From: Verrucomicrobiales bacterium
Lineage (GTDB): Bacteria > Verrucomicrobiota > Verrucomicrobiia > Limisphaerales > UBA11358
Assembly: GCA_028712475.1 (NCBI GenBank)
Contig: JAQTQB010000004.1
Coordinates: 67,368-131,367 of the forward strand
DNA: 64,000 bases
Reading direction: 5' to 3'
The notes under the pieces: generated by a model
What the model was told of the DNA's origin: nothing
The model's input: only the letters and a program-made list of their open reading frames with translations
The model's database searches: none
Shown here: piece after piece, positions 1 to 64,000 of the stretch
How the letters are laid out: the number at the start of each line of letters is the position of its first letter
Numbering within the stretch: the stretch's first letter is position 1
Program-made: the position numbers and the translations under genes

Positions 1-184
1 GAACTGGGAACTGCTTTTTGGTTTAGGTTTAGGTTTTAGGAGGAAGCTTGAAATCGGGAGGCGCTTGAAATCCGCAGGCAGGCGATGATCATCGCCGCCA
101 ATCTGGCTGCATCACGCAAGGCCAGCCTGATAAGTGGGGTTAGGTTTTTCGTTAGGTTCAGGTTCTTCATGTGTTTAACCCAAG

Positions 185-327
185 TCTGTTGGTTTTTCCA
201 AATTGCAATTGACCCACACACCTGCAATCCAAAAGCGGTGGCTATTTGAGTGGTTCGCATTGCATGGTTCAACCCAGACATTAATCGCAGCTCAAAGGTT
301 TTGCCATATGTCAAATGACGGATTTTG
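185..327. repeat. 143-bp dispersed repeat, copy 1 of 2 (partner at 8077..8219)
   Basis: An ungapped hand alignment with 8077..8219 gives 119/143 identical positions in the same orientation (tctgttggtttt.cca.attgcaattgaccca.acacctgcaatccaaaagc ... gtcaaatgacggattttg). Both copies lie directly left of a transposase relic. Confidence 0.85.
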
Positions 328-594
328 AACCAACCCAATTCTACCGCCCCCATTCTGGAATTTCCGCAAAAAGTCTGGTGGAGGGAAACCGACGACGCAA
401 AACGGCGCAGACGAAAAGTTAATGCGCAAGAGGAGGTTGCAGCACCGTTGGCTGATGTTTTTGCTGATGACAAAGAGGTGCCGACCATCTTCATGCTGCA
501 AGCCGAAGGCTATCAGGCTCCCGAGATTCAGACCAAACTTTCGATGAATTCAACAAAATACAAGCTATCTCAAAACGAATTCACCGCAAAATCT

Positions 595-1010
595 CATCGT
601 TCCAACCGGTTTCAAGCCTTAATCACCAACCTGCCGTCCAGTGTGGACGCCCTGACGGTTTGGCACCGCTATGAACGGCCGGGCCGACTTGGGAAACCGG
701 ATCAAGGAAAACTGGGCGAACCGTTTGGGATCAAACGGATATGCGTGAAAAATTCTGGGGCACGGAAGCCCTGCCACCATCTGGCGATCACCGCTTACAA
801 CCTCTGTGCCCTCTTGCGACGGCGACTGGGACAGTTGGAAAAATGCGAATTGAACACCCTGCGCTGGCGATTATTTGGACGTGCCGCAGTCTGGAGCCGG
901 GCCGACGGCAAACCCGCGCTCAAACTGGCCGCTGCGGGGGCAGACCATTACAGTTGGTGGCGGGAAATGTTGGCCAAACTCGCCGCGGCGAGCCATCAAA
1001 GTCATCGGTC
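595..1010 (+). pseudogene. C-terminal relic of an IS1380/IS4-superfamily DDE transposase, multiply frameshifted
   Basis: Family-typical C-terminal motifs are present but split over three frames: TVWHRY / NGRADLGNRIKE / KFWGTEAL / HHLAITAYNLCALLRRRL..LNTLRWRLFGRAAVWSRADGKPALKL..WWREML. There is no N-terminal catalytic part. The relic ends against the 3' end of the response-regulator gene. Confidence 0.6.
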
Positions 1011-1039
1011 CCCCTTCCCAATCGCAACCACGCTTACAA

Positions 1040-1693
1040 TTAAACTTGGGCGGCTTCTGACGAAGTTGACTTGGACTGGAAATATATCGCCGCCGCTTCG
1101 CCGCGACATCGCACATGCAGCTTATGGAGGATGTGTTCGACATGCGTGCGGACCGTTCCGGCGCTCACGCCTAGTCGGGCAGCAATTTCCTTGTTGCTGA
1201 GTCCTTCGGCCAGCAGCACCAGAATTTCCAACTCGCGGGCCGACAAGTCCTCCGTGGCATCGCTGTTCACCTGGGCCTGCTTGAAAGAGCGCACCACCAT
1301 CCGTGCAATCTCGCCTGTCATCGGCGAGCCGCCGGCGCGGACGTCCGCGATGGCCCGCAAGATTTCCTCATGCGGACTTCGTTTGAGCACATAGCCGGAG
1401 GCGCCCGCCCGGAGCGCCTGGAAGATGAGTTTGATATCCTTGTAAATGGTGAGAATGATGACCTGAAGTTTGGGAATCTGCGCGGTGAGCTTCGCCGTGC
1501 AAACGATCCCGGATTCTCCCGGGAGGTGGATATCCATGAGCACCACATCCGGCATGTTCTTGGGCACCAGTGTGAGCGCTTCCTTTGAGGTCGAACAGGC
1601 GCATACACACCGGAAACCAGGTGTTCCGTCAATCAGTTCCACCAGGGTTTCGCGCAAGGTGCGGTCGTCTTCAACAATTGCAATGGTTGTCAT
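1040..1693 (-). CDS. NarL/FixJ (LuxR-type) two-component response regulator
   Basis: 217-aa ORF. It has a receiver domain (IAIVEDD..DVVLMDIHLPGESG) and a C-terminal LuxR HTH (LSARELEILVLLAEGLSNKEIAARLGVSAGTVRTHVEHILHKLHV). It lies 74 nt downstream of the kinase gene on the same strand. Confidence 0.93.
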   Translation of the reverse strand: MTTIAIVEDDRTLRETLVELIDGTPGFRCVCACSTSKEALTLVPKNMPDVVLMDIHLPGESGIVCTAKLTAQIPKLQVIILTIYKDIKLIFQALRAGASGYVLKRSPHEEILRAIADVRAGGSPMTGEIARMVVRSFKQAQVNSDATEDLSARELEILVLLAEGLSNKEIAARLGVSAGTVRTHVEHILHKLHVRCRGEAAAIYFQSKSTSSEAAQV

Positions 1694-1767
1694 GGCTGAC
1701 TGCTATTGTGCCGGAGAAACCTTAGCGGAAGGGCGCCGCGGATTCCATCCTGCATTTGACGTTTTTT

Positions 1768-4700
1768 CTATGCAGTGTTGGCCGGCAGCGGGATAATCAG
1801 CCGCACAATGGTTCCGGTTGCTTTGCTGGAGCTAATCTGGCACTCGCCCCCCAGGTCCGCCAGTCGTTGGCGCATATTCCCGAGGCCATTTCCACCTGCG
1901 GCGGTGGATACGTCGAACCCGCGTCCATTGTCAGCAATTTCAATCTTCAAACAGTCGGCCTCAAGGTTGACTCCGAATTCAATCTCATTGGCATGGGAAT
2001 GGCGCACCGCGTTATTCAGCGCTTCTTTGACGGCGAGCAAGAGTCCATGACGGAGACGTCCTTCGACCCGCCTGGCCGGGAACTCCATCGGGATTTTGAA
2101 GCGGCAGACCAACCCGGAGTCCGTGATGAACTCTTGAGCGTAGGCGCTGAGGTAGTCGGCGAAGACCTGCAAACCATCCGCTTCGGGATTTACGGCCCAA
2201 ACAATCGTGTCCAGGGCCGTGACCAGTGTGCGGGCCTTCCCGGCAATGGCCTTCAGCCGCCATGCCGTCCTCGCATCGAGGTTGGAGTGATTCGCAACGC
2301 CGACACTGGCCAGCAAACTGATGCCCGTCAGACTCGATCCGAGGTCGTCGTGTAAATCGCGGCTGATGCGCGCCCGCTCGGCCTCGGAAGCGTGCCGGCG
2401 CTCTGCCAATTCCCGCTGCCGTATGGCGTGCTCAAGCTGTTTCGTCCGCTCCTCGATTCGGCGACCTAGAAGAAAGATCCAGCCGAATGCCAGCAGCAGC
2501 ACTCCGCATAGAACTCCGGCCAGCGTCAAGCCCCGCCTCACCGTCCACCATGACGGACTCGCCAAGATAACCAAATCGCCCGGGGAATTGAGGAGCAGTT
2601 CGAATGACTCGGATCCCGCGCCACTCATGGCACGCCGGGCATGGCTGACGAAAACCCCGGTCAATCGCACACGGCTGCCAACCTCGACTGAAGGCAGTCG
2701 CCCCAATTGCCGTCCCAGACGCGCAGCAATGATGCGCTGGCCCGTCTGGAATTCAAGCACCTGATCAGACTGGATTACGGTCTCGTTGACAACGATACCC
2801 TCGACCTGCACGCGGGTGGCATCGTGCAGCCCAGCCAGCAATTCAGGGATACCGATTTGCGCCGCCGGTGGCAGTTCTCCGGGGGCAATCTGTTGCACCA
2901 TCGCCTCCTGTATTAGTGGAGAATAGCCGCCCAGTTCAGGAAAACCAACGACCTCGACAGTGTCGCCCACTTTGAATTTGGCGCCCTGCTGGGGGATGAA
3001 TCGCAGGCCGTTCGTGCCGTCCATCAGAAAGCTCTCCTCATTTCCCGCATGAACCACCTGTCCGCGCACCCTCACCCGAAAAAAGGAGTTCGCCCCTCGC
3101 GGGTCATACCGGAACAACTCCAGTATGCTCTTGAGCGGGGCGGAAACTGGCGCGCTGGCGGACTCTTCCACGGTGACGAACGCCGGCGAACTGACCCACA
3201 AAGCTCCCCGCTGAATTTTTCCCTGGGCATCGCAGACCGGCCCCACCACGCCGCGCACCCGGACAATTGAATTCTGCAATCGCTCCAGCTCATCGGGTTT
3301 GCTCTGGAACATCATGACCGCAATCTCGCCATCCTTTATTTTGAGCGTGAGGTTCGTGCCGCCCTCGATCTGTTGTGCCACACCGTGAACCTCGACCCAC
3401 TGCTGGTCCAGGCTGCCGTTCATCAGCTGCTCCCAGCCTGGCTTCAGCGGCTCCGGCAGCCCGGCCTGGCCGAGCGGAAACGCCCAGGCCCCGGAGAGGG
3501 TTGGACCGAAGTTGCCGCGGTCAACAAATCCAATCACTTCGACATAATCTCCCGGTTGCAGCGCCTCGCCTTGCAACTGCGCGAAATCGCAGGAGATCCC
3601 ACTGGTGCCATCCTGGATGGTGGCCAGGACTTTGGTGCGATTGCAGGTCACTACTCCTCGAACTCTCACCCAGGGGCGGCGTCCCAATTCTTCCGGGCTT
3701 AACAGCCGGATTTGCTCGATTGAGGTCAGTGGCGGGTTATTGCTCCATGCCTGGGGCCAGTTCTCCCCCGTCAACCTCCAAAAGGCATTGGTTAACTCCA
3801 CGCCGCCGCCCGGTAATACACACACCTCGCCGAGCACTTCAACATTCTCGCCCTTCACCGCCAGATTGGTTCCGACCGTCCGAACCCTGATCACATTCGT
3901 CGGATCGCCCAGCTTGATTCCGTCTATTGAACCGGCCTCCTGAACCTGTCCACGTATCCGCACCCGCGATCCCGGTTTTGGCCCGTCGGACGCAAGCAGG
4001 TTGGTTAGCGACAGGGCCGGGAAACTGGCCCACGCGCTCAACGGCAACTGTTCAATCCGAACCAGTCCCGGATGCGGCACCATCATCGCGCCCGCGACCC
4101 GCTGTCCCGCTGGATTCAGGCGGGCACTGCAGACACCGGTCACGCGCACCCGGCTCTTGAGCAGCAGGGCCGTATCCCAACCCTGCGCCCGCTCCACTTC
4201 GAGTTCCAGCCGTGAGCCATCAGCCACGAGTTCCAGCCATGCCTGGCCGGCATGGAAGCCAACGCTGCTGACCGTTCCGGCGGCTTCAGCCCACCGACAA
4301 TCCTCCTGCTCCGTAATCACCTGCCCCGGGCGAATCTCGATCGGCACCGGCAACGCGGATGGCCCCGCCTCCACCACCCGCACCGGTTGCTCATTTACAT
4401 ACAGGCGATAGTGCTCCCGCGCCTGAACCCAAAATTGAAAAGTGCCCGCCAGCGCCGCTTCAAATGACCCACGGAACTCCAGCGCCAAATCGTAGCTGGA
4501 ATCCACTGTCCCGGCATCAAAGTTTGTGGCTGTGCCGGTGGCAATCGGCAGCCATCGCTCGAAGTTCGGAAGAGTTTTCCATGTTCCCCGGAAAGAACGA
4601 AACTCGGCGCCGGCTGCCCAATTGCCTTCCGCAGTGCGGTAGGAGAGGTTCGCCGGCTCCAACCTGCATCTTGCCTCGTCCGGACCCGCAAAAAAAACCG

Positions 4701-5190
4701 ACGGAGCCGGTTGACCGTGAGCGCGCACAAACTCGAACCGAAAAGAGTTTCGCCCTGGCTCAAGCCGGAGGGAACCCGACGCTTCACGCATTGTGCCTTG
4801 CCCGGCAGGGTTGTCCTCAACCAACGGTTGGCTCACGAAATCAACGTGTCCGCGACCCGCCGCCAGCCGCCCCTCCAGCCTCACACGCTGGCCGAACCCA
4901 ATATCTGCGTTGGGCAGCGGCAATTCAAAACGCGCCGCGCCGGTTTCATCCTGCAGCACAAACGCCGTGCCCGCCGAATTCACCCAGGTTACCACGCCGC
5001 TTAGCTGCGCCAGCCCGCTGATGGAATTGCTTCCACGACCCAGGCGCAGCGCCTCGCCCGCATTCGTGAAAACCAACGGGACATTCTGTGCCACGTCCGC
5101 TGGTTCAACTGTGGCCGCTGCCACGCTCAAGGCGCAATACCAGAGCAAACCCAAAAGCGGCTTTCTGCATATTACCAAGGACAAGTTCAT
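1768..5190 (-). CDS. Sensor histidine kinase (HisKA_3 type) with a very large predicted periplasmic domain
   Basis: H-box RISRDLHDDLGSSLTGI. HATPase_c motifs EALNNAVRHSHA, DNGRGF and GNGLGNMRQRL. One TM helix (LTLAGVLCGVLLLAFGWIFLL) precedes the kinase core. The start is set at ATG 5190 (signal-like MNLSLVICRKPLLGLLWYCALSVAAA), but the ORF is open to 5253. Confidence 0.9.
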   Translation of the reverse strand: MNLSLVICRKPLLGLLWYCALSVAAATVEPADVAQNVPLVFTNAGEALRLGRGSNSISGLAQLSGVVTWVNSAGTAFVLQDETGAARFELPLPNADIGFGQRVRLEGRLAAGRGHVDFVSQPLVEDNPAGQGTMREASGSLRLEPGRNSFRFEFVRAHGQPAPSVFFAGPDEARCRLEPANLSYRTAEGNWAAGAEFRSFRGTWKTLPNFERWLPIATGTATNFDAGTVDSSYDLALEFRGSFEAALAGTFQFWVQAREHYRLYVNEQPVRVVEAGPSALPVPIEIRPGQVITEQEDCRWAEAAGTVSSVGFHAGQAWLELVADGSRLELEVERAQGWDTALLLKSRVRVTGVCSARLNPAGQRVAGAMMVPHPGLVRIEQLPLSAWASFPALSLTNLLASDGPKPGSRVRIRGQVQEAGSIDGIKLGDPTNVIRVRTVGTNLAVKGENVEVLGEVCVLPGGGVELTNAFWRLTGENWPQAWSNNPPLTSIEQIRLLSPEELGRRPWVRVRGVVTCNRTKVLATIQDGTSGISCDFAQLQGEALQPGDYVEVIGFVDRGNFGPTLSGAWAFPLGQAGLPEPLKPGWEQLMNGSLDQQWVEVHGVAQQIEGGTNLTLKIKDGEIAVMMFQSKPDELERLQNSIVRVRGVVGPVCDAQGKIQRGALWVSSPAFVTVEESASAPVSAPLKSILELFRYDPRGANSFFRVRVRGQVVHAGNEESFLMDGTNGLRFIPQQGAKFKVGDTVEVVGFPELGGYSPLIQEAMVQQIAPGELPPAAQIGIPELLAGLHDATRVQVEGIVVNETVIQSDQVLEFQTGQRIIAARLGRQLGRLPSVEVGSRVRLTGVFVSHARRAMSGAGSESFELLLNSPGDLVILASPSWWTVRRGLTLAGVLCGVLLLAFGWIFLLGRRIEERTKQLEHAIRQRELAERRHASEAERARISRDLHDDLGSSLTGISLLASVGVANHSNLDARTAWRLKAIAGKARTLVTALDTIVWAVNPEADGLQVFADYLSAYAQEFITDSGLVCRFKIPMEFPARRVEGRLRHGLLLAVKEALNNAVRHSHANEIEFGVNLEADCLKIEIADNGRGFDVSTAAGGNGLGNMRQRLADLGGECQISSSKATGTIVRLIIPLPANTA

Positions 5191-5382
5191 CTGGTGGGGG
5201 CGGTCAAGCCGCACGGTGTGGGTTTTTAGCCGTCCGTAAGAACCATGAGGCACGCGTTGTCATGCTTTATGTATGGACTGGAATTTTACCGTGTCAATTT
5301 TCAAATGCAGGACTAGTCACGAGCAGACTCGCAACGATGGCTAGATGGCTCAGTTTCAGAATCTGCATTTTTTACTGACGTC

Positions 5383-5490
5383 TCACGGTTTGATGGTTGA
5401 GGGTTGAAACAAGTTGGTTTGCGGGTTCTGAACCTGCCACGAGGCGGGCAAGAAAAATCAAACGCAACGCAAACCAACGCGGGAAAGCAT
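5383..5490. repeat. Solo relic of the 5' end of the IS4-family element (matches 8240..8347)
   Basis: tctcacggtttgatggttgagggttgaaacaagttggtttgcgggttctgaacctgccacgaggcgggca..aaccaacgcg aligns by eye (about three quarters identical) with the leader and first codons of the IS4 transposase relic at 8240..8347. The start codon is lost and there is no ORF. Confidence 0.6.
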
Positions 5491-5508
5491 GTGCCTGACC
5501 CGCCACAA

Positions 5509-6615
5509 CTAGTGCGGAAACTCCTTGGAGGTGGCCAGGGCGATGACATGACCTTGATCACCGCCGGCGCAGTAGAAATGATAGACCACGCCATCGTGCT
5601 TGATGACCCAGGGCTTGTGGGCTAGCCCCTTGTCCCAAGGCTCCGACGGCTCCACCAGATGCGGCCCGGTCCACTTGGTCCAGTGAACCAGATCGGTGGA
5701 ACAGGCAAACGTGTCAAACGTGCCAGGCTGCCAAAAAGCCCCGAAGTAAAACATCACCCATAGATCGCCCATCTTCACGATCTGCGGATCGCCGCTGATG
5801 CCATGTTTTTTTTCATCGCCGTTGGCGACCACTGGATCTTTGCCAAAACGCTGCCAATGAATCATGTCATCGGACACCGCCATGCCGATCCGCTCGCCGG
5901 TCTTGCACTTGCCGTTGTAGAACATGACAAAGGAATGGCCCAGCGTCCGGGCCTTGTCCCAGATGATCTGGCTTTTGTAGAGCGTCAGCGATTCAAATTC
6001 ACGCACATCCGGCTGCGTCCGGCTCAACACCGGGTTTTCCGCGAGGGACGTCCATTCCCGCGCTTCGGTGGGCGTCTTCGTCCACGCCAGGCCGATCGCC
6101 AGCGGATCGGTCTCGTAGCCTTGCAGCGCCCCGCCGATGTAGGACATCCAATATTTGCCATCGTAGGTTTGCAGTTCGCTGGTGCCGCCCCACGTCGGGT
6201 CGCACAGCGCGATGCCACCGCTCAACTGCCAGCGATCCCATCCGTTGGTCCGGAAACTTAGGATTTTCCCGATCTTCTCCCAATGCAACAGGTCGGCACT
6301 GCGGGCGAGGAACGTCTCGTAGCCAACATTCTTGGTGCTGCCAATGTAAACCATATACCACTGATCCCGCTGCCGGAAGATGCTGGGGCAATCCACCAAC
6401 TGGTTCGTCTCGCCGCGGATGACAATGCCATATTTGAAGGGCGTTTTGACCTCCTCATAGACTTGTTGCATCCGTTCGATCGGGACAGATTCGCCCGCCG
6501 CCGCATCGTTGGTTTGGCTCGTCTCCGCGAAACCGGGGAGGGACAGGTAGGACAGGGATAGCGATGCGAGCACCCAACCCACCCGTCGTGACAGCCGTTG
6601 TTCCAGGCTTCTCAT
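5509..6615 (-). CDS. Secreted beta-propeller glycoside-hydrolase-like protein (GH43/GH32/GH130-type fold, family not resolved)
   Basis: 368 aa with an N-terminal signal peptide (VGWVLASLSLSYLSLPGFAETS). Blade-like segments repeat (DQWYMVYIG.., GKYWMSYIGG.., SFVMFYNG.., DLWVMFYFG.., DGVVYHFYCAG) with W/H-W-x-K motifs (LLHWEKIG, MIHWQRFG, LVHWTKW). The family assignment is only by resemblance. Confidence 0.55.
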   Translation of the reverse strand: MRSLEQRLSRRVGWVLASLSLSYLSLPGFAETSQTNDAAAGESVPIERMQQVYEEVKTPFKYGIVIRGETNQLVDCPSIFRQRDQWYMVYIGSTKNVGYETFLARSADLLHWEKIGKILSFRTNGWDRWQLSGGIALCDPTWGGTSELQTYDGKYWMSYIGGALQGYETDPLAIGLAWTKTPTEAREWTSLAENPVLSRTQPDVREFESLTLYKSQIIWDKARTLGHSFVMFYNGKCKTGERIGMAVSDDMIHWQRFGKDPVVANGDEKKHGISGDPQIVKMGDLWVMFYFGAFWQPGTFDTFACSTDLVHWTKWTGPHLVEPSEPWDKGLAHKPWVIKHDGVVYHFYCAGGDQGHVIALATSKEFPH

Positions 6616-6660
6616 ATCGTTCCTTTTCTGTGGCGGGCCTGCGTGCGGGTTCGGTGGAAT

Positions 6661-7506
6661 TTATTGGTCAAGGGCCGCCGCAGCTGCCGGATTGGCGGCC
6701 CAACTCGCCACGGCATCGCCCTCGGCTCCGGTGTGCGCGAGATTGTCATTGTTCCAGCGACGGCGCCACGTATTGTTTGCCGGATCCACAACCTCGGGTC
6801 TCTTGGCGGTTTCGACATGGACATCCGCCATAAGCAAGTTAATGCGATAATTATGCCGGTTGGCCGGCCATTGGGAATGGCCATAATCTTGAGCGGTGGG
6901 ATCCAAGTTGGCCGCAAACGAGATCAGGTCTGGATTTTCCGCGCCTTTGACATCTGCCATGACAATCATCTCTGAAGGCTGCTTGATATTGGATTCGCGC
7001 ACAGCACCTTTGTAGTAGCCACCATCCACATCGCCCCCCAAACCCAACTGGGGAACATGATTAAGATCCAATCCCCAATCGTTGTAGCCATAAGAAAAAC
7101 GGGAAGCGGGTGTGACCGTGAACTGGCTGTAAATTCCATTTTCTCCAAGCCCTCCGAGCGTCTTGTTGATCGTTGGATCCCAGGCATAATCCGCAGGCGC
7201 ACCGGCGCAGCTAAACGCCCCACGATTATTCCCCATCAAACTCTGGATCCGGGTGGGCCAGACGTAGCAACCTCGAGCCACCGACAAACAACCGGGATAT
7301 TGGTTGTAATCCCCGACATACATTGTGAGAGCGAGGCCAATCTGCCGGAGACCATTCATGCAGGAGGCTTGCTTGGCCTTCGCCTTGGCTTTGGACAGTG
7401 CCGGCAGCAACATGGCCGCCAAGATGGCGATGATAGCGATGACTACCAGCAGTTCAATCAACGTAAAGGCAGTCCGGTGGGCGGGCGGTGGCGGGCTGGT
7501 TTTCAT
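6661..7506 (-). CDS. Prepilin-type N-terminal cleavage/methylation domain protein (DUF1559-like pseudopilin)
   Basis: The N-terminus [32 protein letters not shown] is the class III signal/methylation motif. 281 aa. The C-terminal region ..[15 protein letters not shown] resembles the conserved tail of this PVC-abundant family. Confidence 0.88.
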
Positions 7507-7537
7507 TAAATCAAGTTTGGAATGATTGGGGGGATGC

Positions 7538-7933
7538 TCATCGTGCGGGCGCGGTTACGTTTCTGCCCCGGGAGTTTTGGGTCTCCCGGATCACCTTGAC
7601 GGCGGCGGGGTCGTTTTTTTCGGCTGCCGCCCAGAGTCGTTGTCCAAATGCGGCGCGTTCCTTTTCCACCGCCTGCTTTTGGTCGTCGTTCAATTGCATC
7701 TGCCGCAGGCTTTCCAGAAGCTTATGCGTGGTGGCATAGTCATTGGCTTTGTCCGCCGCGAGGGCCTGTTCCCAGGCCAGCTTCACTTCCGCCGGGGCGC
7801 TGTCGAAGGCTTTGCTTTCGCTTGCCGTCAATTTGAGTTGGTTTTGCCCACAGCCAGCCCCGACCAAAAGCGCGAAGATAAAAATTGCGCCACGCGCGAC
7901 CCAGGCAGATTTGAACAACGGTTTTGGTTTCAT
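7538..7933 (-). CDS. Small lipoprotein of unknown function
   Basis: Start at ATG 7933: [31 protein letters not shown] has a lipobox (LVGAGC). About 131 aa. It lies 31 nt upstream of the pseudopilin-like gene on the same strand. The longer ORF to 8137 runs into the 143-bp repeat and is not credible. Confidence 0.6.
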
Positions 7934-8076
7934 GACAAAAAATATTAACCCTTCACGCCATCCGCAGTCGCACCCATTTACCAGAACCGAAAATGCCGCC
8001 TTGCGATTGATTCCTGCGCGCCACAGGCGGCGACCATGGACGACACGACGCGCCCAACAGCCTGCGCCCAGCAAGA

Positions 8077-8219
8077 TCTGTTGGTTTTGCCAGATTGCAA
8101 TTGACCCAAACACCTGCAATCCAAAAGCAGCGGCCATTTGGGCGGTTTACATCGCATGATTTCAATATGATTTTAATCGCAGTTCAAAGGTTTCACCATC
8201 TGTCAAATGACGGATTTTG
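8077..8219. repeat. 143-bp dispersed repeat, copy 2 of 2 (partner at 185..327)
   Basis: See 185..327: 119/143 identical. It lies directly left of the IS4-family relic. Confidence 0.85.
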
Positions 8220-8310
8220 TAGATATAATTACACAGGAGTCCCACGGGTTTAATGGTTGAGGGGTAAAAAGAGTTGGCTTGCCGCGTGTGAACCTGCCAC
8301 AAGGCAGGGG

Positions 8311-8995
8311 ATGAATAAAACCACAACGCACAAGCCAACGCGCAGCAGCTTCGCGCTCCTGCACCAGCTCTGCGATCTTATTCCGGCGCATCTGGTGCCC
8401 CGGCTGGCGCGGGACACCGGCGTTGCCAAACGCGCCCGCACCTTCACGCCGTGGAGTCATGTCGTGAGTCTGCTCTACGCCCAACTGACCCACGCCATCG
8501 GACTCAACGATGTTTGCGACGCCCTGCGTTTGCATTCGGGACCGCTCTCGGCCGTGCGTGGCGCGACCCCGCCCAGCAAGAACGCCCTCTCCACCGCCAA
8601 CCGGGAACGTTCCGCCCAAATGGCCCAAGACCTCTTCTACGCCGTCCTCGGCCATCTGGAAAAACTCCACCCCGGTTTTGGCCGGGATCGCCGTCCACGC
8701 TTTGCCTTCCGTTTCAAACGCGTGATCCATCTGGTGGACGCCACCACCATTCAACTGGTCGCCCGCTGTCTGGACGGGGCCAAACATCGCCGCCGCCAAG
8801 TGCCACCTCCGGCTCGACCTGCAAACCTTCCTGCCGCGCTTCGCCATCGTGGACACCGCCGGCGAACACGAAAGCCTGCGCGCCCGCGAAGTGTGCGCCG
8901 GCGTGCGGGCCGGGGAGATTGTCATCTTTGACAAGGCTTACATGGACTTCACCCATCTGGCCGACCTGTCCGCCCGCGCCGTGTTCTTGTTGACC
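8311..8995 (+). pseudogene. IS4-family transposase (DUF4372 N-terminus + DDE), frameshifted and 3'-truncated
   Basis: MNKTTTHKPTRSSFALLHQLCDLIPAHLVPRLARDTGVAKRARTFTPWSHVVSLLYAQLTHAIGLNDVCDAL.. and ..FRFKRVIHLVDATTIQL match the DUF4372/IS4 layout. The frame shifts near 8790 (the continuation LDLQTFLPRFAIVDTAGEHES..GEIVIFDKAYMDFTHLADLSARAVF is in another frame). Homology stops near 8990. Confidence 0.75.
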
Positions 8996-9105
8996 CCGCA
9001 CATTTTGGCGGCTGTCAACGCCGGCAAGTCATGGGCAAAACAACGCAACACGGCTCGAAAATCCCGCTCCAAAACGCGCGCCCGGCGCAAATACTTGTTT
9101 CGCAT
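8977..9105 (-). pseudogene. N-terminal fragment of an IS1595-family transposase
   Basis: MRNKYLRRARVLERDFRAVLRCFAHDLPALTAAKMCGVNKNTA matches the characteristic IS1595 N-terminal HTH segment. Only about 43 codons remain, and they abut the truncated IS4 relic. Confidence 0.55.
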
Positions 9106-9167
9106 TGTCAGTCCCAGTGTTTCAGCAGGTTCACACCCGCTCAACTAGGAAAGACCCAAAATAATTT

Positions 9168-10433
9168 TCAATCCGGCACCAGTTTCCGCACATCTTTCGG
9201 CAGCCACCAGCGCAGCAGCGGGCCGCACATGGCGGTGGTCAGCAGCGCCATGATGACGAGCATCGTGAACAGCGCGGGCGTGAGCAGTTTCAACTCAAGG
9301 CCGACATTGATGGCAACGAGCCCCATGAGCGCGCGGGTGTTCATCAACGCAGCGATGCTGCCGGCTTCGCGCGGCGGCTGGCCGGTAAGGCGCGCACCGA
9401 GGTAGCAGCCGCCGAGCTTGCCCGCGACGGCGGCGGCCAGCACCAGCCCGCAGGCGAGCCAGGCTTCAGGCGTCTGGAGCGAACCGATCTTGGTGTTCAA
9501 GCCGGTGTTCGTAAAAAAAATCGGGACGAAGGCGACGAACACAACATCGGAAAACCGGTCGCGCCAGGCCTTGACCAGTCCGGTTTCCTGATGCAGCGAA
9601 ACGCCGAATAAAAATGCGCCGAAGATGACGAAGATTCCCAGTTCATGCGTGACCAGGCCGCTGGCGAAAAGCGTGATCAACATCAACGCCAGAAAAGAGA
9701 GCGGCAGTTGATTTCCATTCGCATCGGCCACGCTTTTCCGCCACAACGCCCGCAGGCGCGGGCCGACGATTTTTTGCAGGAACAGGAAAAACACAGCGAT
9801 GCCCGCAAGTTGCAGCAACAGATGGCCGAGGTTGAAATTCGTGGTGACCATCGCAGTCGCAAGGCCGAGCAGAATCCAGCCGATGACGTCGTCAATCGCC
9901 GCCGAACTGATGCCCATCGCGCCGATGGCAGTGCGTTCGAGCTTCATCTCCAAAAGAATCCGGCCCATGATCGGCAGCGCGGAAATGGAAAGCGCGATGC
10001 AGAGGAAAAATTGAAAGCCGAAGCGCGGCGTCTCCGGCGCGAAACGGTCGTGCAGCCACGGGCCGATGGCCAGGCCGCATAAAAACGGCACGATCATGCC
10101 AAGCGCGGAAACCGTCAGAACAGTGCGCGAGCGCGTCCGCAGATGGCCGTAGTCAAATTCCATCCCGACCTGGAACAGCAGAAACACCAGGCCGAGCTTG
10201 CCGAGAAGCTGGAGCGATTGCTGCGTTTCGTGGGGGAACAACACCGGCCAGTCCGCCGGCCAGACCAGGCCGAGCGCGGACGGGCCGAGCAGAATTCCCG
10301 CGAGAATTTCGCCGACGGCTAGCGGCTGGCCGAAGCGTTTGCCGAGCCGGCCAAACGCCCACGCAGCGGCGATGATCACCACCCATTGAATTAAAACGAG
10401 CTTGAAATGTCCCTCAATGGCTTCTGGATTCAT
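9168..10433 (-). CDS. Cation:proton antiporter (CPA2 / Kef-type Na+/H+ exchanger family)
   Basis: Polytopic membrane protein with about 12 hydrophobic segments. The N-terminus is family-typical (LIQWVVIIAAAWAFGRLGKRFGQPLAVGEILAGILLGPSALG). The start is set at ATG 10433, after a small hairpin; the ORF is open to 10481. Confidence 0.85.
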   Translation of the reverse strand: MNPEAIEGHFKLVLIQWVVIIAAAWAFGRLGKRFGQPLAVGEILAGILLGPSALGLVWPADWPVLFPHETQQSLQLLGKLGLVFLLFQVGMEFDYGHLRTRSRTVLTVSALGMIVPFLCGLAIGPWLHDRFAPETPRFGFQFFLCIALSISALPIMGRILLEMKLERTAIGAMGISSAAIDDVIGWILLGLATAMVTTNFNLGHLLLQLAGIAVFFLFLQKIVGPRLRALWRKSVADANGNQLPLSFLALMLITLFASGLVTHELGIFVIFGAFLFGVSLHQETGLVKAWRDRFSDVVFVAFVPIFFTNTGLNTKIGSLQTPEAWLACGLVLAAAVAGKLGGCYLGARLTGQPPREAGSIAALMNTRALMGLVAINVGLELKLLTPALFTMLVIMALLTTAMCGPLLRWWLPKDVRKLVPD

Positions 10434-10482
10434 AAATAGACTGCCCGCAAATAAGCGGCGGGCGGCACTGAAGCAAGCCAAT

Positions 10483-11778
10483 TCAGGCGTGAGTCTCTTT
10501 CACGAACCGTTGCCGCCACTCGCGGCGGGAAATTTTTCCGCGCGCATTGACCGAGAGTGATTTCACAAAATGCCATTCGCGCGGCACCTGCCAGGCCGGC
10601 AGCGTTCGCAGCAAAAATTGTTTCAATTCCATTTCCGTCGCGCCCGCGACGATCACTGCAACGATGATTTCCGTTCGTTCCGCATCACGATCCGGCACGC
10701 CAAAAACCAGGCACTCGCGCACTTGCGGATGCGCGAGCAACGCGCGCTCGACGGTTTCCGGCGATAATTTGCGCCCGGCCACGTTGATCTGGTCGCCCAG
10801 CCGTCCGCGCAGAAAAACCGCGCCTTCTTTCAATTCCGCCAGATCGCTTGTCGAAAAAATCCCGCCGCCGAGCGAATCCGATTTTTCCGGCCAGTAAGTT
10901 TCCGCGACGGCGCGGCTGCGAACGACCAGGCAGCCGGAGTCGTTGAGCGACAAATTTACGCTTTGCATCGGCGCACCGGCGAACGCGGCGTCCGTGCGCG
11001 GCGTTGCGCCCGCGTCGTAAGCGATGCCGCCACATTCGGAGGAGCCAAGAAAATTATGGATTTTGAGGCCGCGCGATTTGAAAATTTCCTGCTCCAGATT
11101 CACCGGCAGCGGCGCGCTGGCGGAAATCGCAAGCCGCACGCCGGCTGGAATCGCATCCGTCGCGTGCCACGCGCGCCACATGGCCGGCACGGCGGCGAGC
11201 GTGACGGCTGGTTCGTTTTCCGCCGCGCGCCGGATGATTTCCGGCAGCGGCGCAGGCGCAAGAATCAGCGGGATGCCGTGGAGCAGCAACGGCAGCACCA
11301 GATTTGAAAATCCGTAGGAATGCGCCATCGAAATGACGCCGAGATTAGGCCAGTCGGGCCGCAGACCCATTGTCGCGACAATGTTTTCCGCGTCGGCCAT
11401 GAGTTGTTCCGCAGTGAAGGCGACGAATCGCGCCGTGCCGCCGGTGGCCGAGGTGGATTTGAGATGAACAATGGGCGGGACGAGGCTGTTGACGGGCCGG
11501 CTCGCAAGGACGCCCGCCCCGCCTTGTCCAGCTTCGAGCGGGCAGACAATTTTATTTTCACGCCACGCGGCGAGCAGATCGAGAATGAATTCCGGCGAAT
11601 GACCTTGCGGCATTGCAATGTCGCACGAACCTGCCGGGGCGGTGTCCGGCGCTCCCTTCCAGCTTTCGCCCGCCGCGAGCAGTTCCGCAAAAGTCCAGCT
11701 CCGTCCCGACGCGGCGTCGCGCAGCGCAAGTTCGTTGCGCCGTTCCCCGGCAATTTTCCGCCAGCGTTCGTAAAGCAT
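10483..11778 (-). CDS. Short adenylate-forming enzyme (AMP-dependent acyl/aryl ligase-like)
   Basis: 431 aa. AMP-binding-type motifs: KSTSATGGTARFV, GSSECGGIAYD, TSDLAELKEGAVFLRGRLGDQINVAGRKLSPETVE and NARGKISRRE. It is the first gene of the lipid-type cluster. Confidence 0.8.
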   Translation of the reverse strand: MLYERWRKIAGERRNELALRDAASGRSWTFAELLAAGESWKGAPDTAPAGSCDIAMPQGHSPEFILDLLAAWRENKIVCPLEAGQGGAGVLASRPVNSLVPPIVHLKSTSATGGTARFVAFTAEQLMADAENIVATMGLRPDWPNLGVISMAHSYGFSNLVLPLLLHGIPLILAPAPLPEIIRRAAENEPAVTLAAVPAMWRAWHATDAIPAGVRLAISASAPLPVNLEQEIFKSRGLKIHNFLGSSECGGIAYDAGATPRTDAAFAGAPMQSVNLSLNDSGCLVVRSRAVAETYWPEKSDSLGGGIFSTSDLAELKEGAVFLRGRLGDQINVAGRKLSPETVERALLAHPQVRECLVFGVPDRDAERTEIIVAVIVAGATEMELKQFLLRTLPAWQVPREWHFVKSLSVNARGKISRREWRQRFVKETHA

Positions 11779-11823
11779 TGTCAGTTTGGTAACGCAGCAT
11801 TAACTTCATGCGCAAGCGAATTG

Positions 11824-12570
11824 ATGATCCTGGCGAAAAATAATTCAATTGAAACCGGCGCGCGACGTTTTGAATTCGCGCGCGACTGTTTCGCCTTTGC
11901 GAACGAATTGGTGTGGGAATACCGGACGGACGCGGCGACGGGCAGGCGGACTTTTGACGCGCGCAACCCCAAACCAGAATATGCCCACCGGTGTTTTGCC
12001 CTCGCACGGGTGGCGCGGCAGTTTTTTTATCACGCGCGGTTTGCGGCAGACCTGCCGGTCTCGACCGATGCAATTTACCGGCAACTTGTCCGCGACGTCA
12101 TGGCCCGCCACCCGCGGATTCCCTGCAAAACAGAAGCGCAAATCATCTTTCCCGGCTATGCGGGTTTGCGCGAATTCAGCCTGGCGCAGGAAAAACTTTT
12201 GAAGACCGAATGCGGCGGCGCGTGGCGCTCGTATTTTTTGCGGAGCCACTGGCGGATGATTTTTCCGTTTTCCCGGGCGCACCAGGCGCGCACCGCCGTG
12301 GCGCTGGCCGCCGCGCTCAAGCAAAATCACCTGCCCATTGTCCATCTGGTGAAATTCCCGGCGCTGACCATCAATCACGCCATCGTTTTGTTCGCCGTGA
12401 CGGAAACCGGGCGCGGCTGGGAATTTGAATCCTACGACCCGAACAATTCCGAAGAGCCGGAGCGGCTCACGTTTGACCGGGCGTCGCAAACTTTTTTTCT
12501 TCCGGCCAATTCCTGCTGGCCCGGCGGCGAATTGAACGTCAGTCACATCTGCCGGTCGTGGTTTTTCTGA
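11824..12570 (+). CDS. Hypothetical protein (248 aa) in the lipid cluster
   Basis: ATG at 11824 (MILAKNNSIETGARRFEF..). The coding-looking ORF has no motif I recognise. The upstream part of the 11320..12570 ORF is antisense to the ligase gene and was discarded. Confidence 0.55.
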   Translation: MILAKNNSIETGARRFEFARDCFAFANELVWEYRTDAATGRRTFDARNPKPEYAHRCFALARVARQFFYHARFAADLPVSTDAIYRQLVRDVMARHPRIPCKTEAQIIFPGYAGLREFSLAQEKLLKTECGGAWRSYFLRSHWRMIFPFSRAHQARTAVALAAALKQNHLPIVHLVKFPALTINHAIVLFAVTETGRGWEFESYDPNNSEEPERLTFDRASQTFFLPANSCWPGGELNVSHICRSWFF

Positions 12571-12917
12571 CCGGCCATGCTGCGTTTTGGACGCCAGAAC
12601 AATGGGCCGAAAAAACTCAAGCCACAGACATTGATGCCGCAGATGTAGCCGATTTTGTAAAGACGCCCGGAATTGTCCGTCGCGAAAATTTCCACGTCCT
12701 GGCCCATGAGCAGGCTTGGCAGCGCGAGCGGCATCAGCGCTCCATGCAACATACCGTAGCCGAAGCCCTTGATTTTATCCTTGGGAAAAGCCCTCGGGGA
12801 CGCCCAGCCGTAAAACCAGCCCAGCAGCAGGGAGGCGATTAAAAAATAGGCAATTTTATTGAGCCACAACTTCTGGCGCGCAGTGAGGGTTCGTTCAGGA
12901 ACGGATGTTGACGGCAT
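12543..12917 (-). CDS. Small membrane protein, unknown function
   Basis: ATG 12917: MPSTSVPERTLTARQKLWLNKIAYFLIASLLLGWFYGW... It has 3 hydrophobic segments. It converges on and overlaps the previous gene by 28 nt. Weak call. Confidence 0.4.
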   Translation of the reverse strand: MPSTSVPERTLTARQKLWLNKIAYFLIASLLLGWFYGWASPRAFPKDKIKGFGYGMLHGALMPLALPSLLMGQDVEIFATDNSGRLYKIGYICGINVCGLSFFGPLFWRPKRSMAGQKNHDRQM

Positions 12918-13057
12918 TTCAGCCACAGCATGATTTTCAAGGCCGGTTGCGCGCAAGGAGAATTTCAGGAAATGAAGGCGGGTTTGTGGGCGCCGCAAAC
13001 TTCACCCTTGAAAAGCTCATTCCAGAAACGCAGGCTGGCGTCACCGGATTGCAAATA

Positions 13058-13861
13058 ATGATTTTTGAGCGGATGGCGACACACACTAAAAACTGGTTCA
13101 AGGGCGTTTTGCAAACGGCGGCATTCTTCGGGGCGTATTTTCTTTTTGCAGCGGTCGGTTCGGTGGTCAGCGTGATCTGCATTGTGCCGGCGGTTTTATT
13201 TCGCGGGGTGCGCGCCCGTGCTTTCGGGCAAAAGCTGATTCATGCGCTGTTCAGGATTTTTGCGGGTTATTTGCGCGCGTCTGGTTTGCTCGAGCTGGAC
13301 GCAGACGAGTTGTCCCGACTGCGCGACAGTAACGGAGTGATTGTCGCGGCGAATCATCCCGGGCTGCTGGACGCGGTGCTGATGGTTTCCCAGATGCCAC
13401 GGGCGGTTTGTCTGATGAAGGGAAGCCTGGCGCGCAACATTGTTTTATCGGGAACGGCGCGGCTGGCCGGGTATATCCACAATAAATCGGGGCTGGGCCT
13501 CGTTAAAAAATGTGAAGAGCGGCTAAACGAGGGGGCGAATCTGCTGGTGTTTCCCGAAGGCACGCGAACCGTGGGCGGGAAATTGCTGCCCTTCAAAATG
13601 GGGTTCGCACTGGCCGCGGTTTCGACCCTGTCGCCGGTGCAGACCGTCATCATCACTGCGGACAGCAACTGCCTGGGCAAAGGCTGGCCGCTGTTCAAGA
13701 AGCCGGCCTTTCCAGTGCGTTATTCCTTGCGGCTGGGCGAGCGCTTTCAGCCGGAGCCGGGCGAGGATGCAAAACATTTTGGCGGAACGGTGGAGAATTA
13801 TTTCCAAAAAACACTTTCCAGCCCCGGGGAGAAAACTGTATCAGCGACCCGACGAAAATGA
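13058..13861 (+). CDS. Lysophospholipid acyltransferase (PlsC/LPLAT family)
   Basis: H(X)4D box AANHPGLLDAVLM and the VFPEGTRT motif. N-terminal TM segment. The start could be ATG 13058 or 13073. The stop overlaps the start of the GT2 gene (ATGA). Confidence 0.85.
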   Translation: MIFERMATHTKNWFKGVLQTAAFFGAYFLFAAVGSVVSVICIVPAVLFRGVRARAFGQKLIHALFRIFAGYLRASGLLELDADELSRLRDSNGVIVAANHPGLLDAVLMVSQMPRAVCLMKGSLARNIVLSGTARLAGYIHNKSGLGLVKKCEERLNEGANLLVFPEGTRTVGGKLLPFKMGFALAAVSTLSPVQTVIITADSNCLGKGWPLFKKPAFPVRYSLRLGERFQPEPGEDAKHFGGTVENYFQKTLSSPGEKTVSATRRK

Positions 13862-14622
13862 CGCCGAGCCAAACCCATCTGGTCATCATCCCCAGCTACA
13901 ATTCGGGAGGCAAACTCGCCGAAACGGTGAAGCAGGCCCTGGCTTGCTGGCGACCCGTGTGGGTCGTGATGGATGGCAGCACAGACGGCAGCGCGGCGGC
14001 CCTGACGGAGGGAAATGGCCTGCGGGTTTTATTTCTGGAACGCAATTCCGGCAAGGGCGCGGCCGTGTTGCACGCGTTGCTTGCGGCGAGCCGGGAGGGT
14101 TTCACCCATGCGCTGGTGCTGGACGCGGACGGCCAGCATTGGGCGGCTGACATTTTCCGTTTCATGCAGGCCTCGCAAAAAAATCCCGCCGCCATGATTC
14201 TGGGCGTGCCGCAGTTTGCCGCCGATGCCCCGGCGTCGCGTAAACATGGCCGGCTCGTGGGCAACTGGTGGGCCAATCTGGAAACCTTCTGGGGCGGAAT
14301 CGAGGATTCGCTGTTCGGTTTCCGTGTTTATCCCATCCAGGAATCAGTGCGCATCCTGCAAGGCACGCGCGGCGCGCGGCGTTTTGATTTCGACACGGAA
14401 CTGGCCGTGCGACTGTTTTGGGCGGGCGTGCCGCCGGTCAATCTTCCCACGCCGGTCCAGTATTTCAAACCGGTGGAAGGCGGCACCTCCCACTTCCATT
14501 ATCTGCGGGACAATTTGCTGCTCATCCGGCGGCACACGCTTTTGGTGCTGGAGATGTTGCCGCAAATGAGACGGATTTGGAAATTGCGCCAGCGGGCAAA
14601 GCACGCGCAGAACTCACAATAG
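13858..14622 (+). CDS. Family 2 glycosyltransferase
   Basis: LVIIPSYNSGGKLAETV..VVMDGSTDGS..NSGKGAAV..LDADGQH are the GT2 (GT-A) signatures. It has a 4-nt start/stop overlap with the acyltransferase gene. Confidence 0.88.
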   Translation: MTPSQTHLVIIPSYNSGGKLAETVKQALACWRPVWVVMDGSTDGSAAALTEGNGLRVLFLERNSGKGAAVLHALLAASREGFTHALVLDADGQHWAADIFRFMQASQKNPAAMILGVPQFAADAPASRKHGRLVGNWWANLETFWGGIEDSLFGFRVYPIQESVRILQGTRGARRFDFDTELAVRLFWAGVPPVNLPTPVQYFKPVEGGTSHFHYLRDNLLLIRRHTLLVLEMLPQMRRIWKLRQRAKHAQNSQ

Positions 14623-14632
14623 CCAATCGTCA

Positions 14633-15688
14633 ATGTCGCAGGAAAAAAATATCGCCGTCGCGCCCGATGCCACCCTGCCCTGGGCTGGCCGCTGGTTTTT
14701 CAACCGCCGCCGGTTTGCCCTGGTTCTGATTCTCGCCATTGGAGTGACCACGCCCGTGTTGCTGGCGCTCAATTGGGATCACAAACTGTTTTTCATCACA
14801 CTGGAACTGGCCACAAAATTTCTGATTGTTTATCCGGCCATTCGCGCCAACTGCCGCTGGTTTGGGCCGGTCGTCACCCGCTTTCGCACGCAGAAAAAAG
14901 CCGTCTGGCTCACCTTTGATGACGGGCCGCATCCCGAAGACACGCCGGAGTTGCTCAAGCTGCTGAAAAAACACAATGCGCGGGCGACGTTTTTCGTGAT
15001 CGGACAGCGGGTCCAAAAATATCCGGAACTGGCGCGGGCGATCTTGCGCGACGGTCACACGCTCGCCAATCACACCCAGACCCATCCCGCCCTGCTCTTC
15101 TGGAGTTTTCTCGCAACCCGCCTGACGCGGGAGATTGATCAATGCAACCAGTCATTGCGCGAAGCCGCCGGCGAACGGACGCATCTTGGCGCTGCCCCCG
15201 CTTTCTCCCTCTCCTCCACCGGGGGAGGAGAGGGTCGGGGTGAGGAGGCATCAATGTTGTCAGTTCAAATTCCCTCTCCCGCCATAGCCGCTGTCGCTGC
15301 TCCCCGTTTGGGCGGGGTGAGGGAGTCGGGGGCGGTGCCAAGATGCGCCCCCGGCGAACCGCCCCGCTGGTTTCGCGCGCCGGCGGGCATGGCCAATCTG
15401 TTCCTGCACTTTTTATTGTGCGACCGGGACATGAAGCTCATCGGCTGGTCGGCGCGCGGATTTGACGGGCTGTTTCACAATACCGAAGCCATGGCCAGGC
15501 GCATCCTCAAATCAATCCGACCCGGCGCGATCATTCTGTTGCACGAAGGCCGGCGCGACCGGCTGGGGCGTCCGGTCAATTTGCTTCTGGCCGAAACCAT
15601 CCTGATTCGGTTGAAGGCGGAAGGCTACGTTTTCACCGTGCCTGATGAAATAGATTTTCGGGGAGAATTAAAACTCACTCCTGAATAA
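14633..15688 (+). CDS. NodB-type polysaccharide deacetylase with N-terminal TM segments, carrying a 183-bp in-frame MITE insertion
   Basis: NodB motifs WLTFDDGPHPEDT, ATFFVIG, HTLANHTQTHP, then ..RWFRAPAG.. and ..IILLHEG. About 61 codons between GER and PRWFRAPAG derive from the repeat at 15177..15350. Confidence 0.88.
   Translation: MSQEKNIAVAPDATLPWAGRWFFNRRRFALVLILAIGVTTPVLLALNWDHKLFFITLELATKFLIVYPAIRANCRWFGPVVTRFRTQKKAVWLTFDDGPHPEDTPELLKLLKKHNARATFFVIGQRVQKYPELARAILRDGHTLANHTQTHPALLFWSFLATRLTREIDQCNQSLREAAGERTHLGAAPAFSLSSTGGGEGRGEEASMLSVQIPSPAIAAVAAPRLGGVRESGAVPRCAPGEPPRWFRAPAGMANLFLHFLLCDRDMKLIGWSARGFDGLFHNTEAMARRILKSIRPGAIILLHEGRRDRLGRPVNLLLAETILIRLKAEGYVFTVPDEIDFRGELKLTPE
15177..15350. 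mobile_element. MITE-like element (about 174 bp) with terminal inverted repeats and a 9-bp target-site duplication, inside the deacetylase CDS
   Basis: The ends ggacgcatcttggcgctgcccccg and cgggggcggtgccaagatgcgcccc are inverted repeats. It is flanked by the direct repeat ccggcgaac at 15168..15176 and 15351..15359. Element plus one TSD copy is 183 bp, or 61 codons. A second copy in inverted orientation lies at 20715..20876. Confidence 0.8.
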
Positions 15689-15726
15689 TCTTGATCACCC
15701 ATGCTCTTTTGATCAATTGATCTTGC

Positions 15727-17094
15727 GTGCCGAAGAAATCCACGCGCCAGCCAAAACCGCTTTACCGCCAGAAGAAGCCTAAAATTAAAGGCGATGATTT
15801 TGTCCATGCCGAGCCGATTGTTCCCGCGCATTTTGAACTCCGCGAAGACGGAACGATTGACGTTGCCAAGCGCGACGAGAAACGCGCCCCGGTTCTGACC
15901 TTCCGCGACGACACCCGCAACCTCTGGCTCTATCAAGGCAACTCCCTTGAATTGCTCGACGCCATCGCCGCCAAACATCCCGAAGGCCGGTTTGATTGCA
16001 TCTTTGCCGATCCACCGTATTTCCTTTCCAACGGAGGCATCAGTTGCCACGCCGGGCGGATGGTGAAGGTGGACAAGGGCGACTGGGACAAATCACGCGG
16101 TGCGGAAGTGAATCACGAGTTCAATCTGGAATGGCTCAAACGCTGCCAGAAAGTTTTGAAACCCAACGGCACAATTTGGATTACCGGCACGCATCACGTC
16201 ATTTTCAGCATCGGCTATGCGATGCAACAACTCGGTTTCAAAATCCTCAACGACATCGCATGGGAAAAGCCTAACCCGCCGCCGAATCTTTCCTGCCGTT
16301 ATTTCACCCACTCCACCGAAACCATTTTGTGGGCGGCCAAAAGTGAAAAATCCAAGCACCTGTTCAACTATCAGGAAATGCGCAAGGTCACGGGCAAGCA
16401 GATGAAAACCGTCTGGCGTGCCAGTGAATTTGGTGGTAGGGCGCGTCACTCCGTGCGCGCCGATGCTGGTCAGCCAGAAGACGGCGCGCAGGGGACTGAC
16501 GCGCCCTACCTTGACCCCATTTGGACGATGACTGCGCCGGGCAACGGCGAAAAGACCTTTGGCAAACATCCCACGCAAAAGCCGGTGGCGCTGGTCGAGC
16601 GTTGCATCTTGGCCTCCACACAACCCGGCGACATGGTGCTTGACCCGTTTTTGGGCGGCGGCACAACTGCCGTGGCTTGCGTCCGGCTGAATCGTGGCTG
16701 CATCGGGATTGAATTGGACTTCTCGCATTTCACGCTGGCGGCCAAACGTGCCGACCGAGAAATCATTGAACTTTGGCTGCGCGAATTCCGCGTGCGTTTC
16801 GACGTTACGATCTTTTTTCCTAATGATCTTGATCTCTTTTCTGAAACGATCAATGGATCAAGCGCGACGATGGACGACAAACCTCAAGTGCCGACCGAAA
16901 GCATTTACCACGAATGTAAATTCGTGTTCCTTTCGTGCGCCCAAGTCGAGCGCGGCGCGGTGGTTCACACGACGGTGGACGTGAGCTTGCAAGAAGCATG
17001 GGCGAAAACGCCGAATGGAAAGAAACGCGAGACGACGCACGTTGTCAGGTGTGAGACGGAAATTTTTCGTGTGGCTGAAAAGAAGCCGGTCTGA
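15727..17094 (+). CDS. Beta-class DNA methyltransferase (N6-adenine or N4-cytosine) with an uncharacterised C-terminal extension of about 100 aa
   Basis: Motif IV IFADPPYF precedes HPTQKPVALVERCI and motif I VLDPFLGGGTTAVAC. Residues after about 350 match nothing I recognise. A palindromic repeat is inserted in frame at 16435..16510. GTG start. Confidence 0.85.
   Translation: MPKKSTRQPKPLYRQKKPKIKGDDFVHAEPIVPAHFELREDGTIDVAKRDEKRAPVLTFRDDTRNLWLYQGNSLELLDAIAAKHPEGRFDCIFADPPYFLSNGGISCHAGRMVKVDKGDWDKSRGAEVNHEFNLEWLKRCQKVLKPNGTIWITGTHHVIFSIGYAMQQLGFKILNDIAWEKPNPPPNLSCRYFTHSTETILWAAKSEKSKHLFNYQEMRKVTGKQMKTVWRASEFGGRARHSVRADAGQPEDGAQGTDAPYLDPIWTMTAPGNGEKTFGKHPTQKPVALVERCILASTQPGDMVLDPFLGGGTTAVACVRLNRGCIGIELDFSHFTLAAKRADREIIELWLREFRVRFDVTIFFPNDLDLFSETINGSSATMDDKPQVPTESIYHECKFVFLSCAQVERGAVVHTTVDVSLQEAWAKTPNGKKRETTHVVRCETEIFRVAEKKPV
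16435..16510. repeat. 76-bp palindromic repeat (family B) inside the methyltransferase CDS
   Basis: ggtagggcgcgtcactccgtgcgcgcc ... ggcgcgcaggggactgacgcgccctacc forms inverted arms. The first 28 nt are identical to 36214..36241 in hsdM. Here it is translated as [25 protein letters not shown]. Confidence 0.85.
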
Positions 17095-17108
17095 TATGAA
17101 TTGCGGCG

Positions 17109-17870
17109 ATGCCGCAGCCAATCACATGGAAACAACTCGTTGCCGATGCGTTACAAAACCTCGGCGGCGAAGCCTCGCTCAAAGACATCACCGCAAAGTT
17201 AGAGAAAGATCCTCACCGGCCAGAGACCGCAACTTGGCAAGCAACAATCCGCCGTGTTGTTCGTCAATACAGTATTTTTCAATCAGTTAAAACCCAGCAA
17301 GGCTTGGCAGGTTATCGGCTTGTTCAAATGCCGAAGCCAAACCCTTCGGCGCAAAGCAAGTCAGACCCACACGGTGAGCAACAGGGAATGTTGCTGCAAT
17401 TGGGCGCTCTCTGCGGTTACGAAACATTTACCAACTCGACGGACAAGACCATTCGCAAATTTCAGGGCGAACCAATCTCAAGTTTCGCCACTGTGCGAAA
17501 TGATGCTGATGACCTGCTGGCTCTACCGCTCGAAAAAATGCGCAATACGGATGTAATGTGGATGGCTTCAGACTCGGAAGGGCTATATCCCCGTTATGCT
17601 TTTGAAATTGAGCACAGCACAAAGGTCAAAAGCGGCTTGCTCCGGCTTTTAAAGATTCCAGAGCGTTTTCCAACGAAACTATTTGTGATTGGACCTGGAG
17701 ATGAAGAGGCAGATTTATTTTCGCGTTATTTGCGTGAGTCTCCATTCAGACAACACGCGCACCGATTCCGTTTCTATCATTACAAGGAGGTTTCGGATTT
17801 TTATAAAAGCGGCATCAACTTCGATAAGCATCGCAAAAACTGGGAGATTCAATTTGCCAGCGCGTTTTAG
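17109..17870 (+). CDS. Putative type II restriction endonuclease (PD-(D/E)xK-like core, N-terminal winged-helix-like region)
   Basis: It starts 15 nt after the methyltransferase stop. A candidate nuclease motif is NTDVMWMASD..YAFEIEHSTKVKSG (D...E-x-E/K pattern). The region is AT-richer than its surroundings. The call rests on context and the motif only. Confidence 0.5.
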   Translation: MPQPITWKQLVADALQNLGGEASLKDITAKLEKDPHRPETATWQATIRRVVRQYSIFQSVKTQQGLAGYRLVQMPKPNPSAQSKSDPHGEQQGMLLQLGALCGYETFTNSTDKTIRKFQGEPISSFATVRNDADDLLALPLEKMRNTDVMWMASDSEGLYPRYAFEIEHSTKVKSGLLRLLKIPERFPTKLFVIGPGDEEADLFSRYLRESPFRQHAHRFRFYHYKEVSDFYKSGINFDKHRKNWEIQFASAF

Positions 17871-18109
17871 CTTCGTTCGCTGTTTTGCTCAAATGGGCTG
17901 AAGAGGAATGTGGCAGTGCTGACGCTTATCAACGATACCGCTATAATGTCGAAAGTTTTCCGAATGGCGGTTGCGTCTATCTGCACCGGCCAGCCTTCAA
18001 GAACAAAGGATGCGATTTTGTGGTGAACTGTGTGCCGCTGATTCCCCGCGATGATGGCAAGCAATACAAAAACCCAAGGCATGAGGATTTGGCTGGCGAT
18101 GTGAAAACA

Positions 18110-18137
18110 GTTGAGGGTTGAGGGTTGAAAGTTGAAG
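18110..18137. repeat. Heptanucleotide tandem array (4 units)
   Basis: gttgagg gttgagg gttgaaa gttgaag. Confidence 0.8.
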
Positions 18138-18193
18138 GCAAAAAGCCGGCACCTCACCCTGCCCTCTCCCCGTTCGAGGCGGAGAGAATCACA

Positions 18194-18230
18194 CAGCCGG
18201 AATGAGAAATCGTTCCGGCTGTTTTATTTT
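18194..18230 (+). terminator. Intrinsic-terminator-like hairpin plus T-run; part of a 49-bp exact repeat (18192..18240 = 19185..19233)
   Basis: 9-bp stem cagccggaa / ttccggctg, 10-nt loop, then ttttatttt. The whole 49-mer cacagccggaatgagaaatcgttccggctgttttattttaccgtgcctg recurs exactly at 19185..19233. Confidence 0.7.
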
Positions 18231-18359
18231 ACCGTGCCTGAAGAAAAAGATTTTCTCTGAAACCGCCCCTGCGCTCAATTACTTTATGACCCTTTTACAA
18301 TCAAAATAATGGCTTGCCCGCCGAATTGACGCCGCCGCAATGCTTCTCTAATCTCCGGC

Positions 18360-18659
18360 ATGGCGAAAAAGATTTCCGGCGCGAAAACTTCCGAGGCTTC
18401 CGGTGGTTCCGGTGTAGCGTCGAGCCTGCGGCTCGATAAATCCGGCCACAGGCCGGACACTACACGGCAAAAACCCAGCTCCCTCCTCGACACCCGCGTC
18501 GTTTATTGCGGTGACAATCTGGAATAGCTCGCCAAGCTGCCCAATGCCTGCGTGGATTTGATCTACATTGACCCGCCCTTCAACTCCAACCGCAACTACG
18601 AGGTGTTTTGGGGCGAGACCAAGGAGAAGCGCGCCTTTGAAGACCGCCACGAGAACTAA
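18360..18659 (+). pseudogene. N-terminal fragment of a DNA methyltransferase with an in-frame stop
   Basis: MAKKISGAK...VVYCGDNLE*LAKLPNACVDLIYIDPPFNSNRNYEVFWGETKEKRAFEDRHEN*. The DPPF motif IV region is present, TAG at 18525..18527 is in frame, and there is no motif I or C-terminal part. Confidence 0.7.
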
Positions 18660-18661
18660 AT

Positions 18662-18889
18662 GTGGAACTGGACGGCAGCCAGCACGGTTTCCCCGACCAG
18701 CGGAAACACGACGAGGAACGGGAAAAGTTTCTGCAATCGCGCGGCATCAAGACGCTGCGGTTTTGGAATTCGCATTTGCGACGCAACGCACAAAGCATCC
18801 GTGACACGATTTTCGATGAGTTGCAGGCACGCGCTCCGCGTCCCTTGCCGGAATACACCCGACCGATGAAAGTTGTAAGGAAAAGTTAG
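18662..18889 (+). pseudogene. C-terminal fragment of a DUF559 (Vsr-like endonuclease domain) protein
   Basis: (V)ELDGSQHGFPDQRKHDEEREKFLQSRGIKTLRFWNSHL matches the DUF559 core pattern (E-x-DG-x-x-H ... D..R...L...G..vlRF.N). The N-terminal part is missing. It starts 2 nt after the methyltransferase fragment. Confidence 0.6.
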
Positions 18890-18896
18890 TTGAACG

Positions 18897-19180
18897 TCCT
18901 CCCTCACCCAACTCTCTCCCCAAGGAGAGGGCTTTCGCGTCCGCCGTCCCCTTGAAAATCCGCACGCCGGGATTTGCCGGATGGTCAATCGAATCACCGA
19001 AATCGTGGCTGCTAAAATCCTCTCCTGGGGGAGAGGACACAGGTGAGGGCGGGCTAAAACACAAATTAAATTGGTTGAACAACCGCCCCCACCCCGGCCC
19101 TCTCCTCCGATGTGACCTTGCGGACAAGGCAGGGACGGCGCGCTGTGCCGTCCGGTTATCGCAGCGCGATGACCTGCCGT
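18897..19180. repeat. Cluster of short interspersed repeat modules (ctcaccc..ctctcc..ggagag type and a GC palindrome)
   Basis: Modules at about 18897..18933, 19019..19052 (inverted) and 19086..19110 share the cctcaccc..ccctctcc..ggagagg core. The same core occurs inside the MITE copies (15205..15248, 20803..20850) and at 18145..18187. Confidence 0.7.
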
Positions 19181-19186
19181 AAAGCA

Positions 19187-19223
19187 CAGCCGGAATGAGA
19201 AATCGTTCCGGCTGTTTTATTTT
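19187..19223 (+). terminator. Second copy of the terminator-like hairpin (within the 49-bp repeat 19185..19233)
   Basis: Identical sequence to 18192..18240. Confidence 0.65.
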
Positions 19224-19344
19224 ACCGTGCCTGGTGATATTTCTGCGTATATTGCCCGGCCGGACACTCAAACGCGACGGCTTGGATTTGATGCAGTTTG
19301 AGGCTGGAGCTTGAGTTCGGCGCGTGTTTCTCTTATCTGACACC

Positions 19345-20034
19345 ATGTTTTTGAGTCATCGTTCCATGCAAGCGGAGTATTTTGACCTGCCGGACCGCAC
19401 GGAGGTTGAGACTGCGGCTTCGTTCCGGGAACTCAACCGCGTCAATTGTCTCTTCCGCTTCTCGCATCCGTTTGAATCGGTGCTGCCTCAATGGCTTGGC
19501 GAGGCGAATTGCGAACGGCTGGAGATTCTCGACGTGGGCGCAGGCACGGGGCTGCTCGGCAAAACATTAACGGAATGGGCGGCGCGGCGCGGCTGGCAGT
19601 GGCGCTTCACCAATCTGGACACCAACCCGGTCGCGCTGAAAATTGGCGGGCAGCCGGACGGCGTCGTGGGTTCGGCGCTGCAACTGCCGTTCGCCGACGG
19701 CAGCTTCGATCTCGTCGTCGCCTCGCAGATGACCCATCACCTGACCGACGAGCAAGTCGTGACGCACTGGCGCGAGGCGTGGCGGGTGACGCGCGACGCC
19801 ATTTTCATCAGCGATCTGCACCGCAACGCCATGCTTTACGCGCTGGTCTGGCTGACGCTGCATCTGATGCGCGCGAACCGAACCGTGGCTGAAGACGGTT
19901 TGATTTCGGTGCGGCGCGGTTTTCGCCAGAACGAGTGGCGCGGACTGGCGGCGCGGGCGGGAATCCCCGGGGCCAATGTCTGGCGGTATCACGGCACGCG
20001 CATCATCCTGCAGGCGCGGAAAAAAACTTCTTGA
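19345..20034 (+). CDS. Class I SAM-dependent methyltransferase
   Basis: Motif I ILDVGAGTGLLG and post-I/II elements (..LQLPFADGSFDLVVAS..). The start is set at ATG 19345; a GTG at 19324 is also in frame. Confidence 0.85.
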   Translation: MFLSHRSMQAEYFDLPDRTEVETAASFRELNRVNCLFRFSHPFESVLPQWLGEANCERLEILDVGAGTGLLGKTLTEWAARRGWQWRFTNLDTNPVALKIGGQPDGVVGSALQLPFADGSFDLVVASQMTHHLTDEQVVTHWREAWRVTRDAIFISDLHRNAMLYALVWLTLHLMRANRTVAEDGLISVRRGFRQNEWRGLAARAGIPGANVWRYHGTRIILQARKKTS

Positions 20035-20068
20035 ACCGCCGTCAGACCGGCCGGCATCCATTGTTGAG

Positions 20069-20659
20069 TCAATCCGCGCTGTTCGGGTGCAGATCAACCT
20101 TGATCAACGAACCGTCCTCGCTTGAAAGAATGACGGTGCCGACGTCCGCATCATCATTGGGGTCTTTCAATTTGGCGGCCCAGATTTTGACACGCCACTG
20201 CGGGCCGGTGTCGCCGTGTTCCAGCCGGAGCTGCGTGGCCTTGAGCGTGAGTTTTTTCAGCAGCGGCTGCGCGGTGGCAAGCTTGATCGCCTTGTCGGAA
20301 TCAATCTTCAATTTTGATGCGTCCAACGGATCCTTCGCGTCGTCAAACAATTCTAGGAACCGGCCGGGATGCGACACGTCCATTTTCTGGCCGGCGCCGA
20401 ATTTCACCTGGACGGCCTTGAACGTCGAGTCGGGATCATAATACACCACATACCAGATGTCCGGGGTGAGGCTGCCGATGGATTTTTCCGAGCGGATTTG
20501 CACGACTTTGTCCTTGGACTGCACGCCGACGTATTGATCGCCCAGTTTGACCAGTTCAAACGCCGTCGGCTCGGCGGCCAGCGCCAGACAGGCGGTGCTG
20601 AACGTCATGGCCGCACTCACGAGAATTTTTCGCGCGAAATTTTTTTGCTTAATTTTCAT
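20069..20659 (-). CDS. Secreted protein of unknown function (possible tandem PepSY-like folds)
   Basis: ATG 20659: MKIKQKNFARKILVSAAMTFSTACLALAAEP is a signal peptide. 196 aa. The domain call is only by resemblance. Confidence 0.6.
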   Translation of the reverse strand: MKIKQKNFARKILVSAAMTFSTACLALAAEPTAFELVKLGDQYVGVQSKDKVVQIRSEKSIGSLTPDIWYVVYYDPDSTFKAVQVKFGAGQKMDVSHPGRFLELFDDAKDPLDASKLKIDSDKAIKLATAQPLLKKLTLKATQLRLEHGDTGPQWRVKIWAAKLKDPNDDADVGTVILSSEDGSLIKVDLHPNSAD

Positions 20660-20714
20660 GCCCAAAGTATTTATCAGACCGCAGGCAGGTGACAACGATT
20701 AAAATACTCCGACA

Positions 20715-20876
20715 GGGGGCGCATTTTGACACAGCCCTGACTCCCTCGCCCCGCCCAAACGTAGAGACGGTTGGGATGAGGGGATTTGAGATGGAAACAT
20801 TGGTGCCTCCTCACCCCGGCCCTCTCCTCCTCGGGGAGGAGAGGGAGATAACAGGGGCGGTGTCAAGCTGCGCCCC
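20715..20876. mobile_element. Second copy of the MITE-like element (intergenic, inverted relative to 15177..15350)
   Basis: gggggcgcattttgacac ... gtgtcaagctgcgcccc are terminal inverted repeats. The internal sequence aligns with the reverse complement of 15177..15350 along its whole length by eye. I found no clear TSD. Confidence 0.75.
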
Positions 20877-20887
20877 TTTGTCAGCCC

Positions 20888-22051
20888 TTGCAAAACACCC
20901 GGCCAGGCCTGTTCCGCCACCAATACATTGAACCGGCTTTTGTGCTGCGCCATGGGGTGTTCACCCCATTGGTTGCGTCAGGACGTTCCGCTTACTATCA
21001 TCCGCCAGTGTCAAGTCACGGTTATTTTCCAACGGAAGCGGAACTCGCCTTGAACGGCGCGGGTCAGACGGCGTTCCATGAACGCGCCGCCGCCGCGACG
21101 CGCGCGGAATTCGGCAGCGATGTCTTCGTGCGCGCCGTGGTGGAGGTCTCGAATTTCTGCCGTGAAAACTGCACCTACTGCGGGATGCGCCGCGACAACC
21201 GCAGCCTCGCCCGCTACCGCGCGCAGCACGAACAGATCGCCGGGATGCTGATCGAACATCGCCCCGCCAGCGTCACGGACGTGAACATCCAGACGGGCGA
21301 AGACCCGGTGGCCGTGCGCGAAGTCGTGCTGCCGCTCATCGAAACCTTGCGGCGCGAAACGTCCCTCGGCATCAGCGTCTGCCTGGGAACCTTGCCGCCG
21401 GAACTTTACGCCGAACTCCAGGCCGCCGGCGCGAGCATCTTCATCATGAAGTTTGAAGCCGGCGACGCCGCGCAATACGAGCAGTTCCAGGCGCCCGGCA
21501 CTCTGGCGGAACGGCTGCGGCACATCCGCCTGCTCGCGGAAAATGACTGGAACGTCAGTTCCGGCTTTATCGCCGGGCTGCCGGGCCAGACGCCGCGCGA
21601 CCTGTTGAAAAATCTGGAGATGGCGGGTTCGCTGCCGTTGAGCGGCTGCAGCGTCAGCCCGTTCATTCCCGGCGAGGCCACGCCGCTGGCAAAACATCCC
21701 ACGGCGAATCCAGACTGGACTTTTAATTGTGTGAGCGCGCTGCGGCTGATGCGGCCGGACTGGGTCATCCCGGCCGTGAGCGCGTTCAACCTGGCCGCCG
21801 AGGACGGCTACCGGCGCGGCCTGCGCGCGGGCGCCAACCTGGTCACGATCAATCTGACGCCGACGGACCAGCGCGGGGATTACGTCATCTACAAGCGCGA
21901 CCGTTTCATCATGACCGAGGAGCGCGTGCTGACGGCGATTGCAGCGGAAGGGCGCACGCCGTCGAAAACGGGGCTTGCGGATTTTTATCGGGACAAGATG
22001 GCCAACGGCACAGCGGCTGAAAAAAATTCAGAGACCGCAATGCAAACGTGA
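20888..22051 (+). CDS. Radical SAM enzyme (BioB/HydE/PylB-like subgroup)
   Basis: Cluster motif VSNFCRENCTYCGMRRDN (CxxxCxxC). The following segments (VTDVNIQTGEDP, ..GISVCLGTL.., ..IFIMKFEAGD..) fit the BioB/HydE-type TIM barrel. The start is uncertain: TTG 20888 abuts the MITE, and GTG near 21008 is plausible. Confidence 0.8.
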   Translation: MQNTRPGLFRHQYIEPAFVLRHGVFTPLVASGRSAYYHPPVSSHGYFPTEAELALNGAGQTAFHERAAAATRAEFGSDVFVRAVVEVSNFCRENCTYCGMRRDNRSLARYRAQHEQIAGMLIEHRPASVTDVNIQTGEDPVAVREVVLPLIETLRRETSLGISVCLGTLPPELYAELQAAGASIFIMKFEAGDAAQYEQFQAPGTLAERLRHIRLLAENDWNVSSGFIAGLPGQTPRDLLKNLEMAGSLPLSGCSVSPFIPGEATPLAKHPTANPDWTFNCVSALRLMRPDWVIPAVSAFNLAAEDGYRRGLRAGANLVTINLTPTDQRGDYVIYKRDRFIMTEERVLTAIAAEGRTPSKTGLADFYRDKMANGTAAEKNSETAMQT

Positions 22052-22058
22052 GGCGCAT

Positions 22059-23306
22059 GTGCTGTTTCCTCCGTCAAAATCTTTAGCGACCGCACAGCCC
22101 AATCGCGTCGTCGTCACCGGCGCAGGCATCGTCACCGCGCTCGGCCTCGGCTGGCGGGCCAACGCCGAGGGGTTTCGCGCCGGACGCCCCGCCTTTCGTC
22201 GCGTGACGTTGTTCGATGTTTCGCGGCAGCGCGCCAAAATCGCGGCGGAAGTTGATCTGCCATCCGGGCTTCCGCAGACAAAACTTTCCGCGAACACCAT
22301 GCGCCGGCTGGACCGCGCCACCCGGATGCTGCTGCACGCCGCCCATGAAGCTTGGACGCAGGCCGGCTGGGAGCCGTCGGAAGATTTGCCCGTGGTTCTT
22401 GGCACCACCAGCGGCGAAATGGCGCTGGGCGAAAAATTTCTGCAACAGGCCCTCGCATCGCCGCTCATGAAAAGACGGCAGGCAACGCGCGTCGTGCACT
22501 ATCAGGTGCAGCAGCAGGGGCTTGATTTGTGCAGCGCCTTTGGTTTTCAGGGTTCACTCACAACCATTTCCAACGCCTGCGCCTCCGGCGCGAACGCCAT
22601 CGGCCACGCCTGGGAATTGCTGCGGAACGGGCGCGCGGAAAAAGTTTTGACGGGCGGCTATGACATGCTGTGCCAGTTGACTTTTGCCGGATTTGATTCG
22701 CTCCAGGCGCTTTCCCCCGCCCCGTGCCGTCCGTTTGACGCGCAACGCGACGGGCTTACCCTTGGCGAAGGCGCGGCCATCCTGACCTTGGAAACGCTCG
22801 CGCACGCACAAAAACGCGGCGCGGAAATCCTTGGCGAAATCATCGGCTACGGCGCGGCGACCGACACGCATCACCTCACGCAACCGCATCCCGAAGGCGA
22901 CGCGGCTCTGGCCGCGATGACCGCGGCGTGCGCACGCGCAAACATTTCACCGGCGCAAATTGATTACGTCAATGCGCACGGCACGGCCACGCCGCAAAAC
23001 GACGCGACCGAGGCCGCCGCCCTCAACCGCTGGGCGGGCGAAGGCGCAAAATCATTGCGGGTCAGCTCCACGAAGGCCGCCAGCGGGCATCTGCTCGGCG
23101 CGGCGGGCGCAATGGAGGCCGTCGTCTGCCTCATGGCCTTGCGCGGACAATGGCTGCCGCCGCAGATGTCGTTGGATAAAATTGATCCCGCCTGCCGTTT
23201 TCAAATCGTGCGCGGACCGGCGGATGCGAGGATCGAAACGGCGCTCTCCAATTCCTTCGGCTTCGGCGGTGCGAATGCCACGCTCATTTTTCGGAGGTGG
23301 GCGTGA
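22059..23306 (+). CDS. Beta-ketoacyl-ACP synthase (FabF/KAS II-like)
   Basis: The catalytic Cys-His-His context is intact: ISNACASGANAIG, VNAHGTATPQND, STKAASGHLLGAAG. GTG start at 22059, just after the radical SAM stop; the upstream part of the ORF overlaps that gene. Confidence 0.9.
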   Translation: MLFPPSKSLATAQPNRVVVTGAGIVTALGLGWRANAEGFRAGRPAFRRVTLFDVSRQRAKIAAEVDLPSGLPQTKLSANTMRRLDRATRMLLHAAHEAWTQAGWEPSEDLPVVLGTTSGEMALGEKFLQQALASPLMKRRQATRVVHYQVQQQGLDLCSAFGFQGSLTTISNACASGANAIGHAWELLRNGRAEKVLTGGYDMLCQLTFAGFDSLQALSPAPCRPFDAQRDGLTLGEGAAILTLETLAHAQKRGAEILGEIIGYGAATDTHHLTQPHPEGDAALAAMTAACARANISPAQIDYVNAHGTATPQNDATEAAALNRWAGEGAKSLRVSSTKAASGHLLGAAGAMEAVVCLMALRGQWLPPQMSLDKIDPACRFQIVRGPADARIETALSNSFGFGGANATLIFRRWA

Positions 23307-24340
23307 ACCGGATTTTCGTCCGCGGCCTCGGCGCAGTCTCCCCGGCGGGCTGGGGTGTTGAAAAATTATGCGCGGCCCTGGACAAGGGCGAATCCCTTCC
23401 GGCGCAAAACCTGGCGCGTCCGGGCTTGGAAAAGCCGTTGCGTGTCCGCAGCGTGCCGCCGCCGGTGCCGCGCCCGGTTTTTTTTATGCATCCGCGTTTG
23501 CGGCGCGCAAGCGTCATCACGCAGCACACCGTGGCCGCCGCGCTCGAAGCGCTGGGCGGCGATGCCGCGCAAGTCCAGTCCGGCGCGTTGCGGCTCGGCA
23601 TCGTGGCTTGCACGATGTCGGGCAGCGTCGCTTACTCACGGCGGTTTTACGAGGAGGTCTTGCGCGCGCCCGAGACGGCAAGCCCGCTGGTTTTTCCCGA
23701 AACGGTTTTCAACGCCCCGGCCAGCCACCTTGCGGCGTATCTCGGCGCGAACGGAAACGGCTGCACGATCGTGGGCGACGATGGAACTTTTTTGCAGGGG
23801 CTGGCGATGGCGGCTGGCTGGCTCCTGAATGACCAGGCGGACGGCGTGGTGGTCGTCGGCGCGGAGGAAACGGACTGGATTGTCTCCGAAGCGATGGGGT
23901 TTTTCCAGCGCGACGCGGTTCACAGCGCCGGCGCCGGCGCGATTTATTTGAGGAGGGAAAAGGCGTCCGCCGCCTGCGCGGAGCTTGCGGCCGTCACGGA
24001 TTCTTTTTTATTCACGCAAAATCAAAACCGCACGGAGGCCGCACGGAAAATGCGGGCGCAGTTGCCGTCCTGTGCGCCAGGGGAACTGCTCGTCGTGAGC
24101 GCGCAACAAAACTCACGGGCGGCGGCGGCGGAAAATCTGGCGTGGGGCGGCTGGTCCGGCAGCCGGCTCGCGCCGAAGGCGGTTCTCGGCGAGGCGTTCG
24201 TGGCATCGTCCGCCTGGCAGTGCGTCGCCGCCTGTGAAGCGGTTGCGCGCGGACAATTTTCCGCCGTGAATGCCAGCGTGGTGGGCGCGAACCAGCAGGC
24301 GATCGGCGCGCGTTTTCTGGCTTGCGCGGAGCCAGTTTAA
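23303..24340 (+). CDS. KS-like partner lacking the active-site cysteine (chain-length-factor-like)
   Basis: Thiolase-fold-like sequence (RIFVRGLGAVSPAGWG..). The position equivalent to ACxSG reads TIVGDDGTFLQGLAMA, and there is no HGT motif. Its GTG overlaps the KS stop (GTGA). Confidence 0.7.
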   Translation: MNRIFVRGLGAVSPAGWGVEKLCAALDKGESLPAQNLARPGLEKPLRVRSVPPPVPRPVFFMHPRLRRASVITQHTVAAALEALGGDAAQVQSGALRLGIVACTMSGSVAYSRRFYEEVLRAPETASPLVFPETVFNAPASHLAAYLGANGNGCTIVGDDGTFLQGLAMAAGWLLNDQADGVVVVGAEETDWIVSEAMGFFQRDAVHSAGAGAIYLRREKASAACAELAAVTDSFLFTQNQNRTEAARKMRAQLPSCAPGELLVVSAQQNSRAAAAENLAWGGWSGSRLAPKAVLGEAFVASSAWQCVAACEAVARGQFSAVNASVVGANQQAIGARFLACAEPV

Positions 24341-24387
24341 GTTACAGGCTTGCCCGCCAAAAAACAGCGGCAGATTATTTATTTTCA

Positions 24388-24660
24388 ATGAACGATTCAA
24401 CGGAACTCAAGGCGCAGATCAAACAGATGCTGGTTGATAACCTGATGCTCAAGATCAGCGCGGCGGAAATCGGGGATGACCAGCCGCTGTTCGGGCCGGG
24501 CAGCCTGGGGCTGGATTCGATAGATGCAATGCAACTGGTCGTCGCCCTGGAAAAAAATCATCAGATGAAGCTTTCCGACATTGAAGTTGCGCGCAAAGTG
24601 ATTCAGACCGTCAACACCATCGCCGCAGCGATTCAAGAACACCAGTCCCTGCCCAGGTAA
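24388..24660 (+). CDS. Acyl carrier protein
   Basis: 90 aa. The phosphopantetheine attachment motif is LGLDSIDAMQLV. Confidence 0.9.
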   Translation: MNDSTELKAQIKQMLVDNLMLKISAAEIGDDQPLFGPGSLGLDSIDAMQLVVALEKNHQMKLSDIEVARKVIQTVNTIAAAIQEHQSLPR

Positions 24661-24761
24661 AAATTCCGGTTTTGCCGGATCCGTGGAACCCGGATGTCGC
24701 GCGGGAATTCCGGCATGTTCGCGGACAAATGGCAGCCGCCGTTCGTGAACCAGTCCTCTCT

Positions 24762-25283
24762 TCAGCGCGCCGGACGTTTGCCCGTCATCAACGCCATGTG
24801 GCGCGGGGCGAGCAGGCACACGAGCGCCGCGCAACGGGCGTAACGCAGCGATTCCGTCTCCAGCTTGCACAGGCTGCCTTTCTTCAGATCAATCTCCATG
24901 CTCGTGTTGCCCGCCGTGAGCAGCGCAATGAACCGGCTCAAGTAAGGTTCGTGGCCCACGAGCAGAATGTTTTTTGGCCGGGGCCGCAACTCGTTCAACT
25001 GCTGGATGAGTGACTTCGGATTGCCACCGGGCGTCAGTTCTTCGGTGAATTTCAACTGCTTCCGGCGCTTGAGGGATTTTGCGACGATTTCCGCCGTCTG
25101 CCTCGCGCGCACATACGGGCTGGAAAGAATCACATCAAAGGAAATTTTCAGCGCAGCCATCGCCTTGGCGATCTGCAACAACCGGCGTCGGCCCTTTGGT
25201 GTGAGCGGACGTTCCGCATCCTTGGCAAAGCCCGGCTTGCTGGGATCAACGGCGATCCCGTGGCGCAATAAATAAAGGTTCAT
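24762..25283 (-). CDS. sixA: Phosphohistidine phosphatase SixA
   Basis: MNLYLLRHGIAV.. carries the RHG catalytic motif, and LLVGHEPYLS is also present. 173 aa. It has a 4-nt overlap with the ppk stop. Confidence 0.88.
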   Translation of the reverse strand: MNLYLLRHGIAVDPSKPGFAKDAERPLTPKGRRRLLQIAKAMAALKISFDVILSSPYVRARQTAEIVAKSLKRRKQLKFTEELTPGGNPKSLIQQLNELRPRPKNILLVGHEPYLSRFIALLTAGNTSMEIDLKKGSLCKLETESLRYARCAALVCLLAPRHMALMTGKRPAR

Positions 25284-27457
25284 GATTTTAGCAGCCGGAT
25301 TTTTCGCGGACGCATGACGGCGGCTTCAGGCCGCGACAACAACGTGACACGCGGATATTTCGCGCGGCCATTGACCGGCCGCACCGGCTCGTCCGGCGAT
25401 GCCAGCGCGATGAACTCCGCCTGGCTGCGCCGTTTCTTTTCTCCCCGGCCCGGCGGCGGGCGATGATAGCTGCCGTCGGCGCGCAGAAACCGCGCCTTCA
25501 CGTTGTCGGCGAGCGTCACGGCGAGAATTTCGCTGATGACCCGCTCGCGCAGGTTGCCGTCCTCGATGGGGAAAACGACTTCGATGCGGCGGAACAGGTT
25601 GCGCGGCATCCAGTCCGCGCTGCCCGCGAACACTTCCGACTGGCGGGCGTTCTCAAAATAATAAATCCGGCTGTGTTCCAGAAAACGGTCCACGACGCTG
25701 CGCACGGTGATGTTCTCGCTCACGCCCTTGACGCCGGGCCGCAGGCAGCAGATGCCGCGCACGATCAGTTCAATCTTCACCCCGGCCTGTGACGCGCGGT
25801 AAAGCGTCCCGATCAGCGCCGGCTCCACGAGCGAATTCATCCGCGCGATCATTTTCGCGGGCAGGCCTTTTTGCGCATGGCCGATTTCGCGCTCGATCAA
25901 CTGGTTCAGCCGCGTGTGCAAGTCGAACGGCGCGACGACCAGTTTTTTCATGCCCTGAAACTGGCAGATGCCGGTGAGCAGATTGAACAGGTTCGTCGCG
26001 TCCTCGCCAAATTCCGGTTTGCACGTCAGCAGGCCGATGTCCGTGTAAAAGCGCGCCGTGGTGGGATTGTAATTGCCGGTGGCCAGATGGACGTAGCGGC
26101 GGATCTTGCCTGCTTCCGAGCGCACGACGAGCGCGACCTTCGCGTGAATCTTGAATCCGACCAGGCCGTAAACCACATGCACGCCATTCTCTTCAAGCTG
26201 CCGGGTCCACTCGATGTTGTTGGCCTCGTCGAACCGCGCGCGCAGTTCCACCACCGCCGTCACCTGCTTGCCGTTGTTCACCGCGTCCATCAGCGCGCCG
26301 ACGATGCGCGGATCGCCGCCGGTGCGGTAGAGCGTGACCTTGATGGTGAACACGCCCGCGTCCTGCGCCGCGTGTTCGAGAAATTCCACCACGCTGTTGA
26401 AATTTTCGTAAGGGTGGTGCAGCAGCACGTCGCGTTCACGGATGGCGGCGAACAAATCTTCGCGCCCGCGCAACGCGCGCGCGACCGGCGCGACGAACGG
26501 CGGGTCGCGCAGTTCCGGCGAATGGTCGCCCTGATACAGCGCCATCAACCGCGTCGGGTTCAACGGGCCGTTGACCAGATACAGGTCGTCCTCGGTCAGG
26601 CGGAACGTCTTCAGCAGCGCCAATCGGATTTGTTCCGGGCATTTGCAATCAATCTCCAGGCGGACGGCATCGCCTTTGCGCCGGTTATGCAGTTCGGTTT
26701 CGACCGCCTTGAGCAGGCTGCTGGAATCCTCCTCGTCAATATACAGCTCGCTGTTGCGCGTGACGCGGAACGGCCAGCAGCCAAGAATGGTCGTGCCCGG
26801 AAACAGGTCGGCGATGAAACGCCCGATGAGGTGGCTCAAGAAAACGTAATCGCGGCGGGCGTCGTCGCGCGGCAACTGGATGAGGCGCGGCAGGATCGCC
26901 GGGCATTGGACGACCGCCAGGTGTTTGAGCGGCTGGCCGGAGCCGTCGCGCGGAACCATTTCCAGCCGCACCATCAGGTTCAGCGATCTGTTCAGCAGTT
27001 GCGGAAACGGATGCGCCGGATCAATGGCGAGCGGCGTCAGCACCGGGCGGATTTTGGTCAGGTAATATTCCTCAAGCCAGCCCATGTCGGCGGCGGTCAG
27101 GTCATCCATTTCGAGGATGCGGATGCTGTGCCTGGCGAGCGCGGGCTTCAGATCCTCCCGCCAGCAATCGTATTGGTCGGCCACCATCCGGCGCACGCGG
27201 CTGACGATCTCCTGAAATGTTTCCCGCGCCGTCAGCCCGTCCGTGCTGCGTTCCCCCTGCCCGCTTTCGATCTCCTGTTTCAAACCGGCCACGCGCACCT
27301 CGAAAAATTCATCCAAGTTGGAGCTGACGATGGTGAAGAACTTGAGCCGTTCGAGCAGCGGATTGGCCGTGTCGAGCGCCTCGTCGAGCACGCGCTGGTT
27401 GAATTCCAGCCAGCTCAACTCCCGGTTGATGAAATGCTCCGGCTTAAAACCGCTCAT
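25280..27457 (-). CDS. ppk1: Polyphosphate kinase 1
   Basis: FINRELSWLEFNQRVLDEA.., NLDEFF.., the HxK-type PLD-like C-terminal repeats (KIHAKVALVV.., FLEHSRIYYF) and a length of about 725 aa. ATG at 27457; the ORF is open to 27535. Confidence 0.95.
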   Translation of the reverse strand: MSGFKPEHFINRELSWLEFNQRVLDEALDTANPLLERLKFFTIVSSNLDEFFEVRVAGLKQEIESGQGERSTDGLTARETFQEIVSRVRRMVADQYDCWREDLKPALARHSIRILEMDDLTAADMGWLEEYYLTKIRPVLTPLAIDPAHPFPQLLNRSLNLMVRLEMVPRDGSGQPLKHLAVVQCPAILPRLIQLPRDDARRDYVFLSHLIGRFIADLFPGTTILGCWPFRVTRNSELYIDEEDSSSLLKAVETELHNRRKGDAVRLEIDCKCPEQIRLALLKTFRLTEDDLYLVNGPLNPTRLMALYQGDHSPELRDPPFVAPVARALRGREDLFAAIRERDVLLHHPYENFNSVVEFLEHAAQDAGVFTIKVTLYRTGGDPRIVGALMDAVNNGKQVTAVVELRARFDEANNIEWTRQLEENGVHVVYGLVGFKIHAKVALVVRSEAGKIRRYVHLATGNYNPTTARFYTDIGLLTCKPEFGEDATNLFNLLTGICQFQGMKKLVVAPFDLHTRLNQLIEREIGHAQKGLPAKMIARMNSLVEPALIGTLYRASQAGVKIELIVRGICCLRPGVKGVSENITVRSVVDRFLEHSRIYYFENARQSEVFAGSADWMPRNLFRRIEVVFPIEDGNLRERVISEILAVTLADNVKARFLRADGSYHRPPPGRGEKKRRSQAEFIALASPDEPVRPVNGRAKYPRVTLLSRPEAAVMRPRKIRLLKS

Positions 27458-27556
27458 AAAGATTGTTCGCAGATGGTCGGATGCTTGAATGTTAGTTTCC
27501 GGCCATCCAGCGGGAAAGTTACAATCCGGTGACAATCCTTGTCGAGCGCGCAGAAA

Positions 27557-30500
27557 TCAAACCGCCCACTCGGCGCACAGCAGCCTGGCCTGCTCCAAAA
27601 CGGTTTGCGTGGCCTTCTCCTGCTTGTCTGGCGGATAGCCGTATTTGCGGAGGATGCGGCGGACGAGGACACGGATTTGAGCCTGGGCAGATTCGCGCAG
27701 CGTCCAGTCAATCGTCACGCTTTTGCGGACGTGTGAGACTAACTCGCGGGCGATGTCCTTTAATGTGGGTTCACCAAGAACTTTCACGGCGCTGTCGTTC
27801 ACTTCCAACGCGTCGTAAAACGCAACTTCATCATCCGTGAGGCCGAGGTCTTTGCCGCGCTTATGGCCTTCGCGCATCTGCTTGGCGAGTTCGATGAGTT
27901 CTGCAATGACCTGCGCCGCTTCAATGGTTCGGTTTTGGTATTTGCGGATGGTGGCTTCCAGCATTTCGGCAAACGAGCGGGATTGAACGAGGTATTTCTT
28001 CGAGCGGATTTTCAGTTCGTTGTTGAGCAGCTTTTGCAGCAACTCGACGGCAAGGTTGCGCTGGGGCAAATGCTGGACTTCCGCCAGGAACTCGTCGGAC
28101 AAAATTGAAATGTCCGGCTTCTTCAACCCGGCGGCGTCGAAGATGTCGATGACCTTGTCGGATGAAATCGCGCGGGAAACAATTTGCCGGACGGCCAGCT
28201 CCAATTCTTCCGGTGATTTTCCGCCGCCTTCGCTGATGCTCTTGGCCAGCACGGCGCGGACTTCCTGAAAGAATCCGACTTCATCACGAATCTCCAATGC
28301 CGAGTCATGCGGCACAGAGAGAGCGAACGCCTTGGACAGTTCCGTGACTGCCAACAGGTAGCGCGGCTTGCCGTCTTTTTGCTGCAACACATGCTCGGCG
28401 GCTTGTGCAATGAGCGGCAGCCTCTTTGCCGCTGTTGCCTTGGCCGCGCCCTCGTAATCAAACCCGTGCAGGATGGCGCAGACCTGCTCGTATTTCTCCA
28501 GCATCACGGCGACGGCTTCTTCCTGATCCAGCGTGATGTCGCCTTTGCCTTTGCTGTTCGTGTAATCGGCCAGCGCCTGTTTCAATTCCTCCGCCAGTCC
28601 GAGGTAATCCACCACCAAGCCGCCGGGCTTGTCTTTGAAAACCCGGTTCACCCGCGCGATGGCCTGCATCAGGCCGTGACCGCGCATCGGCTTGTCCACA
28701 TACATCGTGTGCAGGCTCGGCGCATCAAAGCCGGTCAGCCACATGTCGCGCACGATGACGATGCGGAACGGCTTCTTCGGATTCTTGAACGCTTTCGCCA
28801 GTTCCTCGCGCCTTGCTTTGCTGCGGATGTGTTGCTGCCACTCCAATGTGTCGGAAGCCGAGCCGGACATGACGATCTTCATCGTGCCTTTGTCATCGTC
28901 CTCGTGATGCCAGGCCGGGCGCAGTTTCTGGATCGCCTTGTAAAGCTCCACGCAGATGCGGCGGCTCATGCAGACGACCATCGCCTTGCCTTCCATCGCG
29001 GCGTAACGCGCTTCCCAATGCTTCACCAAATCCTCAGCCACGAGCGCGATGCGCTTGTCCGTCCCGACCATCGCTTCCAGTTGCGCCCACTTCCGGCGCA
29101 GACTTTCCTTCGTGGATTCCTCCGCATCTTCCGTCACTTCTTCAAAGTTCGGGTCAATCTTCGGGCGTTCCTCCGGCTTCAAATCAATCTTCGCCAGCCG
29201 CGCCTCGTAATAAATCGGCACGGTGGCCTTGTCCTCCTTCGATTGCAGAATGTCGTAAACGTCAATGTAATCGCCGAACACGGCCTGCGTGTTCTTGTCG
29301 CCACTTTCAATCGGCGTGCCGGTGAAGCCGATGAACGACGCCTTGGGCAGCGCATCCCTCATGTGTTTGGCGAAGCCGTCAATAAAATCGTATTGGCTGC
29401 GGTGCGCTTCGTCAGCGATGACGACGATGTTGCGCCGGTCGGATAGCAGCGGATGCTTGCCGCCTTTTTCATCGGGAAAGAATTTCTGAATCGTGGTGAA
29501 CACCACCCCGCCGCTGGCGACGTTGAGCAACTCGCGCAAATGTTCCCGGCTCTCCGCCTGAACGGGTATTTGCCGGATCAACTCTTTGCAAAAGGAGAAC
29601 GTGTCGAAAAGCTGGTCGTCCAGATCGTTGCGGTCGGTGAGCACGACGATGGTGGGATTCTCCATCGCCGGGTGCTGCACGATTTTTCCGGCGTAGAAAA
29701 CCATCGAAAGACTTTTGCCGCTGCCTTGCGTGTGCCAGATGACGCCCGCCCGTCTGTCGCCGATTTGATTCGTAGCAGCCGACGTGAGTCGGCTCTGACT
29801 TTCCGCTGGGGAATTAGAATGAGCGGACTCACGTCCGCTGCTACCAGTTAAAGCAACCCCCGCCGCCTTCAACGTAGATTCCACCGCCTTGTTGACTGCG
29901 TGGAATTGGTGATAGCCCGCCAGCTTCTTCACGACCTTTTCGCCATCATCTTCAAAGACGATGAAGTTGCGGACCAAGTCCAGCAGACGAGCCTTCTCGA
30001 ACACGCCTTTGAGCATGGTTTCCAGTTGCAACGAACCGGGCGGCACAAGCTCCTTGCCGGTGATGGTGCGCCACGTCATGAACCGCTCCCAATCCGACGT
30101 GACCGTGCCGAGCCGCGCTTCGTGGCCGTCCGAAATCACCAGCAGCGCGTTGGAGTGGAACAGCGACGGGATTTGCGCCTTGTAAGTCTGGAACTGGTCG
30201 AACGCCTTGCGGATGGTGGCCTGTTCGTCCGCAATGTTTTTGAGTTCCAGCAGTGCCAGCGGGATGCCGTTGATGAACACCACTACGTCAGCGCGGCGGT
30301 TGAAATGGCCTTCCTCCACTGTGAATTGATTGACCGCGAGGAATTCGTTGGCTTCGGGATTCGCAAAATCAATCAGCCAGACCTTGTCGTGAACGATTTG
30401 CCCTTCGCGGTTGCGAAACTCCACGTCCGCGCCTTCAACAAGCAGGCGATGAAACGCGCGGTTGTTTTCGATGAGCGTCGGATGGCTGATGAGCCGGAGT

Positions 30501-30721
30501 TTCCGCAACGCTTCTTGCAACCCTTCCTGCGGAACCTTGGGATTCAAATCCTTCAGCTTGGTTTGCAACCGGTCGAAAAGAAAAACCTGCTTGTAATCCG
30601 CGCGCTCCGCCGCCGGTTCGCCCGGCGCAATCGCCAGTCCCGACAAAACTTCGTATCCCAGCCCACGAAGCCAGTCGAGCGCGGCATCCTCCACGACAGA
30701 TTCGGTGATGCCTTTGCTCAT
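27557..30721 (-). CDS. hsdR: Type I restriction enzyme R subunit (HsdR), with a 72-bp in-frame palindromic insertion
   Basis: 1054 aa. N-terminal nuclease region, then helicase motifs [29 protein letters not shown] and QAIARVNR. The repeat-derived segment [24 protein letters not shown] sits just before motif I. Confidence 0.95.
29772..29843. repeat. 72-bp palindromic repeat (family C) inside hsdR
   Basis: gtagcagccgacgtgagtcggctc + 24-nt spacer (tgactttccgctggggaattagaat region) + gagcggactcacgtccgctgctac. The 24-bp arms are near-perfect inverted repeats. Related copies are at 53738..53813 and 56392..56467. Confidence 0.85.
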
Positions 30722-31834
30722 TTATGCAGGCTCAGGCAGTGTTTCGCTGAATTGTAGCCGCATCCAGCCCAGCACAACCAGATTACGGATGGCGTTGGCC
30801 AGTGCCTGCTGCTTTTCCTCCGTGCGCCACGTTTTTTTCCAATCCAGAATGAACTCGTAAAGATCGCGCTCGGCAACTTCTTGCTGGGGTTTGGATCGCT
30901 TCAATTGACGGCTGGCAAACAGCACCGTCAGCACTTCCTCGGCTTGCTCGGTGTTTTTGATGCGGCTGAATAAATCCACGGTCTTGGCAATCTTCCGCTC
31001 GTGCCGCTTCAAGATTTCCTCGTATTTCGCTCGCTCCTTTTCGTATTGTGGGCCGACGCGCAACGCGATCATCTGGCCCAAGCGTTCCTCGTGCAGCCAG
31101 TTCCGGTTCGCGAAATCATGCAGCGCCAGTTTCACCTCGTCGGCAAAAGGCCCGTAGCTGCCTTTGCCAAACTTAAAACCAGTCTCGACTCCCATTTCCG
31201 TGACGACGTAGCAAATCTTTTGAAAGATCGTCCGACCCACTGGATTCGCGTAGGGCTGCTTCTCCAACTCCCGCAGAACTTCCATCAGGACAACCCACTC
31301 AGGATTTAACTTCTCGTGCTTACGACCCCGACCATCCAATTCCATCTGCGCCGGCCCGGCCAGAAAATCTTCCTCCAACTGCGTCTTTGAAGTTCCGTAG
31401 GGGGCATAGACTTCGATCTCGATGTTGAGATGCCGCAGCTTGCCATACATCAGCGGCCCGACTTCCTCCCAACTCAATCCGCCGTTGCCGCAACCGAGCG
31501 GCGGGAACGCCACGCTCTTGACGCCCCATTCCGCATGATGTTGCACGAAATAATCCAGCCCGCGCTCGATGTCCGCCAAACGCGAGGGCGACCGCCAATG
31601 ATCCTTCGTCGGAAAATTCACAATCAGGATTCCTGAACGGTCACGGAAAAGATACGGCTCGCCCAGCCGCACTTGCTTCCGTTCACACCGTTCGGCGTAA
31701 TCCTCAAACATAGCTGGATAGCGCTTCTTGAATTCCTGCGCGACGCCCTTGCCCATGATGCCGACGCAGTTCACCGTGTTCACCCGGGTCTGGGCTTGGC
31801 TTGCAAACAAATCGCCTAAGAGTGCTTTGAACAT
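30722..31834 (-). CDS. darG: DarG antitoxin (N-terminal macrodomain ADP-ribosylglycohydrolase + C-terminal DarT-binding region)
   Basis: N-terminus ..VNTVNCVGIMGKGVAQEFKKRYP..LIVNFPTKDHWRSPSRLADIERGL..VAFPPLGCGNGGLSWEEV closely follows the DarG macrodomain pattern. It lies immediately downstream of the DarT-like gene. Its stop abuts the hsdR ATG. Confidence 0.88.
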   Translation of the reverse strand: MFKALLGDLFASQAQTRVNTVNCVGIMGKGVAQEFKKRYPAMFEDYAERCERKQVRLGEPYLFRDRSGILIVNFPTKDHWRSPSRLADIERGLDYFVQHHAEWGVKSVAFPPLGCGNGGLSWEEVGPLMYGKLRHLNIEIEVYAPYGTSKTQLEEDFLAGPAQMELDGRGRKHEKLNPEWVVLMEVLRELEKQPYANPVGRTIFQKICYVVTEMGVETGFKFGKGSYGPFADEVKLALHDFANRNWLHEERLGQMIALRVGPQYEKERAKYEEILKRHERKIAKTVDLFSRIKNTEQAEEVLTVLFASRQLKRSKPQQEVAERDLYEFILDWKKTWRTEEKQQALANAIRNLVVLGWMRLQFSETLPEPA

Positions 31835-31840
31835 GGCTGG

Positions 31841-32428
31841 TTATCGGAAAAACATTTGTGGACTGATGGTAATCGGAAGGCCAAAGCCCTGCGATTGTAA
31901 ATTTGCCGCCGCCGCTTCGTCCACGGCGTATGCCCCGGTCAGAAACCGTGGCTCGACACAATGCGGCACGAGCACTTCCGCACACTTTTGCGAACGGTGA
32001 CGGTAGTAGGCAATTGGGTCGTTCGCGTGCCGCCAGTCCATCGCGAAAATCGCGTCGTAGTCCAGCACCCCTTCCTGCCTCGGATGCAGGAAGCGAACAT
32101 AGTCACTCGACGCATTGCGATCCGCGAACACCACGCCGTCAATATGCCTCACTTCCGTTGACACCCGCAAGACGCACAACGTCGCCGCTGTGTCCTTGCG
32201 TTTGAAGAGCATCGGATTGCGGGCGTGAAAATAAAGGTTGGCGTATTGATGCAGCTTCAAACCACCGGGAACGTGCTTCAAGTCGCGCCGTTCCTGCACG
32301 ACCTCCAGTGCCACGGAATAATGCGGCACTTTCGCCGCGCGCTCGTTCGACAGAATCCCGAGCTTCACGACCGACGGAATGTTTTCCAACGGCATGATGC
32401 ATTGAAATTCTGTGACGCGGGCGTTCAT
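31841..32428 (-). CDS. darT: DarT (DUF4433) ssDNA ADP-ribosyltransferase toxin
   Basis: ..ERRDLKHVPGGLKLHQYANLYFHARNPMLF.., ..VVFADRNASS.., ..QKCAEVLVPHCV.. parallel the DarT motifs (H-x-Y-V-PFYF..R-x-PML, FTD.., AEFLV with the catalytic Glu). The start is ATG 32428, or TTG 32437 (a 4-nt overlap with the upstream gene). Confidence 0.8.
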   Translation of the reverse strand: MNARVTEFQCIMPLENIPSVVKLGILSNERAAKVPHYSVALEVVQERRDLKHVPGGLKLHQYANLYFHARNPMLFKRKDTAATLCVLRVSTEVRHIDGVVFADRNASSDYVRFLHPRQEGVLDYDAIFAMDWRHANDPIAYYRHRSQKCAEVLVPHCVEPRFLTGAYAVDEAAAANLQSQGFGLPITISPQMFFR

Positions 32429-32433
32429 TTCAA

Positions 32434-33369
32434 TCAAGAAGCCAGCTTGTGCTTCACATCAACCGCAAATTCTTCCTTGTTGATCTTTGAACTCAAGCGG
32501 TCGTTGTTCAAATACTTCAGTATGTTCTCAATCGTGCCTTCGTCGGCAATGATACGCCCCTTGCTGTCATAATTGAGCCCCCATTTGTCAGACTTGTTAA
32601 TTCTCCGAAGCGCCTTCAGATAATCGGGCTTGCGATAATAGGCGGAGTTCTTCACTTGTGAAAGCCTCCGAAGGCGGGTGACGTTATTGCCGATAAGCGT
32701 TGTTATGTCTTGAGCGTTGGCGAAGAACCCGAGGGTTTGGAATTCTTTAACAATTTCGTCGCGGTTTCGCTCCATCCCCTCTCTAAAGTTGAGTGCCGTT
32801 TCAAAGTTCTTTTTGTCAGCCACAAACAACACTCCATCGAATGAGAAGAAGTCAATTTTGGAATCAATTCGGAAGATCTCTCCTTGCTCCAGATCCACCA
32901 ACATGTTGTTTTTGAAAATCGCATTCACCAATTGCGATACCTCTTTGGCTATCCAGCCGGAGGAGATTTTTCTCGCTCCATACAAAGATGGCGTGTTTGG
33001 CAAATCCAGACGGGCGATATAAAGCCATGAGCCAACAAGGTCGTCGTAGCTATTTGCACCCTGAACATCTCCATTGCTGATTTGGTCAATCACCGCCTGG
33101 AGATCTGTCTCGTCTGTTTTGAGGCCCAACACATCATCATCCAAATCAGCCGTGTTGAAGTCGTATTGCCGAACGGCATTGCTGCTCAAAATTTTTCCTT
33201 TGGTAATCGTTCTTACCTTTTTTGCCAAAGCCGCATCAACGTTCACGTTCAGAACTTCGTAGTGAGCATCCCGATGAACCAACCTTCGCTTCACCACATA
33301 GAAAGACACGGTTGCATTCTGCCATGGATGGTCCTTGGCGTTCTTCAGGCTGGTTTGGAGTTGGCTCAT
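32434..33369 (-). CDS. KwaB-like (DUF4868-like) protein, candidate Kiwa effector
   Basis: 311-aa soluble protein directly downstream of a 4-TM protein. The C-terminal half (..IDFFSFDGVLFVADKKNFETALNFREGMERNRDEIVKEF..) resembles my memory of DUF4868. It is AT-richer than the flanking hsd genes. No search was run, so the family call is provisional. Confidence 0.5.
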   Translation of the reverse strand: MSQLQTSLKNAKDHPWQNATVSFYVVKRRLVHRDAHYEVLNVNVDAALAKKVRTITKGKILSSNAVRQYDFNTADLDDDVLGLKTDETDLQAVIDQISNGDVQGANSYDDLVGSWLYIARLDLPNTPSLYGARKISSGWIAKEVSQLVNAIFKNNMLVDLEQGEIFRIDSKIDFFSFDGVLFVADKKNFETALNFREGMERNRDEIVKEFQTLGFFANAQDITTLIGNNVTRLRRLSQVKNSAYYRKPDYLKALRRINKSDKWGLNYDSKGRIIADEGTIENILKYLNNDRLSSKINKEEFAVDVKHKLAS

Positions 33370-33924
33370 TTAGACTTTGGGGTTAACCGCAGTGACAAGA
33401 AATAGCTGTTCGGAAAGCTCTACGATTCTGCACTGGTCACTTGCTTTCAAACGCGGACCTTTGACCAAAAAGAAATCTTCCCTCTCTTGGCCGTTCTTCT
33501 CGTATTGAACGTCATAAAGGTTATAGCCAAGACAGGCCAAAATTGGGTTCACGAAGATGTTGTGTGTTTTAAGGGTCATCCAATACATGATGACCATGAA
33601 AAAGCCGAAGGAGAGCAGCATTTTGATGTCATCCAAGTTGATCACGAAGAACGAAACCAGATAAGGGATGCTGTAATTCACCAACTCACCAGAGCGATTG
33701 GACACTTTTACAATCTTGACTGTCGGAGTTGAGGTTTTGAGAAAGCGGACCGCAGCCCAGATGACAATGCAGGAAATAATTGAAATGCCGACGATGGGCA
33801 AAACAATTTCAGGATGCTTCAAACGCCAATCTGGAAGTTCAAAGTCTTGAATGAGAAAAATTACGGACAGCGGAGAGTATGCGCTGATGAAAATGAGAAC
33901 CGACGATAAAAAGCGGAGTTTCAT
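33370..33924 (-). CDS. KwaA-like four-TM membrane protein
   Basis: ATG 33924 (MKLRFLSSVLIFISAYSPLSVIFLI..). Four hydrophobic helices are followed by a soluble tail of about 55 aa. The start is 2 nt from the hsdS stop, and the stop abuts the next gene's ATG. The longer ORF to 34020 overlaps hsdS and was discarded. Confidence 0.5.
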   Translation of the reverse strand: MKLRFLSSVLIFISAYSPLSVIFLIQDFELPDWRLKHPEIVLPIVGISIISCIVIWAAVRFLKTSTPTVKIVKVSNRSGELVNYSIPYLVSFFVINLDDIKMLLSFGFFMVIMYWMTLKTHNIFVNPILACLGYNLYDVQYEKNGQEREDFFLVKGPRLKASDQCRIVELSEQLFLVTAVNPKV

Positions 33925-33925
33925 A

Positions 33926-35149
33926 TCATGTATTCCCTTTCTGTATTGGCACGCGCAACTCGCCCGACAGTAGCTTCGGCAGCAGCGCGTCGCGCAGCGC
34001 GGCGAGGGTGCGGGATTCAAGCAGATTGTTCCGAATGCGTTCCATCAATGGCGAAACCTTTTCTTCAAACTGCTCAACAACTGCCGCAAGCGGCAAAGTT
34101 ACTTGCACACCCGCCAACGTGTCCCGCGTGATTGTGTCGAAGACAGAACCGTGTGCGTGCTGTTGAAGCTGTGAAACAAGCGCACGCGTTACGAAATAGG
34201 AGTGGAAACCTTTCGTGCCCGCTTTGCCACGAAGTCCGTAGCACGATTGATTCATTGCCATTGGAACACCAACCAACGCGACTTTGCCAACCGTTCCGCG
34301 AGCGGAAATGATAGTGGTGCCTATTGGCAAAACTTGAGTGGACGAATTATCAACGCCCGCTTGGGTGATTTTCTTTTCCGTGTCTATCACGAACAAATCT
34401 GAACCTTGCGGCGCGTCCACAACTGAGAACCACGGAATGTCACCGCTCCAATACTCAGCCACAGAAGTTTTGGGCGTGCCGCCGCCGATGATTTCAACGG
34501 TTTCGGTGAACGGCACTTCGCGCCAGCCTTTGGGGAGGGCGGATTGGGTGGCGTCCACGAACCAGGATTTGAACAGGCTCTGGGCCAGCGCCTCCATCGT
34601 CTCGTTCATCCGCCGGTTCAACTCAATCTTGTCGTCCAGCGCACCCAACACCGAAGCAATGGCGTCGCGTTCTTTTTTGGGCGGAAGTGGAATGGGAATA
34701 TTTGCAAGATCGCGCAGGTTGAACGTTGCTTGAACCGTCGTTGTTGCGCGTGTCCCGATGAAATTCTGACTGAGAGAAGACCGCAGACAAAGCTCAACCC
34801 AACGCGATCCAATTTCCGTTCTAACCGGAATCACGCCAACAGCGCGAGCGACGTTCCAGCCTGCTAATTCAGTCGGAACAACTGCCGATTCACCGAGCGA
34901 CCCCACGAGCGTGAGAAGCACTTCACCACCACGAAGTCGTGAGCGTCTATATTTCGCTTCAATGTCGCTGGAAACACGAAGCGCGTCACCGGTTTCAATT
35001 CGCCCAAATTTGATATTGTTGACGCGAATTACTGGAACACCATTGGCAGCATGAGAACCGGGTTGAACAATGCCGTAACAGATACCGCGCTCTTTATCCA
35101 CCAAGTCGGACAACACCTGATGCTCCCAATTTTCTGGCAACGCATTCAC
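33926..35149 (-). CDS. hsdS: Type I restriction-modification specificity subunit (HsdS)
   Basis: 407 aa with two target-recognition halves. Each is followed by a conserved helical spacer (..LGALDDKIELNRRMNETMEALAQSLFKSWFVD.. and ..EKVSPLMERIRNNLLESRTLAALRDALLPKLLSGEL). GTG start. Confidence 0.9.
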   Translation of the reverse strand: MNALPENWEHQVLSDLVDKERGICYGIVQPGSHAANGVPVIRVNNIKFGRIETGDALRVSSDIEAKYRRSRLRGGEVLLTLVGSLGESAVVPTELAGWNVARAVGVIPVRTEIGSRWVELCLRSSLSQNFIGTRATTTVQATFNLRDLANIPIPLPPKKERDAIASVLGALDDKIELNRRMNETMEALAQSLFKSWFVDATQSALPKGWREVPFTETVEIIGGGTPKTSVAEYWSGDIPWFSVVDAPQGSDLFVIDTEKKITQAGVDNSSTQVLPIGTTIISARGTVGKVALVGVPMAMNQSCYGLRGKAGTKGFHSYFVTRALVSQLQQHAHGSVFDTITRDTLAGVQVTLPLAAVVEQFEEKVSPLMERIRNNLLESRTLAALRDALLPKLLSGELRVPIQKGNT

Positions 35150-35224
35150 TTCCGGCCTCCCGTTCTGAAAAGCCGGGTGCGGCGGGTGGTGGCCGCCGCC
35201 CCACGCGCGCCCGCCAGCGACCCA

Positions 35225-35325
35225 AGGGACTCCAACGACGGAAGATTACTCACGCCCGCCAGTGACTGAAGGGACTCAAGCGACGGAAAGGGGCGCTTCG
35301 TTTTGGTCGTTCGAGTCCTTGAAGT
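35225..35325. repeat. Hairpin-forming repeat built from gggact/aaggac-type units, downstream flank of the four-helix-bundle gene
   Basis: gggactccaacgacggaag .. gggactcaagcgacggaaagg .. cgttttggtcgttcgagtccttgaagtc. A related element in the same orientation lies at about 35895..35975 (ggacggaagggacttcaaggacggcgagggactgcgag..cgctttggtcgttattgtccctttagtcc). Confidence 0.65.
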
Positions 35326-35993
35326 CATTTCCACCCTCCTTGCTGGGCGCGGGCCGCGAGGCGGGCGCGGGTCATGCGTTCGCGCAGGCCGCCTTCTTTC
35401 AGGAAATCCTGTTCCAGGCGGCGGAGTTGCTGGTCGAGCAGGTAGTTGGTCACCTTGATCAAACCCACAATCACATTGGCGCAGATGGCGGGGTCGGGAT
35501 GCTCGATGCCTTTCTTGAAGGTGTCGTAATTTGCGCCGGGCGTGCGGTTGAGCCGGCGCAAGCGCTGGGCGTAGCGGTGGTCGGGCGTCCATTCCTCGAT
35601 TTTGCGGGCGCGCATGAAATCGCGGTAATCTTCGAGCAATTCCTCCTGGCTGGCGCGGGCCACGTTGGTGAGCTTGAGTTCGGTTTCCTTGGATGTGCCG
35701 CTGGCCTGGCTGCCTTCGAGGATGTTTTGTTTGCCGGAGCGCGCGGCCTGCACCATCTGGTCGTGGGTGCGGGACTTTTTGTCAACAAACCGGTCACAAA
35801 AATACTGCGTGGCCTGAAACACCACCAAGGCTTTCTGGTAGGAGAGGAGTTCCTGGTAGCCGCCGTGAGCGGGGATGAAGCCATCAGCATCATCCGGAGG
35901 AAAGGACGGAAGGGACTTCAAGGACGGCGAGGGACTGCGAGTTGCCGTCGTCGCTTTGGTCGTTATTGTCCCTTTAGTCCTTGGCTCAGGCAT
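35325..35993 (-). CDS. Four-helix-bundle protein with suffix domain (23S rRNA intervening-sequence-protein-like family)
   Basis: Core ..[80 protein letters not shown].. matches this family. The first 30 or so codons (..[22 protein letters not shown]) are read through a repeat element, so the true start is uncertain. It overlaps the hsdM stop by 8 nt. Confidence 0.75.
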
Positions 35994-37641
35994 GGCTCAG
36001 GGCTTTTAAGTTTTGCCGGATGGCTTTCTCCAGCTTGGCAGATTCCGCAAACTGCGTTTCCAGAGTCTGAATGAGCCGCTTCATCTTTTCCTCGAAGGGT
36101 TCGCCGTCGTCCTCCACATCCGCTGCGCCCACGTAACGACCGGGCGTGAGGACGTAACCGTGCGAGGAAATTTCTTCGAGCTTCACGGATTTGCAAAAGC
36201 CCGGTTCGTCCTGGTAGGGCGCGTCACTCCGTGCGCGCCGTTCACTTGTTTTGCCACCAGCGGCCGGCAGAGGACTGCCAGCCCTACCTTCTTTGGACTT
36301 CCACGCGTGGTAACAGTCCGAAACTTTTTTGATTTCCTCGGCGGTCAATTCCCGGTGGATGCGGTCAACCAGCACGCCCATTTTCCGCGCATCAATGAAA
36401 AGCGTCTCACCACGCCGGTCGCGGCGTTTGTGGTTCTTCTTGTCGCGGGCCAGAAACCAGAGGCAGACGGGAATTTGCGTGGTGAAAAACAACTGGCCGG
36501 GCAGCGCGACCATGCAATCCACGAGGTCGGCTTCAATCAACGCCTTGCGAATCTCGCCTTCGTTCGAGGTCTGCGTGGACATTGAACCGTTGGCCATGAC
36601 GAATCCCGCCACGCCCACGGGCGAGAGGTGATGGATGAAATGTTGAATCCAGGCGTAGTTGGCGTTGTTCACCGGCGGCATCCCGAATTTCCAGCGCACG
36701 TCCTGCCGCAGATTTTCGCCGCCCCAATCGCTCATGTTGAACGGCGGGTTGGCGAGAATAAAATCGGCCTTGAGGTCGGGATGCAAATCCTGCCGGAAGC
36801 TGTCGGCGTTGCGCGGGCCGAGATTGGCGTCAATGCCGCGAATGGCGAGGTTCATCCGCGCCAGTTTCCAGGTGGTGTAGTTGGATTCCTGCCCGTAAAC
36901 CGCGATGTCGCCCACGCGCCCGCCGTGTTCTTCCACGAATTTTTCCGAGGACACGAACATGCCGCCCGAACCGCAGCACGGATCGAACACGCGGCCTTTG
37001 TAGGGTTCAAGCATGGCGACGAGCACCTGCACGACGCATTGCGGGGTGTAGAACTCGCCGCCGCCCTTGCCTTCCGCGCTGGCGAATTTGCCGAGAAAGT
37101 ATTCATAGACGCGCCCAAGCACGTCCTTGGACTTCGCCGCCGATTCGTTGAAGCCGATGTTGCTGATGATGTCCACGAGTCCGCCGAGCCGGACTTTGTC
37201 GAGGCTGGGCCGGGCGTAATCGCGCGGCAGCACGCCTTTGAGCGTGGGGTTCTCGCGCTCAATCGCGCCCATCGCGTCGTCAATGACCTTGCCGATCTCC
37301 GGCGATTTGGCCCTGGCCTTGATGGTGTGCCAGCGGGCTTCGGGCGGCAGCCAGAAGACATTCGCGGCCAGGTATTCGTCGCGGTTCTCGGCGGCTTCGG
37401 CCCGTTGCGGTTCGTCCTTGATGAACCATTCGCTCTTGGGATTGGAGAAGCCGAACAGCAGTTGTTCGCGTTTTTCCTCGAAGGCGTCGGAGATGTATTT
37501 CAGGAAGATGAGGCCAAGGCAGACGTGCTTGTATTCCGACGCGTCCATGTGTCCGCGCATCTTGTCGGCGGCGGCCCAGAGCTGGGCTTCAAAGTTCAGG
37601 CCGGAGTCGTTGGACTGTTTCTGATTGTTTCCTTTAGCCAT
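35986..37641 (-). CDS. hsdM: Type I restriction-modification methyltransferase subunit (HsdM), with a 75-bp in-frame palindromic insertion
   Basis: N-terminal HsdM_N ([32 protein letters not shown]), motif [14 protein letters not shown] and motif [10 protein letters not shown]. The repeat-derived [27 protein letters not shown] sits in the C-terminal loop before [20 protein letters not shown]. Confidence 0.95.
36214..36288. repeat. 75-bp palindromic repeat (family B) inside hsdM
   Basis: ggtagggcgcgtcactccgtgcgcgccg ... ggcagaggactgccagccctacc. The first 28 nt are identical to 16435..16462. Confidence 0.85.
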
Positions 37642-38070
37642 GCAAGTCAGGCAAATCGTAAGCCGCAGAAGATTTTAAGCAAGGTCTTTGCAGGCGGCCA
37701 CCTGTAAACAAGCTGAATGTTGAAAGTTGAGAGCCGGGCGTGGGGCAAGAATCCAGACACCAGACGCCGGTCCGCGACCGTGTGCTGATCATTCGTTGAG
37801 GCCCCAGCGATGGATGCCCTCAATCCGGGAGAAGTCGGTTTCCGGTCGCACCAATGGCTTGGCGACGCCAGCCTGGCCGCCGGCCGGCACCGACAGGGTG
37901 GCAAGCCGGGGCGTTGACGCCCTGGAGGCGACAATCATTCCGGCGGACATCACGAAGGTGAGCAGTAAAATCCGGGCCGGAGCTTTCAATGATTTCTGGC
38001 GCAACATCGTCCTTATTGGAACCCGGCGGGCGAAAATCGTTCAATCATTGATGAGGCACAGGCCGGCTGA

Positions 38071-38826
38071 TCAATCTTTCAATGCCGACACCGCCGCGTG
38101 CAACTGCTGCGCCAGTTCCTTCCGGTCCGCGCTGTGCTGTTCCACCGGGGCGAACCAGACGCTGGCGCGGACTTTTTTTTGACTTAACAGGTTCAGCAGG
38201 TGAGGAAAAAATGTCGCGTCGCCCCAATAGGCCACCGCATCGTCGGCGCCGCCGTTTTCCGAGGTGTAATGCACCCGGCCAATGGTGAGCGGATGCTTCA
38301 GCCGCGTGGCCGGTTCGAGCAGCGAGGACTTGAACGGCAGAATTGTTTTGCCGTCGAAACTGGTGCCTTCGGGAAAGATGATCACGAGCGCGCCGGCGTC
38401 GAGCGCAGCCTGTATCTCGTCGTTCACCTGGCCGACGTGCGTGCGGCGCTGGCGGTCAATGAACACGGTGCCGCCCAGCCGCGCCATCAGGCCCAGGACG
38501 GGCCAGGATTTGACCTCGTGCTTGGCGACAAACACGGACGGCGTGAGCGAGACCAGCACGAGGATGTCCACATAGCTGACGTGGTTGCAGACGAGCAGGC
38601 CGCGGGTGGGAATGGCTCCGGCGGATTGGATCTGCAATTGAAAAATTCTTCCGACGTGCCGGGCGGTGCGTTGCAACCACAAGGCCCGCGCCGAAAACCG
38701 GGACGCTTCCGGGCAAAAGACGCAGCGCAGCAAAAAAACAAAGACTGCCTGAAGCATTTCAAAGCCGAACCAGAGGAGCCGGCCAACGACGCGGAACGGG
38801 TGCTGGCGGAATCCTTTCATCCGCAA
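38071..38826 (-). CDS. 1-acyl-sn-glycerol-3-phosphate-type acyltransferase (PlsC family; OlsA-like)
   Basis: H(X)4D box VCNHVSYVDILVL and IFPEGTSFDG. It lies directly downstream of an OlsB-like GNAT gene. Confidence 0.8.
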   Translation of the reverse strand: MRMKGFRQHPFRVVGRLLWFGFEMLQAVFVFLLRCVFCPEASRFSARALWLQRTARHVGRIFQLQIQSAGAIPTRGLLVCNHVSYVDILVLVSLTPSVFVAKHEVKSWPVLGLMARLGGTVFIDRQRRTHVGQVNDEIQAALDAGALVIIFPEGTSFDGKTILPFKSSLLEPATRLKHPLTIGRVHYTSENGGADDAVAYWGDATFFPHLLNLLSQKKVRASVWFAPVEQHSADRKELAQQLHAAVSALKD

Positions 38827-38851
38827 ATTTCTAACGGGGCGTGCATGGCGG

Positions 38852-39610
38852 TCAACTCATAAATCGCTGGCGCACGGGCGGCGGCAGATTCTCCAGATCC
38901 AGCAGCGTGAGAAAATCAATGGTCTTGAAGCTCCGGTCCAACGCCGGCGGCCCGCAGATTTGTGCGCCGACGCTCATGTAGGCGCGCAGCAGTTTTGGGA
39001 TTTTCACAGCTTCGTCCGCCAGATGGTCGAGAGGGCAGTCATATTCCGGCAGGGGCCGCGTGCGCCATTGAGGCGGGGCCAGGGATTTCCGGCAGAGTTC
39101 CGAGTAGGCCGAGGCGCCCACCGCCGGATCCTGGGACGTGATGGAACTGCAGCCGAGCAGATAACGCCCGCCGCGCTGCTTCGCGTAATCGGCGATGCCT
39201 TTCCACAACATTCCAAGAACAATGAGATTCCGATGCTGGACGTGGACGCAGGCGCGGCCGAGTTCGATGATTTGCGGGCGGCGCGTCGCGAAAGGTCTGA
39301 AGTCAAATTCCAGCGCGCTGTAATAGCCCAGCTTGGAAGCGGCATTCACGCCGGTCTGCAACCGATACGTCCCGACTATCTGGCGCGACGGCAGATGCTC
39401 GATGAGGAGATGGTCGCACACGGCATCGAACGGGTCGGCGTCCAGCCCGCTGGCGTAGGATTGCTCCAGCCCCTCGTTTAGTTCGATGTTGAAGATCTCA
39501 AAGCGCAAGGCCTGCGCGGCGCGGATTTCGTCAGCATGGCAAGCCAGCCGCGCGGCATAATTTGCCGGGGCGCTGACAATTAATCTGACGGAATGCAGCA
39601 TGGATGTCAC
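38852..39610 (-). CDS. GNAT-type N-acyltransferase (OlsB-like, aminolipid synthesis)
   Basis: 252 aa. ..AQALRFEIFNIELNEGL..DAVCDHLLI..VGTYRLQ..YYSALEFDF..ELGRACVHVQHRN..VLGMLWKGIADYA follows the OlsB/hemolysin-like acyltransferase pattern. It is paired with a PlsC-family gene. Confidence 0.65.
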   Translation of the reverse strand: MTSMLHSVRLIVSAPANYAARLACHADEIRAAQALRFEIFNIELNEGLEQSYASGLDADPFDAVCDHLLIEHLPSRQIVGTYRLQTGVNAASKLGYYSALEFDFRPFATRRPQIIELGRACVHVQHRNLIVLGMLWKGIADYAKQRGGRYLLGCSSITSQDPAVGASAYSELCRKSLAPPQWRTRPLPEYDCPLDHLADEAVKIPKLLRAYMSVGAQICGPPALDRSFKTIDFLTLLDLENLPPPVRQRFMS

Positions 39611-39772
39611 AGGCTAATCCTTCCAAAAACGCGTGTCAATTATGTGTCGGGCAGGTTAATTCCACGCGATTTTCAGGGCGCGCCTGATCCATTCGCCTCT
39701 TTCGGCAAGGCTGGCAAACGGCTCGTGGCTTTTAGAAAAAATCTGCGCCCGTTACCGGCCGCCCGCGCGCGG

Positions 39773-40390
39773 CTACCGTTTCTTTGCGGCAGGTTTCGGC
39801 TTTTGAGCCGCCTTCCGTTTCAGGCGGGCGATTTCGGCCTTTGCCTTCACCAGATCGGCTTTGGTTTTTTTGCAGTCATCGCGGGTTTTGGCCAGTTCAA
39901 GCGCGTGGCGGCGGAGTTCCAACTGGGTCATGACGTGCCGGGCCAGCACGCGCAACGCCTGTTTTTGATCCGCCGTCAGCTCGCGCGGCACCTTATCAAT
40001 GACGCAGAGCGTGCCGAGCGCATGGCCGTCCGGCGTGATGAGCGGCATGCCGGCGTAGAAACGGATTTTCGGGGCCGAGGTGACGAGCGGATTGTTTTTG
40101 AAACGCCTGTCCAGCGTGGCGTCAGGAACGATGAACAATTCCCTCTGCAAAATCGCGTGCGCGCACAAGGAAATGTCGCGTCCGGTCTCGCGGACCGTTA
40201 CCCCGACCTTTGACTTGAACCACTGGCGGTTTTCATCCACGAGCGTGATCAGCGCAATCGGCGCGCCGCAGATGTGCGACGCCAGATCGGTGAGTTCGTC
40301 GAAGACTGCCTCCGGCACGGTGTCGAGCACGTCGTATTGCCAGAGAACCTTGATGCGTCTGGCCTCGTTTTTTGGAATCGGTGCTTTCAT
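39773..40390 (-). CDS. GAF domain protein
   Basis: [73 protein letters not shown] is a typical GAF domain. It has a Lys-rich C-terminal coiled tail. ATG at 40390. Confidence 0.8.
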
Positions 40391-40507
40391 GGGGAACCTT
40401 TGTTCACGTCTGTTTGGTTCAATTCCGTTTGCCGCAGGATGGTCTGAATCGCCACCCCTGTCAACGCGGCCATCAAACCGGAATGCCAATGACCGTTGAA
40501 GAAATAG

Positions 40508-41344
40508 TCAGCGGGAAATCGTTCCTTCAATCTGCCCGTGCGGCTCGTCAGTCGGAACGAACAGCTCGTTCTTGTTTTCCAGGCCGAACGGCGCAAGGTT
40601 GACGAGCAGGCAGTGTTTGTTCGGCATCGCGAGGTGAACCTTTGCGATTTCCGGTGCGGCCTTCAACGCCGCCACGCCCATCTGGAACAGCGTCGCCTGC
40701 AAGGAGGGGCTGTAATTTTTTGCGAACACCGCCAGCATCGCGGCGAGAATTTTCCCGCTGGTCGCGGAATAGCTCTTTGGCCTCTTCGTGTAAGTCCATG
40801 TCGCCTTGAGCTTCGTGGCGCAAATCCGGTCGCTGGTTTCCGGCAGCGTCGTGAACTCGTCGCGCAGAAATTTTTCAAAGCCCGAACCCGTCGTCTTCAA
40901 GATCAGCAAATCCTCGATGCCGGATTCGATCCGGGTTTCCTTTCTGGTGCAGACAATTGTTGCGAACGGTTTCGCCGCGCCTTTTTCGGTGAAGGAATGG
41001 GCGTGCGGTTTTCCGCCAGCCTGAATCCGGCTCCAGCAACGCTCCGACAGGCCGACCTCCACGCGCTTCACCTGTGGATACGTTTTCAAGAAATGCCGGC
41101 CGAGGGCGAGGCCGAACTCCTCGTTCTCCGCGCCGAGCTTTTCCTTCGCAAAAACATTGACGGTGTTTTTCATCGAGTCCGTCGCCACCACCAGCCGGTT
41201 GTCAGCCTTCGTGTAGGACGCATCGAATCCGCCCGACAGCCCGACCGAGACGTCAAGTTCCTTCAGGGAATGTTGCCTGCCGCTGCGGGTGACTTTCAAG
41301 ACACGGACGTGCGCCTTGCCGTATTGATGCTGGATCAGTTTCAT
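40508..41344 (-). CDS. Urate oxidase (factor-independent uricase)
   Basis: MKLIQHQYGKAHVRVLKV..DVSVGLSGGFDASYTKADNRLVVATDSMKNTV.. has the tunnel-fold uricase signatures. 278 aa. Confidence 0.9.
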   Translation of the reverse strand: MKLIQHQYGKAHVRVLKVTRSGRQHSLKELDVSVGLSGGFDASYTKADNRLVVATDSMKNTVNVFAKEKLGAENEEFGLALGRHFLKTYPQVKRVEVGLSERCWSRIQAGGKPHAHSFTEKGAAKPFATIVCTRKETRIESGIEDLLILKTTGSGFEKFLRDEFTTLPETSDRICATKLKATWTYTKRPKSYSATSGKILAAMLAVFAKNYSPSLQATLFQMGVAALKAAPEIAKVHLAMPNKHCLLVNLAPFGLENKNELFVPTDEPHGQIEGTISR

Positions 41345-41389
41345 GTCGCTTTCCTCTTTTGAAGTTTTATCTTAAACCTTCAGACAAGG

Positions 41390-41932
41390 ATGACACGCAA
41401 AATGTGCATGGCTGAAAACAAACAAATCACGCCCGCCGGATTGAACGGATTGAGCTGCGAGGATTTCACCCGCATCGTTGGCCCGGTGTTTGAACATTCG
41501 CCGTGGATCGCGGAGGCGGCCTGGGCGAAGCGCCCGTTTGCCGCCCTGGAAAATCTGCACCGCGCCCTGTGCGAGGTGGTTGAAAAATCCGGCGAGGAAA
41601 AACAACTCGCGCTCATCCGCGCGCATCCCGACCTCGTGGGCCGTGCCGCACGCGCCGGCGCGCTCACCCGCGAATCAGCCGGCGAACAGGCAGGCGCGGG
41701 CTTGAACAGTCTCTCGCCGGACGAAATCGCGCTGTTCCAGAAGCAAAACGCCGCCTACCAGGAACGGTTCGGTTTTCCATTCGTCATCTGCGCGCGTTTG
41801 AACAAAAAAGAGGCGATTCTCGACGGCTTTGAAAGGCGCTTGAAAAACTCGCGCGCGCGGGAGATCAAAACGGCGCTTGAAGAAATTTTCAAAATCGCGG
41901 AACTTCGGCTCAAAGATTCAATCGCCAACTGA
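41390..41932 (+). CDS. uraD: OHCU decarboxylase
   Basis: ..FTRIVGPVFEHSPWIAEAAW.., ..LIRAHPDLVG.., ..YQERFGFPFVICA.. are the UraD motifs. Confidence 0.9.
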   Translation: MTRKMCMAENKQITPAGLNGLSCEDFTRIVGPVFEHSPWIAEAAWAKRPFAALENLHRALCEVVEKSGEEKQLALIRAHPDLVGRAARAGALTRESAGEQAGAGLNSLSPDEIALFQKQNAAYQERFGFPFVICARLNKKEAILDGFERRLKNSRAREIKTALEEIFKIAELRLKDSIAN

Positions 41933-41935
41933 CTT

Positions 41936-42292
41936 ATGCCCGCAAAATTGAGCACGCACGTCCTCGATGCCGCGCACGGCTGCCCGGCGTCGGGAATGAA
42001 AATCGAACTCTGGTCGCTCGACGGCGAAGACCGCACGCTGGTCGTCACCGCCAAGACCAATGCCGACGGCCGCACCGAAGCGCCGTTGCTGGCCGACGAC
42101 GAGATGCAGGTGGGCCAATACGAAATTATTTTCTTCGTTGGCGATTACTTCGCCGCCAAGTCCGCCAACCTGCCGAAAATCCGGTTCCTCGACAAAGTGC
42201 CCGTGCGCTTCGGCCTCGCCGACGCGGGCGCGGGCTACCACGTTCCCCTGCTCTGCTCACCATGGGCCTACTCGACTTATCGCGGCAGTTGA
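41936..42292 (+). CDS. uraH: 5-hydroxyisourate hydrolase (transthyretin-like)
   Basis: LSTHVLDAAHGCPASGMKIEL.. and the C-terminal YHVPLLCSPWAYSTYRGS signature. 118 aa. Confidence 0.92.
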   Translation: MPAKLSTHVLDAAHGCPASGMKIELWSLDGEDRTLVVTAKTNADGRTEAPLLADDEMQVGQYEIIFFVGDYFAAKSANLPKIRFLDKVPVRFGLADAGAGYHVPLLCSPWAYSTYRGS

Positions 42293-43437
42293 TGCTCCGC
42301 TGCGACGAACTCGGCGCGATCAGCGACGAGCCGGGCCGCCTTACGCGCACCTTCGCGTCGCCCGCCATGCGCCGCGCGAACAAACTCGTCGGCTCGTGGA
42401 TGCGCAAGGCCGGCCTGCAAGTCCGCGAAGACGCCGCCTTCAATCTGCTCGGTCGCCGGAACTCCGAGCGACGCGGCGCGAAAACTTTTTTGCTCGGCTC
42501 GCATCTGGACACCGTGCGCGACGCGGGCAATTACGACGGCCCGCTTGGCGTGCTAACGGCGATTGCCACCGTGCAACTGTTGCGTGAACGTGGCGTGAAA
42601 TTGCCGTTCAATCTCGAAGTCGCCGGCTTCAGTGACGAGGAAGGAGTGCGTTATCACACCACCTGTCTCGGCAGCCGCGCGCTGGCCGGCACACTCACCG
42701 CCGCCGACCTCGCGCGCATCAAGGAAAAGCAAATCGTCAAAGCCCGCCGCCGCCAAGGCGAATTTCTCGGCTACGCGGAAGTCCACATCGAACAAGGTCC
42801 GGTGCTGGAGAAAAACAATGTGCCCGTCGGCGTCGTCACCGCCATCGCGGGACAAAGCAGGTTGTGCGTGGAATTTCACGGCGTCGCCGGCCACGCCGGA
42901 ACGGTGCCGATGAATCTGCGCCATGATGCGCTCGCAGGCGCGGCGGAACTTGTTCTCGCCGCCGGGTGCTGCGGCGCGCTGGCCACCGTCGGCAAACTCG
43001 AAGTCGCGCCCGGCGCGAGCAACGTGATTCCCGGCCACGCCGCACTCACGCTTGACGTGCGTGACCAAAATGATCCGCGCCGTCTTGCCGCCGTGCGCTT
43101 GCTGCACGCGAAAGCCAAAATCATCGCCAGGCGTCGCGGACTCAAACTGACTTGGACGCCCGTGCAGCAAACTTCCGCAGTGCAGTGCGACAAGGCTTTG
43201 ACCCGGATATTTTCCAGGTGCATCGCGCAACGCGGACTGGAAGTTCTCAAATTGACCAGTGGCGCAGGCCATGATGCCGCCGCGTTGGCCGCGATTTGTC
43301 CGGTGGCGATGTTGTTTGTCCGTTGCAAAGGCGGCATCAGCCACAACCCCGCAGAGTCGGTGAATACGACCGACATCGCACCCGCCATTGACGTGCTGGC
43401 GGACTTCATCCAAACTCTCGCCACGCGCCATGCCTGA
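42262..43437 (+). CDS. allC: Allantoate amidohydrolase (M20 family)
   Basis: ..LTRTFASPAMRRANKLVGSWMRKAGL..GSHLDTVRDAGNYDGPLGVL..GFSDEEG..HIEQGPVLE..GHAGT..SGAGHDA.. It sits in the purine catabolic context. An alternative ATG at 42292 overlaps the uraH stop. Confidence 0.85.
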   Translation: MGLLDLSRQLMLRCDELGAISDEPGRLTRTFASPAMRRANKLVGSWMRKAGLQVREDAAFNLLGRRNSERRGAKTFLLGSHLDTVRDAGNYDGPLGVLTAIATVQLLRERGVKLPFNLEVAGFSDEEGVRYHTTCLGSRALAGTLTAADLARIKEKQIVKARRRQGEFLGYAEVHIEQGPVLEKNNVPVGVVTAIAGQSRLCVEFHGVAGHAGTVPMNLRHDALAGAAELVLAAGCCGALATVGKLEVAPGASNVIPGHAALTLDVRDQNDPRRLAAVRLLHAKAKIIARRRGLKLTWTPVQQTSAVQCDKALTRIFSRCIAQRGLEVLKLTSGAGHDAAALAAICPVAMLFVRCKGGISHNPAESVNTTDIAPAIDVLADFIQTLATRHA

Positions 43438-44752
43438 TTTCGACCTGTTAATCCGCGGCGCGCAGCCGTTTCCTGAAATCGGAATTGCTGATGGAAAGAT
43501 TGCTTCATTCAGTGGCGGTTCATCGCGCGAAGATATTGACGCAACCGGCCTGCACGTTTTCCCCGGCGTGATTGATTCGCACGTCCACTTCAACGAACCG
43601 GGCCGCACGGATTGGGAAGGCATCGAAACCGGGGCGCGCGCGCTCGCGGCGGGCGGCGGCACTTTGTTCTTCGACATGCCGCTTAACGCGTATCCGCCGA
43701 CTTGTGACGCGGAGAGTTTTGATTTGAAGCTGGCGGCGGCGCAAAAAAAATCCATCACCGACTTCGCGTTCTGGGGCGGACTTGTGCCGGGCAATCTCGA
43801 CAAGCTCGAAGAACTCTCGGCGCGCGGAGTCATCGGTTTTAAGGCGTTCATGGCGAACAGCGGCATTGAGGATTTTTCGTGCGTAAATGACGCGACGCTG
43901 CGAGAAGGCATGAAGCGCGCGGCGAAATTAAAATTGCCGGTCGCCGTCCACGCCGAGAGTGAAACGCTCACCAGCAAACTGGCGCGGGAGAAAATTGCCG
44001 CCGGGAAAACCTCCATCCGCGATTACCTCGACTCTCGGCCTGTCGCCGCTGAACTTGATGCCATTCGCCGCGCGATTGGCCTGGCGGGTGAAACGGGCTG
44101 CGCACTGCATGTCGTCCACGTCAGCAGCGGCGAGGGCGTGGCGCTGATCGCCGCCGCAAAAAAATCCGGCGTGGATGTTTCGTGCGAAACGTGTCCGCAC
44201 TATCTCGTCCTGACCGAAGACGACATGGAGAAACTTGGCGCTGTTGCCAAGTGCGCTCCGCCGTTGCGCCCGGCCAGCGTTCAAGAAAGTCTCTGGCGGC
44301 AATTGCTCGCGGGAAATATCACGACGATTGGCTCGGATCATTCGCCGTCGCCGCCGGAATTGAAAACGGACCAAAGCTTTTTCAAGGTGTGGGGCGGTAT
44401 TTCAGGCGTGCAGCACACATTGCCGCTGTTGCTGACAGAAGGACGTGTCAATCGCGGCGCGGCACTTTCGCTCATCACGGATTTGCTTTCTGCCAGCGTC
44501 GCCCGCCGTTTCAAGATTCCGAACAAGGGACAAATCGCCTTCGGGTTTGATGCCGACTTTGCGCTCGTGGATTTGAACCAGACGTTCACAGTGGCGAAGG
44601 ACGGTTTATTTTATCGTCACCGGCAAAGCCCCTACGTTGGCCGCGCGTTGACAGGGCGCGTGGTTCAGACCATTCTTCGCGGACAAACGGTTTTCAAGGA
44701 CGGCAGGATTGTTTCGACACCGGCTGGCCGCCTCGTAAAACCGAAACCCTAA
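43430..44752 (+). CDS. allB: Allantoinase
   Basis: MPDFDLLIRG..PGVIDSHVHFNEPGRTDWEGIETGARALAAGGGTLFFDMPLN..FKAFM..HAE..HVVHVSS..CETCPHYL..GSDHSP: cyclic amidohydrolase motifs of the allantoinase type. It has an 8-nt overlap with allC. Confidence 0.9.
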   Translation: MPDFDLLIRGAQPFPEIGIADGKIASFSGGSSREDIDATGLHVFPGVIDSHVHFNEPGRTDWEGIETGARALAAGGGTLFFDMPLNAYPPTCDAESFDLKLAAAQKKSITDFAFWGGLVPGNLDKLEELSARGVIGFKAFMANSGIEDFSCVNDATLREGMKRAAKLKLPVAVHAESETLTSKLAREKIAAGKTSIRDYLDSRPVAAELDAIRRAIGLAGETGCALHVVHVSSGEGVALIAAAKKSGVDVSCETCPHYLVLTEDDMEKLGAVAKCAPPLRPASVQESLWRQLLAGNITTIGSDHSPSPPELKTDQSFFKVWGGISGVQHTLPLLLTEGRVNRGAALSLITDLLSASVARRFKIPNKGQIAFGFDADFALVDLNQTFTVAKDGLFYRHRQSPYVGRALTGRVVQTILRGQTVFKDGRIVSTPAGRLVKPKP

Positions 44753-44757
44753 AAATT

Positions 44758-45504
44758 ATGTCAGACTTATTTGGCTTCACCCGCACGGTCGTCAAACCGC
44801 GCTACGCACTCATCACGCCCGATGGCTTCGTGCCGGGCGTCCTGCCCGGCTGGCGCAACGCCGTCGTCATCGTCAACATCTCGCCGGCGATGAACGGCCC
44901 GCGCTTCACGCAGATGCAGGTCACGCTCGACCCAAACAGCAGCGGCGCGGGCAACACCGGCGCGCTGGAACATTTTTATTATGTTCTCGCTGGAAGTTGT
45001 GGTGCGCAGCTCGGCGGCAAGAAATCCAGGCTGACTGCGGGCAGTTACGCTTTTGTCCCGCCGGAAACTGATTTTCAATTCGGCGATGCCGCCAAAGGAA
45101 CGAAGCTGCTGGTTTTCCAGAAACAATTTCAACCGCTCGCCAGCGGGAAAATTTCCGGCGTCATCGTCGGCCACGAGCGGGACGTGAAAGGCCAGCCGTT
45201 TCTCGGCAATAAAGACGCGCGCCTGCAAGTGCTGCTGCCTGACCAGCCAGCGTTCGACATGGCGGTGAACATTTTCACCTATCAACCCGGTGCGACATTG
45301 CCGTTCGTCGAGACGCACATCATGGAGCATGGCCTTCTGATGTTAAAGGGCCAGGGCGTCTATCGCCTCGACGCGGATTATCATCCCGTGACGGCGGGCG
45401 ACGTGATCTGGATGGCGTCGTATTGCCCGCAATGGTTCGTGGCGATGGGCAAGACGCCTGCGAGCTATATTTATTACAAGGATGTGAACCGCGCGCCGCA
45501 GTGA
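44758..45504 (+). CDS. allE: (S)-ureidoglycine aminohydrolase (bicupin)
   Basis: 248 aa. The N-terminus ..TRTVVKPRYALITPDGFVP.. and the second cupin ..ETHIMEHGLLMLKGQGVYRL..GDVIWMA.. fit this family. It follows allB. Confidence 0.8.
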   Translation: MSDLFGFTRTVVKPRYALITPDGFVPGVLPGWRNAVVIVNISPAMNGPRFTQMQVTLDPNSSGAGNTGALEHFYYVLAGSCGAQLGGKKSRLTAGSYAFVPPETDFQFGDAAKGTKLLVFQKQFQPLASGKISGVIVGHERDVKGQPFLGNKDARLQVLLPDQPAFDMAVNIFTYQPGATLPFVETHIMEHGLLMLKGQGVYRLDADYHPVTAGDVIWMASYCPQWFVAMGKTPASYIYYKDVNRAPQ

Positions 45505-45981
45505 GAGCTTCTCAAGCCAATATCGCGAGGTTAGAAAAAAATTGATGACCTCGCTCTCATCACCGAAGCCCCACCGCCGGTCGTCACGCGCGTTTTGTTT
45601 TCCGAATCCGATTTAAGCGGCCGCGCGCCCGTCAAAAATCTCTGCCATGAGGTTGGGCTGGTTTTTCGCGAGGAGGCGGTTGGAAACATTTTCGCGCGCG
45701 GCAAGCCGCAGGTTTTCAGCCGAAGCGTTCCATCGAACTCACCACCTTCACCCCGGAAGAGATGATCGTGGCGGCGAAGGAAAATTCAGAAAACAGCCCG
45801 CCGGCATCCAAAAAGAGGGGGCCGTAATCCATTCTCGCCGCGCTCACGCCAATGCGGCCACCCGATATCAGACCGGAGGAACCGCTGAAAGGGTCAAACC
45901 CGTAAATTTGGACGCTCCCATGGTTCGCGCATCTCTTCTTGGATTTACACTCCGGCGCGATAACGGTTAGCTTGACAGCCG

Positions 45982-47241
45982 ATGACCGCAACCACCTCGC
46001 GCAAGCAACTCTCGCCCGCCTGGATTCTGTTCATCCTCACCGGCCTCAACCTGTTCAACTACCTCGACCGCTATGTGCTGTCGGCGGTGCTGACGCCGCT
46101 GCAACAAGATCTTGGCATCAACGACGGCCAGACCGGGCGGCTCGTGACGGCATTCATGATCGGCTATTTTGTCACGTCGCCTGTCTTTGGCTGGCTGGGT
46201 GACCGCTGCTCGCGCAAGTGGCTCATCGCCGCCGGCATTTTCGTGTGGAGCGTGGGCACAATCCTGACGGGGTTCGCGTCAACGTTTGCGATGATGATTG
46301 CGTTTCGCGTATTCGTCGGCGTGGGCGAAGCGAGCTATGCGACCATCAGTCCAAGTCTGATCTCCGACAGTTACGCCCCCGCAAAAAGGAACAACGCGTT
46401 GACGATATTTTACGTCGCCATTCCCGTCGGCGCGGCGCTGGGCACGATCATCGGCGGAGTCATCGCCGCGAAATGGGGCTGGCGGCACGCCTTCATCTGG
46501 GCGGGCGCACCGGGGTTGCTCCTCGCCCTCGTGATGCTGCCGTTCGCCGAGCTCAAGCGCGGCCAGACCGAGGGCAAAACGGCTGAAGCGGCCAAACGAC
46601 CATCCGTCCGCGACATCGTGAATCTCATTCGCATCCCGGATTATGTGCTCGTCGTGTTCGGCTATACGGCTTACACCTTTGCGCTGGGCGCGTTCGCGAT
46701 TTGGGGGCCGACGTTCCTGCATCGCACCCACGGCGTGGCCGTGGATCAGGCCGCTGAATTTTTCGGTGCGGTGCTCGTGGTCGCCGGACTCGTGGGCACG
46801 TTGATCGGCGGTTTCGCCGCGACTGCGTGGCACAAGCGCAATCCCGCAGGCTACGCGTGGACATTGGGACTCTCGGTGCTGGTGGCCGTGCCGCTGGCGT
46901 TCGGCGCGTTCCTCGCAGTTTCGACGTTTTGGTCCATGACATGCCTGGCGGCGGCGATGTTCTTTCTGTTTCTGCCCACCGGCCCGGTCAATACGCTCAT
47001 TCTGGAGACCGCGCCGGTGAACATGCGCGCCAGCGCCATGGCTATTTCCATTTTCACCATCCACCTGTTCGGCGACATGTGGTCGCCGGAGATCGTCGGA
47101 CGGCTCGCGGATTCGTTCGGGGGAAATTTGCAGAAGGCCGTTTTGATTTTGCCGGTCGCGTTGATCGTGGCCAGCGCGCTGTGGCTGGCGCTTGCGGTGA
47201 AAACCAAGCGGGGCAAAGGAACCAATTCTGCGTCTGCATGA
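45982..47241 (+). CDS. MFS transporter (Spinster-like subgroup)
   Basis: 12 TM segments. The MFS signature is GWLGDRCSRKW, and FRVFVGVGEASY is also present. Confidence 0.88.
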   Translation: MTATTSRKQLSPAWILFILTGLNLFNYLDRYVLSAVLTPLQQDLGINDGQTGRLVTAFMIGYFVTSPVFGWLGDRCSRKWLIAAGIFVWSVGTILTGFASTFAMMIAFRVFVGVGEASYATISPSLISDSYAPAKRNNALTIFYVAIPVGAALGTIIGGVIAAKWGWRHAFIWAGAPGLLLALVMLPFAELKRGQTEGKTAEAAKRPSVRDIVNLIRIPDYVLVVFGYTAYTFALGAFAIWGPTFLHRTHGVAVDQAAEFFGAVLVVAGLVGTLIGGFAATAWHKRNPAGYAWTLGLSVLVAVPLAFGAFLAVSTFWSMTCLAAAMFFLFLPTGPVNTLILETAPVNMRASAMAISIFTIHLFGDMWSPEIVGRLADSFGGNLQKAVLILPVALIVASALWLALAVKTKRGKGTNSASA

Positions 47242-47366
47242 AAAGATTTACCTGGTTGTGCGCGCGGACAACGGATCAATTTCAATGCCGGTAACCGTCG
47301 AGCGATGGATTTGAGTTGAGTGTCGCACCCGTTGGCTGCAAAGTTTCTCGCAACAGATAATTCAAG

Positions 47367-48551
47367 ATGGCAACGAACGTGAATAAACCATCCAAGAGCT
47401 TCGCGGAGTTTTTCGCTGGCATCGGCTTGATGCGCATAGGACTGGAACGAGCTGGCTGGCGTGTCGCGTTTGCCAATGACATTGATGAAGACAAGCAGCG
47501 CATGTATCGTGACCACTTCGGTGACAACGAGGAATTCGTCCTGGGTGATGTTCATAAGTTGGATGCTTGCGAGATTCCCGACATTGCTTTGGCCACCGCT
47601 TCGTTCCCATGCAATGACCTTTCGCTCGCTGGAGCACGACGTGGTTTAGCTGGAGATCAGTCATCTGCTTTCTGGGGCTTCGTTGACGTCCTGACCAAAA
47701 TGGGACAACGGCGTCCACCGATGGTCTTGCTCGAAAACGTCACGGGCTTTCTCAGTTCACATGAAGGGAACGATTTCAGAGATGCCCTTTTGGCGCTTAA
47801 TCGTTTGGGCTACGCGGTTGACGCCTTGATTATTGATGCCCGTCGTTTTGTCCCGCAGAGCCGTCAACGCCTCTTTGTGATTGGAATGCGGACACCAAAT
47901 GTTTCCGCGCTGAATGATACGCCAAAATTTTACGAAAGTGATTGCAGACCTCCCGCTCTCGCTGACTTTATTATGTGGAATGCGGACATCAATTGGCGCA
48001 TTCGACAACTTTCTCCGCTGCCAGTTCCAACGACTCTTCTTCCAGACATCTTGGAAGACTTATCGCCCAACTCCCAAGTATGGTGGAGTCGCGAACGCGC
48101 CGATTATTTGCTCAATCAGATGAGTCCGAAGCATCGGGCACAAGCTGAGGTGATGATTCAAGGCAAGCGTATAACTTACGGCACCGTGTTCCGAAGAGTT
48201 CGCAAAGAACGGTCGATGGCCGAATTGCGCATTGACGGAATTGCCGGCTGTTTGCGCACACCACGCGGCGGGAGCGGAAGGCAAATTCTCTTTGCCGCCG
48301 GGAGAGGGCGTTTTGCTGTCCGGTTGCTTACGCCGCGCGAATGCGCGCGTTTGATGGGGGCGGATGACTTTGTCATCAATGTGCCGTTGAACCAAGCATT
48401 CTTTGGTTTTGGTGATGCCGTTTGTGTGCCGGTAATCGAGTGGATTGCGCGCAACTATCTTAACAACGTCTGGGAAGAAGATTATGCCTCACAAGAAATC
48501 ACAAACAAAATCGAAAACTTCGTCTCCTACCGGAAAACCAGACGCAAGTAA
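47367..48551 (+). CDS. dcm: DNA (cytosine-5)-methyltransferase
   Basis: Motif I FAEFFAGIGLM, motif IV SFPCNDLSLAG, motif VI LLENV and the C-terminal ..RLLTPRECARLMG..GDAVCVPV. AT-richer island. Confidence 0.93.
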   Translation: MATNVNKPSKSFAEFFAGIGLMRIGLERAGWRVAFANDIDEDKQRMYRDHFGDNEEFVLGDVHKLDACEIPDIALATASFPCNDLSLAGARRGLAGDQSSAFWGFVDVLTKMGQRRPPMVLLENVTGFLSSHEGNDFRDALLALNRLGYAVDALIIDARRFVPQSRQRLFVIGMRTPNVSALNDTPKFYESDCRPPALADFIMWNADINWRIRQLSPLPVPTTLLPDILEDLSPNSQVWWSRERADYLLNQMSPKHRAQAEVMIQGKRITYGTVFRRVRKERSMAELRIDGIAGCLRTPRGGSGRQILFAAGRGRFAVRLLTPRECARLMGADDFVINVPLNQAFFGFGDAVCVPVIEWIARNYLNNVWEEDYASQEITNKIENFVSYRKTRRK

Positions 48552-49218
48552 GGGGAAGGCCGTTGGTCTTCCGTCCGATGTTGCGGCCATTCGCAGGGAG
48601 ATAAAGTCATTCTTCGACAGTCTTGACGATTGTGGTCACCGAATTGGTGGTCGCAAGTGGGGCGTCTATGCCTTTTACGACTACGACGGCGAGCCCATAT
48701 ATGTCGGTCAGACCTTTGAAGGTCTTGGCAGCAGAATTGGCCGTCACCTGACCAATCAAAGAACGGATGCCGTAGCCATGAACGTGCTCGACCCTTTTGA
48801 AGTCGCGGAGATTTGCGTCTGGCCATTGGATTTGGGTCATCTCAATGCGGAAGAGCAAAAAGAACAGCTTGACCGGGCTGAATTCACGGTCTTTGAAAAA
48901 GTAATTGCAGAGTCCAAGCTGGGTGCGGTGCTCAATGAAAAGCCTCCACGGCCAACACCAGCGGTGAAACTCCCGAAGTGCTACCGGCAGCGTATCATCC
49001 CCGATGATATTTTCCCGCATCGGAAGCATCCAGACATCCGAATCGCGCGCCGGGCAAATACCATTGCCAGTCTTGCCCGCGTCATCAGCGAGCGGAAGGT
49101 TTCAAAAGGACTTCGGCAAACCCTTTTGACTCAAGCTCGGCGCTTGGAACGACTGGCTGAAGAACGTCTCAAGCATTTTCCGAAAGACAAAGACGGGGTG
49201 GAAAATACAGACGAGTAG
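48484..49218 (+). CDS. GIY-YIG nuclease, candidate cognate restriction endonuclease
   Basis: GVYAFYDYDGEPIYVGQTFEGLGSRIGRH..N is a GIY-(x10)-YVG .. R..RH GIY-YIG core. ATG at 48484 overlaps the dcm 3' end by 68 nt (the ORF is open from 48445). Confidence 0.65.
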   Translation: MPHKKSQTKSKTSSPTGKPDASKGKAVGLPSDVAAIRREIKSFFDSLDDCGHRIGGRKWGVYAFYDYDGEPIYVGQTFEGLGSRIGRHLTNQRTDAVAMNVLDPFEVAEICVWPLDLGHLNAEEQKEQLDRAEFTVFEKVIAESKLGAVLNEKPPRPTPAVKLPKCYRQRIIPDDIFPHRKHPDIRIARRANTIASLARVISERKVSKGLRQTLLTQARRLERLAEERLKHFPKDKDGVENTDE

Positions 49219-49289
49219 CCATCTTTTCGTCTGCGCCATGCCGCGCAAGCAACCAGAAGGCGAGTTGGTCTTTAGGCTGTTCGCATTGT

Positions 49290-51455
49290 TTATTTGTCCG
49301 GCGGTGCGGGCGCAGGTGATTTCGACTCCGATTCCATCTGCGCCTGAAGCCCGCGATGATCCACCTTGCCGGTGCCGAGTTTCGGAATCTCTTTCACCGC
49401 CTTGATCTCGCGCGGCACGGAGAGATTCGTCAATCCCCTGGCTTTGATGGCGTCGCGGATTTCGTCCAGGGTCAGCTTCGGCTCGTTCGTCACGGCGATG
49501 AGCATTTCCCCTTTGTTTTCATCGGGACGCGTGACGACGGCGATCTGGCAGCGCAGACCGTATTGCGGAAACGCCCCGGCCAGCGCGTCTTCCACCGCCG
49601 TAAGGCTCACCATCTCGCCGCTCACCTTGGCGAAGCGTTTCATCCGCCCGCGGATGTGCAGATAGCCTTCGGCATCCACGCTCACGATGTCGCCGGTGTC
49701 ATACCATCCGCCGAGGGCCAGGAATTTTGCGTTCGCGTCGGCGTTCAAGTAGCCTTTCATCACGTTCGGCCCGCGCACGAAGAGGCGTCCGCCTTCGTCC
49801 ACGCCTTCGACTTTTTCCAGCTTGCATTCCATGCCGGGCAGGAGCCGGCCCACGGAGCCATTGCGCGGCTCGAGCGGCGTGTTGACACTCACGCACGGGG
49901 CGCATTCCGTCGCGCCATAACCTTCGAGGATGCGCACGCCGTATTTTTGCGACCACGCGAGCGCGGTGGCTTCCTGCAATTTCTCGGCGGCGGAAAAAAG
50001 ATACCGCAGGCTGCGAAAGTCATAGGGATGGGCCTTGCGGGCGTAGCCGTTCAGGAAGGTGTTCGTGCTGATGAACACCGTGCAATCACGGTCGTAAAAC
50101 ACCGATGGCACCACGCGATAATGCAGGGGGGAAGGATAAAGGAAGACATAGATGCCGCGCACCAGCGGCACAAACGTCCCCACGGTGAGGCCAAAGCTGT
50201 GAAAGAGCGGGAGACAGTTGAAGAGGCGGTCGCGGTCGGTGAAATCCGTGACGGCCAGCATCTGGCGGATGTTGGCGAGGATGTTTCCGTGAGTCAGTTC
50301 AACGCCCTTGGGCACGCCTTCGGAGCCGCTTGTGAAAACAATCACGGCGGCGGAGCTGGCAGATGGAGGATGGAGGATGGAGGATGGAAGATGGAGAATA
50401 TGCCGGAGCAGCGTGAGGAATTTCCGGGGACTGCTTACGCCAGCTTGCGCGTCTTCGAGATAGATCACGCTGACGCCCGCTTTGATAAAATCGTCCACGT
50501 TGAGCCGGGCGCGTTCGAGAAAGGCGCGCGAAGTGATGATGTGTTTCAGTCCGGCGAGTTCCACGCACGCCAGCATGGTGGGCATGCCCGAGGAAAAGTT
50601 CAGCATGGCGGGCACTTTGCCCAGCCGCCACAAGGCGAGGATGACCACCGGCGTGGCGTTGACATTGGGCAACAACAGGCCAATGCGTCCGCCACCCGCA
50701 ACGGTGCCGCGCAACGCGTGCGCCAGCACATCCGCCCCCACCATCAGTTTCCGACAGGTCAGCTTTTGCAGCGTCGCGTCTTCGAGAATGATTTGGCCCG
50801 GGCGTTCGCGTGCGGTCTCCGCCACCGCAGAGAGGACATTCTGCGCGCCGAAATTCATCTCGACCTCGAACTGCTGCCGCACCATCTGGTCGCGGAGCCA
50901 GATGGTCAGCCGCGACCGTGCGCGGCCGGTGCTGACTTCCCCCAGCTCGGGCGCGGCCAGCGCGGCGCTGAAATGCGCGGTCACTTTGGGGAAACATTTT
51001 TTCCAGCCCGGATTGGGTGAATACGGCAGGCGTTCGGCGCCGCGCAAGTAGGCCGTGATGACGCGCGCCTTGGTTTTGAAAATCAAAAATCCCGTGCCAT
51101 CAAAAAGCTTCATCAAGTCACCCGTGCGAGAGAGGCGGCCTTCGGCAAAAAGCACGAGCCGCCCGCCGCCTTTAAGAAACTCCGCCATGCGCTTCACTGC
51201 ATAAGGCGAACCGGGATCAACGGGCAGGGTGTAATGGTTGATCATCAATTTACGATGCAGCCAGCTCGTCTGCGCCGCGATGCTCGAGGTGACGAACTTC
51301 CAATCATCCTCCAGGCAGACCCAGAGAAACAGCCAGTCAAACCAGGAGCAGTGATTGGGGATCAACAGCACCGGGCCGGGTGTTTTCAGCGCGTCCAGGT
51401 CATAAGCCCGAAAGCGAAACAAAACCTGGAGCAAAAAGCGGAAGCAAGTTTTCAT
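49290..51455 (-). CDS. aas: Bifunctional acyltransferase / acyl-ACP (AMP-dependent) synthetase, Aas-like
   Basis: The N-terminal LPLAT has LIPNHCSWFDWLFL and FAEGRLSRTG. The C-terminal adenylation domain has IVFTSGSEGVPKGVELTH, EGYGATE, YDTGD and GTGKVDHR. The heptamer-array-derived LPSSILHPPS precedes the AMP motif. ATG at 51455; a TTG at 51494 is also in frame. Confidence 0.88.
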   Translation of the reverse strand: MKTCFRFLLQVLFRFRAYDLDALKTPGPVLLIPNHCSWFDWLFLWVCLEDDWKFVTSSIAAQTSWLHRKLMINHYTLPVDPGSPYAVKRMAEFLKGGGRLVLFAEGRLSRTGDLMKLFDGTGFLIFKTKARVITAYLRGAERLPYSPNPGWKKCFPKVTAHFSAALAAPELGEVSTGRARSRLTIWLRDQMVRQQFEVEMNFGAQNVLSAVAETARERPGQIILEDATLQKLTCRKLMVGADVLAHALRGTVAGGGRIGLLLPNVNATPVVILALWRLGKVPAMLNFSSGMPTMLACVELAGLKHIITSRAFLERARLNVDDFIKAGVSVIYLEDAQAGVSSPRKFLTLLRHILHLPSSILHPPSASSAAVIVFTSGSEGVPKGVELTHGNILANIRQMLAVTDFTDRDRLFNCLPLFHSFGLTVGTFVPLVRGIYVFLYPSPLHYRVVPSVFYDRDCTVFISTNTFLNGYARKAHPYDFRSLRYLFSAAEKLQEATALAWSQKYGVRILEGYGATECAPCVSVNTPLEPRNGSVGRLLPGMECKLEKVEGVDEGGRLFVRGPNVMKGYLNADANAKFLALGGWYDTGDIVSVDAEGYLHIRGRMKRFAKVSGEMVSLTAVEDALAGAFPQYGLRCQIAVVTRPDENKGEMLIAVTNEPKLTLDEIRDAIKARGLTNLSVPREIKAVKEIPKLGTGKVDHRGLQAQMESESKSPAPAPPDK
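50362..50396. repeat. Heptanucleotide tandem array (5 units) inside aas
   Basis: gatggag gatggag gatggag gatggaa gatggag. Confidence 0.85.
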
Positions 51456-51737
51456 CGTTTTGGGAAGTGCATCATTGGGGAGCGAACACTTCAATCAAAT
51501 TTGTGCCGTTTTGGTAGCATCCCATGGCACATGCCAGGTTTTCTCGTGCAATATGGCGATGTGAAATGGAACATGTTTTCCAGAATTGAAAATCAACCGT
51601 CCCGATGAATCACCAGCCGTGAAACATAATCATAACCACGACAACGCCCCTGGCGCCGGCAACTGGTGGAAGGGAACGGCGTGGCATGGCGCAAGATTGA
51701 GTTCACGAGGAACGCTTGGCCAGCAGTTGATCGGTGA

Positions 51738-51908
51738 CACCTTCTTCGCCTCGTAATTGCCGAAGCCGATAATGCGCCCGTCCTCGACCGCGACATGAGT
51801 CCTGTGGATTTCGCCGCTGAACACGTTGACGACGCGGGCGTTTTTGAAAAGCAGCTCGGCGCGTTGTTCACCGCGCGCCACGGAAAGTTTCTGCTGGATG
51901 TTGCGCAT
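51738..51908 (-). pseudogene. N-terminal relic (about 57 codons) of adenine deaminase
   Basis: MRNIQQKLSVARGEQRAELLFKNARVVNVFSGEIHRTHVAVEDGRIIGFGNYEAKKV follows the Ade N-terminal pattern (A-D-L-x-x-K-N-x-R-V-V-N-V-F-T-G-E-I ... V-A-I-x-D-G-R-I-x-G-x-G-x-Y). Similarity stops before the metal-binding HxH region. Confidence 0.55.
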
Positions 51909-51973
51909 TTGTTTTCCCCCCTCTCGCGTCAAAGTAAAATTTTAATGCGCAGATTAAAAGCCGCAAATTTCAA

Positions 51974-53035
51974 ATGAGGAATGGCAGGCCGATGCTGCAA
52001 TTCCATTCGTTATTTGTCATTCGTCATTCTGGACGCTACGCTTTGCCTGTGACCGATTCCATCTTCCAATCACTTGCCGCCGCCGCGCGTGGCGGCGAAT
52101 CCGTCGCGCTCGGCATCATCACCGCCGTGAAAGGGTCGAGTCCGCAGAAGCTCGGCGCGAAGGCGCTGTTTTATCCCGACCGGAAAATCAAAGGCACGCT
52201 CGGCGGCGGCTGTCTGGAGGCCGAGGCGCAGCGGCTCGCCCTCAATTCGCTCAAGACCGGCAAGCCGGAATCTTTTGAACTCGTCCTTGACCACGATTTC
52301 GGCTGGGACGACGGCCTGATCTGCGGCGGGAAAGTTTTGGGCGTTATTTTGCCCAACGCGCAGCGGCTCGGCGAAAAATTCTGGAGTGAACTGGCCGAAC
52401 GCCACGCAGCTAAAATTTGGGGTGTAAGAAAGGATTTTTCAATCGCCTCCCCCGGCCCGGCTCTCAAACCTCAAACCTCAAACCTCAACCCTTCCGACTG
52501 GCTCTACACCGAAACCATCACGCCGTCGTGCGCGTTGTGGATAGCCGGTTCCGGCCACATCGCCCAGGCCGTCGCGCCGCTGGCCTTGCAACTGGATTTC
52601 GCCGTCACGATTTTTGACGACCGTCCTGAACTGGCGAACCACGAAATATTTCCGCGCGATGTTTCCATCCACGTCGGCAACTGGGGCGATCTGTGCGCCG
52701 CTCCGCTTCCCAATGTGCCGGCGTTTGGCCTCATCGTCACACGTGGACACAAGCACGACGCGCTCGTGCTGGAGACGTGGATTCACAGGCCGTTCCGATT
52801 CCTCGGCATGATCGGCAGCACCCGCAAGGCGCGGACGATTGCCGAGCACTTCGTGAAAAAGCAGATTGCCACCGCCGAAGAAGTCGCGCGCGTCGCTTGT
52901 CCGGTCGGAATAAAAATCCGCTCGCAAAGCGTGATGGAAATCGCCGTGGACATCCTGGCGCAATACATAGACAAGCGGGCGGAACTGGTGAGCGAGAAGC
53001 AAGCTGCGGCGGCGGGAAAAATTGAATTGGTCTAG
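51974..53035 (+). CDS. xdhC: XdhC/CoxI-family molybdenum-cofactor insertion accessory protein
   Basis: ..GESVALGIITAVKGSSPQKLGAKALFYPDRKIKGTLGGGCLEAEA.. and the C-terminal Rossmann-like part LWIAGSGHIAQAVAPLA..IVTRGHKHD. The start is uncertain because the first codons run through a heptamer array. A second array is in frame at 52463..52490. Confidence 0.88.
   Translation: MRNGRPMLQFHSLFVIRHSGRYALPVTDSIFQSLAAAARGGESVALGIITAVKGSSPQKLGAKALFYPDRKIKGTLGGGCLEAEAQRLALNSLKTGKPESFELVLDHDFGWDDGLICGGKVLGVILPNAQRLGEKFWSELAERHAAKIWGVRKDFSIASPGPALKPQTSNLNPSDWLYTETITPSCALWIAGSGHIAQAVAPLALQLDFAVTIFDDRPELANHEIFPRDVSIHVGNWGDLCAAPLPNVPAFGLIVTRGHKHDALVLETWIHRPFRFLGMIGSTRKARTIAEHFVKKQIATAEEVARVACPVGIKIRSQSVMEIAVDILAQYIDKRAELVSEKQAAAAGKIELV
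52004..52031. repeat. Heptanucleotide tandem array (4 units) at the 5' end of xdhC
   Basis: cattcgt tatttgt cattcgt cattctg. Confidence 0.75.
52463..52490. repeat. Heptanucleotide tandem array (4 units) inside xdhC
   Basis: ctcaaac ctcaaac ctcaaac ctcaacc, the reverse complement of the gtttgag/gttgagg type seen at 18110..18137. It is translated as LKPQTSNLNP. Confidence 0.85.
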
Positions 53036-53036
53036 C

Positions 53037-56000
53037 TTACTTGGCCAAAACCAGATCCGGCTTCGGTGATTCTTTGCTGTCCACGTCTCGTTGCTCCTGA
53101 ATCGCCATCCAGATCGCCTCGCAAGTCGCGGGTGACGCTAGCGCCACCTCACCTTTGCCTGAACCAAACGCCGCCACGGCATCACGGATCGCCTCGCGCA
53201 CCGAGATGGCCAGCATCAACGGCGGTTCGCCCACGGCTTTGCTGCCATGAACAACGCTTTTCTGCGTCGCGTTCTTGAGCAAGGTCACTTTGAAGATTTG
53301 CGGCGTGTCACCGATGGACGGGATTTTGTAGGTGTCCGGTGAATGCGTGAGCAAAACCCCTTGGTCATCCCACTTCAATTCCTCGGCCGTGAGCCAGCCC
53401 ATGCCTTGCACGAAGCCGCCTTCGATCTGGCCGCGATTCACGCCTTCATTCACCGAGTCGCCCACGTCATGCAAAATGTCCACGCGCAAGACGCAGTGCA
53501 TTCCCGTGAAGCCATCCACCTCGACCTCCGTCACCGCCGCGCCGTTTGCAAAATAATGAAACGGCTTGCCATGTCCCGCCGCGCGATCCCAATGAATCCC
53601 CGGCGTCGCATAATATCCCGTCGCCAGCAAGCTCACGCGCGACAAATAGGCTTTCTTCACGACATCGGCGAAGGAAATTTTCACGTCTGGCAGCGTGCGA
53701 TGAAAAGAAAATCCGTCGGCGAAAACCAAATCCTCCGCAGCAGCCGGCGTAAGGAGGCTCTGAGCGCTTTCGTTTTCCGCTTTTGATTTGAGCCTCGTCA
53801 CCTCGGCTGCTACGAGTTCAAGAGCCGCCGGCGTCAGCCGCGCTCGCAAAATTTCGCACGCATTTTTCACCGCCGCGCCGTTCAAGTCCGTGCCCGCGCT
53901 CGCCGCCGTGGCGGAAGTGTTCGGCACTTTGTCCGTGCTGGTCGGCATCACGCGGATATTCTCCAGCTTCACGCCGAGCGTTTGCGCCGCGATCATCGCC
54001 ACGTTCGTGTGCAATCCCTGCCCCATCTCCGTGCCGCCGTGGTTCAACTGCACCGTGCCGTCCTGATAAATCAAAATGAACGCGCCCGCTTGATTCATAT
54101 GCGTGACGGTAAAACTGATGCCGAATTTCACCGGCGTGATGGCAATGCCTCGTTTGGTGTGAGGATGCCTTGCGTTCCAGTCAGCGATTTCCTTGCGGCG
54201 TTTTTCCAGCTCGGAAGTTTTTTTCAACTCGTGCCAGATGGTCTGGATCCGATTGTCTTCAATCTCCTGCCCGTAGTGCGTGGTGTTCGTCTCACCGCTG
54301 CCACGGTAAAGGTTTCGTTCGCGGACAACTTCCGGTGGCAGGCCGAGCCTGCGCGCGATACGGTCGAGGATTTCTTCCATGACCAGCATGCCCTGCGGCC
54401 CGCCGAAGCCGCGAAATGCCGTGTTTGATGACAGATTTGTTTTTGCAACCTGCCCGCGAAACTCCACCGCCGGAATATAATACGCGTTGTCGAGATGGAA
54501 CAGCGCGCGGTCGGTCACGGCCTGCGACAAATCCTGCGACCAGCCGCCATTGGAAGTCAGATGAACTTGCGCCGCCTGCAACAAACCGTCCTTGTCAAAA
54601 CCAACATTAAACTTCGCGAGAAACGGATGGCGATGGCCGGTGAGCGCCATGTCCTGATCGCGATTGAACCGCACGCGCACCGGCTTGCCGGTATGATGCG
54701 TCGCCAGCGCGGCCAGCGCGGCAGGTGTGGCCGCCTGCGTTTCCTTGCCGCCGAAACCGCCGCCCATGCGCGGCACTTGCACCACCACCTTGTTCGCGGG
54801 CAGATGCAACACATGAGAAATCACCTGCTGCACCTCCGACGGATGCTGCGTGGACGAAACGACGAACACCGACCCGTCCTCGCCGCGTGTCGCATGCGCC
54901 GCCTGCGTCTCCAGGTAGAAATGTTCCTGACCGCCAAGTTCAAACTCGCCTTCAATTACCAGTGGCGCAGCGGACAAGCCTTTTACTGAATCACCGCGCC
55001 GGATAAAGTTGGGTTCGTTGTGAAAACTCCCTTTTGCCACCGCATCGCGCAATGTGAGAATCGGCGCCAGCGGTTCATATTCAACGACGACCTTCTCCGC
55101 CGCCGCGCGACACGTCTCCTGCGAATCTCCGACGACGAGCGCGACAAGCTGGCTGTGGAAGAGAACTTCGCGCGACGCCAGCAACGGCTCGTCGTGCTTC
55201 GTGCCAACGTCGTTCTCGCCCGGAATGTCCTCGGCAAACAGCACGGCTTTGATGCCGGGCATCTGGCGCGCGGCGGTCGCGTCGCATTTGATAATTTTCG
55301 CCCGCGCGTGCGGCGAGCAGACGGGCCAGACTTCGAGCATGCCGCTGGTCTGGTCATCCACATACATCGCCTCGCCTGTGACGTGTTTGTGCGCGCTTTC
55401 GTGGGGCTGTGCCTGGAGCGCGGACTTCAGGCCGCTTCGACATTCGAGCGGTGACGCGGCATGAACGCTGCGCTCCGATTCGCCGGCGAAAAATTTCCCC
55501 AGCAGACTCGCAATCAAACCGCTGCGGTATTCCGCCGTGCCGCGCACGTCAGAGATGGGCGTGAACTCCGTCCGTAATACCGGCAACGCGCGCTGAATCG
55601 TTTCTTCACTCCAAATTTTGCCAGCCAATGCGGCTTCTGTTTTCCGTGCCCGCGCAGGCATGGCGGCAACGCCGCCGTAAGCGAGCCGCACATGACGCAC
55701 GATGTTCTGTTTATCCAAATCCACCACGAAACACCCGGCCACGGTGCTGATGTCCATCTCGCGGCGTTTGGAAACTTTGAACCACTCCGCCTTGCGCGTC
55801 AGTCCCGCCGCCGCGCCGCCGCGCGGGATGATGATGGTTTTGAGGACTTCGTTTAGTTGCAGCGCAGTCTTTCGATAGGAAATAAAAAAGTCACTGATGG
55901 GCAACGTGCGTTCCCCAGATTCGGATGCAAGCACAACCCTTGCATCCAGCGCGAGCAGCACGGGCGCGCTGTCGCCGATGGGCGAGGCGATGGCGAGGTT

Positions 56001-56978
56001 GCCGCCCATCGTGGCGCGATTACGGATCTGCCGCGAGCCGAACACGCAGAGCATGTCGCCCAGCACGGGAAATTCTTCGCCGAGCCGGTCTTCAATTTCC
56101 GTGAGCGTGACCGCAGCGCCGATGTGCCATTCGCTGGCGGCGCGGCGGATTTTGTTCAAATCCGAGACGGCTTCCACGGAAATCAGCGTGGTGAATTTTT
56201 TGTAGCGCTTGGTGATGTCGAGTCCCATTTCCGTGGCCCCGGCAATGATGCGCGCCTCGGGAAATTTCTTCAGCAGGACGAGAAGTTTGTGCAGCGTGGC
56301 AGGGCGGAAAAAATTTTCCCCGTTAAATTCGTATGCGGCCGCGCCGAGCTTCGCGTCCGATTTTTTCAGGCGGTCGGCAAACATATCTTCGTAGGAGCCG
56401 ACGTCAGGAGGCTCTGACTGTTTCCCATTTCCGCTTTTGATTTGAGCCTCGTCACCTCGTCTCCTACAGGAAAAAGCTTCCACCGCCGCGTCACGGATTG
56501 AACGATACCCGGTGCAGCGGCAGAGATTGCCGGCAAGTTGTTCGTCGAGATCGCCGTGCGTGTGAAGGTCGTCGCGATAGTAGCCCTCGAACATCGAGCA
56601 GATGAAGCCGGGCGTGCAATAGCCGCATTGCGAGCCGTGAAGTTCGACCATGGCGTGCTGCACCGGATGTAATCCCGAAAGCGCGGAGTGCGGAGTGCGG
56701 AGTGTGGAATTACAAACACCTTCAGCGCTTACCACCTCGCGGCCCGCGAGCAGGCAGACGGGCATGAGGCAACTGTTCACCGCGCGATAAGTTGGCTTGC
56801 CGTTCGCGCCGCGCTCGACAATGGCGACGGAGCACGCGCCGCAATCGCCTTCGGCACAGCCTTCCTTCGATCCGGTGAAGCCGGAACTGCGGAGAAATTC
56901 AAGCAGCGTCGTGTTGGGAGAAGTGTTCTCAACGCAAACCGGCTGGCCGTTCAAAATGAATTCAAATGCGCCGGACAT
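53037..56978 (-). CDS. Xanthine dehydrogenase, single polypeptide (2Fe-2S + FAD + molybdopterin domains fused)
   Basis: 1313 aa. Motifs: GCAEGDCGACSV and HGSQCGYCTPGF (the two 2Fe-2S centres), the FAD domain (..IIAGATEMG..GGNLAIASPIGD..) and the Mo domain (..GGGFGGKE.., ..FRGFGGPQG.., ..GTEMGQG.., ..KAVGEPP). Three repeat-derived in-frame segments are present. Confidence 0.93.
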   Translation of the reverse strand: MSGAFEFILNGQPVCVENTSPNTTLLEFLRSSGFTGSKEGCAEGDCGACSVAIVERGANGKPTYRAVNSCLMPVCLLAGREVVSAEGVCNSTLRTPHSALSGLHPVQHAMVELHGSQCGYCTPGFICSMFEGYYRDDLHTHGDLDEQLAGNLCRCTGYRSIRDAAVEAFSCRRRGDEAQIKSGNGKQSEPPDVGSYEDMFADRLKKSDAKLGAAAYEFNGENFFRPATLHKLLVLLKKFPEARIIAGATEMGLDITKRYKKFTTLISVEAVSDLNKIRRAASEWHIGAAVTLTEIEDRLGEEFPVLGDMLCVFGSRQIRNRATMGGNLAIASPIGDSAPVLLALDARVVLASESGERTLPISDFFISYRKTALQLNEVLKTIIIPRGGAAAGLTRKAEWFKVSKRREMDISTVAGCFVVDLDKQNIVRHVRLAYGGVAAMPARARKTEAALAGKIWSEETIQRALPVLRTEFTPISDVRGTAEYRSGLIASLLGKFFAGESERSVHAASPLECRSGLKSALQAQPHESAHKHVTGEAMYVDDQTSGMLEVWPVCSPHARAKIIKCDATAARQMPGIKAVLFAEDIPGENDVGTKHDEPLLASREVLFHSQLVALVVGDSQETCRAAAEKVVVEYEPLAPILTLRDAVAKGSFHNEPNFIRRGDSVKGLSAAPLVIEGEFELGGQEHFYLETQAAHATRGEDGSVFVVSSTQHPSEVQQVISHVLHLPANKVVVQVPRMGGGFGGKETQAATPAALAALATHHTGKPVRVRFNRDQDMALTGHRHPFLAKFNVGFDKDGLLQAAQVHLTSNGGWSQDLSQAVTDRALFHLDNAYYIPAVEFRGQVAKTNLSSNTAFRGFGGPQGMLVMEEILDRIARRLGLPPEVVRERNLYRGSGETNTTHYGQEIEDNRIQTIWHELKKTSELEKRRKEIADWNARHPHTKRGIAITPVKFGISFTVTHMNQAGAFILIYQDGTVQLNHGGTEMGQGLHTNVAMIAAQTLGVKLENIRVMPTSTDKVPNTSATAASAGTDLNGAAVKNACEILRARLTPAALELVAAEVTRLKSKAENESAQSLLTPAAAEDLVFADGFSFHRTLPDVKISFADVVKKAYLSRVSLLATGYYATPGIHWDRAAGHGKPFHYFANGAAVTEVEVDGFTGMHCVLRVDILHDVGDSVNEGVNRGQIEGGFVQGMGWLTAEELKWDDQGVLLTHSPDTYKIPSIGDTPQIFKVTLLKNATQKSVVHGSKAVGEPPLMLAISVREAIRDAVAAFGSGKGEVALASPATCEAIWMAIQEQRDVDSKESPKPDLVLAK
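53738..53813. repeat. Palindromic repeat (family C) inside xdh, copy 1
   Basis: gcagcagccggcgtaaggaggctc .. tttccgcttttgatttgagcctcgtcacctcg gctgctac. The 32-mer at 53774..53805 is identical to 56428..56459. It is translated as ..VAAEVTRLKSKAENESAQSLLTPAAA.. Confidence 0.8.
56392..56467. repeat. Palindromic repeat (family C) inside xdh, copy 2
   Basis: gtaggagccgacgtcaggaggctc + spacer + gagcctcgtcacctcgtctcctac. It shares the exact 32-mer with copy 1 but sits in a different codon phase (offset 2654 nt, which is 2 mod 3). It is translated as ..RRGDEAQIKSGNGKQSEPPDVGSY.. Confidence 0.85.
56683..56710. repeat. Heptanucleotide tandem array (4 units) inside xdh
   Basis: gcggagt gcggagt gcggagt gtggaat. 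It is translated on the minus strand as ..NSTLRTPHSALSG.. between the two Fe-S motifs. Confidence 0.85.
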
Positions 56979-56984
56979 ACATGT

Positions 56985-57389
56985 TCAACAACGTGACTGA
57001 ATCCACTTTGTCACTTTCTCGTGAATTTGATTGATCCAATCTTTTTCAAAGTCTTCGGTAACCGAAGGCAGCCTTTCATTGATTTTGGCGAGCGCATAAT
57101 CGTCAAAGTGATTCATTTGATCCATAAATCCCAAAACCGAAAGCCTGATGTGTTTCAATGGATGACCAAGATGACTGATAATCTCATGTCTGACTTCGTC
57201 AGAATCAATCTTGGAAAGGAAAAGCAGACCCATTTCAAGATGTTGTCCATCCCATCGCTTGGAATTCTTTCTGAAATAATTGAGGCAATCAGGCGGTAAA
57301 TTGCCTTCTTTTGCGATGGTTGCCGCGTAAAGCCCCAAAGGGATTCGACTTAATTGTTCAAATTGTTCCGGGTCGAATTTGTCGCTCAT
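56985..57389 (-). CDS. Hypothetical protein (134 aa), AT-rich orphan
   Basis: Clean ORF MSDKFDPEQFEQLSRIPLGLYAATIAKEGNLPPDCLNYFRK... It is clearly AT-richer than both neighbours and is wedged between xdh (6-nt gap) and the M20 hydrolase gene (7-nt gap). I recognise no motif. Confidence 0.55.
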   Translation of the reverse strand: MSDKFDPEQFEQLSRIPLGLYAATIAKEGNLPPDCLNYFRKNSKRWDGQHLEMGLLFLSKIDSDEVRHEIISHLGHPLKHIRLSVLGFMDQMNHFDDYALAKINERLPSVTEDFEKDWINQIHEKVTKWIQSRC

Positions 57390-57396
57390 AGATTGC

Positions 57397-58644
57397 CTAT
57401 TTAGACTTTATCCACCCCATCGCCTTCTCCGCCAGCTTGTCGAACGCGGCCACGCAGAGTTCGAGATGTTCTTCCTTCGTGTCCTCGATCTTGTTGTGGC
57501 TGATGCCGTGCAGGCTTTGGACAAACATCATCACGGTCGGCACGTCCGCGCGCGCGACTTCGGCGGCGTCGTGCAACGGGCCGCTCGGCAGACGATGCGA
57601 TTGGCCGCAGGTTTCGCGTATTGATTCGTCGCACAGCGCGATGAGTTCGTCGTTGAACGGACGTGGGTCAATTTGCCAGAGGCGTTCCCACAAGACTTTC
57701 ACGTTGCCTTCCTTGGCGAATTTTTCGCTGGCGTCCTTCGCTTCCTGCAACATTTTTGCAAGCACGGCGGCTTCAAGATGGCGCTGGTCGAGCGTGATCC
57801 GACATTCCTCCACGACGCTGGTGACGATGCCGGGTTTGGTTGTGCAAGAGCCAATGGTGCAAACGCCGTTGCCGCTGCGCCCGGCGATTTTGTAAATCTC
57901 CTGGCTCATTTTCGCCGCAGCGAGAAAAGCGTCTTTGCGGCGGTTCATCGGCGTGCTGCCGGAGTGCGCGGCCTGGCCGTGAAACGTGATGGCATGACGT
58001 TCAACGCCGAACGTGCCAAGCACCGCGCCGAGCGGCAAACCTAAATCCAAAAGCACCGGCCCTTGTTCAATGTGCAATTCCAGATACGCGGCGGCATTTT
58101 TTAATTCCTTGCCAGAATCTTTCACGCGCTCGAAATCTATGCCGACATCTTTCAAAGCATCAGGCAGTTTGATTCCCTGCTTGTCCACCAGCCCACGCGC
58201 TTCGTTCATGTCAAGATTGCCGGAGCAGGCGGAGGAGCCGAACAGACTTTTACCGAACCGCGCCCCTTCTTCATCGGCCCAATCAACGAGACGCACGGTG
58301 ACAGGCGGCTTGCCGTGGTATTGCGCGTTGATACGGCGGAGAATCTCCACGCCCGCAAGAACATTGAGGCAACCATCGAGCCAGCCGCCGTTCGGCACAG
58401 AATCCATGTGCCCGCCGATGAGCAGGCACTTTTCTGATTCGCCGCACAAGGTGAACCATGTGTTGCCCGCCGCGTCGTCATGGATTTCGAGCGGCAGACT
58501 CTCTGCCTGTTTCCGCAGCCACGCACGCGTCTTCACCCACATCGGCGTGAAGGCGACGCGTTGCGCGCCGTTTTCGTCGCTGGTGAGGGCGCGAAGTTCT
58601 TTCAGTTCGGCAACGGTGCGTTTTGGGTTCAGCGTTGGATTCAT
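57397..58644 (-). CDS. M20-family amidohydrolase (beta-ureidopropionase / N-carbamoyl-amino-acid hydrolase type)
   Basis: ..ENGAQRVAFTPMW..IGGHMDSVPNGGWLDGCLNVLAG..DWADEEGARFG..LELHIEQGPVL..GQAAHSGSTPM..SGPLHDAAE.. It sits next to pyrimidine-degradation genes, hence the beta-alanine synthase suggestion. Confidence 0.8.
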   Translation of the reverse strand: MNPTLNPKRTVAELKELRALTSDENGAQRVAFTPMWVKTRAWLRKQAESLPLEIHDDAAGNTWFTLCGESEKCLLIGGHMDSVPNGGWLDGCLNVLAGVEILRRINAQYHGKPPVTVRLVDWADEEGARFGKSLFGSSACSGNLDMNEARGLVDKQGIKLPDALKDVGIDFERVKDSGKELKNAAAYLELHIEQGPVLLDLGLPLGAVLGTFGVERHAITFHGQAAHSGSTPMNRRKDAFLAAAKMSQEIYKIAGRSGNGVCTIGSCTTKPGIVTSVVEECRITLDQRHLEAAVLAKMLQEAKDASEKFAKEGNVKVLWERLWQIDPRPFNDELIALCDESIRETCGQSHRLPSGPLHDAAEVARADVPTVMMFVQSLHGISHNKIEDTKEEHLELCVAAFDKLAEKAMGWIKSK

Positions 58645-58738
58645 GCCCGCTGTTATTTATTCCTTTTGTGCAAAATTATTGTAGCCAATGCGCCCAAAGC
58701 GAGTTAAAAGTTGAAAACAATTAACAAGGGAAGATGTT

Positions 58739-59866
58739 ATGCCGACACTAGCCACAACCATAGACGGACTTAAATTGCCCAACCCGTTCATCATCGGATC
58801 AGGCCCGCCGGGAACCAATCTCAATGTCATCGCCCGCGCTTTCAAGGAGGGCTGGGGCGCGGTCATCGCCAAAACGGTGAGCCTCGACGCGTCGAAAGTC
58901 GTCAACGTCACGCCGCGTTACGGCAAGCTGCATTCCAGCGACGGCAAGGAAGTCATCGGCTGGGAAAACATCGAACTGATCAGCGACCGGCCTTTCAAGA
59001 TCTGGGAGGAGGAGTTCAAAAAGTGCAAGGACATGTTCCCCGACCGCATCCTCATCGCGTCCATCATGGAGGAGTATCGCAAAGACGCGTGGATTGAAAT
59101 CGTTGAGCGCTGCCAGGCGTGCGGCGTGGATGCGTTCGAGCTGAACTTCTCGTGCCCGCACGGCCTGCCCGAACGCAAGATGGGCGCGGCAATGGGTGAG
59201 AACCCGGAGATCCTCGAAGAAGTGTGCGGCTGGGTGAAGAGCGCGGCGAAGATTCCATTTTGGGCGAAGATGACACCGAACGTCACGCACATCGAAGATC
59301 CAAGTCGCGCATCGCTCAAAGGCGGCGCGGCCGGCATCAGCGCCATCAACACCATCCGCAGCGTCATCGGTGTGAACCTTGATACGCTCCGGCCCGAACC
59401 GAATGTCGAGGGTTACACCACGCCTGGCGGCTATTCCTCAAGGGCCGTGAAGCCGATTGCGCTCCGCATGGTCATGGAAGTTGCGCAACTCATCCGCAGC
59501 GAATTCCCGGATCGTTCGCTGTCGGCCATCGGCGGCGTCGAGAACGGCAAGGACGCGGCGGAGTTCATTTTGCTGGGCGCGGACACCGTGCAAGTCTGCA
59601 CCGGCGTGATGAAGTTCGGTTACGAAATGGTGAAGCCCATGTGCGGCGAACTGCTCGCGTTCATGGAGAAGCACAAATTCGAGACGCTCGCCGATTTCAA
59701 GGGCAAGAGCCTCGATTATTTCACCACGCACGCCGACCTCGTCAAACGCCAGACCGAACGCAAGGCCACGCAAAAAGCCGCTGCTGCCGCCAAAGTCGTC
59801 AAAGCCGACGGCGAATGGAGCGGTGATGAATTCGTGAAACAATCGGATGCGTTGTCGAGGGGATGA
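58739..59866 (+). CDS. Dihydropyrimidine dehydrogenase-like flavoenzyme (PreA/DHOD family, without the C-terminal ferredoxin domain)
   Basis: ..LKLPNPFIIGSGPPGTN..GWGAVIAKT..ELNFSCPHG..ISAINT..GGV..GADTVQVCT.. is a class 1 DHOD/DPD TIM-barrel pattern. It sits in the pyrimidine catabolic context. Confidence 0.8.
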   Translation: MPTLATTIDGLKLPNPFIIGSGPPGTNLNVIARAFKEGWGAVIAKTVSLDASKVVNVTPRYGKLHSSDGKEVIGWENIELISDRPFKIWEEEFKKCKDMFPDRILIASIMEEYRKDAWIEIVERCQACGVDAFELNFSCPHGLPERKMGAAMGENPEILEEVCGWVKSAAKIPFWAKMTPNVTHIEDPSRASLKGGAAGISAINTIRSVIGVNLDTLRPEPNVEGYTTPGGYSSRAVKPIALRMVMEVAQLIRSEFPDRSLSAIGGVENGKDAAEFILLGADTVQVCTGVMKFGYEMVKPMCGELLAFMEKHKFETLADFKGKSLDYFTTHADLVKRQTERKATQKAAAAAKVVKADGEWSGDEFVKQSDALSRG

Positions 59867-59874
59867 AGCGCCAG

Positions 59875-59963
59875 GCTCCAACATCCAAGTTTCGGAGAAG
59901 CTCCAAACTTCAACGTCCAATCGGAAGCGCGCACCGCCAGGTTTGGAGCTTGGAACTTGGAGC
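59875..59963. repeat. Inverted pair of heptamer arrays (Ntccaa units vs ttggagc units) in the intergenic region
   Basis: Left: gctccaa catccaa .. gctccaa acttcaa cgtccaa. Right: ttggagc ttggaac ttggagc. gaagctccaaac and gtttggagctt can pair as a long hairpin just upstream of the mmsA ATG. Confidence 0.75.
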
Positions 59964-59971
59964 TTTTTAAC

Positions 59972-61468
59972 ATGGCTATGCTCGAACCTTGTCCCAATTT
60001 CATCGGCGGCGAATGGATTGAATCCAAAACCGCGCGCACGCCGGTTTTCAATCCCTCCATCGGCGAAGTGATTTCTGAATGTCCGGTCGGAAATGTCGCT
60101 GATGCAAATGCCGCAGTCGAGGCCGCGCACGCCGCATTTCCCGCGTGGATGGAAACGCCGCCCGTCGAACGCGCGCGGATTCTTGGCCGCTTCAAATTTT
60201 TGATGGAGGATAATTTTGAGGATATTGTCCGCAGCAACACCCGCGAGCACGGCAAGACGCTGGTGGAATCGCGCGGTGATGTGAAGCGCGGCATGGAAGT
60301 CATCGAGTTCGCGCTCGGTGTGCCGTCGTTGATGATGGGTGAGGTGCTGGAGAACATCGCGCGCGGCATTGATTGCGAGGCGATCCGCCAGCCGCTCGGC
60401 GTTTGCACCGGCATCACGCCGTTCAATTTTCCCGCGATGGTGCCGCTCTGGATGTATCCCATCGCCATCGCGTGCGGCAACACATTCGTCCTCAAGCCGA
60501 GCGAGAAAGTTCCGCTCACCGCCCTCAAGATCGCGAAGCTGCTCGAAAAGGCCGGTCTGCCGAAAGGCGTGCTGAACATCGTCCACGGCGGACGCGAAGT
60601 CGTGGACGCATTGCTCACGCATCCGAAAGTGAAGGCGATTTCGTTCGTCGGCTCGACGCCGATTGCGCGTTACATTTACGAAACCGGCACGAAGCACGGC
60701 AAACGCGTGCAATCCAACGGCGGCGCGAAGAATTACGTCATCATCATGCCCGACGCCGACGTGGAAAACTCCACGCGCGGTGTCATCGAAGCGGCGTTCG
60801 GCTGTGCGGGCGAGCGCTGCATGGCCGGTTCAACGGCTGTCGTCGTTGGCGGTGCGGAAAAATCTGTCTTGCCCACTCTCATTGAAGCCACGCGCAAAAT
60901 CAAAGTCGGCCCGACCGACCGCGAAGCGCAACCGGACATGGGCGCGGTCATCACCCGCCAGCATCGCGACCGCGTTCTGGAATTGATTGAAGCCGGCGTG
61001 AAGGAAGGCGCAAAGATTCCCGCCGACGGGCGCGGCGTGAAAGTCAATGAAGCACCGAATGGTTTCTACGTCGGCGCAACAATTCTCGATCACGTCCAAA
61101 CCGGCATGATCGTGGCGAAAGAGGAAATTTTTGGCCCGGTGCTGAATGTGATGCACATGGAAGATTTGGACGCGGCGATTGAACTAGCAAATAAATCGGC
61201 CTACGGCAATGGCGCCTCCATCTTTACCCGCTCCGGCAAGGCGGCACGCGAGTTTAAGCATCGCGTCAACTGCGGCATGGTCGGCATTAACATCGGCGTG
61301 CCCGCCTCGATGGCCTGGTTTCCATTCAACGGCTGGAACGAATCGTTCTTCGGCGACCTGCACATGCAAGGGCGCGAAGGCGTGCAATTTTTCACGCAGC
61401 AGAAAGTCACCACCAGCCGCTGGTTCAGCTACGGCGAGGGGGACATCTGGCATACGGAAAATAAGTGA
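59972..61468 (+). CDS. mmsA: CoA-acylating methylmalonate/malonate-semialdehyde dehydrogenase
   Basis: ..FIGGEW..FNPS.GEVI.., ..ITPFNFPAMVPLWM..ACGNTFVLKPSE.., ..GAKN.., ..FGCAGERCMA.. (catalytic Cys context) and the C-terminal ..GINIGVP..FPFNGW..SFFGDLH.. ATG at 59972. Confidence 0.92.
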   Translation: MAMLEPCPNFIGGEWIESKTARTPVFNPSIGEVISECPVGNVADANAAVEAAHAAFPAWMETPPVERARILGRFKFLMEDNFEDIVRSNTREHGKTLVESRGDVKRGMEVIEFALGVPSLMMGEVLENIARGIDCEAIRQPLGVCTGITPFNFPAMVPLWMYPIAIACGNTFVLKPSEKVPLTALKIAKLLEKAGLPKGVLNIVHGGREVVDALLTHPKVKAISFVGSTPIARYIYETGTKHGKRVQSNGGAKNYVIIMPDADVENSTRGVIEAAFGCAGERCMAGSTAVVVGGAEKSVLPTLIEATRKIKVGPTDREAQPDMGAVITRQHRDRVLELIEAGVKEGAKIPADGRGVKVNEAPNGFYVGATILDHVQTGMIVAKEEIFGPVLNVMHMEDLDAAIELANKSAYGNGASIFTRSGKAAREFKHRVNCGMVGINIGVPASMAWFPFNGWNESFFGDLHMQGREGVQFFTQQKVTTSRWFSYGEGDIWHTENK

Positions 61469-61492
61469 CGAGCGATATGTGATGAGTGACGA
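61465..61492. repeat. Heptanucleotide array (4 units), left flank of the four-helix-bundle gene
   Basis: gtgacga gcgatat gtgatga gtgacga. It is the inverted counterpart of 61925..61952. Confidence 0.8.
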
Positions 61493-61508
61493 GTTTCCAA
61501 ATCGGACT

Positions 61509-61922
61509 ATGAACGCGAATGGCAAGGCGCAGAGTTATCACGACTTGCTGGTTTGGCAGAAAGGCATTGCGCTCGCAAAGATGATTTACAAGATCACCGG
61601 CGAATTTCCGTCCGAAGAAAAGTTTGGGCTGATTTCACAAATGCGCCGGGCGGCGGTTTCCGTTCCCTCAAACATCGCCGAAGGCCAGGCACGCCATACA
61701 ACCGGCGAGTTCGTTCTATTTATTTCCCATGCCGGGGGTTCGCTTGCCGAACTAGATACGCAATTGACTCTCGCAACCGAACTCAATCTTTTACCCGCTG
61801 TTCAGGCCAAACCCTGCGCTGACTCGATTTCTGAACCGCGCCGGATGCTAAATGGTCTTCGCCGTGTTGTGAACGGGCAGAAGCCCGCAGCACCCAACTC
61901 CAAACTTGCAGCTCGTCGCTAA
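61509..61922 (+). CDS. Four-helix-bundle protein (23S rRNA intervening-sequence-protein family, TIGR02436-like)
   Basis: ..SYHDLLVWQKGIALAKMIYKITGEFPSEEKFGLISQMRRAAVSVPSNIAEGQARHTTGEFVLFISHAGGSLAELDTQL.. is the canonical pattern. ATG at 61509; an ATG at 61482 inside the heptamer array is also in frame. Confidence 0.9.
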   Translation: MNANGKAQSYHDLLVWQKGIALAKMIYKITGEFPSEEKFGLISQMRRAAVSVPSNIAEGQARHTTGEFVLFISHAGGSLAELDTQLTLATELNLLPAVQAKPCADSISEPRRMLNGLRRVVNGQKPAAPNSKLAARR

Positions 61923-61924
61923 AA

Positions 61925-61952
61925 CTCATCACTTATCACACATCACATGTCA
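61925..61952. repeat. Heptanucleotide array (4 units), right flank of the four-helix-bundle gene; overlaps the dihydropyrimidinase start codon
   Basis: ctcatca cttatca cacatca catgtca. Its reverse complement (tgacatg tgatgtg tgataag tgatgag) mirrors 61465..61492. Confidence 0.8.
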
Positions 61953-63329
61953 CTAGTAATTAAAAACGGCGAAATCGTTACCGCGAGCGAACGCTACGTC
62001 GCGGACATCTTCTGCGAGAACGAGACCATCACACGCATTGACCGCAGTATCACGCCGCCCAAGGGCGCGGAGGTGATTGATGCGAGAGGCAAGTTCGTTT
62101 TCCCCGGCTTCATTGACCCGCATGTCCATATTTACCTGCCGTTCATGGGCACGTTTTCCAAGGACGATTACATCACCGGCAGTGAGGCCGCGCTGATTGG
62201 CGGCACGACAACTCTGATCGAAATGTGCTGCCCGGCGCGCAAGGACGATGCGTTGGAGAGTTTCGAGCTTTGGATGAAGCAGGCGGTTGGCAAGTCCGCG
62301 TGCGACTTTTCGTTCCACATGGGCGTGACGAAGTTTGATGACAAATCGGAGAAGCAGCTCCGCGAAATCGTGAAGCGCGGCATCAGCTCGTTCAAAATCT
62401 TCCTTGCCTACAAAGGCGCGTTCGGCGTGAATGACACGGAACTGTATCGCACGCTCAAGCTCGCGAAGGAACTTGGCGTCATCGTCACCGCGCATTGCGA
62501 GAACGAAACGCTTGTCAGCGAACGCTGCAAGGAATTGATCGCCGCCGGCAAGACCGGTCCGGGCCAGCATCACGAAAGCCGCCCGCCCGCCGTCGAAGCC
62601 GAGGGCGTGCATCACTTGATGACGTTTGCCGAACTCACCGGCGCGGCGACTTACATCGTCCACTTGAGTTGCAAGGAAGCGCTCGATCAGGCCATCGCTG
62701 CCCGCCAACGCGGTGTGCGCGTCACTGTCGAAACGCTCATCCAATATCTCACGCTCGACAAAACCTACGCGGAAAAACCGAAGTTCGAGGGCGCGAAATT
62801 CGTGATGTCGCCGCCGTTGCGCGACAAAAGTAACCAGCCGGTTCTCTGGAACGGCCTGCGCGACGGGCTGATTCAAACCGTCGCCACGGATCACTGCCCG
62901 TTCGATTTTAAGACCCAGAAGCCGATGGGAAAAAATGATTTCACCAAGATTCCCAACGGCATCCCGTCACTGGAGGAACGCATCAACCTGCTTTACACCT
63001 ACGGCGTGAAGACGGGCAAGATTGACCTGCACACGTTCGTGAACGTCGCCAGCACGCAGGTCGCAAAGACCTTCGATCTGTTTCCGCGCAAAGGCACGAT
63101 CCAGCCCGGCGCGGATGCCGACCTTGTGGTGTTCGATCCGGATTATCGCGGGAAAATTTCCGTGAAGACGCAGCACATGAACGTGGATTACAGCGCGTTT
63201 GAAGGCTGGAAAATCGAAGGCCGTCCCAGCGTCGTCACCGTGCGCGGACAAGTCGCCGTTCGTGATGGCAAATTCGTCGGCAAGCACAGCCACGGGAAAT
63301 TCCTCCAGCGCAAGCCGAGTCATTTTTAA
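61947..63329 (+). CDS. Dihydropyrimidinase (D-hydantoinase)
   Basis: ..PGFIDPHVHIYLPFMGT..GGTTT.., FKIFLAYKG (carboxylated Lys context), ..VTAHCEN.., ..YIVHLSC.., ..VATDHCPF.. 460 aa. Confidence 0.93.
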   Translation: MSLVIKNGEIVTASERYVADIFCENETITRIDRSITPPKGAEVIDARGKFVFPGFIDPHVHIYLPFMGTFSKDDYITGSEAALIGGTTTLIEMCCPARKDDALESFELWMKQAVGKSACDFSFHMGVTKFDDKSEKQLREIVKRGISSFKIFLAYKGAFGVNDTELYRTLKLAKELGVIVTAHCENETLVSERCKELIAAGKTGPGQHHESRPPAVEAEGVHHLMTFAELTGAATYIVHLSCKEALDQAIAARQRGVRVTVETLIQYLTLDKTYAEKPKFEGAKFVMSPPLRDKSNQPVLWNGLRDGLIQTVATDHCPFDFKTQKPMGKNDFTKIPNGIPSLEERINLLYTYGVKTGKIDLHTFVNVASTQVAKTFDLFPRKGTIQPGADADLVVFDPDYRGKISVKTQHMNVDYSAFEGWKIEGRPSVVTVRGQVAVRDGKFVGKHSHGKFLQRKPSHF

Positions 63330-63332
63330 CGC

Positions 63333-64000
63333 ATGAGTCCTCTTTCCAGCGGCCTTACTACCAACGCCCCTGATGTCGAGGCTGACATCGAGCAAAGCCG
63401 GCTGTTCAACGCCGACCTCGCGCCCGTGCCGCAATCGCGGCGCAAGTGGGGCATGTTGAGCTTCGCCGCGCTGTGGATTTCCATGTCCGCGTGCATCCCG
63501 ACCTACATGCTCGCGTCGGGGATCATCGGCGGCGGCATGAACTGGTGGCAGGCCATCCTCACCATTTTTCTCGGCAACCTCATCGTGCTCATCCCGATGA
63601 TCCTCAACGCGCACGCCGGAACGCTTTACGGAATTCCGTTTCCGGTCTATTGCCGCGCATCGTTCGGAACGAAGGGCGCGAATGTGCCGGCCATTCTCCG
63701 CGCGCTCGTTGCGTGCGGCTGGTTCGGCATCCAGACGTGGATTGGCGGCGAGGCGATCTACAAAATCTGCGTGACGATCTTCAACCTGCATCCCGCGCCG
63801 GCGACGAACTGGCTGGGCATCACGGGCGGACAATTCCTCTGCTTTCTGTTTTTCTGGGGCGTCAACATGTGGGTGATTTATCGCGGCATCGAGACGATCC
63901 GCTGGCTGCTGAACATCAAGGCACCGCTGTTGCTCGCGCTCGGATTGCTGCTGCTGTGGTGGGCGTGGCGCGCGGCGGGCGGCTTCGGACCGGTCCTGTC
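63333..64000 (+). CDS. NCS1-family nucleobase/hydantoin:cation symporter (5' part; the gene runs off the window)
   Basis: My translation from ATG 63333: MSPLSSGLTTNAPDVEADIEQSRLFNADLAPVPQSRRKWGMLSFAALWISMSACIPTYMLASGIIGGGMNWWQAILTIFLGNLIVLIPMILNAHAGTLYGIPFPVYCRASFGTKGANVPAILRALVACGWFGIQTWIGG... These are typical NCS1 N-terminal motifs. It is open to the end of the window. Confidence 0.88.
   Translation, partial: MSPLSSGLTTNAPDVEADIEQSRLFNADLAPVPQSRRKWGMLSFAALWISMSACIPTYMLASGIIGGGMNWWQAILTIFLGNLIVLIPMILNAHAGTLYGIPFPVYCRASFGTKGANVPAILRALVACGWFGIQTWIGGEAIYKICVTIFNLHPAPATNWLGITGGQFLCFLFFWGVNMWVIYRGIETIRWLLNIKAPLLLALGLLLLWWAWRAAGGFGPVL

Follow-up and report, generated by a model that had tools for sequence, protein, structure and literature searches.

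What does a locus make that sets a ketosynthase and an inactive partner beside lipid-anchor enzymes, a sugar deacetylase and a radical SAM enzyme, and do these genes belong together at all? Here, we addressed this question in a window of 64,000 nucleotides from a Verrucomicrobiales bacterium (source genome G000). We consider it probable that the locus represents one half, for chain building and the lipid anchor, of a type II polyketide/fatty-acid synthase cluster of the aryl-polyene kind (APE/APEL-like), specific to Verrucomicrobia and found in Pedosphaerales/Limisphaerales and in a second order. On this reading, the widespread aryl-polyene route to pigment lipids has a Verrucomicrobia version, half of which is encoded here, and that version carries two additions: a sugar deacetylase and a radical SAM enzyme resembling HydE. 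The region comprises:

10483-11778, minus strand: short adenylate-forming ligase, 431 aa (PF00501 and PF13193, AMP-binding_C)
11824-12570, plus strand: DUF8321/DUF8322 protein, 248 aa (PF26995 and PF26997 in orthologues)
12543-12917, minus strand: small membrane protein, about 124 aa (neighbour conservation)
13058-13861, plus strand: lysophospholipid acyltransferase, LPLAT (PF01553; ApeD homologue)
13858-14622, plus strand: GT2 glycosyltransferase of DPM1/PpgS type (PF00535; homologue of the ApeJ N-terminal half)
14633-15688, plus strand: membrane-anchored NodB/CE4 deacetylase (PF01522, E 8e-31)
15176-15361, no strand: MITE-like in-frame insertion within the NodB gene (alignment gap)
15645-19233, no strand: inserted DNA between the NodB and methyltransferase genes, in two stacked segments (15645-18240 and 18241-19233)
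15727-17094, plus strand: DNA N6/N4 methyltransferase, CcrM-like, cargo of the insert (PF01555, E 6e-57)
17109-17870, plus strand: ORF of 253 aa (position only)
19345-20034, plus strand: class I SAM methyltransferase, 229 aa (PF08241)
20069-20695, minus strand: secreted protein, 208 aa, with an N-terminal signal-like sequence (neighbour conservation)
20888-22051, plus strand: HydE/PylB-like radical SAM enzyme (PF04055)
22059-23306, plus strand: ketosynthase (KS) with an intact Cys-His-His triad (PF00109 and PF02801)
23297-24340, plus strand: inactive KS-like partner of the chain-length-factor type, CLF (weak KS N-domain matches only)
24322-24660, plus strand: acyl carrier protein, ACP (PF00550)

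Every gene named in an earlier, sequence-only reading of the region is present, and nine cluster genes (ligase, LPLAT, GT2, NodB, methyltransferase, radical SAM enzyme, KS, KS-like partner, and ACP) were confirmed with Pfam and NCBIfam profiles. Strands are corrected for three genes: the "hypothetical protein" is encoded on the plus strand (11824-12570), the overlapping minus-strand ORF being antisense noise, and the small membrane protein and the secreted protein are encoded on the minus strand. The likeness to aryl-polyene-type clusters proposed there is borne out, since pairwise comparison with E. coli CFT073 matched counterparts of ApeD, ApeJ, ApeR/O, ApeE, ApeM, ApeL, ApeI, and ApeQ. LPLAT shares 37% identity with ApeD across 156 aa (E 3e-30), and the GT2 shares 36% with ApeJ across 258 aa (E 6e-48); the best NCBIfam match of the GT2 is PpgS, below that model's cut-off. 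The KS is 35% identical to each of ApeR and ApeO, yet scores higher with FabF than with any Ape KS (365 bits on the FabF model, cut-off 494). The ACP, with the phosphopantetheine site LGLDS, is 35% identical to ApeE, its best NCBIfam match being NF006617, below cut-off. In the CLF the active-site Cys is replaced by Asp and the His-His pair is missing; its start and the KS stop overlap, in keeping with translational coupling of the pair. Neither the CLF nor the h160 lipoprotein showed detectable similarity to ApeC or ApeN in sequence comparison.

The earlier statement that ketoreductase, dehydratase, thioesterase, LolA, and MMPL genes are missing holds within the window; the dehydratase, LolA, and MMPL genes, however, are encoded on the same contig some 42 kb upstream, within a partner locus (G000:C2:26502-34460) that also holds a flavin halogenase with a WxWxIP motif (WFWIIP), a PAP2 protein, and a UbiE-type methyltransferase. 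Like the KS, ACP, LPLAT, and GT2, the displaced LolA, MMPL, and dehydratase match Ape proteins, and the APE comparison gains strength from them. The MMPL protein carries a fused LpxL-like acyltransferase domain, which the C-terminal half of ApeJ matches weakly (E 0.004). In relatives, the partner-locus genes adjoin this cluster. A contiguous form occurs in a genome of the same genus (G001) and in several metagenome contigs, including L016 and L019; in L016 the order is MMPL-LpxL fusion, LolA, ApeI-like dehydratase, methyltransferase, PAP2, Na/H exchanger, AMP ligase, DUF protein, membrane protein, LPLAT, GT2, NodB, methyltransferase, radical SAM enzyme, KS, CLF, ketoreductase, and ACP. Roughly one in two related loci has this ketoreductase, which is 34% identical to ApeQ; a dedicated ketoreductase, a thioesterase, and a second KS, ACP, or dehydratase were not found in the source genome.

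The ligase covers only the C-terminal two thirds of PF00501 and bears a weak resemblance to ApeH of E. coli (25%, E 6e-4); it is a candidate starter-acid:ACP ligase, putatively analogous to ApeH. The DUF8321/DUF8322 protein retains Cys51, His179, and Asp199 in all 34 aligned sequences; its AF2 model (pLDDT 84) yielded weak papain-like Foldseek matches only, none with E below 0.08, and it is possibly a papain-like acyl-transfer or release enzyme. Beside it, in at least 35 related loci, stands the small membrane protein, which has no Pfam match. Neither has the secreted 208-aa protein, whose orthologues immediately precede the radical SAM gene in 27 related loci. In relatives, too, the gene for the class I methyltransferase (NF004851, 116 bits, below cut-off) separates NodB from the radical SAM gene. 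NodB has intact TFDDG, HTQTH, RWFRAPAG, and LLHEG motifs. LPLAT, GT2, and NodB are absent from most related loci and are an optional cassette.

The inserted DNA said to split the cluster proves to be a restriction-modification insert of about 3.6 kb. Its GC content is 0.49-0.54, against some 0.60 around it, and it is bounded by the core TTTYACCGTGCCTG in three copies (starts 15631, 18227, and 19220), with an exact 49-nt repeat at 18192-18240 and 19185-19233. The DNA methyltransferase scores 207 bits on NF050803, below cut-off; the 253-aa ORF has no family match in Pfam or NCBIfam and is possibly, from its position, a partner restriction enzyme. The insert is missing in G001, L016, and L019, and in G001 the gap between the NodB and methyltransferase genes is only 42 bp. 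Together with the 42-kb separation and the MITE in NodB, this makes three disruptions relative to the contiguous relatives, so the cluster may be partly impaired. Is it, then, a decaying remnant whose product is no longer made? The missing ketoreductase would fit, and so would the patchiness within the genus (of 24 genomes, 9 have the CLF and 2 the radical SAM gene) and the state of the same-genus genome G022, without LPLAT-GT2-NodB and with a methyltransferase that matches in three pieces only. Yet all ORFs of both halves are intact and full length; the NodB insertion (61 codons, lacking in three aligned orthologues) keeps the reading frame and leaves the catalytic motifs untouched; the insert sits between genes, save that it replaced the last NodB codons; and L019, too, is without a ketoreductase between CLF and ACP. 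We regard decay as unlikely, though it is the alternative that survives best.

Somewhat less likely again is that the cluster is a "ladderane-type" extended fatty-acid synthase making no aryl polyene, its product being a polyunsaturated fatty acid or a hydrocarbon, non-aromatic and modified by radical chemistry. KS and CLF match both chains of PDB 9s5h (KS, 240 bits to 9s5h_B), which is probably the anammox FabF heterodimer of a bioRxiv report, and the dehydratase matches structures 7qv0 and 8ayb-8ayi, which may be anammox FabZ; canonical FabF and FabZ structures, however, outscore these candidate anammox entries. Such a heterodimer has been described (bioRxiv 10.64898/2026.05.19.726425), and the synthase family was first flagged in anammox bacteria and Desulfotalea. 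The composition here parallels Kuenenia kuste3335-3352, which encodes a glycosyltransferase, a polysaccharide-deacetylase-like protein, an aryl/phenylacetyl-CoA-type ligase, SAM methylases, radical SAM enzymes, a FabF and non-canonical FabF pair, ACPs, FabZ, and FabG (PMC2649909, PMC4790861). Compared by gene content with this locus, kuste3603-3608, and the Desulfotalea and Geobacter relatives, our cluster shares the active and inactive FabF pair, ACP, FabZ, aryl-type CoA ligase, glycosyltransferase, deacetylase-like protein, SAM methylases, and radical SAM enzymes. The marker of the ladderane family, however, is the B12-binding radical SAM type TIGR04072, with no member above cut-off in the source genome, whereas ours is HydE-like; the cluster has no phytoene-desaturase-like gene, and two genes present here, those for the WxWxIP halogenase and the UbiE-type methyltransferase, speak for an aromatic head group. 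In the ladderane reading's favor, none of the three known aryl-starter routes (UbiC, aromatic ammonia lyase, FkbO/XanB2 chorismatase) was found in this 98%-complete genome, and the aromatic head group is for that reason putative only.

That the left genes (ligase to NodB) and right genes (methyltransferase to ACP) are unrelated operons met by chance is very improbable. Both strands are used, in several transcription units, and the LPLAT-GT2-NodB cassette is missing from most related loci; however, the ligase, DUF, and membrane-protein genes accompany radical SAM-KS-CLF-ACP in most related loci with enough flank, the ligase lying upstream of the cluster, and LPLAT and GT2 are homologous to APE-cluster proteins. 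In G193, from another order, LPLAT, GT2, NodB, ligase, radical SAM enzyme, KS, CLF, and ACP are clustered in a different arrangement. The proposal of one biosynthetic cluster is thus upheld by a set co-conserved in 80 related loci and rearranged in a second Verrucomicrobia order, and synteny contradicts separately conserved operons.

The radical SAM enzyme (start codon uncertain, 20888 or 21050) has the CxxxCxxC motif and invariant Cys111 and Cys200. It belongs to the same TIM-barrel subfamily as T. maritima HydE (PDB 3ciw, 5fep) and PylB, yet scores 176.6 bits on the HydE profile (curated cut-off 254.6), 109 on PylB, and 57 on BioB. The least credible reading of all makes the enzyme a biotin synthase or hydrogenase maturase (HydE) with a housekeeping role, whose gene merely neighbours a fatty-acid operon: JGI labels homologues "biotin synthase" and HydE is the top family and PDB match (150 bits; PylB, 71), but the enzyme falls under both cut-offs, a genuine BioB (372 bits) lies on contig C28, no HydG exceeds its cut-off in the genome, and only 4 of 401 genomes sampled across the phylum have an orthologue, mostly beside KS/CLF/ACP. 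A search of 1.84 billion representatives gives just two full-length clusters with 50% identity to it or more, and in the 50%-clustered library identity falls from 55% to 41% or less with nothing between. To judge from sequence, it is a small, isolated HydE-like subfamily in two Verrucomicrobia orders (35 of 104 genomes of the second), usually beside KS/CLF/ACP. Of 80 loci taken from MAGs of Verrucomicrobiota, 55 place it next to KS and/or CLF; G038 and some loci have it away from the KS. It is optional to the cluster, occurring in 5 of 41 relatives against 17 for the CLF.

For the aryl-polyene-type cluster, the following route is plausible. The short ligase would charge the ACP with a probably aromatic starter acid, and the KS/inactive-KS heterodimer would elongate it with malonyl units. 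The upstream FabZ/ApeI-like dehydratase and a ketoreductase (housekeeping FabG in this genome, a dedicated enzyme in relatives) would yield a conjugated chain, with a head group presumably decorated by the flavin halogenase and two methyltransferases. The product had been called unpredictable; yet the published APE-lipid structure, with its GalNAc-phosphate-glycerol anchor and assigned roles for ApeD, ApeJ, ApeM, and ApeL, models the LPLAT, GT2, and NodB part (bioRxiv 10.1101/2020.12.19.423268). By analogy, LPLAT and GT2 would build a HexNAc-phosphate-glycerolipid anchor like that of the published lipids, and membrane-anchored NodB would strip the N-acetyl group, exposing an amine and leaving a de-N-acetylated hexosamine-phospholipid. 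The glycolipid suggested earlier broadly fits this model, the aminolipid only in so far as the hexosamine may carry a free amine. The LpxL-like domain fused to MMPL would attach the chain, and MMPL with LolA would deliver the lipid to the outer membrane. The HydE-like enzyme would contribute one radical step extra to the canonical pathway, acting either on the starter acid, which it would make or remodel, or as a modifying enzyme on the chain or head group. From sequence we infer the NodB step, the attachment chemistry, and this radical step.

Set against the apeA-R clusters of E. coli CFT073 and Xenorhabdus doucetiae, ours shares the type II KS with inactive partner, discrete ACP, short adenylating enzyme, FabZ/ApeI-like dehydratase, LolA-like protein, MMPL transporter, SAM methyltransferase, ApeD-like LPLAT, ApeJ-like GT2 and, in relatives, the ketoreductase. 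The ApeJ C-terminal-type acyltransferase domain is here too, but fused to MMPL. This cluster has one KS, one ACP, and one dehydratase where APE clusters have two each; its 347-aa CLF has diverged beyond recognition from ApeC (240 aa); and the source genome is without a cluster ketoreductase, ApeK thioesterase, detectable ApeN, ApeG, and ApeA, or UbiC to supply 4-hydroxybenzoate. Extra here are the HydE-like enzyme, NodB, the Cys-His-Asp DUF protein, the secreted 208-aa protein, PAP2, and the flavin halogenase. Xanthomonadin and flexirubin are halogenated or methylated aryl polyenes. XanB2-type chorismatase and tyrosine ammonia lyase were not found in G000, and we know of no radical SAM enzyme or NodB reported from them. 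What they have in common with the present cluster is a flavin-dependent halogenase and methyltransferases beside an APE-type synthase, together with an aryl-acid:ACP ligase, an acyltransferase, a glycosyltransferase, and LolA/MMPL export.

Going beyond domain identity, homology and synteny, we infer that the split cluster at 10483-24660 encodes an aryl polyene (APE)-type outer-membrane polyene-lipid pathway, which is the most likely explanation of its gene content and one that we consider quite probable. The sequence-only reading had described an unusual acyl-lipid or glycolipid cluster recalling APE clusters. ORF listing and domain searches recover its entire gene list, the APE likeness holds, and the genes form one co-occurring set in relatives; however, the dehydratase (DH), LolA and MMPL genes that it reported as missing are displaced, not absent from the genome.

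Genes of the cluster in the window
10483-11778, minus strand: short adenylating enzyme, AMP ligase (domain search)
11824-12570, plus strand: DUF8321/DUF8322 protein, 248 aa (Pfam families found on its orthologues)
13058-13861: LPLAT acyltransferase (domain search)
13858-14622: GT2 (domain search)
14633-15688: membrane-anchored NodB deacetylase (domain search)
19345-20034: class I SAM methyltransferase, MT (domain search)
20069-20695, minus strand: secreted protein, 208 aa
20888-22051: radical SAM enzyme, rSAM (domain search)
22059-23306: ketosynthase, KS (domain search)
23297-24340: KS-like partner, CLF (domain search)
24322-24660: ACP (domain search)

A minus-strand ORF at 11845-12546 is an Arg/Gly/Pro-rich antisense artefact, the conserved protein being the overlapping one on the plus strand. 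For the MT, a PDB search gave no informative relative. The ligase is flanked by a Na+/H+ exchanger gene (9168-10481), also found beside the cluster in the related loci L016, L018, L022, L028, L034 and L051, with no functional tie to the cluster evident. Downstream, SixA and polyphosphate kinase 1 (24762-27535) are housekeeping genes and unrelated.

The resemblance to APE clusters is substantiated by blastp of the cluster proteins against the ape gene products (apeA-R) of E. coli CFT073, several of which find homologues here.

Cluster proteins with counterparts in the E. coli APE cluster (identity; E-value)
LPLAT, ApeD: 37%; 3e-30
GT2, N-terminal half of ApeJ: 36%; 6e-48
KS, ApeR: 35%; 3e-62
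KS, ApeO: 35%; 8e-49
ACP, ApeE: 35%; 3e-9
Ketoreductase (KR) of the related locus L016, without orthologue in the window's genome, ApeQ: 34%; 5e-41
MMPL, ApeM: 22%; 5e-11
LolA, ApeL: 27%; 1e-5
DH, ApeI: 28%; 7e-5
AMP ligase, ApeH: 25%; 6e-4
LpxL-like domain fused to MMPL, C-terminal half of ApeJ: 25%; 0.004

The KS scores better against FabF models, and the best NCBIfam match of the ACP is NF006617. No counterpart was found by blastp for ApeA, ApeC, ApeG, ApeK, ApeN or ApeP; a profile of h160, a 160-aa lipoprotein of the upstream half of the cluster, likewise shows no similarity to ApeN (hhalign probability 0.2%). The APE core set comprises the KSs apeO/R, the ACPs apeE/F, the CLF apeC, the DHs apeI/P, the KR apeQ and the transporter apeM (bioRxiv 10.1101/2020.12.19.423268). 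Compared with this set, the window's genome lacks the KR, and its KS, ACP and DH are single, not paired; by the criterion of that study we thus class the cluster as an APE-like variant and not as canonical. In the published APE lipid the aryl polyene is esterified to GalNAc-1-phosphate-glycerol with two fatty acyl chains, the anchor being built by ApeD and ApeJ, with export by ApeM, ApeL and ApeN proposed (bioRxiv 10.1101/2020.12.19.423268). Here, the LPLAT-GT2-NodB genes (anchor cassette) would make a de-N-acetylated hexosamine anchor.

The genes apparently wanting from the window are found at 26502-34460 of contig C2 of the same genome, which places them beyond the window, roughly 42 kb upstream of the ligase. 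This displaced half holds PAP2, a flavin halogenase with the motif WFWIIP, h160, an MMPL-LpxL fusion, LolA, DH and a UbiE-type methyltransferase. The fusion (1099 aa) and LolA occupy C2:29095-33068 and are contiguous with the cluster in L016, a metagenome contig; the FabA/FabZ-like DH lies at C2:33152-33577, and its L016 orthologue belongs to PF22818 (ApeI-like). For the KR the reported absence stands: no orthologue of the cluster KR occurs anywhere in this genome, the nearest protein being FabG of the fab operon (37%). In L016 the complete order is MMPL-LpxL fusion, LolA, ApeI-like DH, UbiE-type methyltransferase, PAP2, Na/H exchanger, AMP ligase, DUF8321/DUF8322 protein, membrane protein, LPLAT, GT2, NodB, MT, rSAM, KS, CLF, KR and ACP. 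The MMPL protein (C2:29095-32394) carries its lipid A-type acyltransferase domain (LpxL-like, PF03279) at the C-terminus; in E. coli, it is the GT2 protein ApeJ whose C-terminal half is a weakly similar acyltransferase domain, as though transporter and transferase had swapped domains. Some 42 kb of normal GC separate the two halves (C2:34460-76538, including window positions 1-9167). The N-termini of its ORFs, inspected by eye, point to large secreted, prepilin-type and sugar-metabolism-like proteins; a mobile island is not obvious here, given the normal GC and ORFs that look like ordinary chromosomal genes. Many MAGs, and the genome G022 of the same genus, have the halves adjacent, so that the rearrangement occurred in this genome.

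Within the window, the proposal that inserted DNA splits the cluster was confirmed: about 3.6 kb of reduced GC lie between NodB and MT, with one ORF for a CcrM-like DNA methyltransferase and another of 253 aa. The gap between these two genes is 42 bp in the same-genus genome G001, and the metagenome contigs L016 and L019 carry the entire cluster without interruption. The insert is bounded by the core TTTYACCGTGCCTG, present three times (15631, 18227 and 19220), and its second segment is bracketed by an exact 49-nt repeat at 18192-18240 and 19185-19233; the three cores and the repeat jointly mark out two stacked segments. By eye, the second segment (18241-19233) contains GC-rich palindromic repeat units and apparent gene remnants; one remnant (~18550-18660) has a DPPF motif like that of DNA methylases, and another (~18690-18850) resembles a DUF559-type tail. 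Inside the inserted DNA methyltransferase gene, two 18-nt arms, 94% complementary and separated by a 40-nt loop, form an inverted repeat (16435-16510). Overall, the pathway in this genome is fragmented by three insertion/rearrangement events.

How far this gene set extends was assessed with a pattern scan for rSAM relatives, which gave 306 loci; the cluster proteins were mapped on the best 80 of these (66-88% identity), nearly all from Verrucomicrobiota MAGs labelled Limisphaerales, Pedosphaera or subdivision 3. In 55 of these best 80 loci, KS and/or CLF adjoin the rSAM gene, and 25 of the 55 also have a KR. The AMP ligase (minus strand), the DUF8321/DUF8322 protein (plus) and the membrane protein (minus) are present in most loci with sufficient upstream flank, with halogenase, h160, MMPL, LolA and DH ahead of them. 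The rSAM gene lies away from the KS in some loci and in the related genome G038. Families further removed within the order (G028, loci L013 and L121; G390, locus L120) have the rSAM gene about 5 kb from the KS, and the stretch between holds the secreted-protein gene and another, divergent halogenase-like gene (26-28% identity). A second order of the same class has the same genes, rearranged. For instance, in its complete genome G193 (3.76 Mb), where genes of the 67% GC locus were placed by tblastn mapping, rSAM (56% identity), KS, CLF, ACP, halogenase, DH, NodB, LPLAT, GT2 and AMP ligase fall within 13 kb. An rSAM orthologue occurs in 35 of the 104 genomes searched from this order, including 9/9 of the pmoA-carrying genus g216, which presumably represents cultured verrucomicrobial methanotrophs. 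All nine sampled g216 genomes (2.2-2.8 Mb, two pmoA copies; e.g. G474:C1, G478:C1) have the rSAM-KS-CLF-ACP-halogenase cluster; the fetched locus is 64% GC. Taken with genome size and pmoA, this GC makes Methylacidimicrobium, a genus with strains in culture, a candidate identity for g216. Across a phylum-wide sample, the orthologue was found in only 4 of 401 genomes.

The radical SAM step and the anchor cassette are optional parts of the pathway. Among 41 relatives a CLF is present in 17, and the orthologous rSAM gene in only five; sister clusters without it are ordered KS-CLF-KR...ACP. The rSAM gene is therewith an optional part of the cluster. LPLAT-GT2-NodB was found in only five mapped loci, and the window, G001, L016 and L019 also have the cassette. 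The same-genus locus L012 (G022:C1:247500-267000) lacks it and has a different GT2 (29% identity) on the opposite strand; its MT is matched in three separate tblastn pieces only and is probably frameshifted. This state suggests that the anchor cassette is still being eroded or exchanged.

In the KS the Cys-His-His triad is intact. The CLF, which adjoins the KS and is translationally coupled to it, has the defining trait of an inactive KS, with Asp in place of the active-site Cys and neither His present, yet displays no blastp similarity to ApeC. NodB matches PF01522 at 107 bits (cut-off 23.1), and the motifs TFDDG, HxxxH, RxPxG and LxHE are all invariant in the alignment with its orthologues; 61 extra codons, in frame and directly before motif 3, are missing in three orthologues. 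Alignment of the DUF8321/DUF8322 protein reveals invariant Cys51, His179 and Asp199. Its AF2 model is confident (pLDDT 84), and a fold search with it returned no significant structural neighbour, the weak matches being repeatedly papain-like (IdeS/Mac-1, staphopain, phytochelatin synthase). We tentatively suggest an acyl-transfer or release enzyme in place of the absent thioesterase; a literature search on DUF8321/8322 returned nothing relevant.

The most distinctive component is the rSAM. Its best matches are to HydE, both in NCBIfam (TIGR03956, 176.6 bits, cut-off 254.6) and in the PDB (150 bits), followed by PylB (109 and 71 bits, respectively) and, further off, BioB (TIGR00433, 57 bits, cut-off 225). 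A role as biotin synthase is rejected on this score and because a genuine BioB (372 bits) is encoded elsewhere in the genome, on contig C28. The likeness to HydE would suit a hydrogenase maturase; nevertheless, the enzyme falls below the HydE cut-off and no HydG scores above cut-off in this 98%-complete genome, so that it is neither biotin synthase nor maturase. The enzyme may instead substitute for an absent aryl-starter route; none of the three known routes searched for (UbiC, PF00221 lyase, FkbO/XanB2 chorismatase) is found in this genome. Across the 41 relatives there is no anticorrelation between the rSAM gene and these routes, because sister clusters without the gene also lack them, a pattern that weighs neither for nor against this role. 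The CxxxCxxC motif plus two more cysteines are invariant in six orthologues, and in a library of 1.84 billion proteins, clustered at 50%, only two full-length clusters are at least 50% identical to the rSAM, the next being at most 41% identical; judged by sequence, the subfamily is isolated. A literature search linking radical SAM or HydE-like enzymes to aryl polyenes or ketosynthases gave nothing relevant. It is conceivable, if on balance unlikely, that the HydE-like enzyme works with a type II polyketide/fatty-acid synthase as a radical SAM partner of a new kind, acting on the starter acid or the ACP-bound chain in a C-C/C-S bond-forming or rearranging step, and that, with a hexosamine amine exposed by NodB, soil, freshwater and methanotrophic Verrucomicrobia thereby make outer-membrane polyene lipids of a new class.

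APE clusters are considered the biosynthetic gene cluster family with the widest distribution in bacteria, and to our knowledge only one organism has had the full structure of its product published. To this family the Verrucomicrobia variant adds an orphan HydE-like rSAM, a lipid-sugar deacetylase and a conserved Cys-His-Asp protein, which the clusters studied so far lack. Since orthologous clusters occur in complete genomes, with the pmoA-carrying genus, probably cultured methanotrophs, among the carriers, ordinary genetics and lipidomics could serve to test both the radical step and the lipid finally made. A further parallel lies with 'ladderane-candidate' clusters, whose chemistry has, as far as we know, been unsolved since 2009. 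The marker of these, the B12-binding radical SAM family TIGR04072, has no member above cut-off in this genome (best 90 bits versus 360, outside the cluster). Kuenenia kuste3335-3352 comprises a glycosyltransferase, a polysaccharide-deacetylase-like protein, an aryl-type CoA ligase, SAM methylases and radical SAM enzymes, together with active and non-canonical FabF, ACPs, FabZ and FabG (PMC2649909, PMC4790861). The gene set of the Verrucomicrobia cluster overlaps with such radical-SAM-rich clusters, and its KS and CLF match both chains of PDB 9s5h, which probably corresponds to the FabF heterodimer from anammox bacteria in bioRxiv 10.64898/2026.05.19.726425. If true, the proposed partnership between a radical SAM enzyme and a synthase would offer a tractable model for these unsolved radical-SAM-equipped 'ladderane-like' lipid clusters.

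Follow-up and report, generated by a model that had tools for sequence, protein, structure and literature searches.

A MITE of probable ISKra4-family origin residing in frame in a NodB deacetylase gene of a Verrucomicrobiales bacterium

Within the window, as we term the whole 64,000-nucleotide stretch of Verrucomicrobiales DNA under analysis, a 174-bp segment lies inside the coding sequence of a predicted NodB/CE4 polysaccharide deacetylase and is probably a MITE derived from an ISKra4-family, Mutator-like DDE insertion sequence (IS), carried by the gene as an in-frame, near-neutral passenger (probability of about 0.82). The element family to which this segment belongs is often intragenic in Verrucomicrobiota. 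The settling of palindromic mini-transposons in frame within genes has largely been regarded as an oddity of Rickettsia and a small number of other bacteria, and the same in-frame gene residence is now encountered in a large, free-living environmental phylum. Translation of a MITE in frame is a known phenomenon, and translation of the present copy is predicted; what is added here is the parent IS family, a coding-compatibility rule, the presence of the family in a broad range of housekeeping genes, and a possible hot spot for insertion.

Anatomy of the element and its host gene

The element is bounded by 23-nt terminal inverted repeats that are complementary at 20 of 23 positions and is flanked by two perfect copies of a 9-bp target-site duplication, a perfect flanking 9-mer having a chance probability of ~4e-6 (Table 1). 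An earlier note on this DNA had described a 174-bp element with terminal inverted repeats between direct repeats of CCGGCGAAC, and all of these features are present in the sequence. With one copy of the duplication the element amounts to 183 nt, or 61 codons; as the same note had held, the 351-codon deacetylase ORF remains open through the insert, and the RWFRAPAG and LLHEG motifs are in frame downstream. The inverted-repeat pattern matches at 4 places in the window versus 0.08 expected, and the 24-nt core pattern at 2 versus 0.00 expected. Within the 174 bp, the reading frames consist solely of the host ORF and a mechanical antisense ORF, leaving no transposase coding capacity.

Table 1. Features in the window, canonical organisation of the element family, and proteins that carry the element
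Feature	Position or locus	Strand	Sequence or remark	Basis
Host gene, predicted membrane-anchored NodB/CE4 polysaccharide deacetylase	14633..15688	+	351 aa including 61-aa insert	ORF and PF01522
Left 9-bp target-site duplication copy	15168..15176	+	CCGGCGAAC	sequence; single copy in empty sites L051-L054
Left terminal inverted repeat	15177..15199	+	GGACGCATCTTGGCGCTGCCCCC; 3 differences from IS consensus GGGCGCATCTTGACACTGCCCCC	
Cargo hairpin 1	15205..15234	+	CTCCCTCTCCTCC, loop, GGAGGAGAGGG; encodes ..SLSSTGGGEGRG..	folds; family alignment
Central part	15235..15299	+	CGGGGTGAGGAGGCA, spacer, CCCTCTCCC, copy-specific 12-nt stretch	alignments with L001 and family
Hairpin 2 remnant	15300..15327	+	CTCCCCG TTTGGG CGGGGTGAGGGAG TC	
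Right terminal inverted repeat	15328..15350	+	GGGGGCGGTGCCAAGATGCGCCC; reverse complement GGGCGCATCTTGGCACCGCCCCC	
Right 9-bp target-site duplication copy	15351..15359	+	CCGGCGAAC	
Insertion junctions of window copy			GAAGCCGCCGGCGAACGGACGCATC and GATGCGCCCCCGGCGAACCGCC	
Second copy of same MITE subfamily, intergenic	20717..20875	-	159 bp	nhmmer E 1.2e-36
Canonical order, first half			23-nt outer inverted repeat, GTTTT, hairpin 1 (CTCCCTCTCCTCC, loop, GGAGGAGAGGG), CGGGGTGAGGAGGCA	
Canonical order, second half			spacer, TCAAATCCCCTCACCCC, hairpin 2 (AACCCTCTCCCCG, loop, CGGGGAGAGGGAG), 23-nt outer inverted repeat	
In-frame host: SNF2 helicase	L004			Pfam both sides
In-frame host: 1344-aa DUF7133/cytochrome c protein	L008		two or three copies	Pfam both sides
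In-frame host: cardiolipin synthase	L014			Pfam both sides
In-frame host: HrpA	L015			Pfam both sides
In-frame host: GT21 glycosyltransferase	L016			Pfam both sides
In-frame host: UvrD/AddA-like helicase	L018		element antisense	Pfam both sides
In-frame host: LigA	L028, L030, L033		three MAGs; between two cysteine pairs of C4 zinc finger	Pfam both sides
In-frame host: GH57 branching enzyme	L029			Pfam both sides
In-frame host: class I methyltransferase	L034			Pfam both sides
In-frame host: Ada/Ogt	L037			Pfam both sides
In-frame host: OGG	L039			Pfam both sides
OppC			four MAGs	domain one side only or near terminus
HemA				domain one side only or near terminus
ORF6N protein	L043		full element and duplication	domain one side only or near terminus

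Between the inverted repeats lies a palindromic cargo in which the stems of hairpin 1 are conserved across the alignment of the MITE family, and in which a 12-nt stretch peculiar to the window copy breaks the left arm of hairpin 2. The element folds more stably than its shuffles (z = -5.5 as RNA, -5.6 as DNA), with a hairpin stability of -115 kcal/mol as RNA. Promoter-like and terminator-like signals looked for within the element were not found, no Rfam family was recovered in a gathering-threshold scan of the whole window or an E-value scan of the element, and a Pfam scan of the 61-aa insert peptide gave no match. All that Rfam returned were hairpin resemblances to miRNA precursors, which scored far under threshold. 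Readings of the segment as an intein, an intron, a terminator or a promoter were dropped, there being no supporting feature for any of them.

The earlier note had also reported a second copy, which is real and is both inverted and intergenic as described, with bounds that lie one or two bases inside the claimed 20715..20876. The 9-mers that flank this second copy agree at only 6 of 9 positions. It is situated some 50 nt past the start codon (ATG at about 20668) of an uncharacterised ORF on the minus strand, and just upstream of the radical-SAM gene at 20888-22051.

The host ORF is assigned to the NodB/CE4 deacetylases on the strength of its match to PF01522 (E 7.9e-31, 107 bits vs a 23.1-bit cut-off) and its catalytic motifs, the set of TFDDG, HxxxH, RxPxG and LxH being complete; TFDDGP, HTQTH, RAPAG and LLHEG are all present in the protein and are kept across the orthologue alignment. 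The insertion point is located 6 residues upstream of the catalytic RxPxG motif. NodB homologues in the PDB align on both flanks of the insert, and in one of these (7y51_A) the segments matching either flank abut, at residues 106 and 104. In an AlphaFold2 model (56 sequences), residues 181-245 have a pLDDT below 50 and no secondary structure, and sit between the long helix that follows the HTQTH motif and the strand that bears RAPAG; confidence is also low at residues 249-266, just after the insert. The insert is predicted to form a disordered loop that immediately precedes the RxPxG motif in the catalytic domain, in keeping with the suggestion of the earlier note that the added residues enlarge a catalytic-domain loop.

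The element family and its putative autonomous partner

When 185,579 species genomes were scanned with the element core, 47 loci were obtained, mostly in Verrucomicrobiota MAGs; there were 37 strong nhmmer hits, in loci from at least 25 MAGs, and 2 copies in the window. Canonical copies, exemplified by L001, L017 and L043, are 162 bp each and add 171 nt when the duplication is included, and in L017 the 162-bp copy is surrounded by a perfect 9-bp duplication, GGTGCGGTC. A metagenome scan with the consensus inverted repeat recovered at least 120 loci, among them at least 10 elements of 1372-1389 bp, from soil and peat metagenomes, that are bounded by the same inverted repeats, GGGCGCATCTTGACACTGCCCCC. 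Each of these ~1.38-kb elements carries one ORF of 370-408 aa, which aligns with positions 58-413 of the 422 in NCBIfam model NF033572, the ISKra4 family transposase, at E 8.7e-55 and 186 bits, below the 205-bit equivalog cut-off; ISLre2 and ISH6 are weaker matches. Altogether ~19 loci were found to have this transposase.

The same inverted repeats also enclose 67 short elements of 105-576 bp with at least 37 internal cargo types, and 44 unique short elements with these repeats are flanked by 9-bp duplications agreeing at 8 or 9 of 9 positions. These 44 independent elements, sharing repeats and 9-bp duplications, argue that the segment in the window is a genuine MITE, and the earlier identification of the segment as MITE-like is further borne out by its dispersed copies and by the existence of an autonomous partner with the same repeats. 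For other cargo types, the spanning of an element by an ORF proved unreliable as a sign of genic insertion, since some of these 'ORFs' run across inserts of a length not divisible by three.

According to Guérillot et al. (PMC3942029), the inverted repeats of Mutator-like elements in prokaryotes, those of the ISKra4 group among them, span 18-39 bp and end in C, and the direct repeats measure 8-9 bp. The 23-bp repeats of the MITE, which end in C, and its 9-bp duplications fit these ranges and point to derivation from an ISKra4-like IS of the p-MULT 4 type (PMC3942029), and the repeats in addition match those of the 1.38-kb IS with its NF033572-matching transposase. There are also differences, in that the cognate transposase falls under the NCBIfam equivalog cut-off and at least 37 cargo types are found here within the same inverted repeats. 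Some ISKra4 members target sites upstream of sigma-A promoters; in contrast, the 44 MITE sites display no such upstream targeting pattern and no strong target consensus (0.2 bit or less per position). Verrucomicrobia are not among the p-MULT 4 phyla listed in PMC3942029.

At the 10 full-length IS copies in metagenome contigs no target duplication was found, possibly as a result of chimeric short-read assembly across a multicopy IS. The window and the 54 loci from genomes and orthologues contain neither a transposase nor a full-length IS; the co-residence of an ISKra4-like IS in the source genome is putative.

Residence in unrelated genes

Among 31 copies of the core, sense phase 0 is free of stops in 97%, sense phase 2 in 84% and antisense phase 1 in 55%, and the remaining three frames in 3-26%. 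Computed from this frame openness, ~47% of insertions at random genic positions would leave an uninterrupted ORF; with an added length of 57 codons and stop-free frames, roughly half of all coding-region insertions should thus preserve the frame. This amounts to a simple survival rule for MITEs in genes, namely that the added length be divisible by three and the frames be devoid of stops.

The in-frame host proteins of Table 1 are those in which Pfam domains were confirmed on both sides of the insert; for three further proteins a domain was detected on one side only or the element lies near a terminus. A search of a 5.8-billion protein index with the consensus peptide returned 15 short ORFs, which served as profile rows, and the resulting insert-peptide profile (..SLSSPKGGEGRGEEA..IPSPQPSPRLGGERE..) matched 226 cluster representatives among 1.84 billion proteins, a lower bound because insert-bearing proteins cluster with insert-free ones. 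These matches are mostly short ORFs and include CCA/polyA polymerase, UvrD and MoeA proteins.

The validated genic copies are all stop-free, and intergenic copies deviate from multiples of three in length. Of the 16 validated genic loci, ~11 have the element in sense phase 0, a preference that is no more than suggestive (about p = 0.07 after allowing for frame openness). Older genic copies, e.g., L014 and L029, show decay or partial deletion of their outer inverted repeats, an expected fate of copies that have become immobile.

Empty sites, selection and age

Some 118 of the best-listed 120 homologues of the deacetylase are ~282 aa long, i.e., without the 61-codon insert, and have a clean empty site, which upholds the in-frame insertion proposed from the window. 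In 55 aligned orthologues it is exactly the 61 residues that are absent; the clean empty site is ...REATGEPPRWFRAP..., and empty-site proteins read ...LREATGEPPRWFRAP... in the orthologue alignments. At the DNA level, the syntenic contigs L051-L054 contain the target once only, as CCGG(C/T)(G/A)A(A)(C/A/G), e.g., GCCACCGGCGAAGCGCCC. The earlier note would have counted the same 61 residues in repeat-free orthologues against an insertion. One listed orthologue, P0001 (contigs L001-L003; protein on 5 contigs), bears an insert of this subfamily at the identical nucleotide position and oriented alike. This insert can be recognised as the same MITE from the inverted repeats of its own and a duplication in degraded form (CCGGCGCAC and CCGGCGAGC), and for that reason does not speak against the insertion. 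P0001 is not the closest relative. A metagenome scan with the right junction of the window insertion gave 0 hits, in a collection that does not hold L001's own contig.

The deacetylase copy is 16% diverged from the family consensus and thus has been long resident. When the window gene is compared with that of L001, the flanks of the insert have a dN/dS of 0.22 (dS 0.53) and the insert itself a dN/dS of 1.26. For gene pairs with an insert-bearing member, dN/dS is 0.13-0.23, and for insert-free pairs 0.11-0.19. These data indicate an old insert in a gene that stayed under purifying selection, the peptide as a whole being unconstrained. Across the stems of hairpin 1 and the central core, about 3 differences in 74 nt (~4%) separate the window and L001 copies, as compared with 25% at four-fold sites of the gene and ~17% in the inverted repeats. 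The low core divergence hints at constraint beyond neutrality, and could reflect nucleic-acid constraint, gene conversion among copies, or younger age.

Proposed mechanism and alternative explanations

In the mechanism we propose, a transposase acting in trans would recognise the 23-bp terminal inverted repeats, between which a double-hairpin cargo of ~107 nt stands in place of the transposase gene, and a 9-bp staggered cut at insertion would generate the CCGGCGAAC duplication. The canonical 162 bp plus 9 bp would add 171 nt, or 57 codons, and so preserve the frame; with no stops in two sense frames and often none in one antisense frame, about half of coding insertions would be frame-preserving. 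In the deacetylase, the element would have landed in a short loop, with the helix after the HxxxH metal motif on one side and the RxPxG strand on the other, where it would be translated as an unstructured, Gly/Ser/Pro/Glu-rich surface loop of 61 residues and tolerated as a near-neutral passenger, the activity of the enzyme presumably being retained.

Low divergence in the stems of hairpin 1 and the core, set against the 25% at four-fold sites, together with the use of one frame in about 11 of 16 validated genic loci and the persistence of the element in three LigA and four OppC orthologues, might instead indicate that the insert has been exapted and is kept by selection, either at the peptide level, as a flexible linker or a loop for interactions, or at the nucleic-acid level, as a structured hairpin of RNA or DNA. 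We regard such exaptation as unlikely, because the dN/dS of the insert overall is 1.26, the left arm of hairpin 2 has been lost from the window copy through the 12-nt change, most orthologues function without the insert, and the host proteins are mutually unrelated; the frame bias, moreover, is marginal once frame openness is allowed for, and the conservation of the core could stem from gene conversion or recent insertions. An insertion so close to RxPxG, and the low AlphaFold confidence at residues 249-266, could also mean that the deacetylase was killed and that the ORF is a young, undecayed pseudogene. This is improbable given that the copy is old, having diverged by 16% and undergone the 12-nt internal change, and yet the 351-codon ORF and the checked NodB motifs are intact; comparisons of the window gene with insert-free genes give a dN/dS (0.13-0.23) equal to that of insert-free pairs, and a second lineage, L001, keeps the gene intact with its insert.

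Two further explanations concern the fate of the insert at expression and the machinery that moved it. Ribosome bypass has precedents in T4 gene 60 and the mitochondrial 'byp' elements, and here identical 9-nt sequences flank the very stable RNA hairpin, such that the insert might be absent from the protein, through removal from the mRNA or through ribosome skipping with the identical GGC GAA codons of the two duplication copies as take-off and landing sites. Such a process would entail no selection against stops or frameshifts. Stops are nevertheless absent from every validated genic copy, and at the only insertion site with a known empty form, that of the deacetylase, the length added is divisible by three even with the 12-nt indel that separates the window copy from L001, while intergenic copies do depart from this divisibility; we therefore consider this explanation highly improbable. 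Equally little credence attaches to a REP/REPIN-type element moved by a RAYT (HUH) transposase rather than a DDE MITE. REPs are 20-40 bp long and tagged with GTAG or CGTC, and RAYTs are the presumed agents of their movement, which leaves no duplication; these features are not those of the MITE described here. The cargo is indeed an inverted doublet of a hairpin unit of which single units occur in other phyla, and REPs inside genes are known (PMC3733652), but the 9-bp target duplications at 44 sites, the 23-bp inverted repeats held in common with a DDE insertion sequence, and the ends of the hairpin unit, without GTAG or CGTC, all count against it, and the likeness may concern the origin of the cargo only.

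Comparison with known systems and significance

As a DDE-type MITE living in frame within genes, the element has its nearest functional counterparts among the Rickettsia palindromic elements (RPEs), which are short palindromic repeats found in frame inside unrelated functional genes (PMC10969869; PMC3733652). The two have in common palindromes of ~100-170 bp, residence in many unrelated functional genes, an in-frame disposition, a family-specific peptide and fold-compatible positions (PMC10969869; PMC3733652). They differ in that their sequences are unrelated, and in that the RPE host is an obligate intracellular alphaproteobacterium whereas the hosts here are free-living soil and peat Verrucomicrobiota. 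Clear inverted repeats, a 9-bp duplication and an autonomous IS that can be identified set the MITE apart; we know of no RPEs with any of these attributes. By analogy the element appears to behave like an RPE, without being placed in the RPE families, and the parallel that the earlier note had drawn is sustained as a functional one by recurrent in-frame residence and a conserved peptide in unrelated genes. ERIC and REP elements, palindromic repeats that now and then are translated as in-frame parts of genes, offer another likeness. Many intragenic ERIC/REP elements lie in replication/repair genes (Di Nocera et al., PMC3733652), a bias that the LigA, UvrD, HrpA, OGG and Ada hosts resemble.

A literature search found no description of such elements in Verrucomicrobia. 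The identifiable parent transposase, the clear inverted repeats and the 9-bp duplication render the mechanism experimentally tractable. For annotation, these elements carry a warning, in that low-complexity loops of 35-61 residues in Verrucomicrobiota proteins can be transposon scars and not lineage-specific domains.

One insertion or two

The elements of the window and L001 are mutually closest, at 86.7% vs 78% or less to all others, and share derived states that include a paired TTGGC/GCCAAGA change in both inverted repeats, which suggests one event. The host genes suggest two events, or loss of the element, in that the window and L001 genes are not sisters. The window gene is 85% identical to the insert-free P0002, P0003 and P0004 and 77% to P0001, the neighbour-joining bootstrap of the protein is 88% for the window with L051 and 1% for the window with L001, and L001 is nearest to the window in no gene partition. 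Over the 50 codons immediately 3' of the insertion, distances at third positions put the window gene closer to the insert-free L054 (0.08) than to L001 (0.22). The neighbouring genes yield a star-like tree, and the overall phylogeny is star-like and reticulate. We lean slightly towards a scenario of independent hits at a hot spot, then filtered by selection; one old event followed by precise losses, and the sorting of an ancestral polymorphism accompanied by recombination, are open alternatives.

A more far-reaching proposal, which we put forward tentatively and hold to be rather doubtful, is that this MITE lineage is adapted to life in coding sequence and has target hot spots, the deacetylase site having been hit twice independently. 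Adaptation to coding sequence is suggested by the divisibility of 162 + 9 by three, the stop-free frames, and the benign, disordered, Gly/Ser/Pro/Glu-rich peptide; if the lineage is so adapted, dozens of housekeeping proteins of free-living Verrucomicrobiota would have been reshaped by it, and in LigA even the zinc finger split. The double hit is suggested by the failure of the window and L001 genes to group as sisters in any partition and by the motif CCGGC(A/G)AA(C), which recurs at three unrelated insertion sites, those of the window copy, L043/L174 and L102.

Cargo diversity and full-length elements

The 23-bp inverted repeats of the MITE enclose a wide range of sequences: across L055-L174, at least 37 unrelated cargo types lie between inverted repeats of identical type, and every one of them is made of its own palindromes. 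In about half of these cargo clusters the length is a multiple of three (including 135, 141, 159, 162 and 192), as against the one third expected. The same inverted repeats bound ten full-length copies of the ISKra4-like IS, which occupy ten distinct sites and share pairwise identities of 70-88%. While most MITEs bearing these repeats are flanked by a 9-bp target duplication, none of the ten full-length copies is; the missing duplications may stem from chimeric assembly across a multicopy IS.

Coordinates of the annotated features
Feature	Location	Remarks
N6/N4 DNA methylase gene	window 15727-17094	PF01555; start of the ~3.6-kb stretch
Full-length ISKra4-like IS (n = 10)	L106 238-1613; L098 291-1678; L139, L144, L146, L148, L080, L108, L166, L170	
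Perfect 49-bp direct repeat	window 18192-18240 and 19185-19233	CACAGCCGGAATGAGAAATCGTTCCGGCTGTTTTATTTTACCGTGCCTG
GTAG-tagged inverted doublet	window 29764-29852, 53733-53813, 56387-56467	..GTAGCAGCCGACGTGAGTCGGCTC .. GAGCGGACTCACGTCCGCTGCTAC..
Repeat pair, 143 nt	window 185-327 / 8077-8219	83% identity
Repeat pair, 62 nt	window 5387-5448 / 8247-8308	81% identity

Distribution of elements and modules

The module formed by the hairpin and CGGGGTGAGG has a far wider distribution than the MITE. Single or differently arranged units are present in L007, L021-L024, L032, L040-L042, L045 and L048, from MAGs labelled Chloroflexota, Nitrospirales, Planctomycetota and Proteobacteria, and unannotated DNA of nine E. 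coli genomes holds a match of ~40 nt at 86-87% identity (H1-H8). A single protein can also harbor several elements, as in the 1344-aa product encoded at 2091-6122 of contig L008 (domains DUF7133 ... cytochrome c), within which two or three copies or half-copies lie in frame. Four contigs (L015, L018, L031, L050) are labelled Bifidobacterium or Bifidobacteriaceae, yet their element copies are of the typical Verrucomicrobiota type, and their OppC and UvrD-like contexts are common to Verrucomicrobiota MAGs. These labels, together with the Paceibacterota label of the orthologue protein P0013, are probably binning or labelling errors.

Deacetylase neighborhood and other repeats in the window

In the window, the deacetylase gene and the Methyltransf_11, radical-SAM and KAS genes lie on either side of a ~3.6-kb stretch (15727-19323); in the syntenic, empty-site contigs L051 and L053, the latter genes come directly after the deacetylase gene. 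The stretch has the look of an inserted island and may be a restriction-modification system. L001, which carries the same MITE at the same site, has a cellulase gene (PF00150; 4393-6390) between the GT2 and deacetylase genes; neither the window nor L051-L053 contains it. The two copies of the 49-bp direct repeat, spaced 993 bp apart, are each composed of a hairpin and a T run and are terminator-like. The GTAG-tagged doublets look like REPINs and form a family separate from, and unrelated to, that of the MITE.

Follow-up and report, generated by a model that had tools for sequence, protein, structure and literature searches.

A restriction-modification module and a patchwork insert separating the deacetylase gene from the methyltransferase gene in a verrucomicrobial lipid cluster: a possible case of insertion with target duplication

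We asked how about 3.6 kb of DNA came to separate a polysaccharide deacetylase gene from the methyltransferase gene behind it in a lipid or polysaccharide cluster of an uncultured Verrucomicrobiales bacterium, and whether the repeats in this interval record two stacked integrations at a single att site, as the original prediction held. The analysis covered a 64-kb stretch of DNA (the window), in which the interval is flanked by the following genes.

14633..15688, + strand: polysaccharide deacetylase gene, 351 aa (PF01522, E 8e-31)
19272-19344 and 19345-20034, + strand: native intergenic remainder and the lipid-cluster SAM-dependent methyltransferase gene (Pfam Methyltransf_11/25)

The cluster has the conserved order acyltransferase-GT2-deacetylase-methyltransferase-radical SAM-KAS-ACP. 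The search for an uninterrupted deacetylase-methyltransferase junction that had been advised was run, and 11 related loci from four orthologue clusters showed the deacetylase gene, 45-95 bp and then the methyltransferase gene without the 3.6 kb, indicating that the interval is an insertion. The junction was uninterrupted in every relative with the methyltransferase as downstream neighbour. As no strain-level relative (≥90% aa identity) was found in the collections, the empty sites were deduced from relatives of ~80% aa identity. GC content was 0.45-0.56 in the insert versus 0.60-0.65 in the flanks, and from 19270 onward the DNA showed 81-83% nt identity to the related loci L098-L105. The deacetylase orthologues are ~282 aa long and end in FTVP[DE]E.DFL*; here, the native reading continues up to 15659, and the terminal RGELKLTPE* (15660-15688, nine codons plus stop) belongs to the inserted DNA. 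By these sequence comparisons, the ~3.6 kb at the end of the deacetylase gene is foreign DNA inserted into the cluster.

The repeats were then located. The core 10-mer ACCGTGCCTG occurred at exactly three sites in the 64 kb, 15635, 18231 and 19224, all on the + strand (0.15 expected; three or more in 0 of 100 shuffles), and the exact 49-bp repeat containing an identical hairpin was present ahead of copies 2 and 3, just as described before.

15631..15659, + strand: left copy of the target duplication, TTTCACCGTGCCTGATGAAATAGATTTTC, which the deacetylase gene still uses as its coding end; core at 15635-15644
18192..18240, + strand: 49-mer copy 1 (hairpin 18193-18222, T-run 18223-18230, core 18231-18240)
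18231..18278, + strand: displaced native deacetylase 3′ end (core, then AAGAAAAAGATTTTCTCTGA; stop at 18258-18260; 18 nt of intergenic DNA to CTCAA at 18274-18278)
19185..19233, + strand: 49-mer copy 2 (hairpin 19186-19215, T-run, core 19224-19233)
19234..19266, + strand: 33 nt, GTGATATTTCTGCGTATATTGCCCGGCCGGACA, at the same offset after core 3 as the native tail after core 2

Neither a third 49-mer with up to three mismatches nor a further copy of the 30-nt hairpin was found in the window. The open reading frame ending at 18260 reads ...FYFTVPEEKDFL*, and copy 2 gives FTVPEEKDFL*, which equals the consensus C-terminus of ~115 orthologues; copy 2 is thus the displaced native 3′ end of the gene, as had been supposed, and 18231-18278 is colinear with L004, L098 and L106. 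Copies 1 and 2 of the gene end are identical at 26 of 29 nt, ungapped, and each differs from orthologue DNA by one substitution (for the left copy, relative to GATGAAAAAGATTTTC). The 33 nt after core 3 showed no detectable relation to the native tail (p = 0.12), and no other convincing match was found for them.

The DNA between core copies 1 and 2 was named block A, with the following content.

15660..18230, + strand: block A, restriction-modification (R-M) unit with repeat-rich right end, ~2.57 kb, missing from the 11 related loci and marked by a GC drop
15711..15722, no strand: palindrome GATCAATTGATC, ahead of the MTase gene within its conserved leader
15727..17094, + strand: beta-class DNA amino-methyltransferase (MTase), 455 aa (PF01555 N6_N4_Mtase, E 6e-57; partial CcrM-like match)
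17109..17870, + strand: putative type II restriction endonuclease (REase), 253 aa (PF27126 NmeDI_C, precomputed annotation)
17885..18106, + strand: 5′ part of a third module gene; homology to L117 stops at 18106
18107..18191, + strand: GTTGAGG-type short repeats and a REP-like palindrome (ctctcccc...ggagag), motifs also found upstream of the hairpin in L013 and L015

Block A thus holds the MTase, an NmeDI_C-family REase, the truncated third gene, REP repeats and a terminator, and a 25-29-nt duplication of the deacetylase gene end brackets it, which agrees with the placement of the first segment between copies 1 and 2. Four other assemblies hold related R-M modules, 74-87% identical in nucleotide sequence, at sites unrelated to this one: a TA-like gene is the neighbour in L111 and L112 and a tRNA gene of the ClpXP region in L114, and in L117 the module lies between inverted REPs. 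The left part of block A is 86-87% identical in nucleotide sequence to the modules of L111 (from 15672) and L117 (from 15690). All four keep the leader, whose palindrome here may act as operator or promoter for the module, and in all four the REase gene adjoins the MTase gene. The MTase gene carries a REP-like in-frame insert at 16419-16517, from which L117 is free, and the third gene, for which no family match was found, has ~155 codons in L117, where the frame runs ~250 nt beyond the truncation point. Homology to these modules begins 13-31 nt after the duplicated target and stops at 17870 or 18106, indicating that the conserved module does not include the hairpin end. None of the four modules has the core, the hairpin unit or the deacetylase tail, and flanking direct repeats were not found around the three tested (L111, L112 and L114).

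The second insert, block B, comprises the following parts.

18279..19271, + strand: block B, patchwork intergenic insert, 993 bp, with the 5-nt repeat CTCAA at 18274-18278 and 19267-19271
18360..18659, + strand: N-terminal fragment of a second DNA amino-methyltransferase, with a DPPF motif (NCBIfam PRK11524 positions 13-59, E 1.7e-7)
18659..19047, + strand: C-terminal half of a DUF559 (Vsr-like) gene and downstream REP element (ORF 18662-18889; PF04480, E 2e-10)
19048..19184, + strand: more REP-like repeats, matching repeats in L005, L117 and the window at 15224-15242 and 20812-20830

Pfam and homology searches recovered the gene content attributed to both segments: the R-M pair, the methyltransferase and DUF559 fragments, and the repeats. 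The methyltransferase fragment matches the N-terminal 50-60 residues of beta-class enzymes (such as CcrM, RsrI and PRK11524; PDB matches CcrM, RsrI and EcoP15I Mod), has a TAG stop in frame at 18525-18527 and breaks off at 18659. The region 18659-19047 is 88% identical in nucleotide sequence to L015 585-973, where a full 119-aa DUF559 gene, a REP and then the hairpin follow in the same order as in block B. The second segment had been placed between cores 2 and 3; its bounds are instead the two CTCAA copies. Native sequence runs 38 nt beyond core 2 to CTCAA (18278), and homology to relatives restarts at ~19270-19272, indicating that block B is a separate intergenic insertion. A reconstruction joining 18278 to 19272 aligned gap-free with L004, L098 and L106 and scored 137-146, versus 118-126 for a join of core 1 to core 3, which places core 3 and the 33 unrelated nt inside the second insert. 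The native status of the 18 nt after the old stop is modestly supported by ~11 of 18 matches and the equal spacing. Copy 2 of the 49-mer lies 38 nt short of the right end of block B; as the core-to-CTCAA distance is 38 nt at both junctions (J2 and J3, at cores 2 and 3), the length of block B equals the 49-mer spacing, 993. Of the stacked integrations originally proposed, an insertion bracketed by gene-end copies therefore holds for block A only.

Structurally, the hairpin is a 13-bp stem with a GAAA loop, followed by the tail TTTTATTTT, and it folds at -23.6 kcal/mol (z = -5.2); its two copies rank top among terminator-like sites in 12-26 kb. Ten other MAGs carry the 22-nt hairpin, at 13 loci and following unrelated genes, and several genomes hold two to three copies, each with private flanks of ~40-50 nt. 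It had been noted that a common terminator would speak against a link to insertions; the hairpin part is such a recurrent unit, and the full 49-mer occurred only twice in 64 kb. Judged from these matches, the hairpin is a recurrent predicted terminator of the clade and not an element-specific arm.

We give an even chance to an ordinary explanation, in which an R-M unit inserted with target duplication and the site, a repeat-rich hotspot, then underwent decay and patchwork growth, with no new integration system. The comparisons above show the insertion itself, the bounds of the blocks, what the genes are, the recurrence of the hairpin and the lack of these repeats around the related R-M modules; the recombination mechanism and event order that we infer are as follows. 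Foreign DNA would have entered the junction on at least two occasions, at two distinct points. Block A, a selfish type II R-M module, would have inserted within the final nine codons of the deacetylase gene, duplicating 25-29 nt of target; the left copy holds the gene open with a new 8-9-residue tail, the right copy is the displaced original end, and each would since have gained one substitution. Block B is a patchwork in intergenic DNA 18 nt past the old stop, with only the 5-nt CTCAA flanks, made up of an MTase 5′ stump, a DUF559 3′ half with its own REP and terminator, and extra REPs. Both blocks end in this genome's form of the recurrent GAAA-tetraloop terminator unit, and the 49-nt identity, including 10 nt of deacetylase sequence, would most simply mean that one junction was secondarily copied to the second hairpin unit through an exchange between the two units (recombination, conversion or template switching). 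Core 3 is probably not a third att site, and both insertions probably arose via non-site-specific, short-homology recombination. We infer that no dedicated integrase was involved; as stated before, none lies in the island, and a Pfam scan of ~40 of the 54 largest ORFs in this 64 kb of the genome found no recombinase or transposase domain.

Among the closest known systems are R-M gene complexes whose insertion made a long target duplication (Nobusato et al. 2000; Furuta, Abe & Kobayashi 2010, PMC2853133), a published class of insertions with long, variable duplications and no mobility genes, whose enzymology was not established there. The locus shares with it a complete R+M unit of <20 kb without a mobility gene, a direct duplication of a sequence that is single-copy at the relatives' empty site, atypical GC, and nearly but not fully identical repeat copies. 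It differs in that the comparison genomes are ~80% aa relatives rather than conspecific strains, and in a third partial repeat copy in the neighbouring insert. The duplication of 25-29 nt also falls below the class criterion (>30 bp) and within the range of att identity segments. Furthermore, tandem site-specific integration predicts precisely such a third core immediately behind an identical hairpin, whereas insertion with target duplication requires an extra, ad hoc copying event and leaves the equal 38-nt distances and the 993 coincidence unexplained.

The tandem site-specific model itself, which we consider unlikely, sees blocks A and B as decayed, integrase-less remnants of one element family, resembling CIMEs, which integrated successively at the deacetylase 3′ end through an attP of hairpin-TTTTATTTT-ACCGTGCCTG and then a copy of the gene end, the integrase having acted in trans or since been lost. 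Three direct cores, the 39-nt left arms identical at copies 2 and 3, and a block A left arm that resembles the gene end at 13 of 15 nt and keeps the gene open all fit it, and so do CIMEs and tandem ICE/IME remnants of the ICESt1/ICESt3 family at fda (PMC5704250), where integrase-less segments with R-M or defence cargo look stacked at gene 3′ ends, direct repeats include the end of a protein-coding gene, and element-borne sequence preserves that gene. However, the rightmost att of such a tandem needs the original gene end behind it; sequence with no detectable relation to that end stands there instead, leaving the model unsupported, and the canonical end with native-like intergenic sequence stands after the middle copy. 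Block B is bounded by CTCAA rather than by the repeats, the ORFs scanned in the 64 kb yielded no integrase, no cognate attP is known, the related R-M modules elsewhere lack the arms, and the supposed P arm is the generic clade terminator, part of the DUF559 module in L015. Were the model true, a recombinase attP would hold hairpin-TTTTATTTT-ACCGTGCCTG-ATGAAATAG; the boundaries first proposed would hold again if ...ACCGTGCCTGGTGATATTTCTGCG were the native end of the deacetylase gene in a close relative.

A single import of a composite preformed in a related donor, by homologous recombination at the flanking genes, is doubtful. The internal repeats would then record events in the donor rather than in this genome, and either mechanism is compatible with it. 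The conserved flanking genes offer homology, GC is uniformly lower over the whole interval, and the P0001-lineage deacetylase shares its REP insert with this one, suggesting exchange or common ancestry at the locus. Nevertheless, no donor was found to carry even a part of the composite at this site, and the nearest module homologues (86-87% nt) occupy other sites. It is also improbable that block B came first and that unequal exchange, in which the gene's ACCGTGCCTG paired with a chance copy behind the B terminator, duplicated the interval and made the hairpin-core-native tail junction, the R-M module later replacing most of the first copy. J2, J3 and the exact 49-mer would be explained in one step, but a chance 10-14-nt match at the right place is required, the replacement must stop exactly at the 49-mer border, and the two intervals have nothing else in common. 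A segment order mis-resolved around the 49-nt repeat in metagenome assembly has very little probability. The organism's independent Logan contigs (k=31) are interrupted within the hairpin and within REPs (L109 begins at 19204; L110 covers 16433-18221), and for this reason the joins lack independent confirmation; against an artefact, all unique segments recur at 100% identity in the second assembly, and both ordinary reads and the k-mers that standard metagenome assemblers use are longer than a 49-nt repeat.

Returning to insertion with target duplication beside recurrent terminators, the hairpin units resemble REP/BIME-type repeats and repeated intrinsic terminators: with the ctctcc...ggagag palindromes, they occur in many copies and genomes, sit behind genes and break short-read assemblies. 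Unlike those, one unit bears 10 nt of coding sequence from the neighbouring gene, which argues for recombination between copies rather than simple dispersal. The arrangement also recalls integron cassettes, in that a hairpin-forming site lies behind each cargo gene and the genes are stacked head to tail with no recombinase of their own. In contrast to attC, the hairpin has a perfect 13-bp stem, a GAAA loop and a T-run, a terminator architecture, without R″/L″-L′/R′ boxes, extrahelical bases or a GTTRRRY core; IntI and attI are absent here, and block A holds three genes. For the host, the insertion would bring an R-M defence and addiction module, and the two strong predicted terminators would disconnect the methyltransferase, radical SAM and KAS genes behind them from transcription that starts upstream.

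Homologues of the deacetylase (PF01522) numbered more than 1,200, and the closest of these (~75–84% identity) were mostly found in metagenome bins labelled Verrucomicrobiia. The gene order in relatives was acyltransferase, GT2, deacetylase, SAM-methyltransferase, radical SAM, KAS, an unknown gene, and ACP. In comparison loci, which represent four of the five orthologue clusters queried (L004, L098–L101, L102–L105, and L106–L108), the deacetylase and SAM-methyltransferase genes were separated by just 45–95 bp, which is the uninterrupted junction that the original prediction of an insertion had called for. A single copy of the repeat described below was present at the deacetylase 3′ end in L004, L098–L108, and L001, indicating empty sites in relatives with ~80% amino acid identity. 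The GC content changed from 0.60–0.65 to 0.45–0.56 across 15.6–19.3 kb. By these sequence comparisons, the 3.6-kb interval between the two genes is evidently an insertion. A metagenome scan with the deacetylase protein gave two useful relatives among the matches listed (L018 and L019), both without the insertion. Exact-protein look-ups in the collections found no relative with at least 90% amino acid identity, and no conspecific or strain-level empty site. The sole other record of the organism was a second assembly (Logan, k = 31) of the same population, whose contigs ended within the hairpin and within short dispersed palindromic repeats (REPs); the joins across the 49-mers described below rest on one assembly, and the order of events is not readable from strain comparison. 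In two other lineages (L001–L003 and L019), synteny broke directly past the deacetylase stop codon and different genes followed. The end of this gene appears to be a recurrent rearrangement boundary.

The 10-mer core ACCGTGCCTG was found in the window only at 15635, 18231, and 19224 (cores 1–3, at junctions J1–J3), against an expected count of 0.15, and no shuffle reached three. Cores 2 and 3 belong to an exact pair of 49-mers (18192–18240 and 19185–19233), each consisting of a hairpin, a T-run, and the core, with no further copy in the window even at three mismatches. Repeat copies 1 and 2 were identical at 26 of 29 nt, the duplication being 25–29 nt long, and the frame through copy 2 encoded FTVPEEKDFL*. 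The core positions, the 49-mer pair, the match at copy 2, and this frame, all described originally, were reproduced from the window sequence. Complete orthologues (~115) had the C-terminus FTVP[DE]E.DFL or a close variant, exactly as copy 2 encodes, and the present deacetylase ended in FTVPDEIDFRGELKLTPE*, with a foreign 8-residue tail. Thus, copy 2 represents the displaced original 3′ end of the gene, as had been proposed. The tails GATGAAATAGATTTTC and GAAGAAAAAGATTTTC each carried a single substitution relative to GATGAAAAAGATTTTC, the sequence in orthologues; this would fit a duplicated target after slight drift. The perfect 49-mer was not significantly younger than the tail duplication, a comparison that rests on few sites. 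As a separate observation, 18192–18278 and 19185–19271 are 87-nt stretches that share exactly the first 49 nt and the last 5 nt, and their 33-nt interiors are equal in length and unrelated in sequence.

Past core 2, the canonical tail and stop codon were followed by 18 nt (AACCGCCCCTGCGCTCAA) similar to what relatives have between the two genes. Homology to the relatives ended at 18278 and restarted at 19270–19272 (ACGCGACGGCTTGGATTTGA..., 81% identity to L098), directly 3′ of the second CTCAA. A reconstruction lacking 15645–18240 and 18279–19271 was colinear with L004, L098, and L106, and its alignment score was 137–146, compared with 118–126 for the core 1–core 3 join of the original prediction. 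The points at which homology breaks and restarts, together with these scores, therefore indicated two inserts at two sites, with the following contents.

15660–18230: block A, R-M unit
15727–17094: DNA MTase gene of block A
17109–17870: ORF of block A, putative REase
18279–19271: block B, patchwork insert
18360–18659: remnant of a second DNA amino-MTase (N-terminal part) that contains an in-frame TAG
18662–18889: C-terminal half of a DUF559 protein
18196–18217 and 19189–19210: 22-nt hairpin sequence (also an exact match in L005–L017)

Block A lies within the last deacetylase codons, between the copies of the 25–29-nt duplicated target, and block B (993 bp) lies in intergenic DNA with CTCAA on either side. 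The layout of two stacked, att-delimited integrations thus stands as regards insertion and the displaced gene end, but not as regards two att-delimited elements, as the boundaries of block B are CTCAA copies. Block B also contains core 3 with its hairpin and a further 33 nt. The alignment of these 33 nt with the gene tail was non-significant (p = 0.12), and a pattern search and BLAST over the window and all 117 comparison loci found only an 11-nt REP-like match for their origin. The core-to-CTCAA distance was 38 nt at both J2 and J3, and the length of block B equalled the spacing of the 49-mers. The predicted empty A site joins ...GTTTTCACCGTGCCTG directly to AAGAAAAAG, and the predicted empty B site joins ...GCGCTCAA directly to ACGCGACGG. 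Two further candidates were discarded as within chance: CACTC, found at the same offset past both core 1 and core 3, and a match of CCGGACA(A)CTC to sequence flanking an R-M module elsewhere (L111).

The MTase of block A matched PF01555 (N6_N4_Mtase; E 5.9e-57, profile positions 2–220 of 221) and contained a DPPY motif, and the adjacent 253-aa ORF was annotated as PF27126 (NmeDI_C). The pair was conserved in four other assemblies (L111, L112, L114, and L117). An amino-MTase next to a co-inherited putative REase identifies block A as a predicted type II R-M unit, in agreement with the first reading of this segment. The putative REase had no match in PDB and NCBIfam and only a sub-threshold Forkhead hit in the local Pfam copy; its family comprised ~100 clusters, essentially all from one clade, the same as here. 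Nucleotide homology to the four modules (74–87%) extended from 15672–15690 to 17870 and covered the MTase and REase genes as well as a conserved leader, in which the palindrome GATCAATTGATC lies. Homology to the L117 module reached 18106, and a third module gene, which has ~155 codons in L117 and found nothing in Pfam, NCBIfam, and PDB searches, is cut at ~18106 in the window. The rightmost 125 nt of block A, made up of GTTGAGG repeats, a REP, and the hairpin, thus lie outside the conserved module. The four modules occupied sites unrelated to the deacetylase locus: in L111 and L112 the module adjoined a small reverse-strand gene, which we guess to be TA-like; in L114 it lay between a ClpXP/RNase III region and a putative tRNA gene (by eye); and in L117 it lay between inverted REP copies. 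The four modules were all without the core and the hairpin unit, and no copy of the deacetylase tail accompanied them; flanking direct repeats were absent in the three tested (L111, L112, and L114). The island MTase also had a REP-like inverted repeat (16419–16517; arms 16435–16452 and 16493–16510) inserted in frame within a variable loop; the repeat was missing in the L117 homologue, and L111 and L114 had different inserts in the same loop.

The gene content of block B agreed with the methyltransferase and DUF559 fragments initially described for this segment. In L015, a full-length DUF559 gene was followed by a REP and then the hairpin, with 88% identity to window 18659–19047; because the order is the same, the block B hairpin is the DUF559 module's own terminator. 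The hairpin has a perfect 13-bp stem, a GAAA loop, and the tail TTTTATTTT. Its folding energy was −23.6 kcal/mol (z = −5.2), and both copies led the list of terminator-like structures in 12–26 kb. Lying downstream of same-strand genes, it qualifies as a predicted intrinsic (Rho-independent) terminator. The 22-mer CCGGAATGAGAAATCGTTCCGG with the T-run was found exactly at 13 loci in ten other MAGs, mostly Verrucomicrobiae; our own arithmetic gives a chance expectation of ~0.07 matches in 596 Gb. At those loci, the genes ahead of the hairpin were unrelated, with 7–250 nt from stop codon to hairpin; its position was often between two convergent genes, and GTTGAGG-type repeats and REPs often preceded it. 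Several genomes contained two or three copies with private 40–50-nt flanks common to the copies (L007/L009 and L010/L011), which is the pattern of the two 49-mers in the window. Judged from this distribution, the hairpin seems to behave like a dispersed terminator module. The possibility raised with the original prediction, that the 49-mer is a common REP-type terminator, holds for the recurrent hairpin part but not for the extension through ACCGTGCCTG, which is private to this locus. The tail after the hairpin in L011 (TTTTATTTTGGCGTGCC) was considered as a sign that the core forms an intrinsic part of the hairpin unit and was judged too weak (9/17 matches). An Rfam search returned sub-threshold noise only, with REPs weakly resembling whalefall-1.

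We favor, with about even confidence, a joint reading in which block A would have entered by non-site-specific insertion, block B would be a separate patchwork insertion, and the third core would be a secondary copy of the junction from one hairpin unit to the other. Two features are left without explanation by this reading, namely the 10-nt coding third copy directly past the hairpin and the 38-nt spacing at both J2 and J3; no model considered accounts for the 993-bp coincidence. A site-specific alternative, in which integrase-less CIME-type remnants accumulate at the 3′ end of a gene (PMC5704250), naturally predicts three cores whose left arms are identical. However, such accretion also predicts the original gene end after the rightmost core, whereas here att repeats with the target gene's 3′ end are found for block A only, and core 3 is internal to block B without a gene end. 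It further predicts arms common to related elements, but the R-M homologues in L111, L112, L114, and L117 lack the same att arms. We consider this alternative unlikely. A circular junction of the hairpin with TTTTATTTTACCGTGCCTGATGAAATAG..., if found, would mean active precise excision and favor the att model, and a site-specific family would gain support from GATTTTCGGGGAGAATTAAAACTCAC (J1) or GTGATATTTCTGCGTATATTGCCCGG beside the deacetylase 3′ end of another genome. Import of a pre-formed composite in one step is consistent with both mechanisms.

A Pfam scan of the island and ~40 of the 54 largest window ORFs detected no integrase or transposase domains, so the original statement that no integrase is present holds within that set. 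An IS200/IS605 reading, considered for the TTAC/TCAA-like ends of block B, and a transposon reading were rejected, as terminal inverted repeats, a subterminal left hairpin, and a transposase were lacking. An integron cassette array was likewise rejected, with no attC structure and no IntI/attI platform; unlike attC, the hairpin here has a perfect stem, a tetraloop, and a T-run, and no integrase was among the scanned ORFs. It is highly improbable, in our estimate, that the hairpin, beyond being a terminator, serves as the site of recombination in a so far undescribed cassette system without an integrase. In such a system, an enzyme of HUH/RAYT-like or integron-like type that recognises the hairpin and is encoded elsewhere might stack defence-gene cassettes behind genes, and the short sequences past the hairpin (ACCGTGCCTG ... 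CTCAA at the fixed 38-nt spacing) would be cleavage or target sites. Only if this were true would a new mechanism be opened.

The favored non-site-specific insertion of block A resembles a class already published as "insertion with long target duplication", in which an R and M unit of <20 kb without mobility genes is flanked by a duplicated single-copy target (PMC2853133). Similarly, block A is ~2.57 kb with both MTase and REase genes, its repeat aligns to a single-copy empty site (in relatives with ~80% amino acid identity, none conspecific), and the island and the scanned ORFs of the 64 kb yielded no mobility gene. In contrast, the duplication of 25–29 nt is below the >30-bp criterion. The feature is a further example of a known event type. 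It provides a clean case of a selfish R-M module in the last codons of a housekeeping-type gene that is not inactivated, here in an uncultured Verrucomicrobium, with a conserved lipid or polysaccharide operon split by two strong predicted terminators, and it adds a new phylum to the known pattern of R-M modules moving with no mobility genes in sight. Att-like repeat patterns that mimic site-specific integration can also arise from repeat-rich intergenic units, here REPs and a shared terminator hairpin, which is a caution for island-finding pipelines.

Other insertions and defence genes were observed nearby. A composite REP-like element of ~180 nt (15174–15352) is inserted in the reading frame of the deacetylase, which it lengthens by 61 residues; the element is missing in the 282-aa orthologues and is at the same position in a deacetylase homologue lineage, P0001 (76% identity). 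An inverted copy (75% identical) is found upstream of the radical SAM gene, at ~20715–20878. An extra reverse-strand gene (~180–208 aa, no Pfam match, signal-peptide-like N-terminus by eye) and a REP composite lie at 20069–20880, in the interval from the SAM-methyltransferase gene to the radical SAM gene. Because this interval is just ~25–150 bp or an overlap in relatives, a further ~0.9-kb insertion is indicated in the same cluster. A second defence island, of type I R-M, occupies 27557–37641 on the minus strand.

27557–30721, minus strand: hsdR
33926–35149, minus strand: hsdS
35986–37641, minus strand: hsdM

A Macro-domain gene, DarT (DarTG pair), and a KwaB-like gene are located between hsdR and hsdS. 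Finally, a C-5 cytosine DNA methyltransferase gene (47367–48551) may, together with the overlapping ORF at 48445–49218, form a third R-M system.
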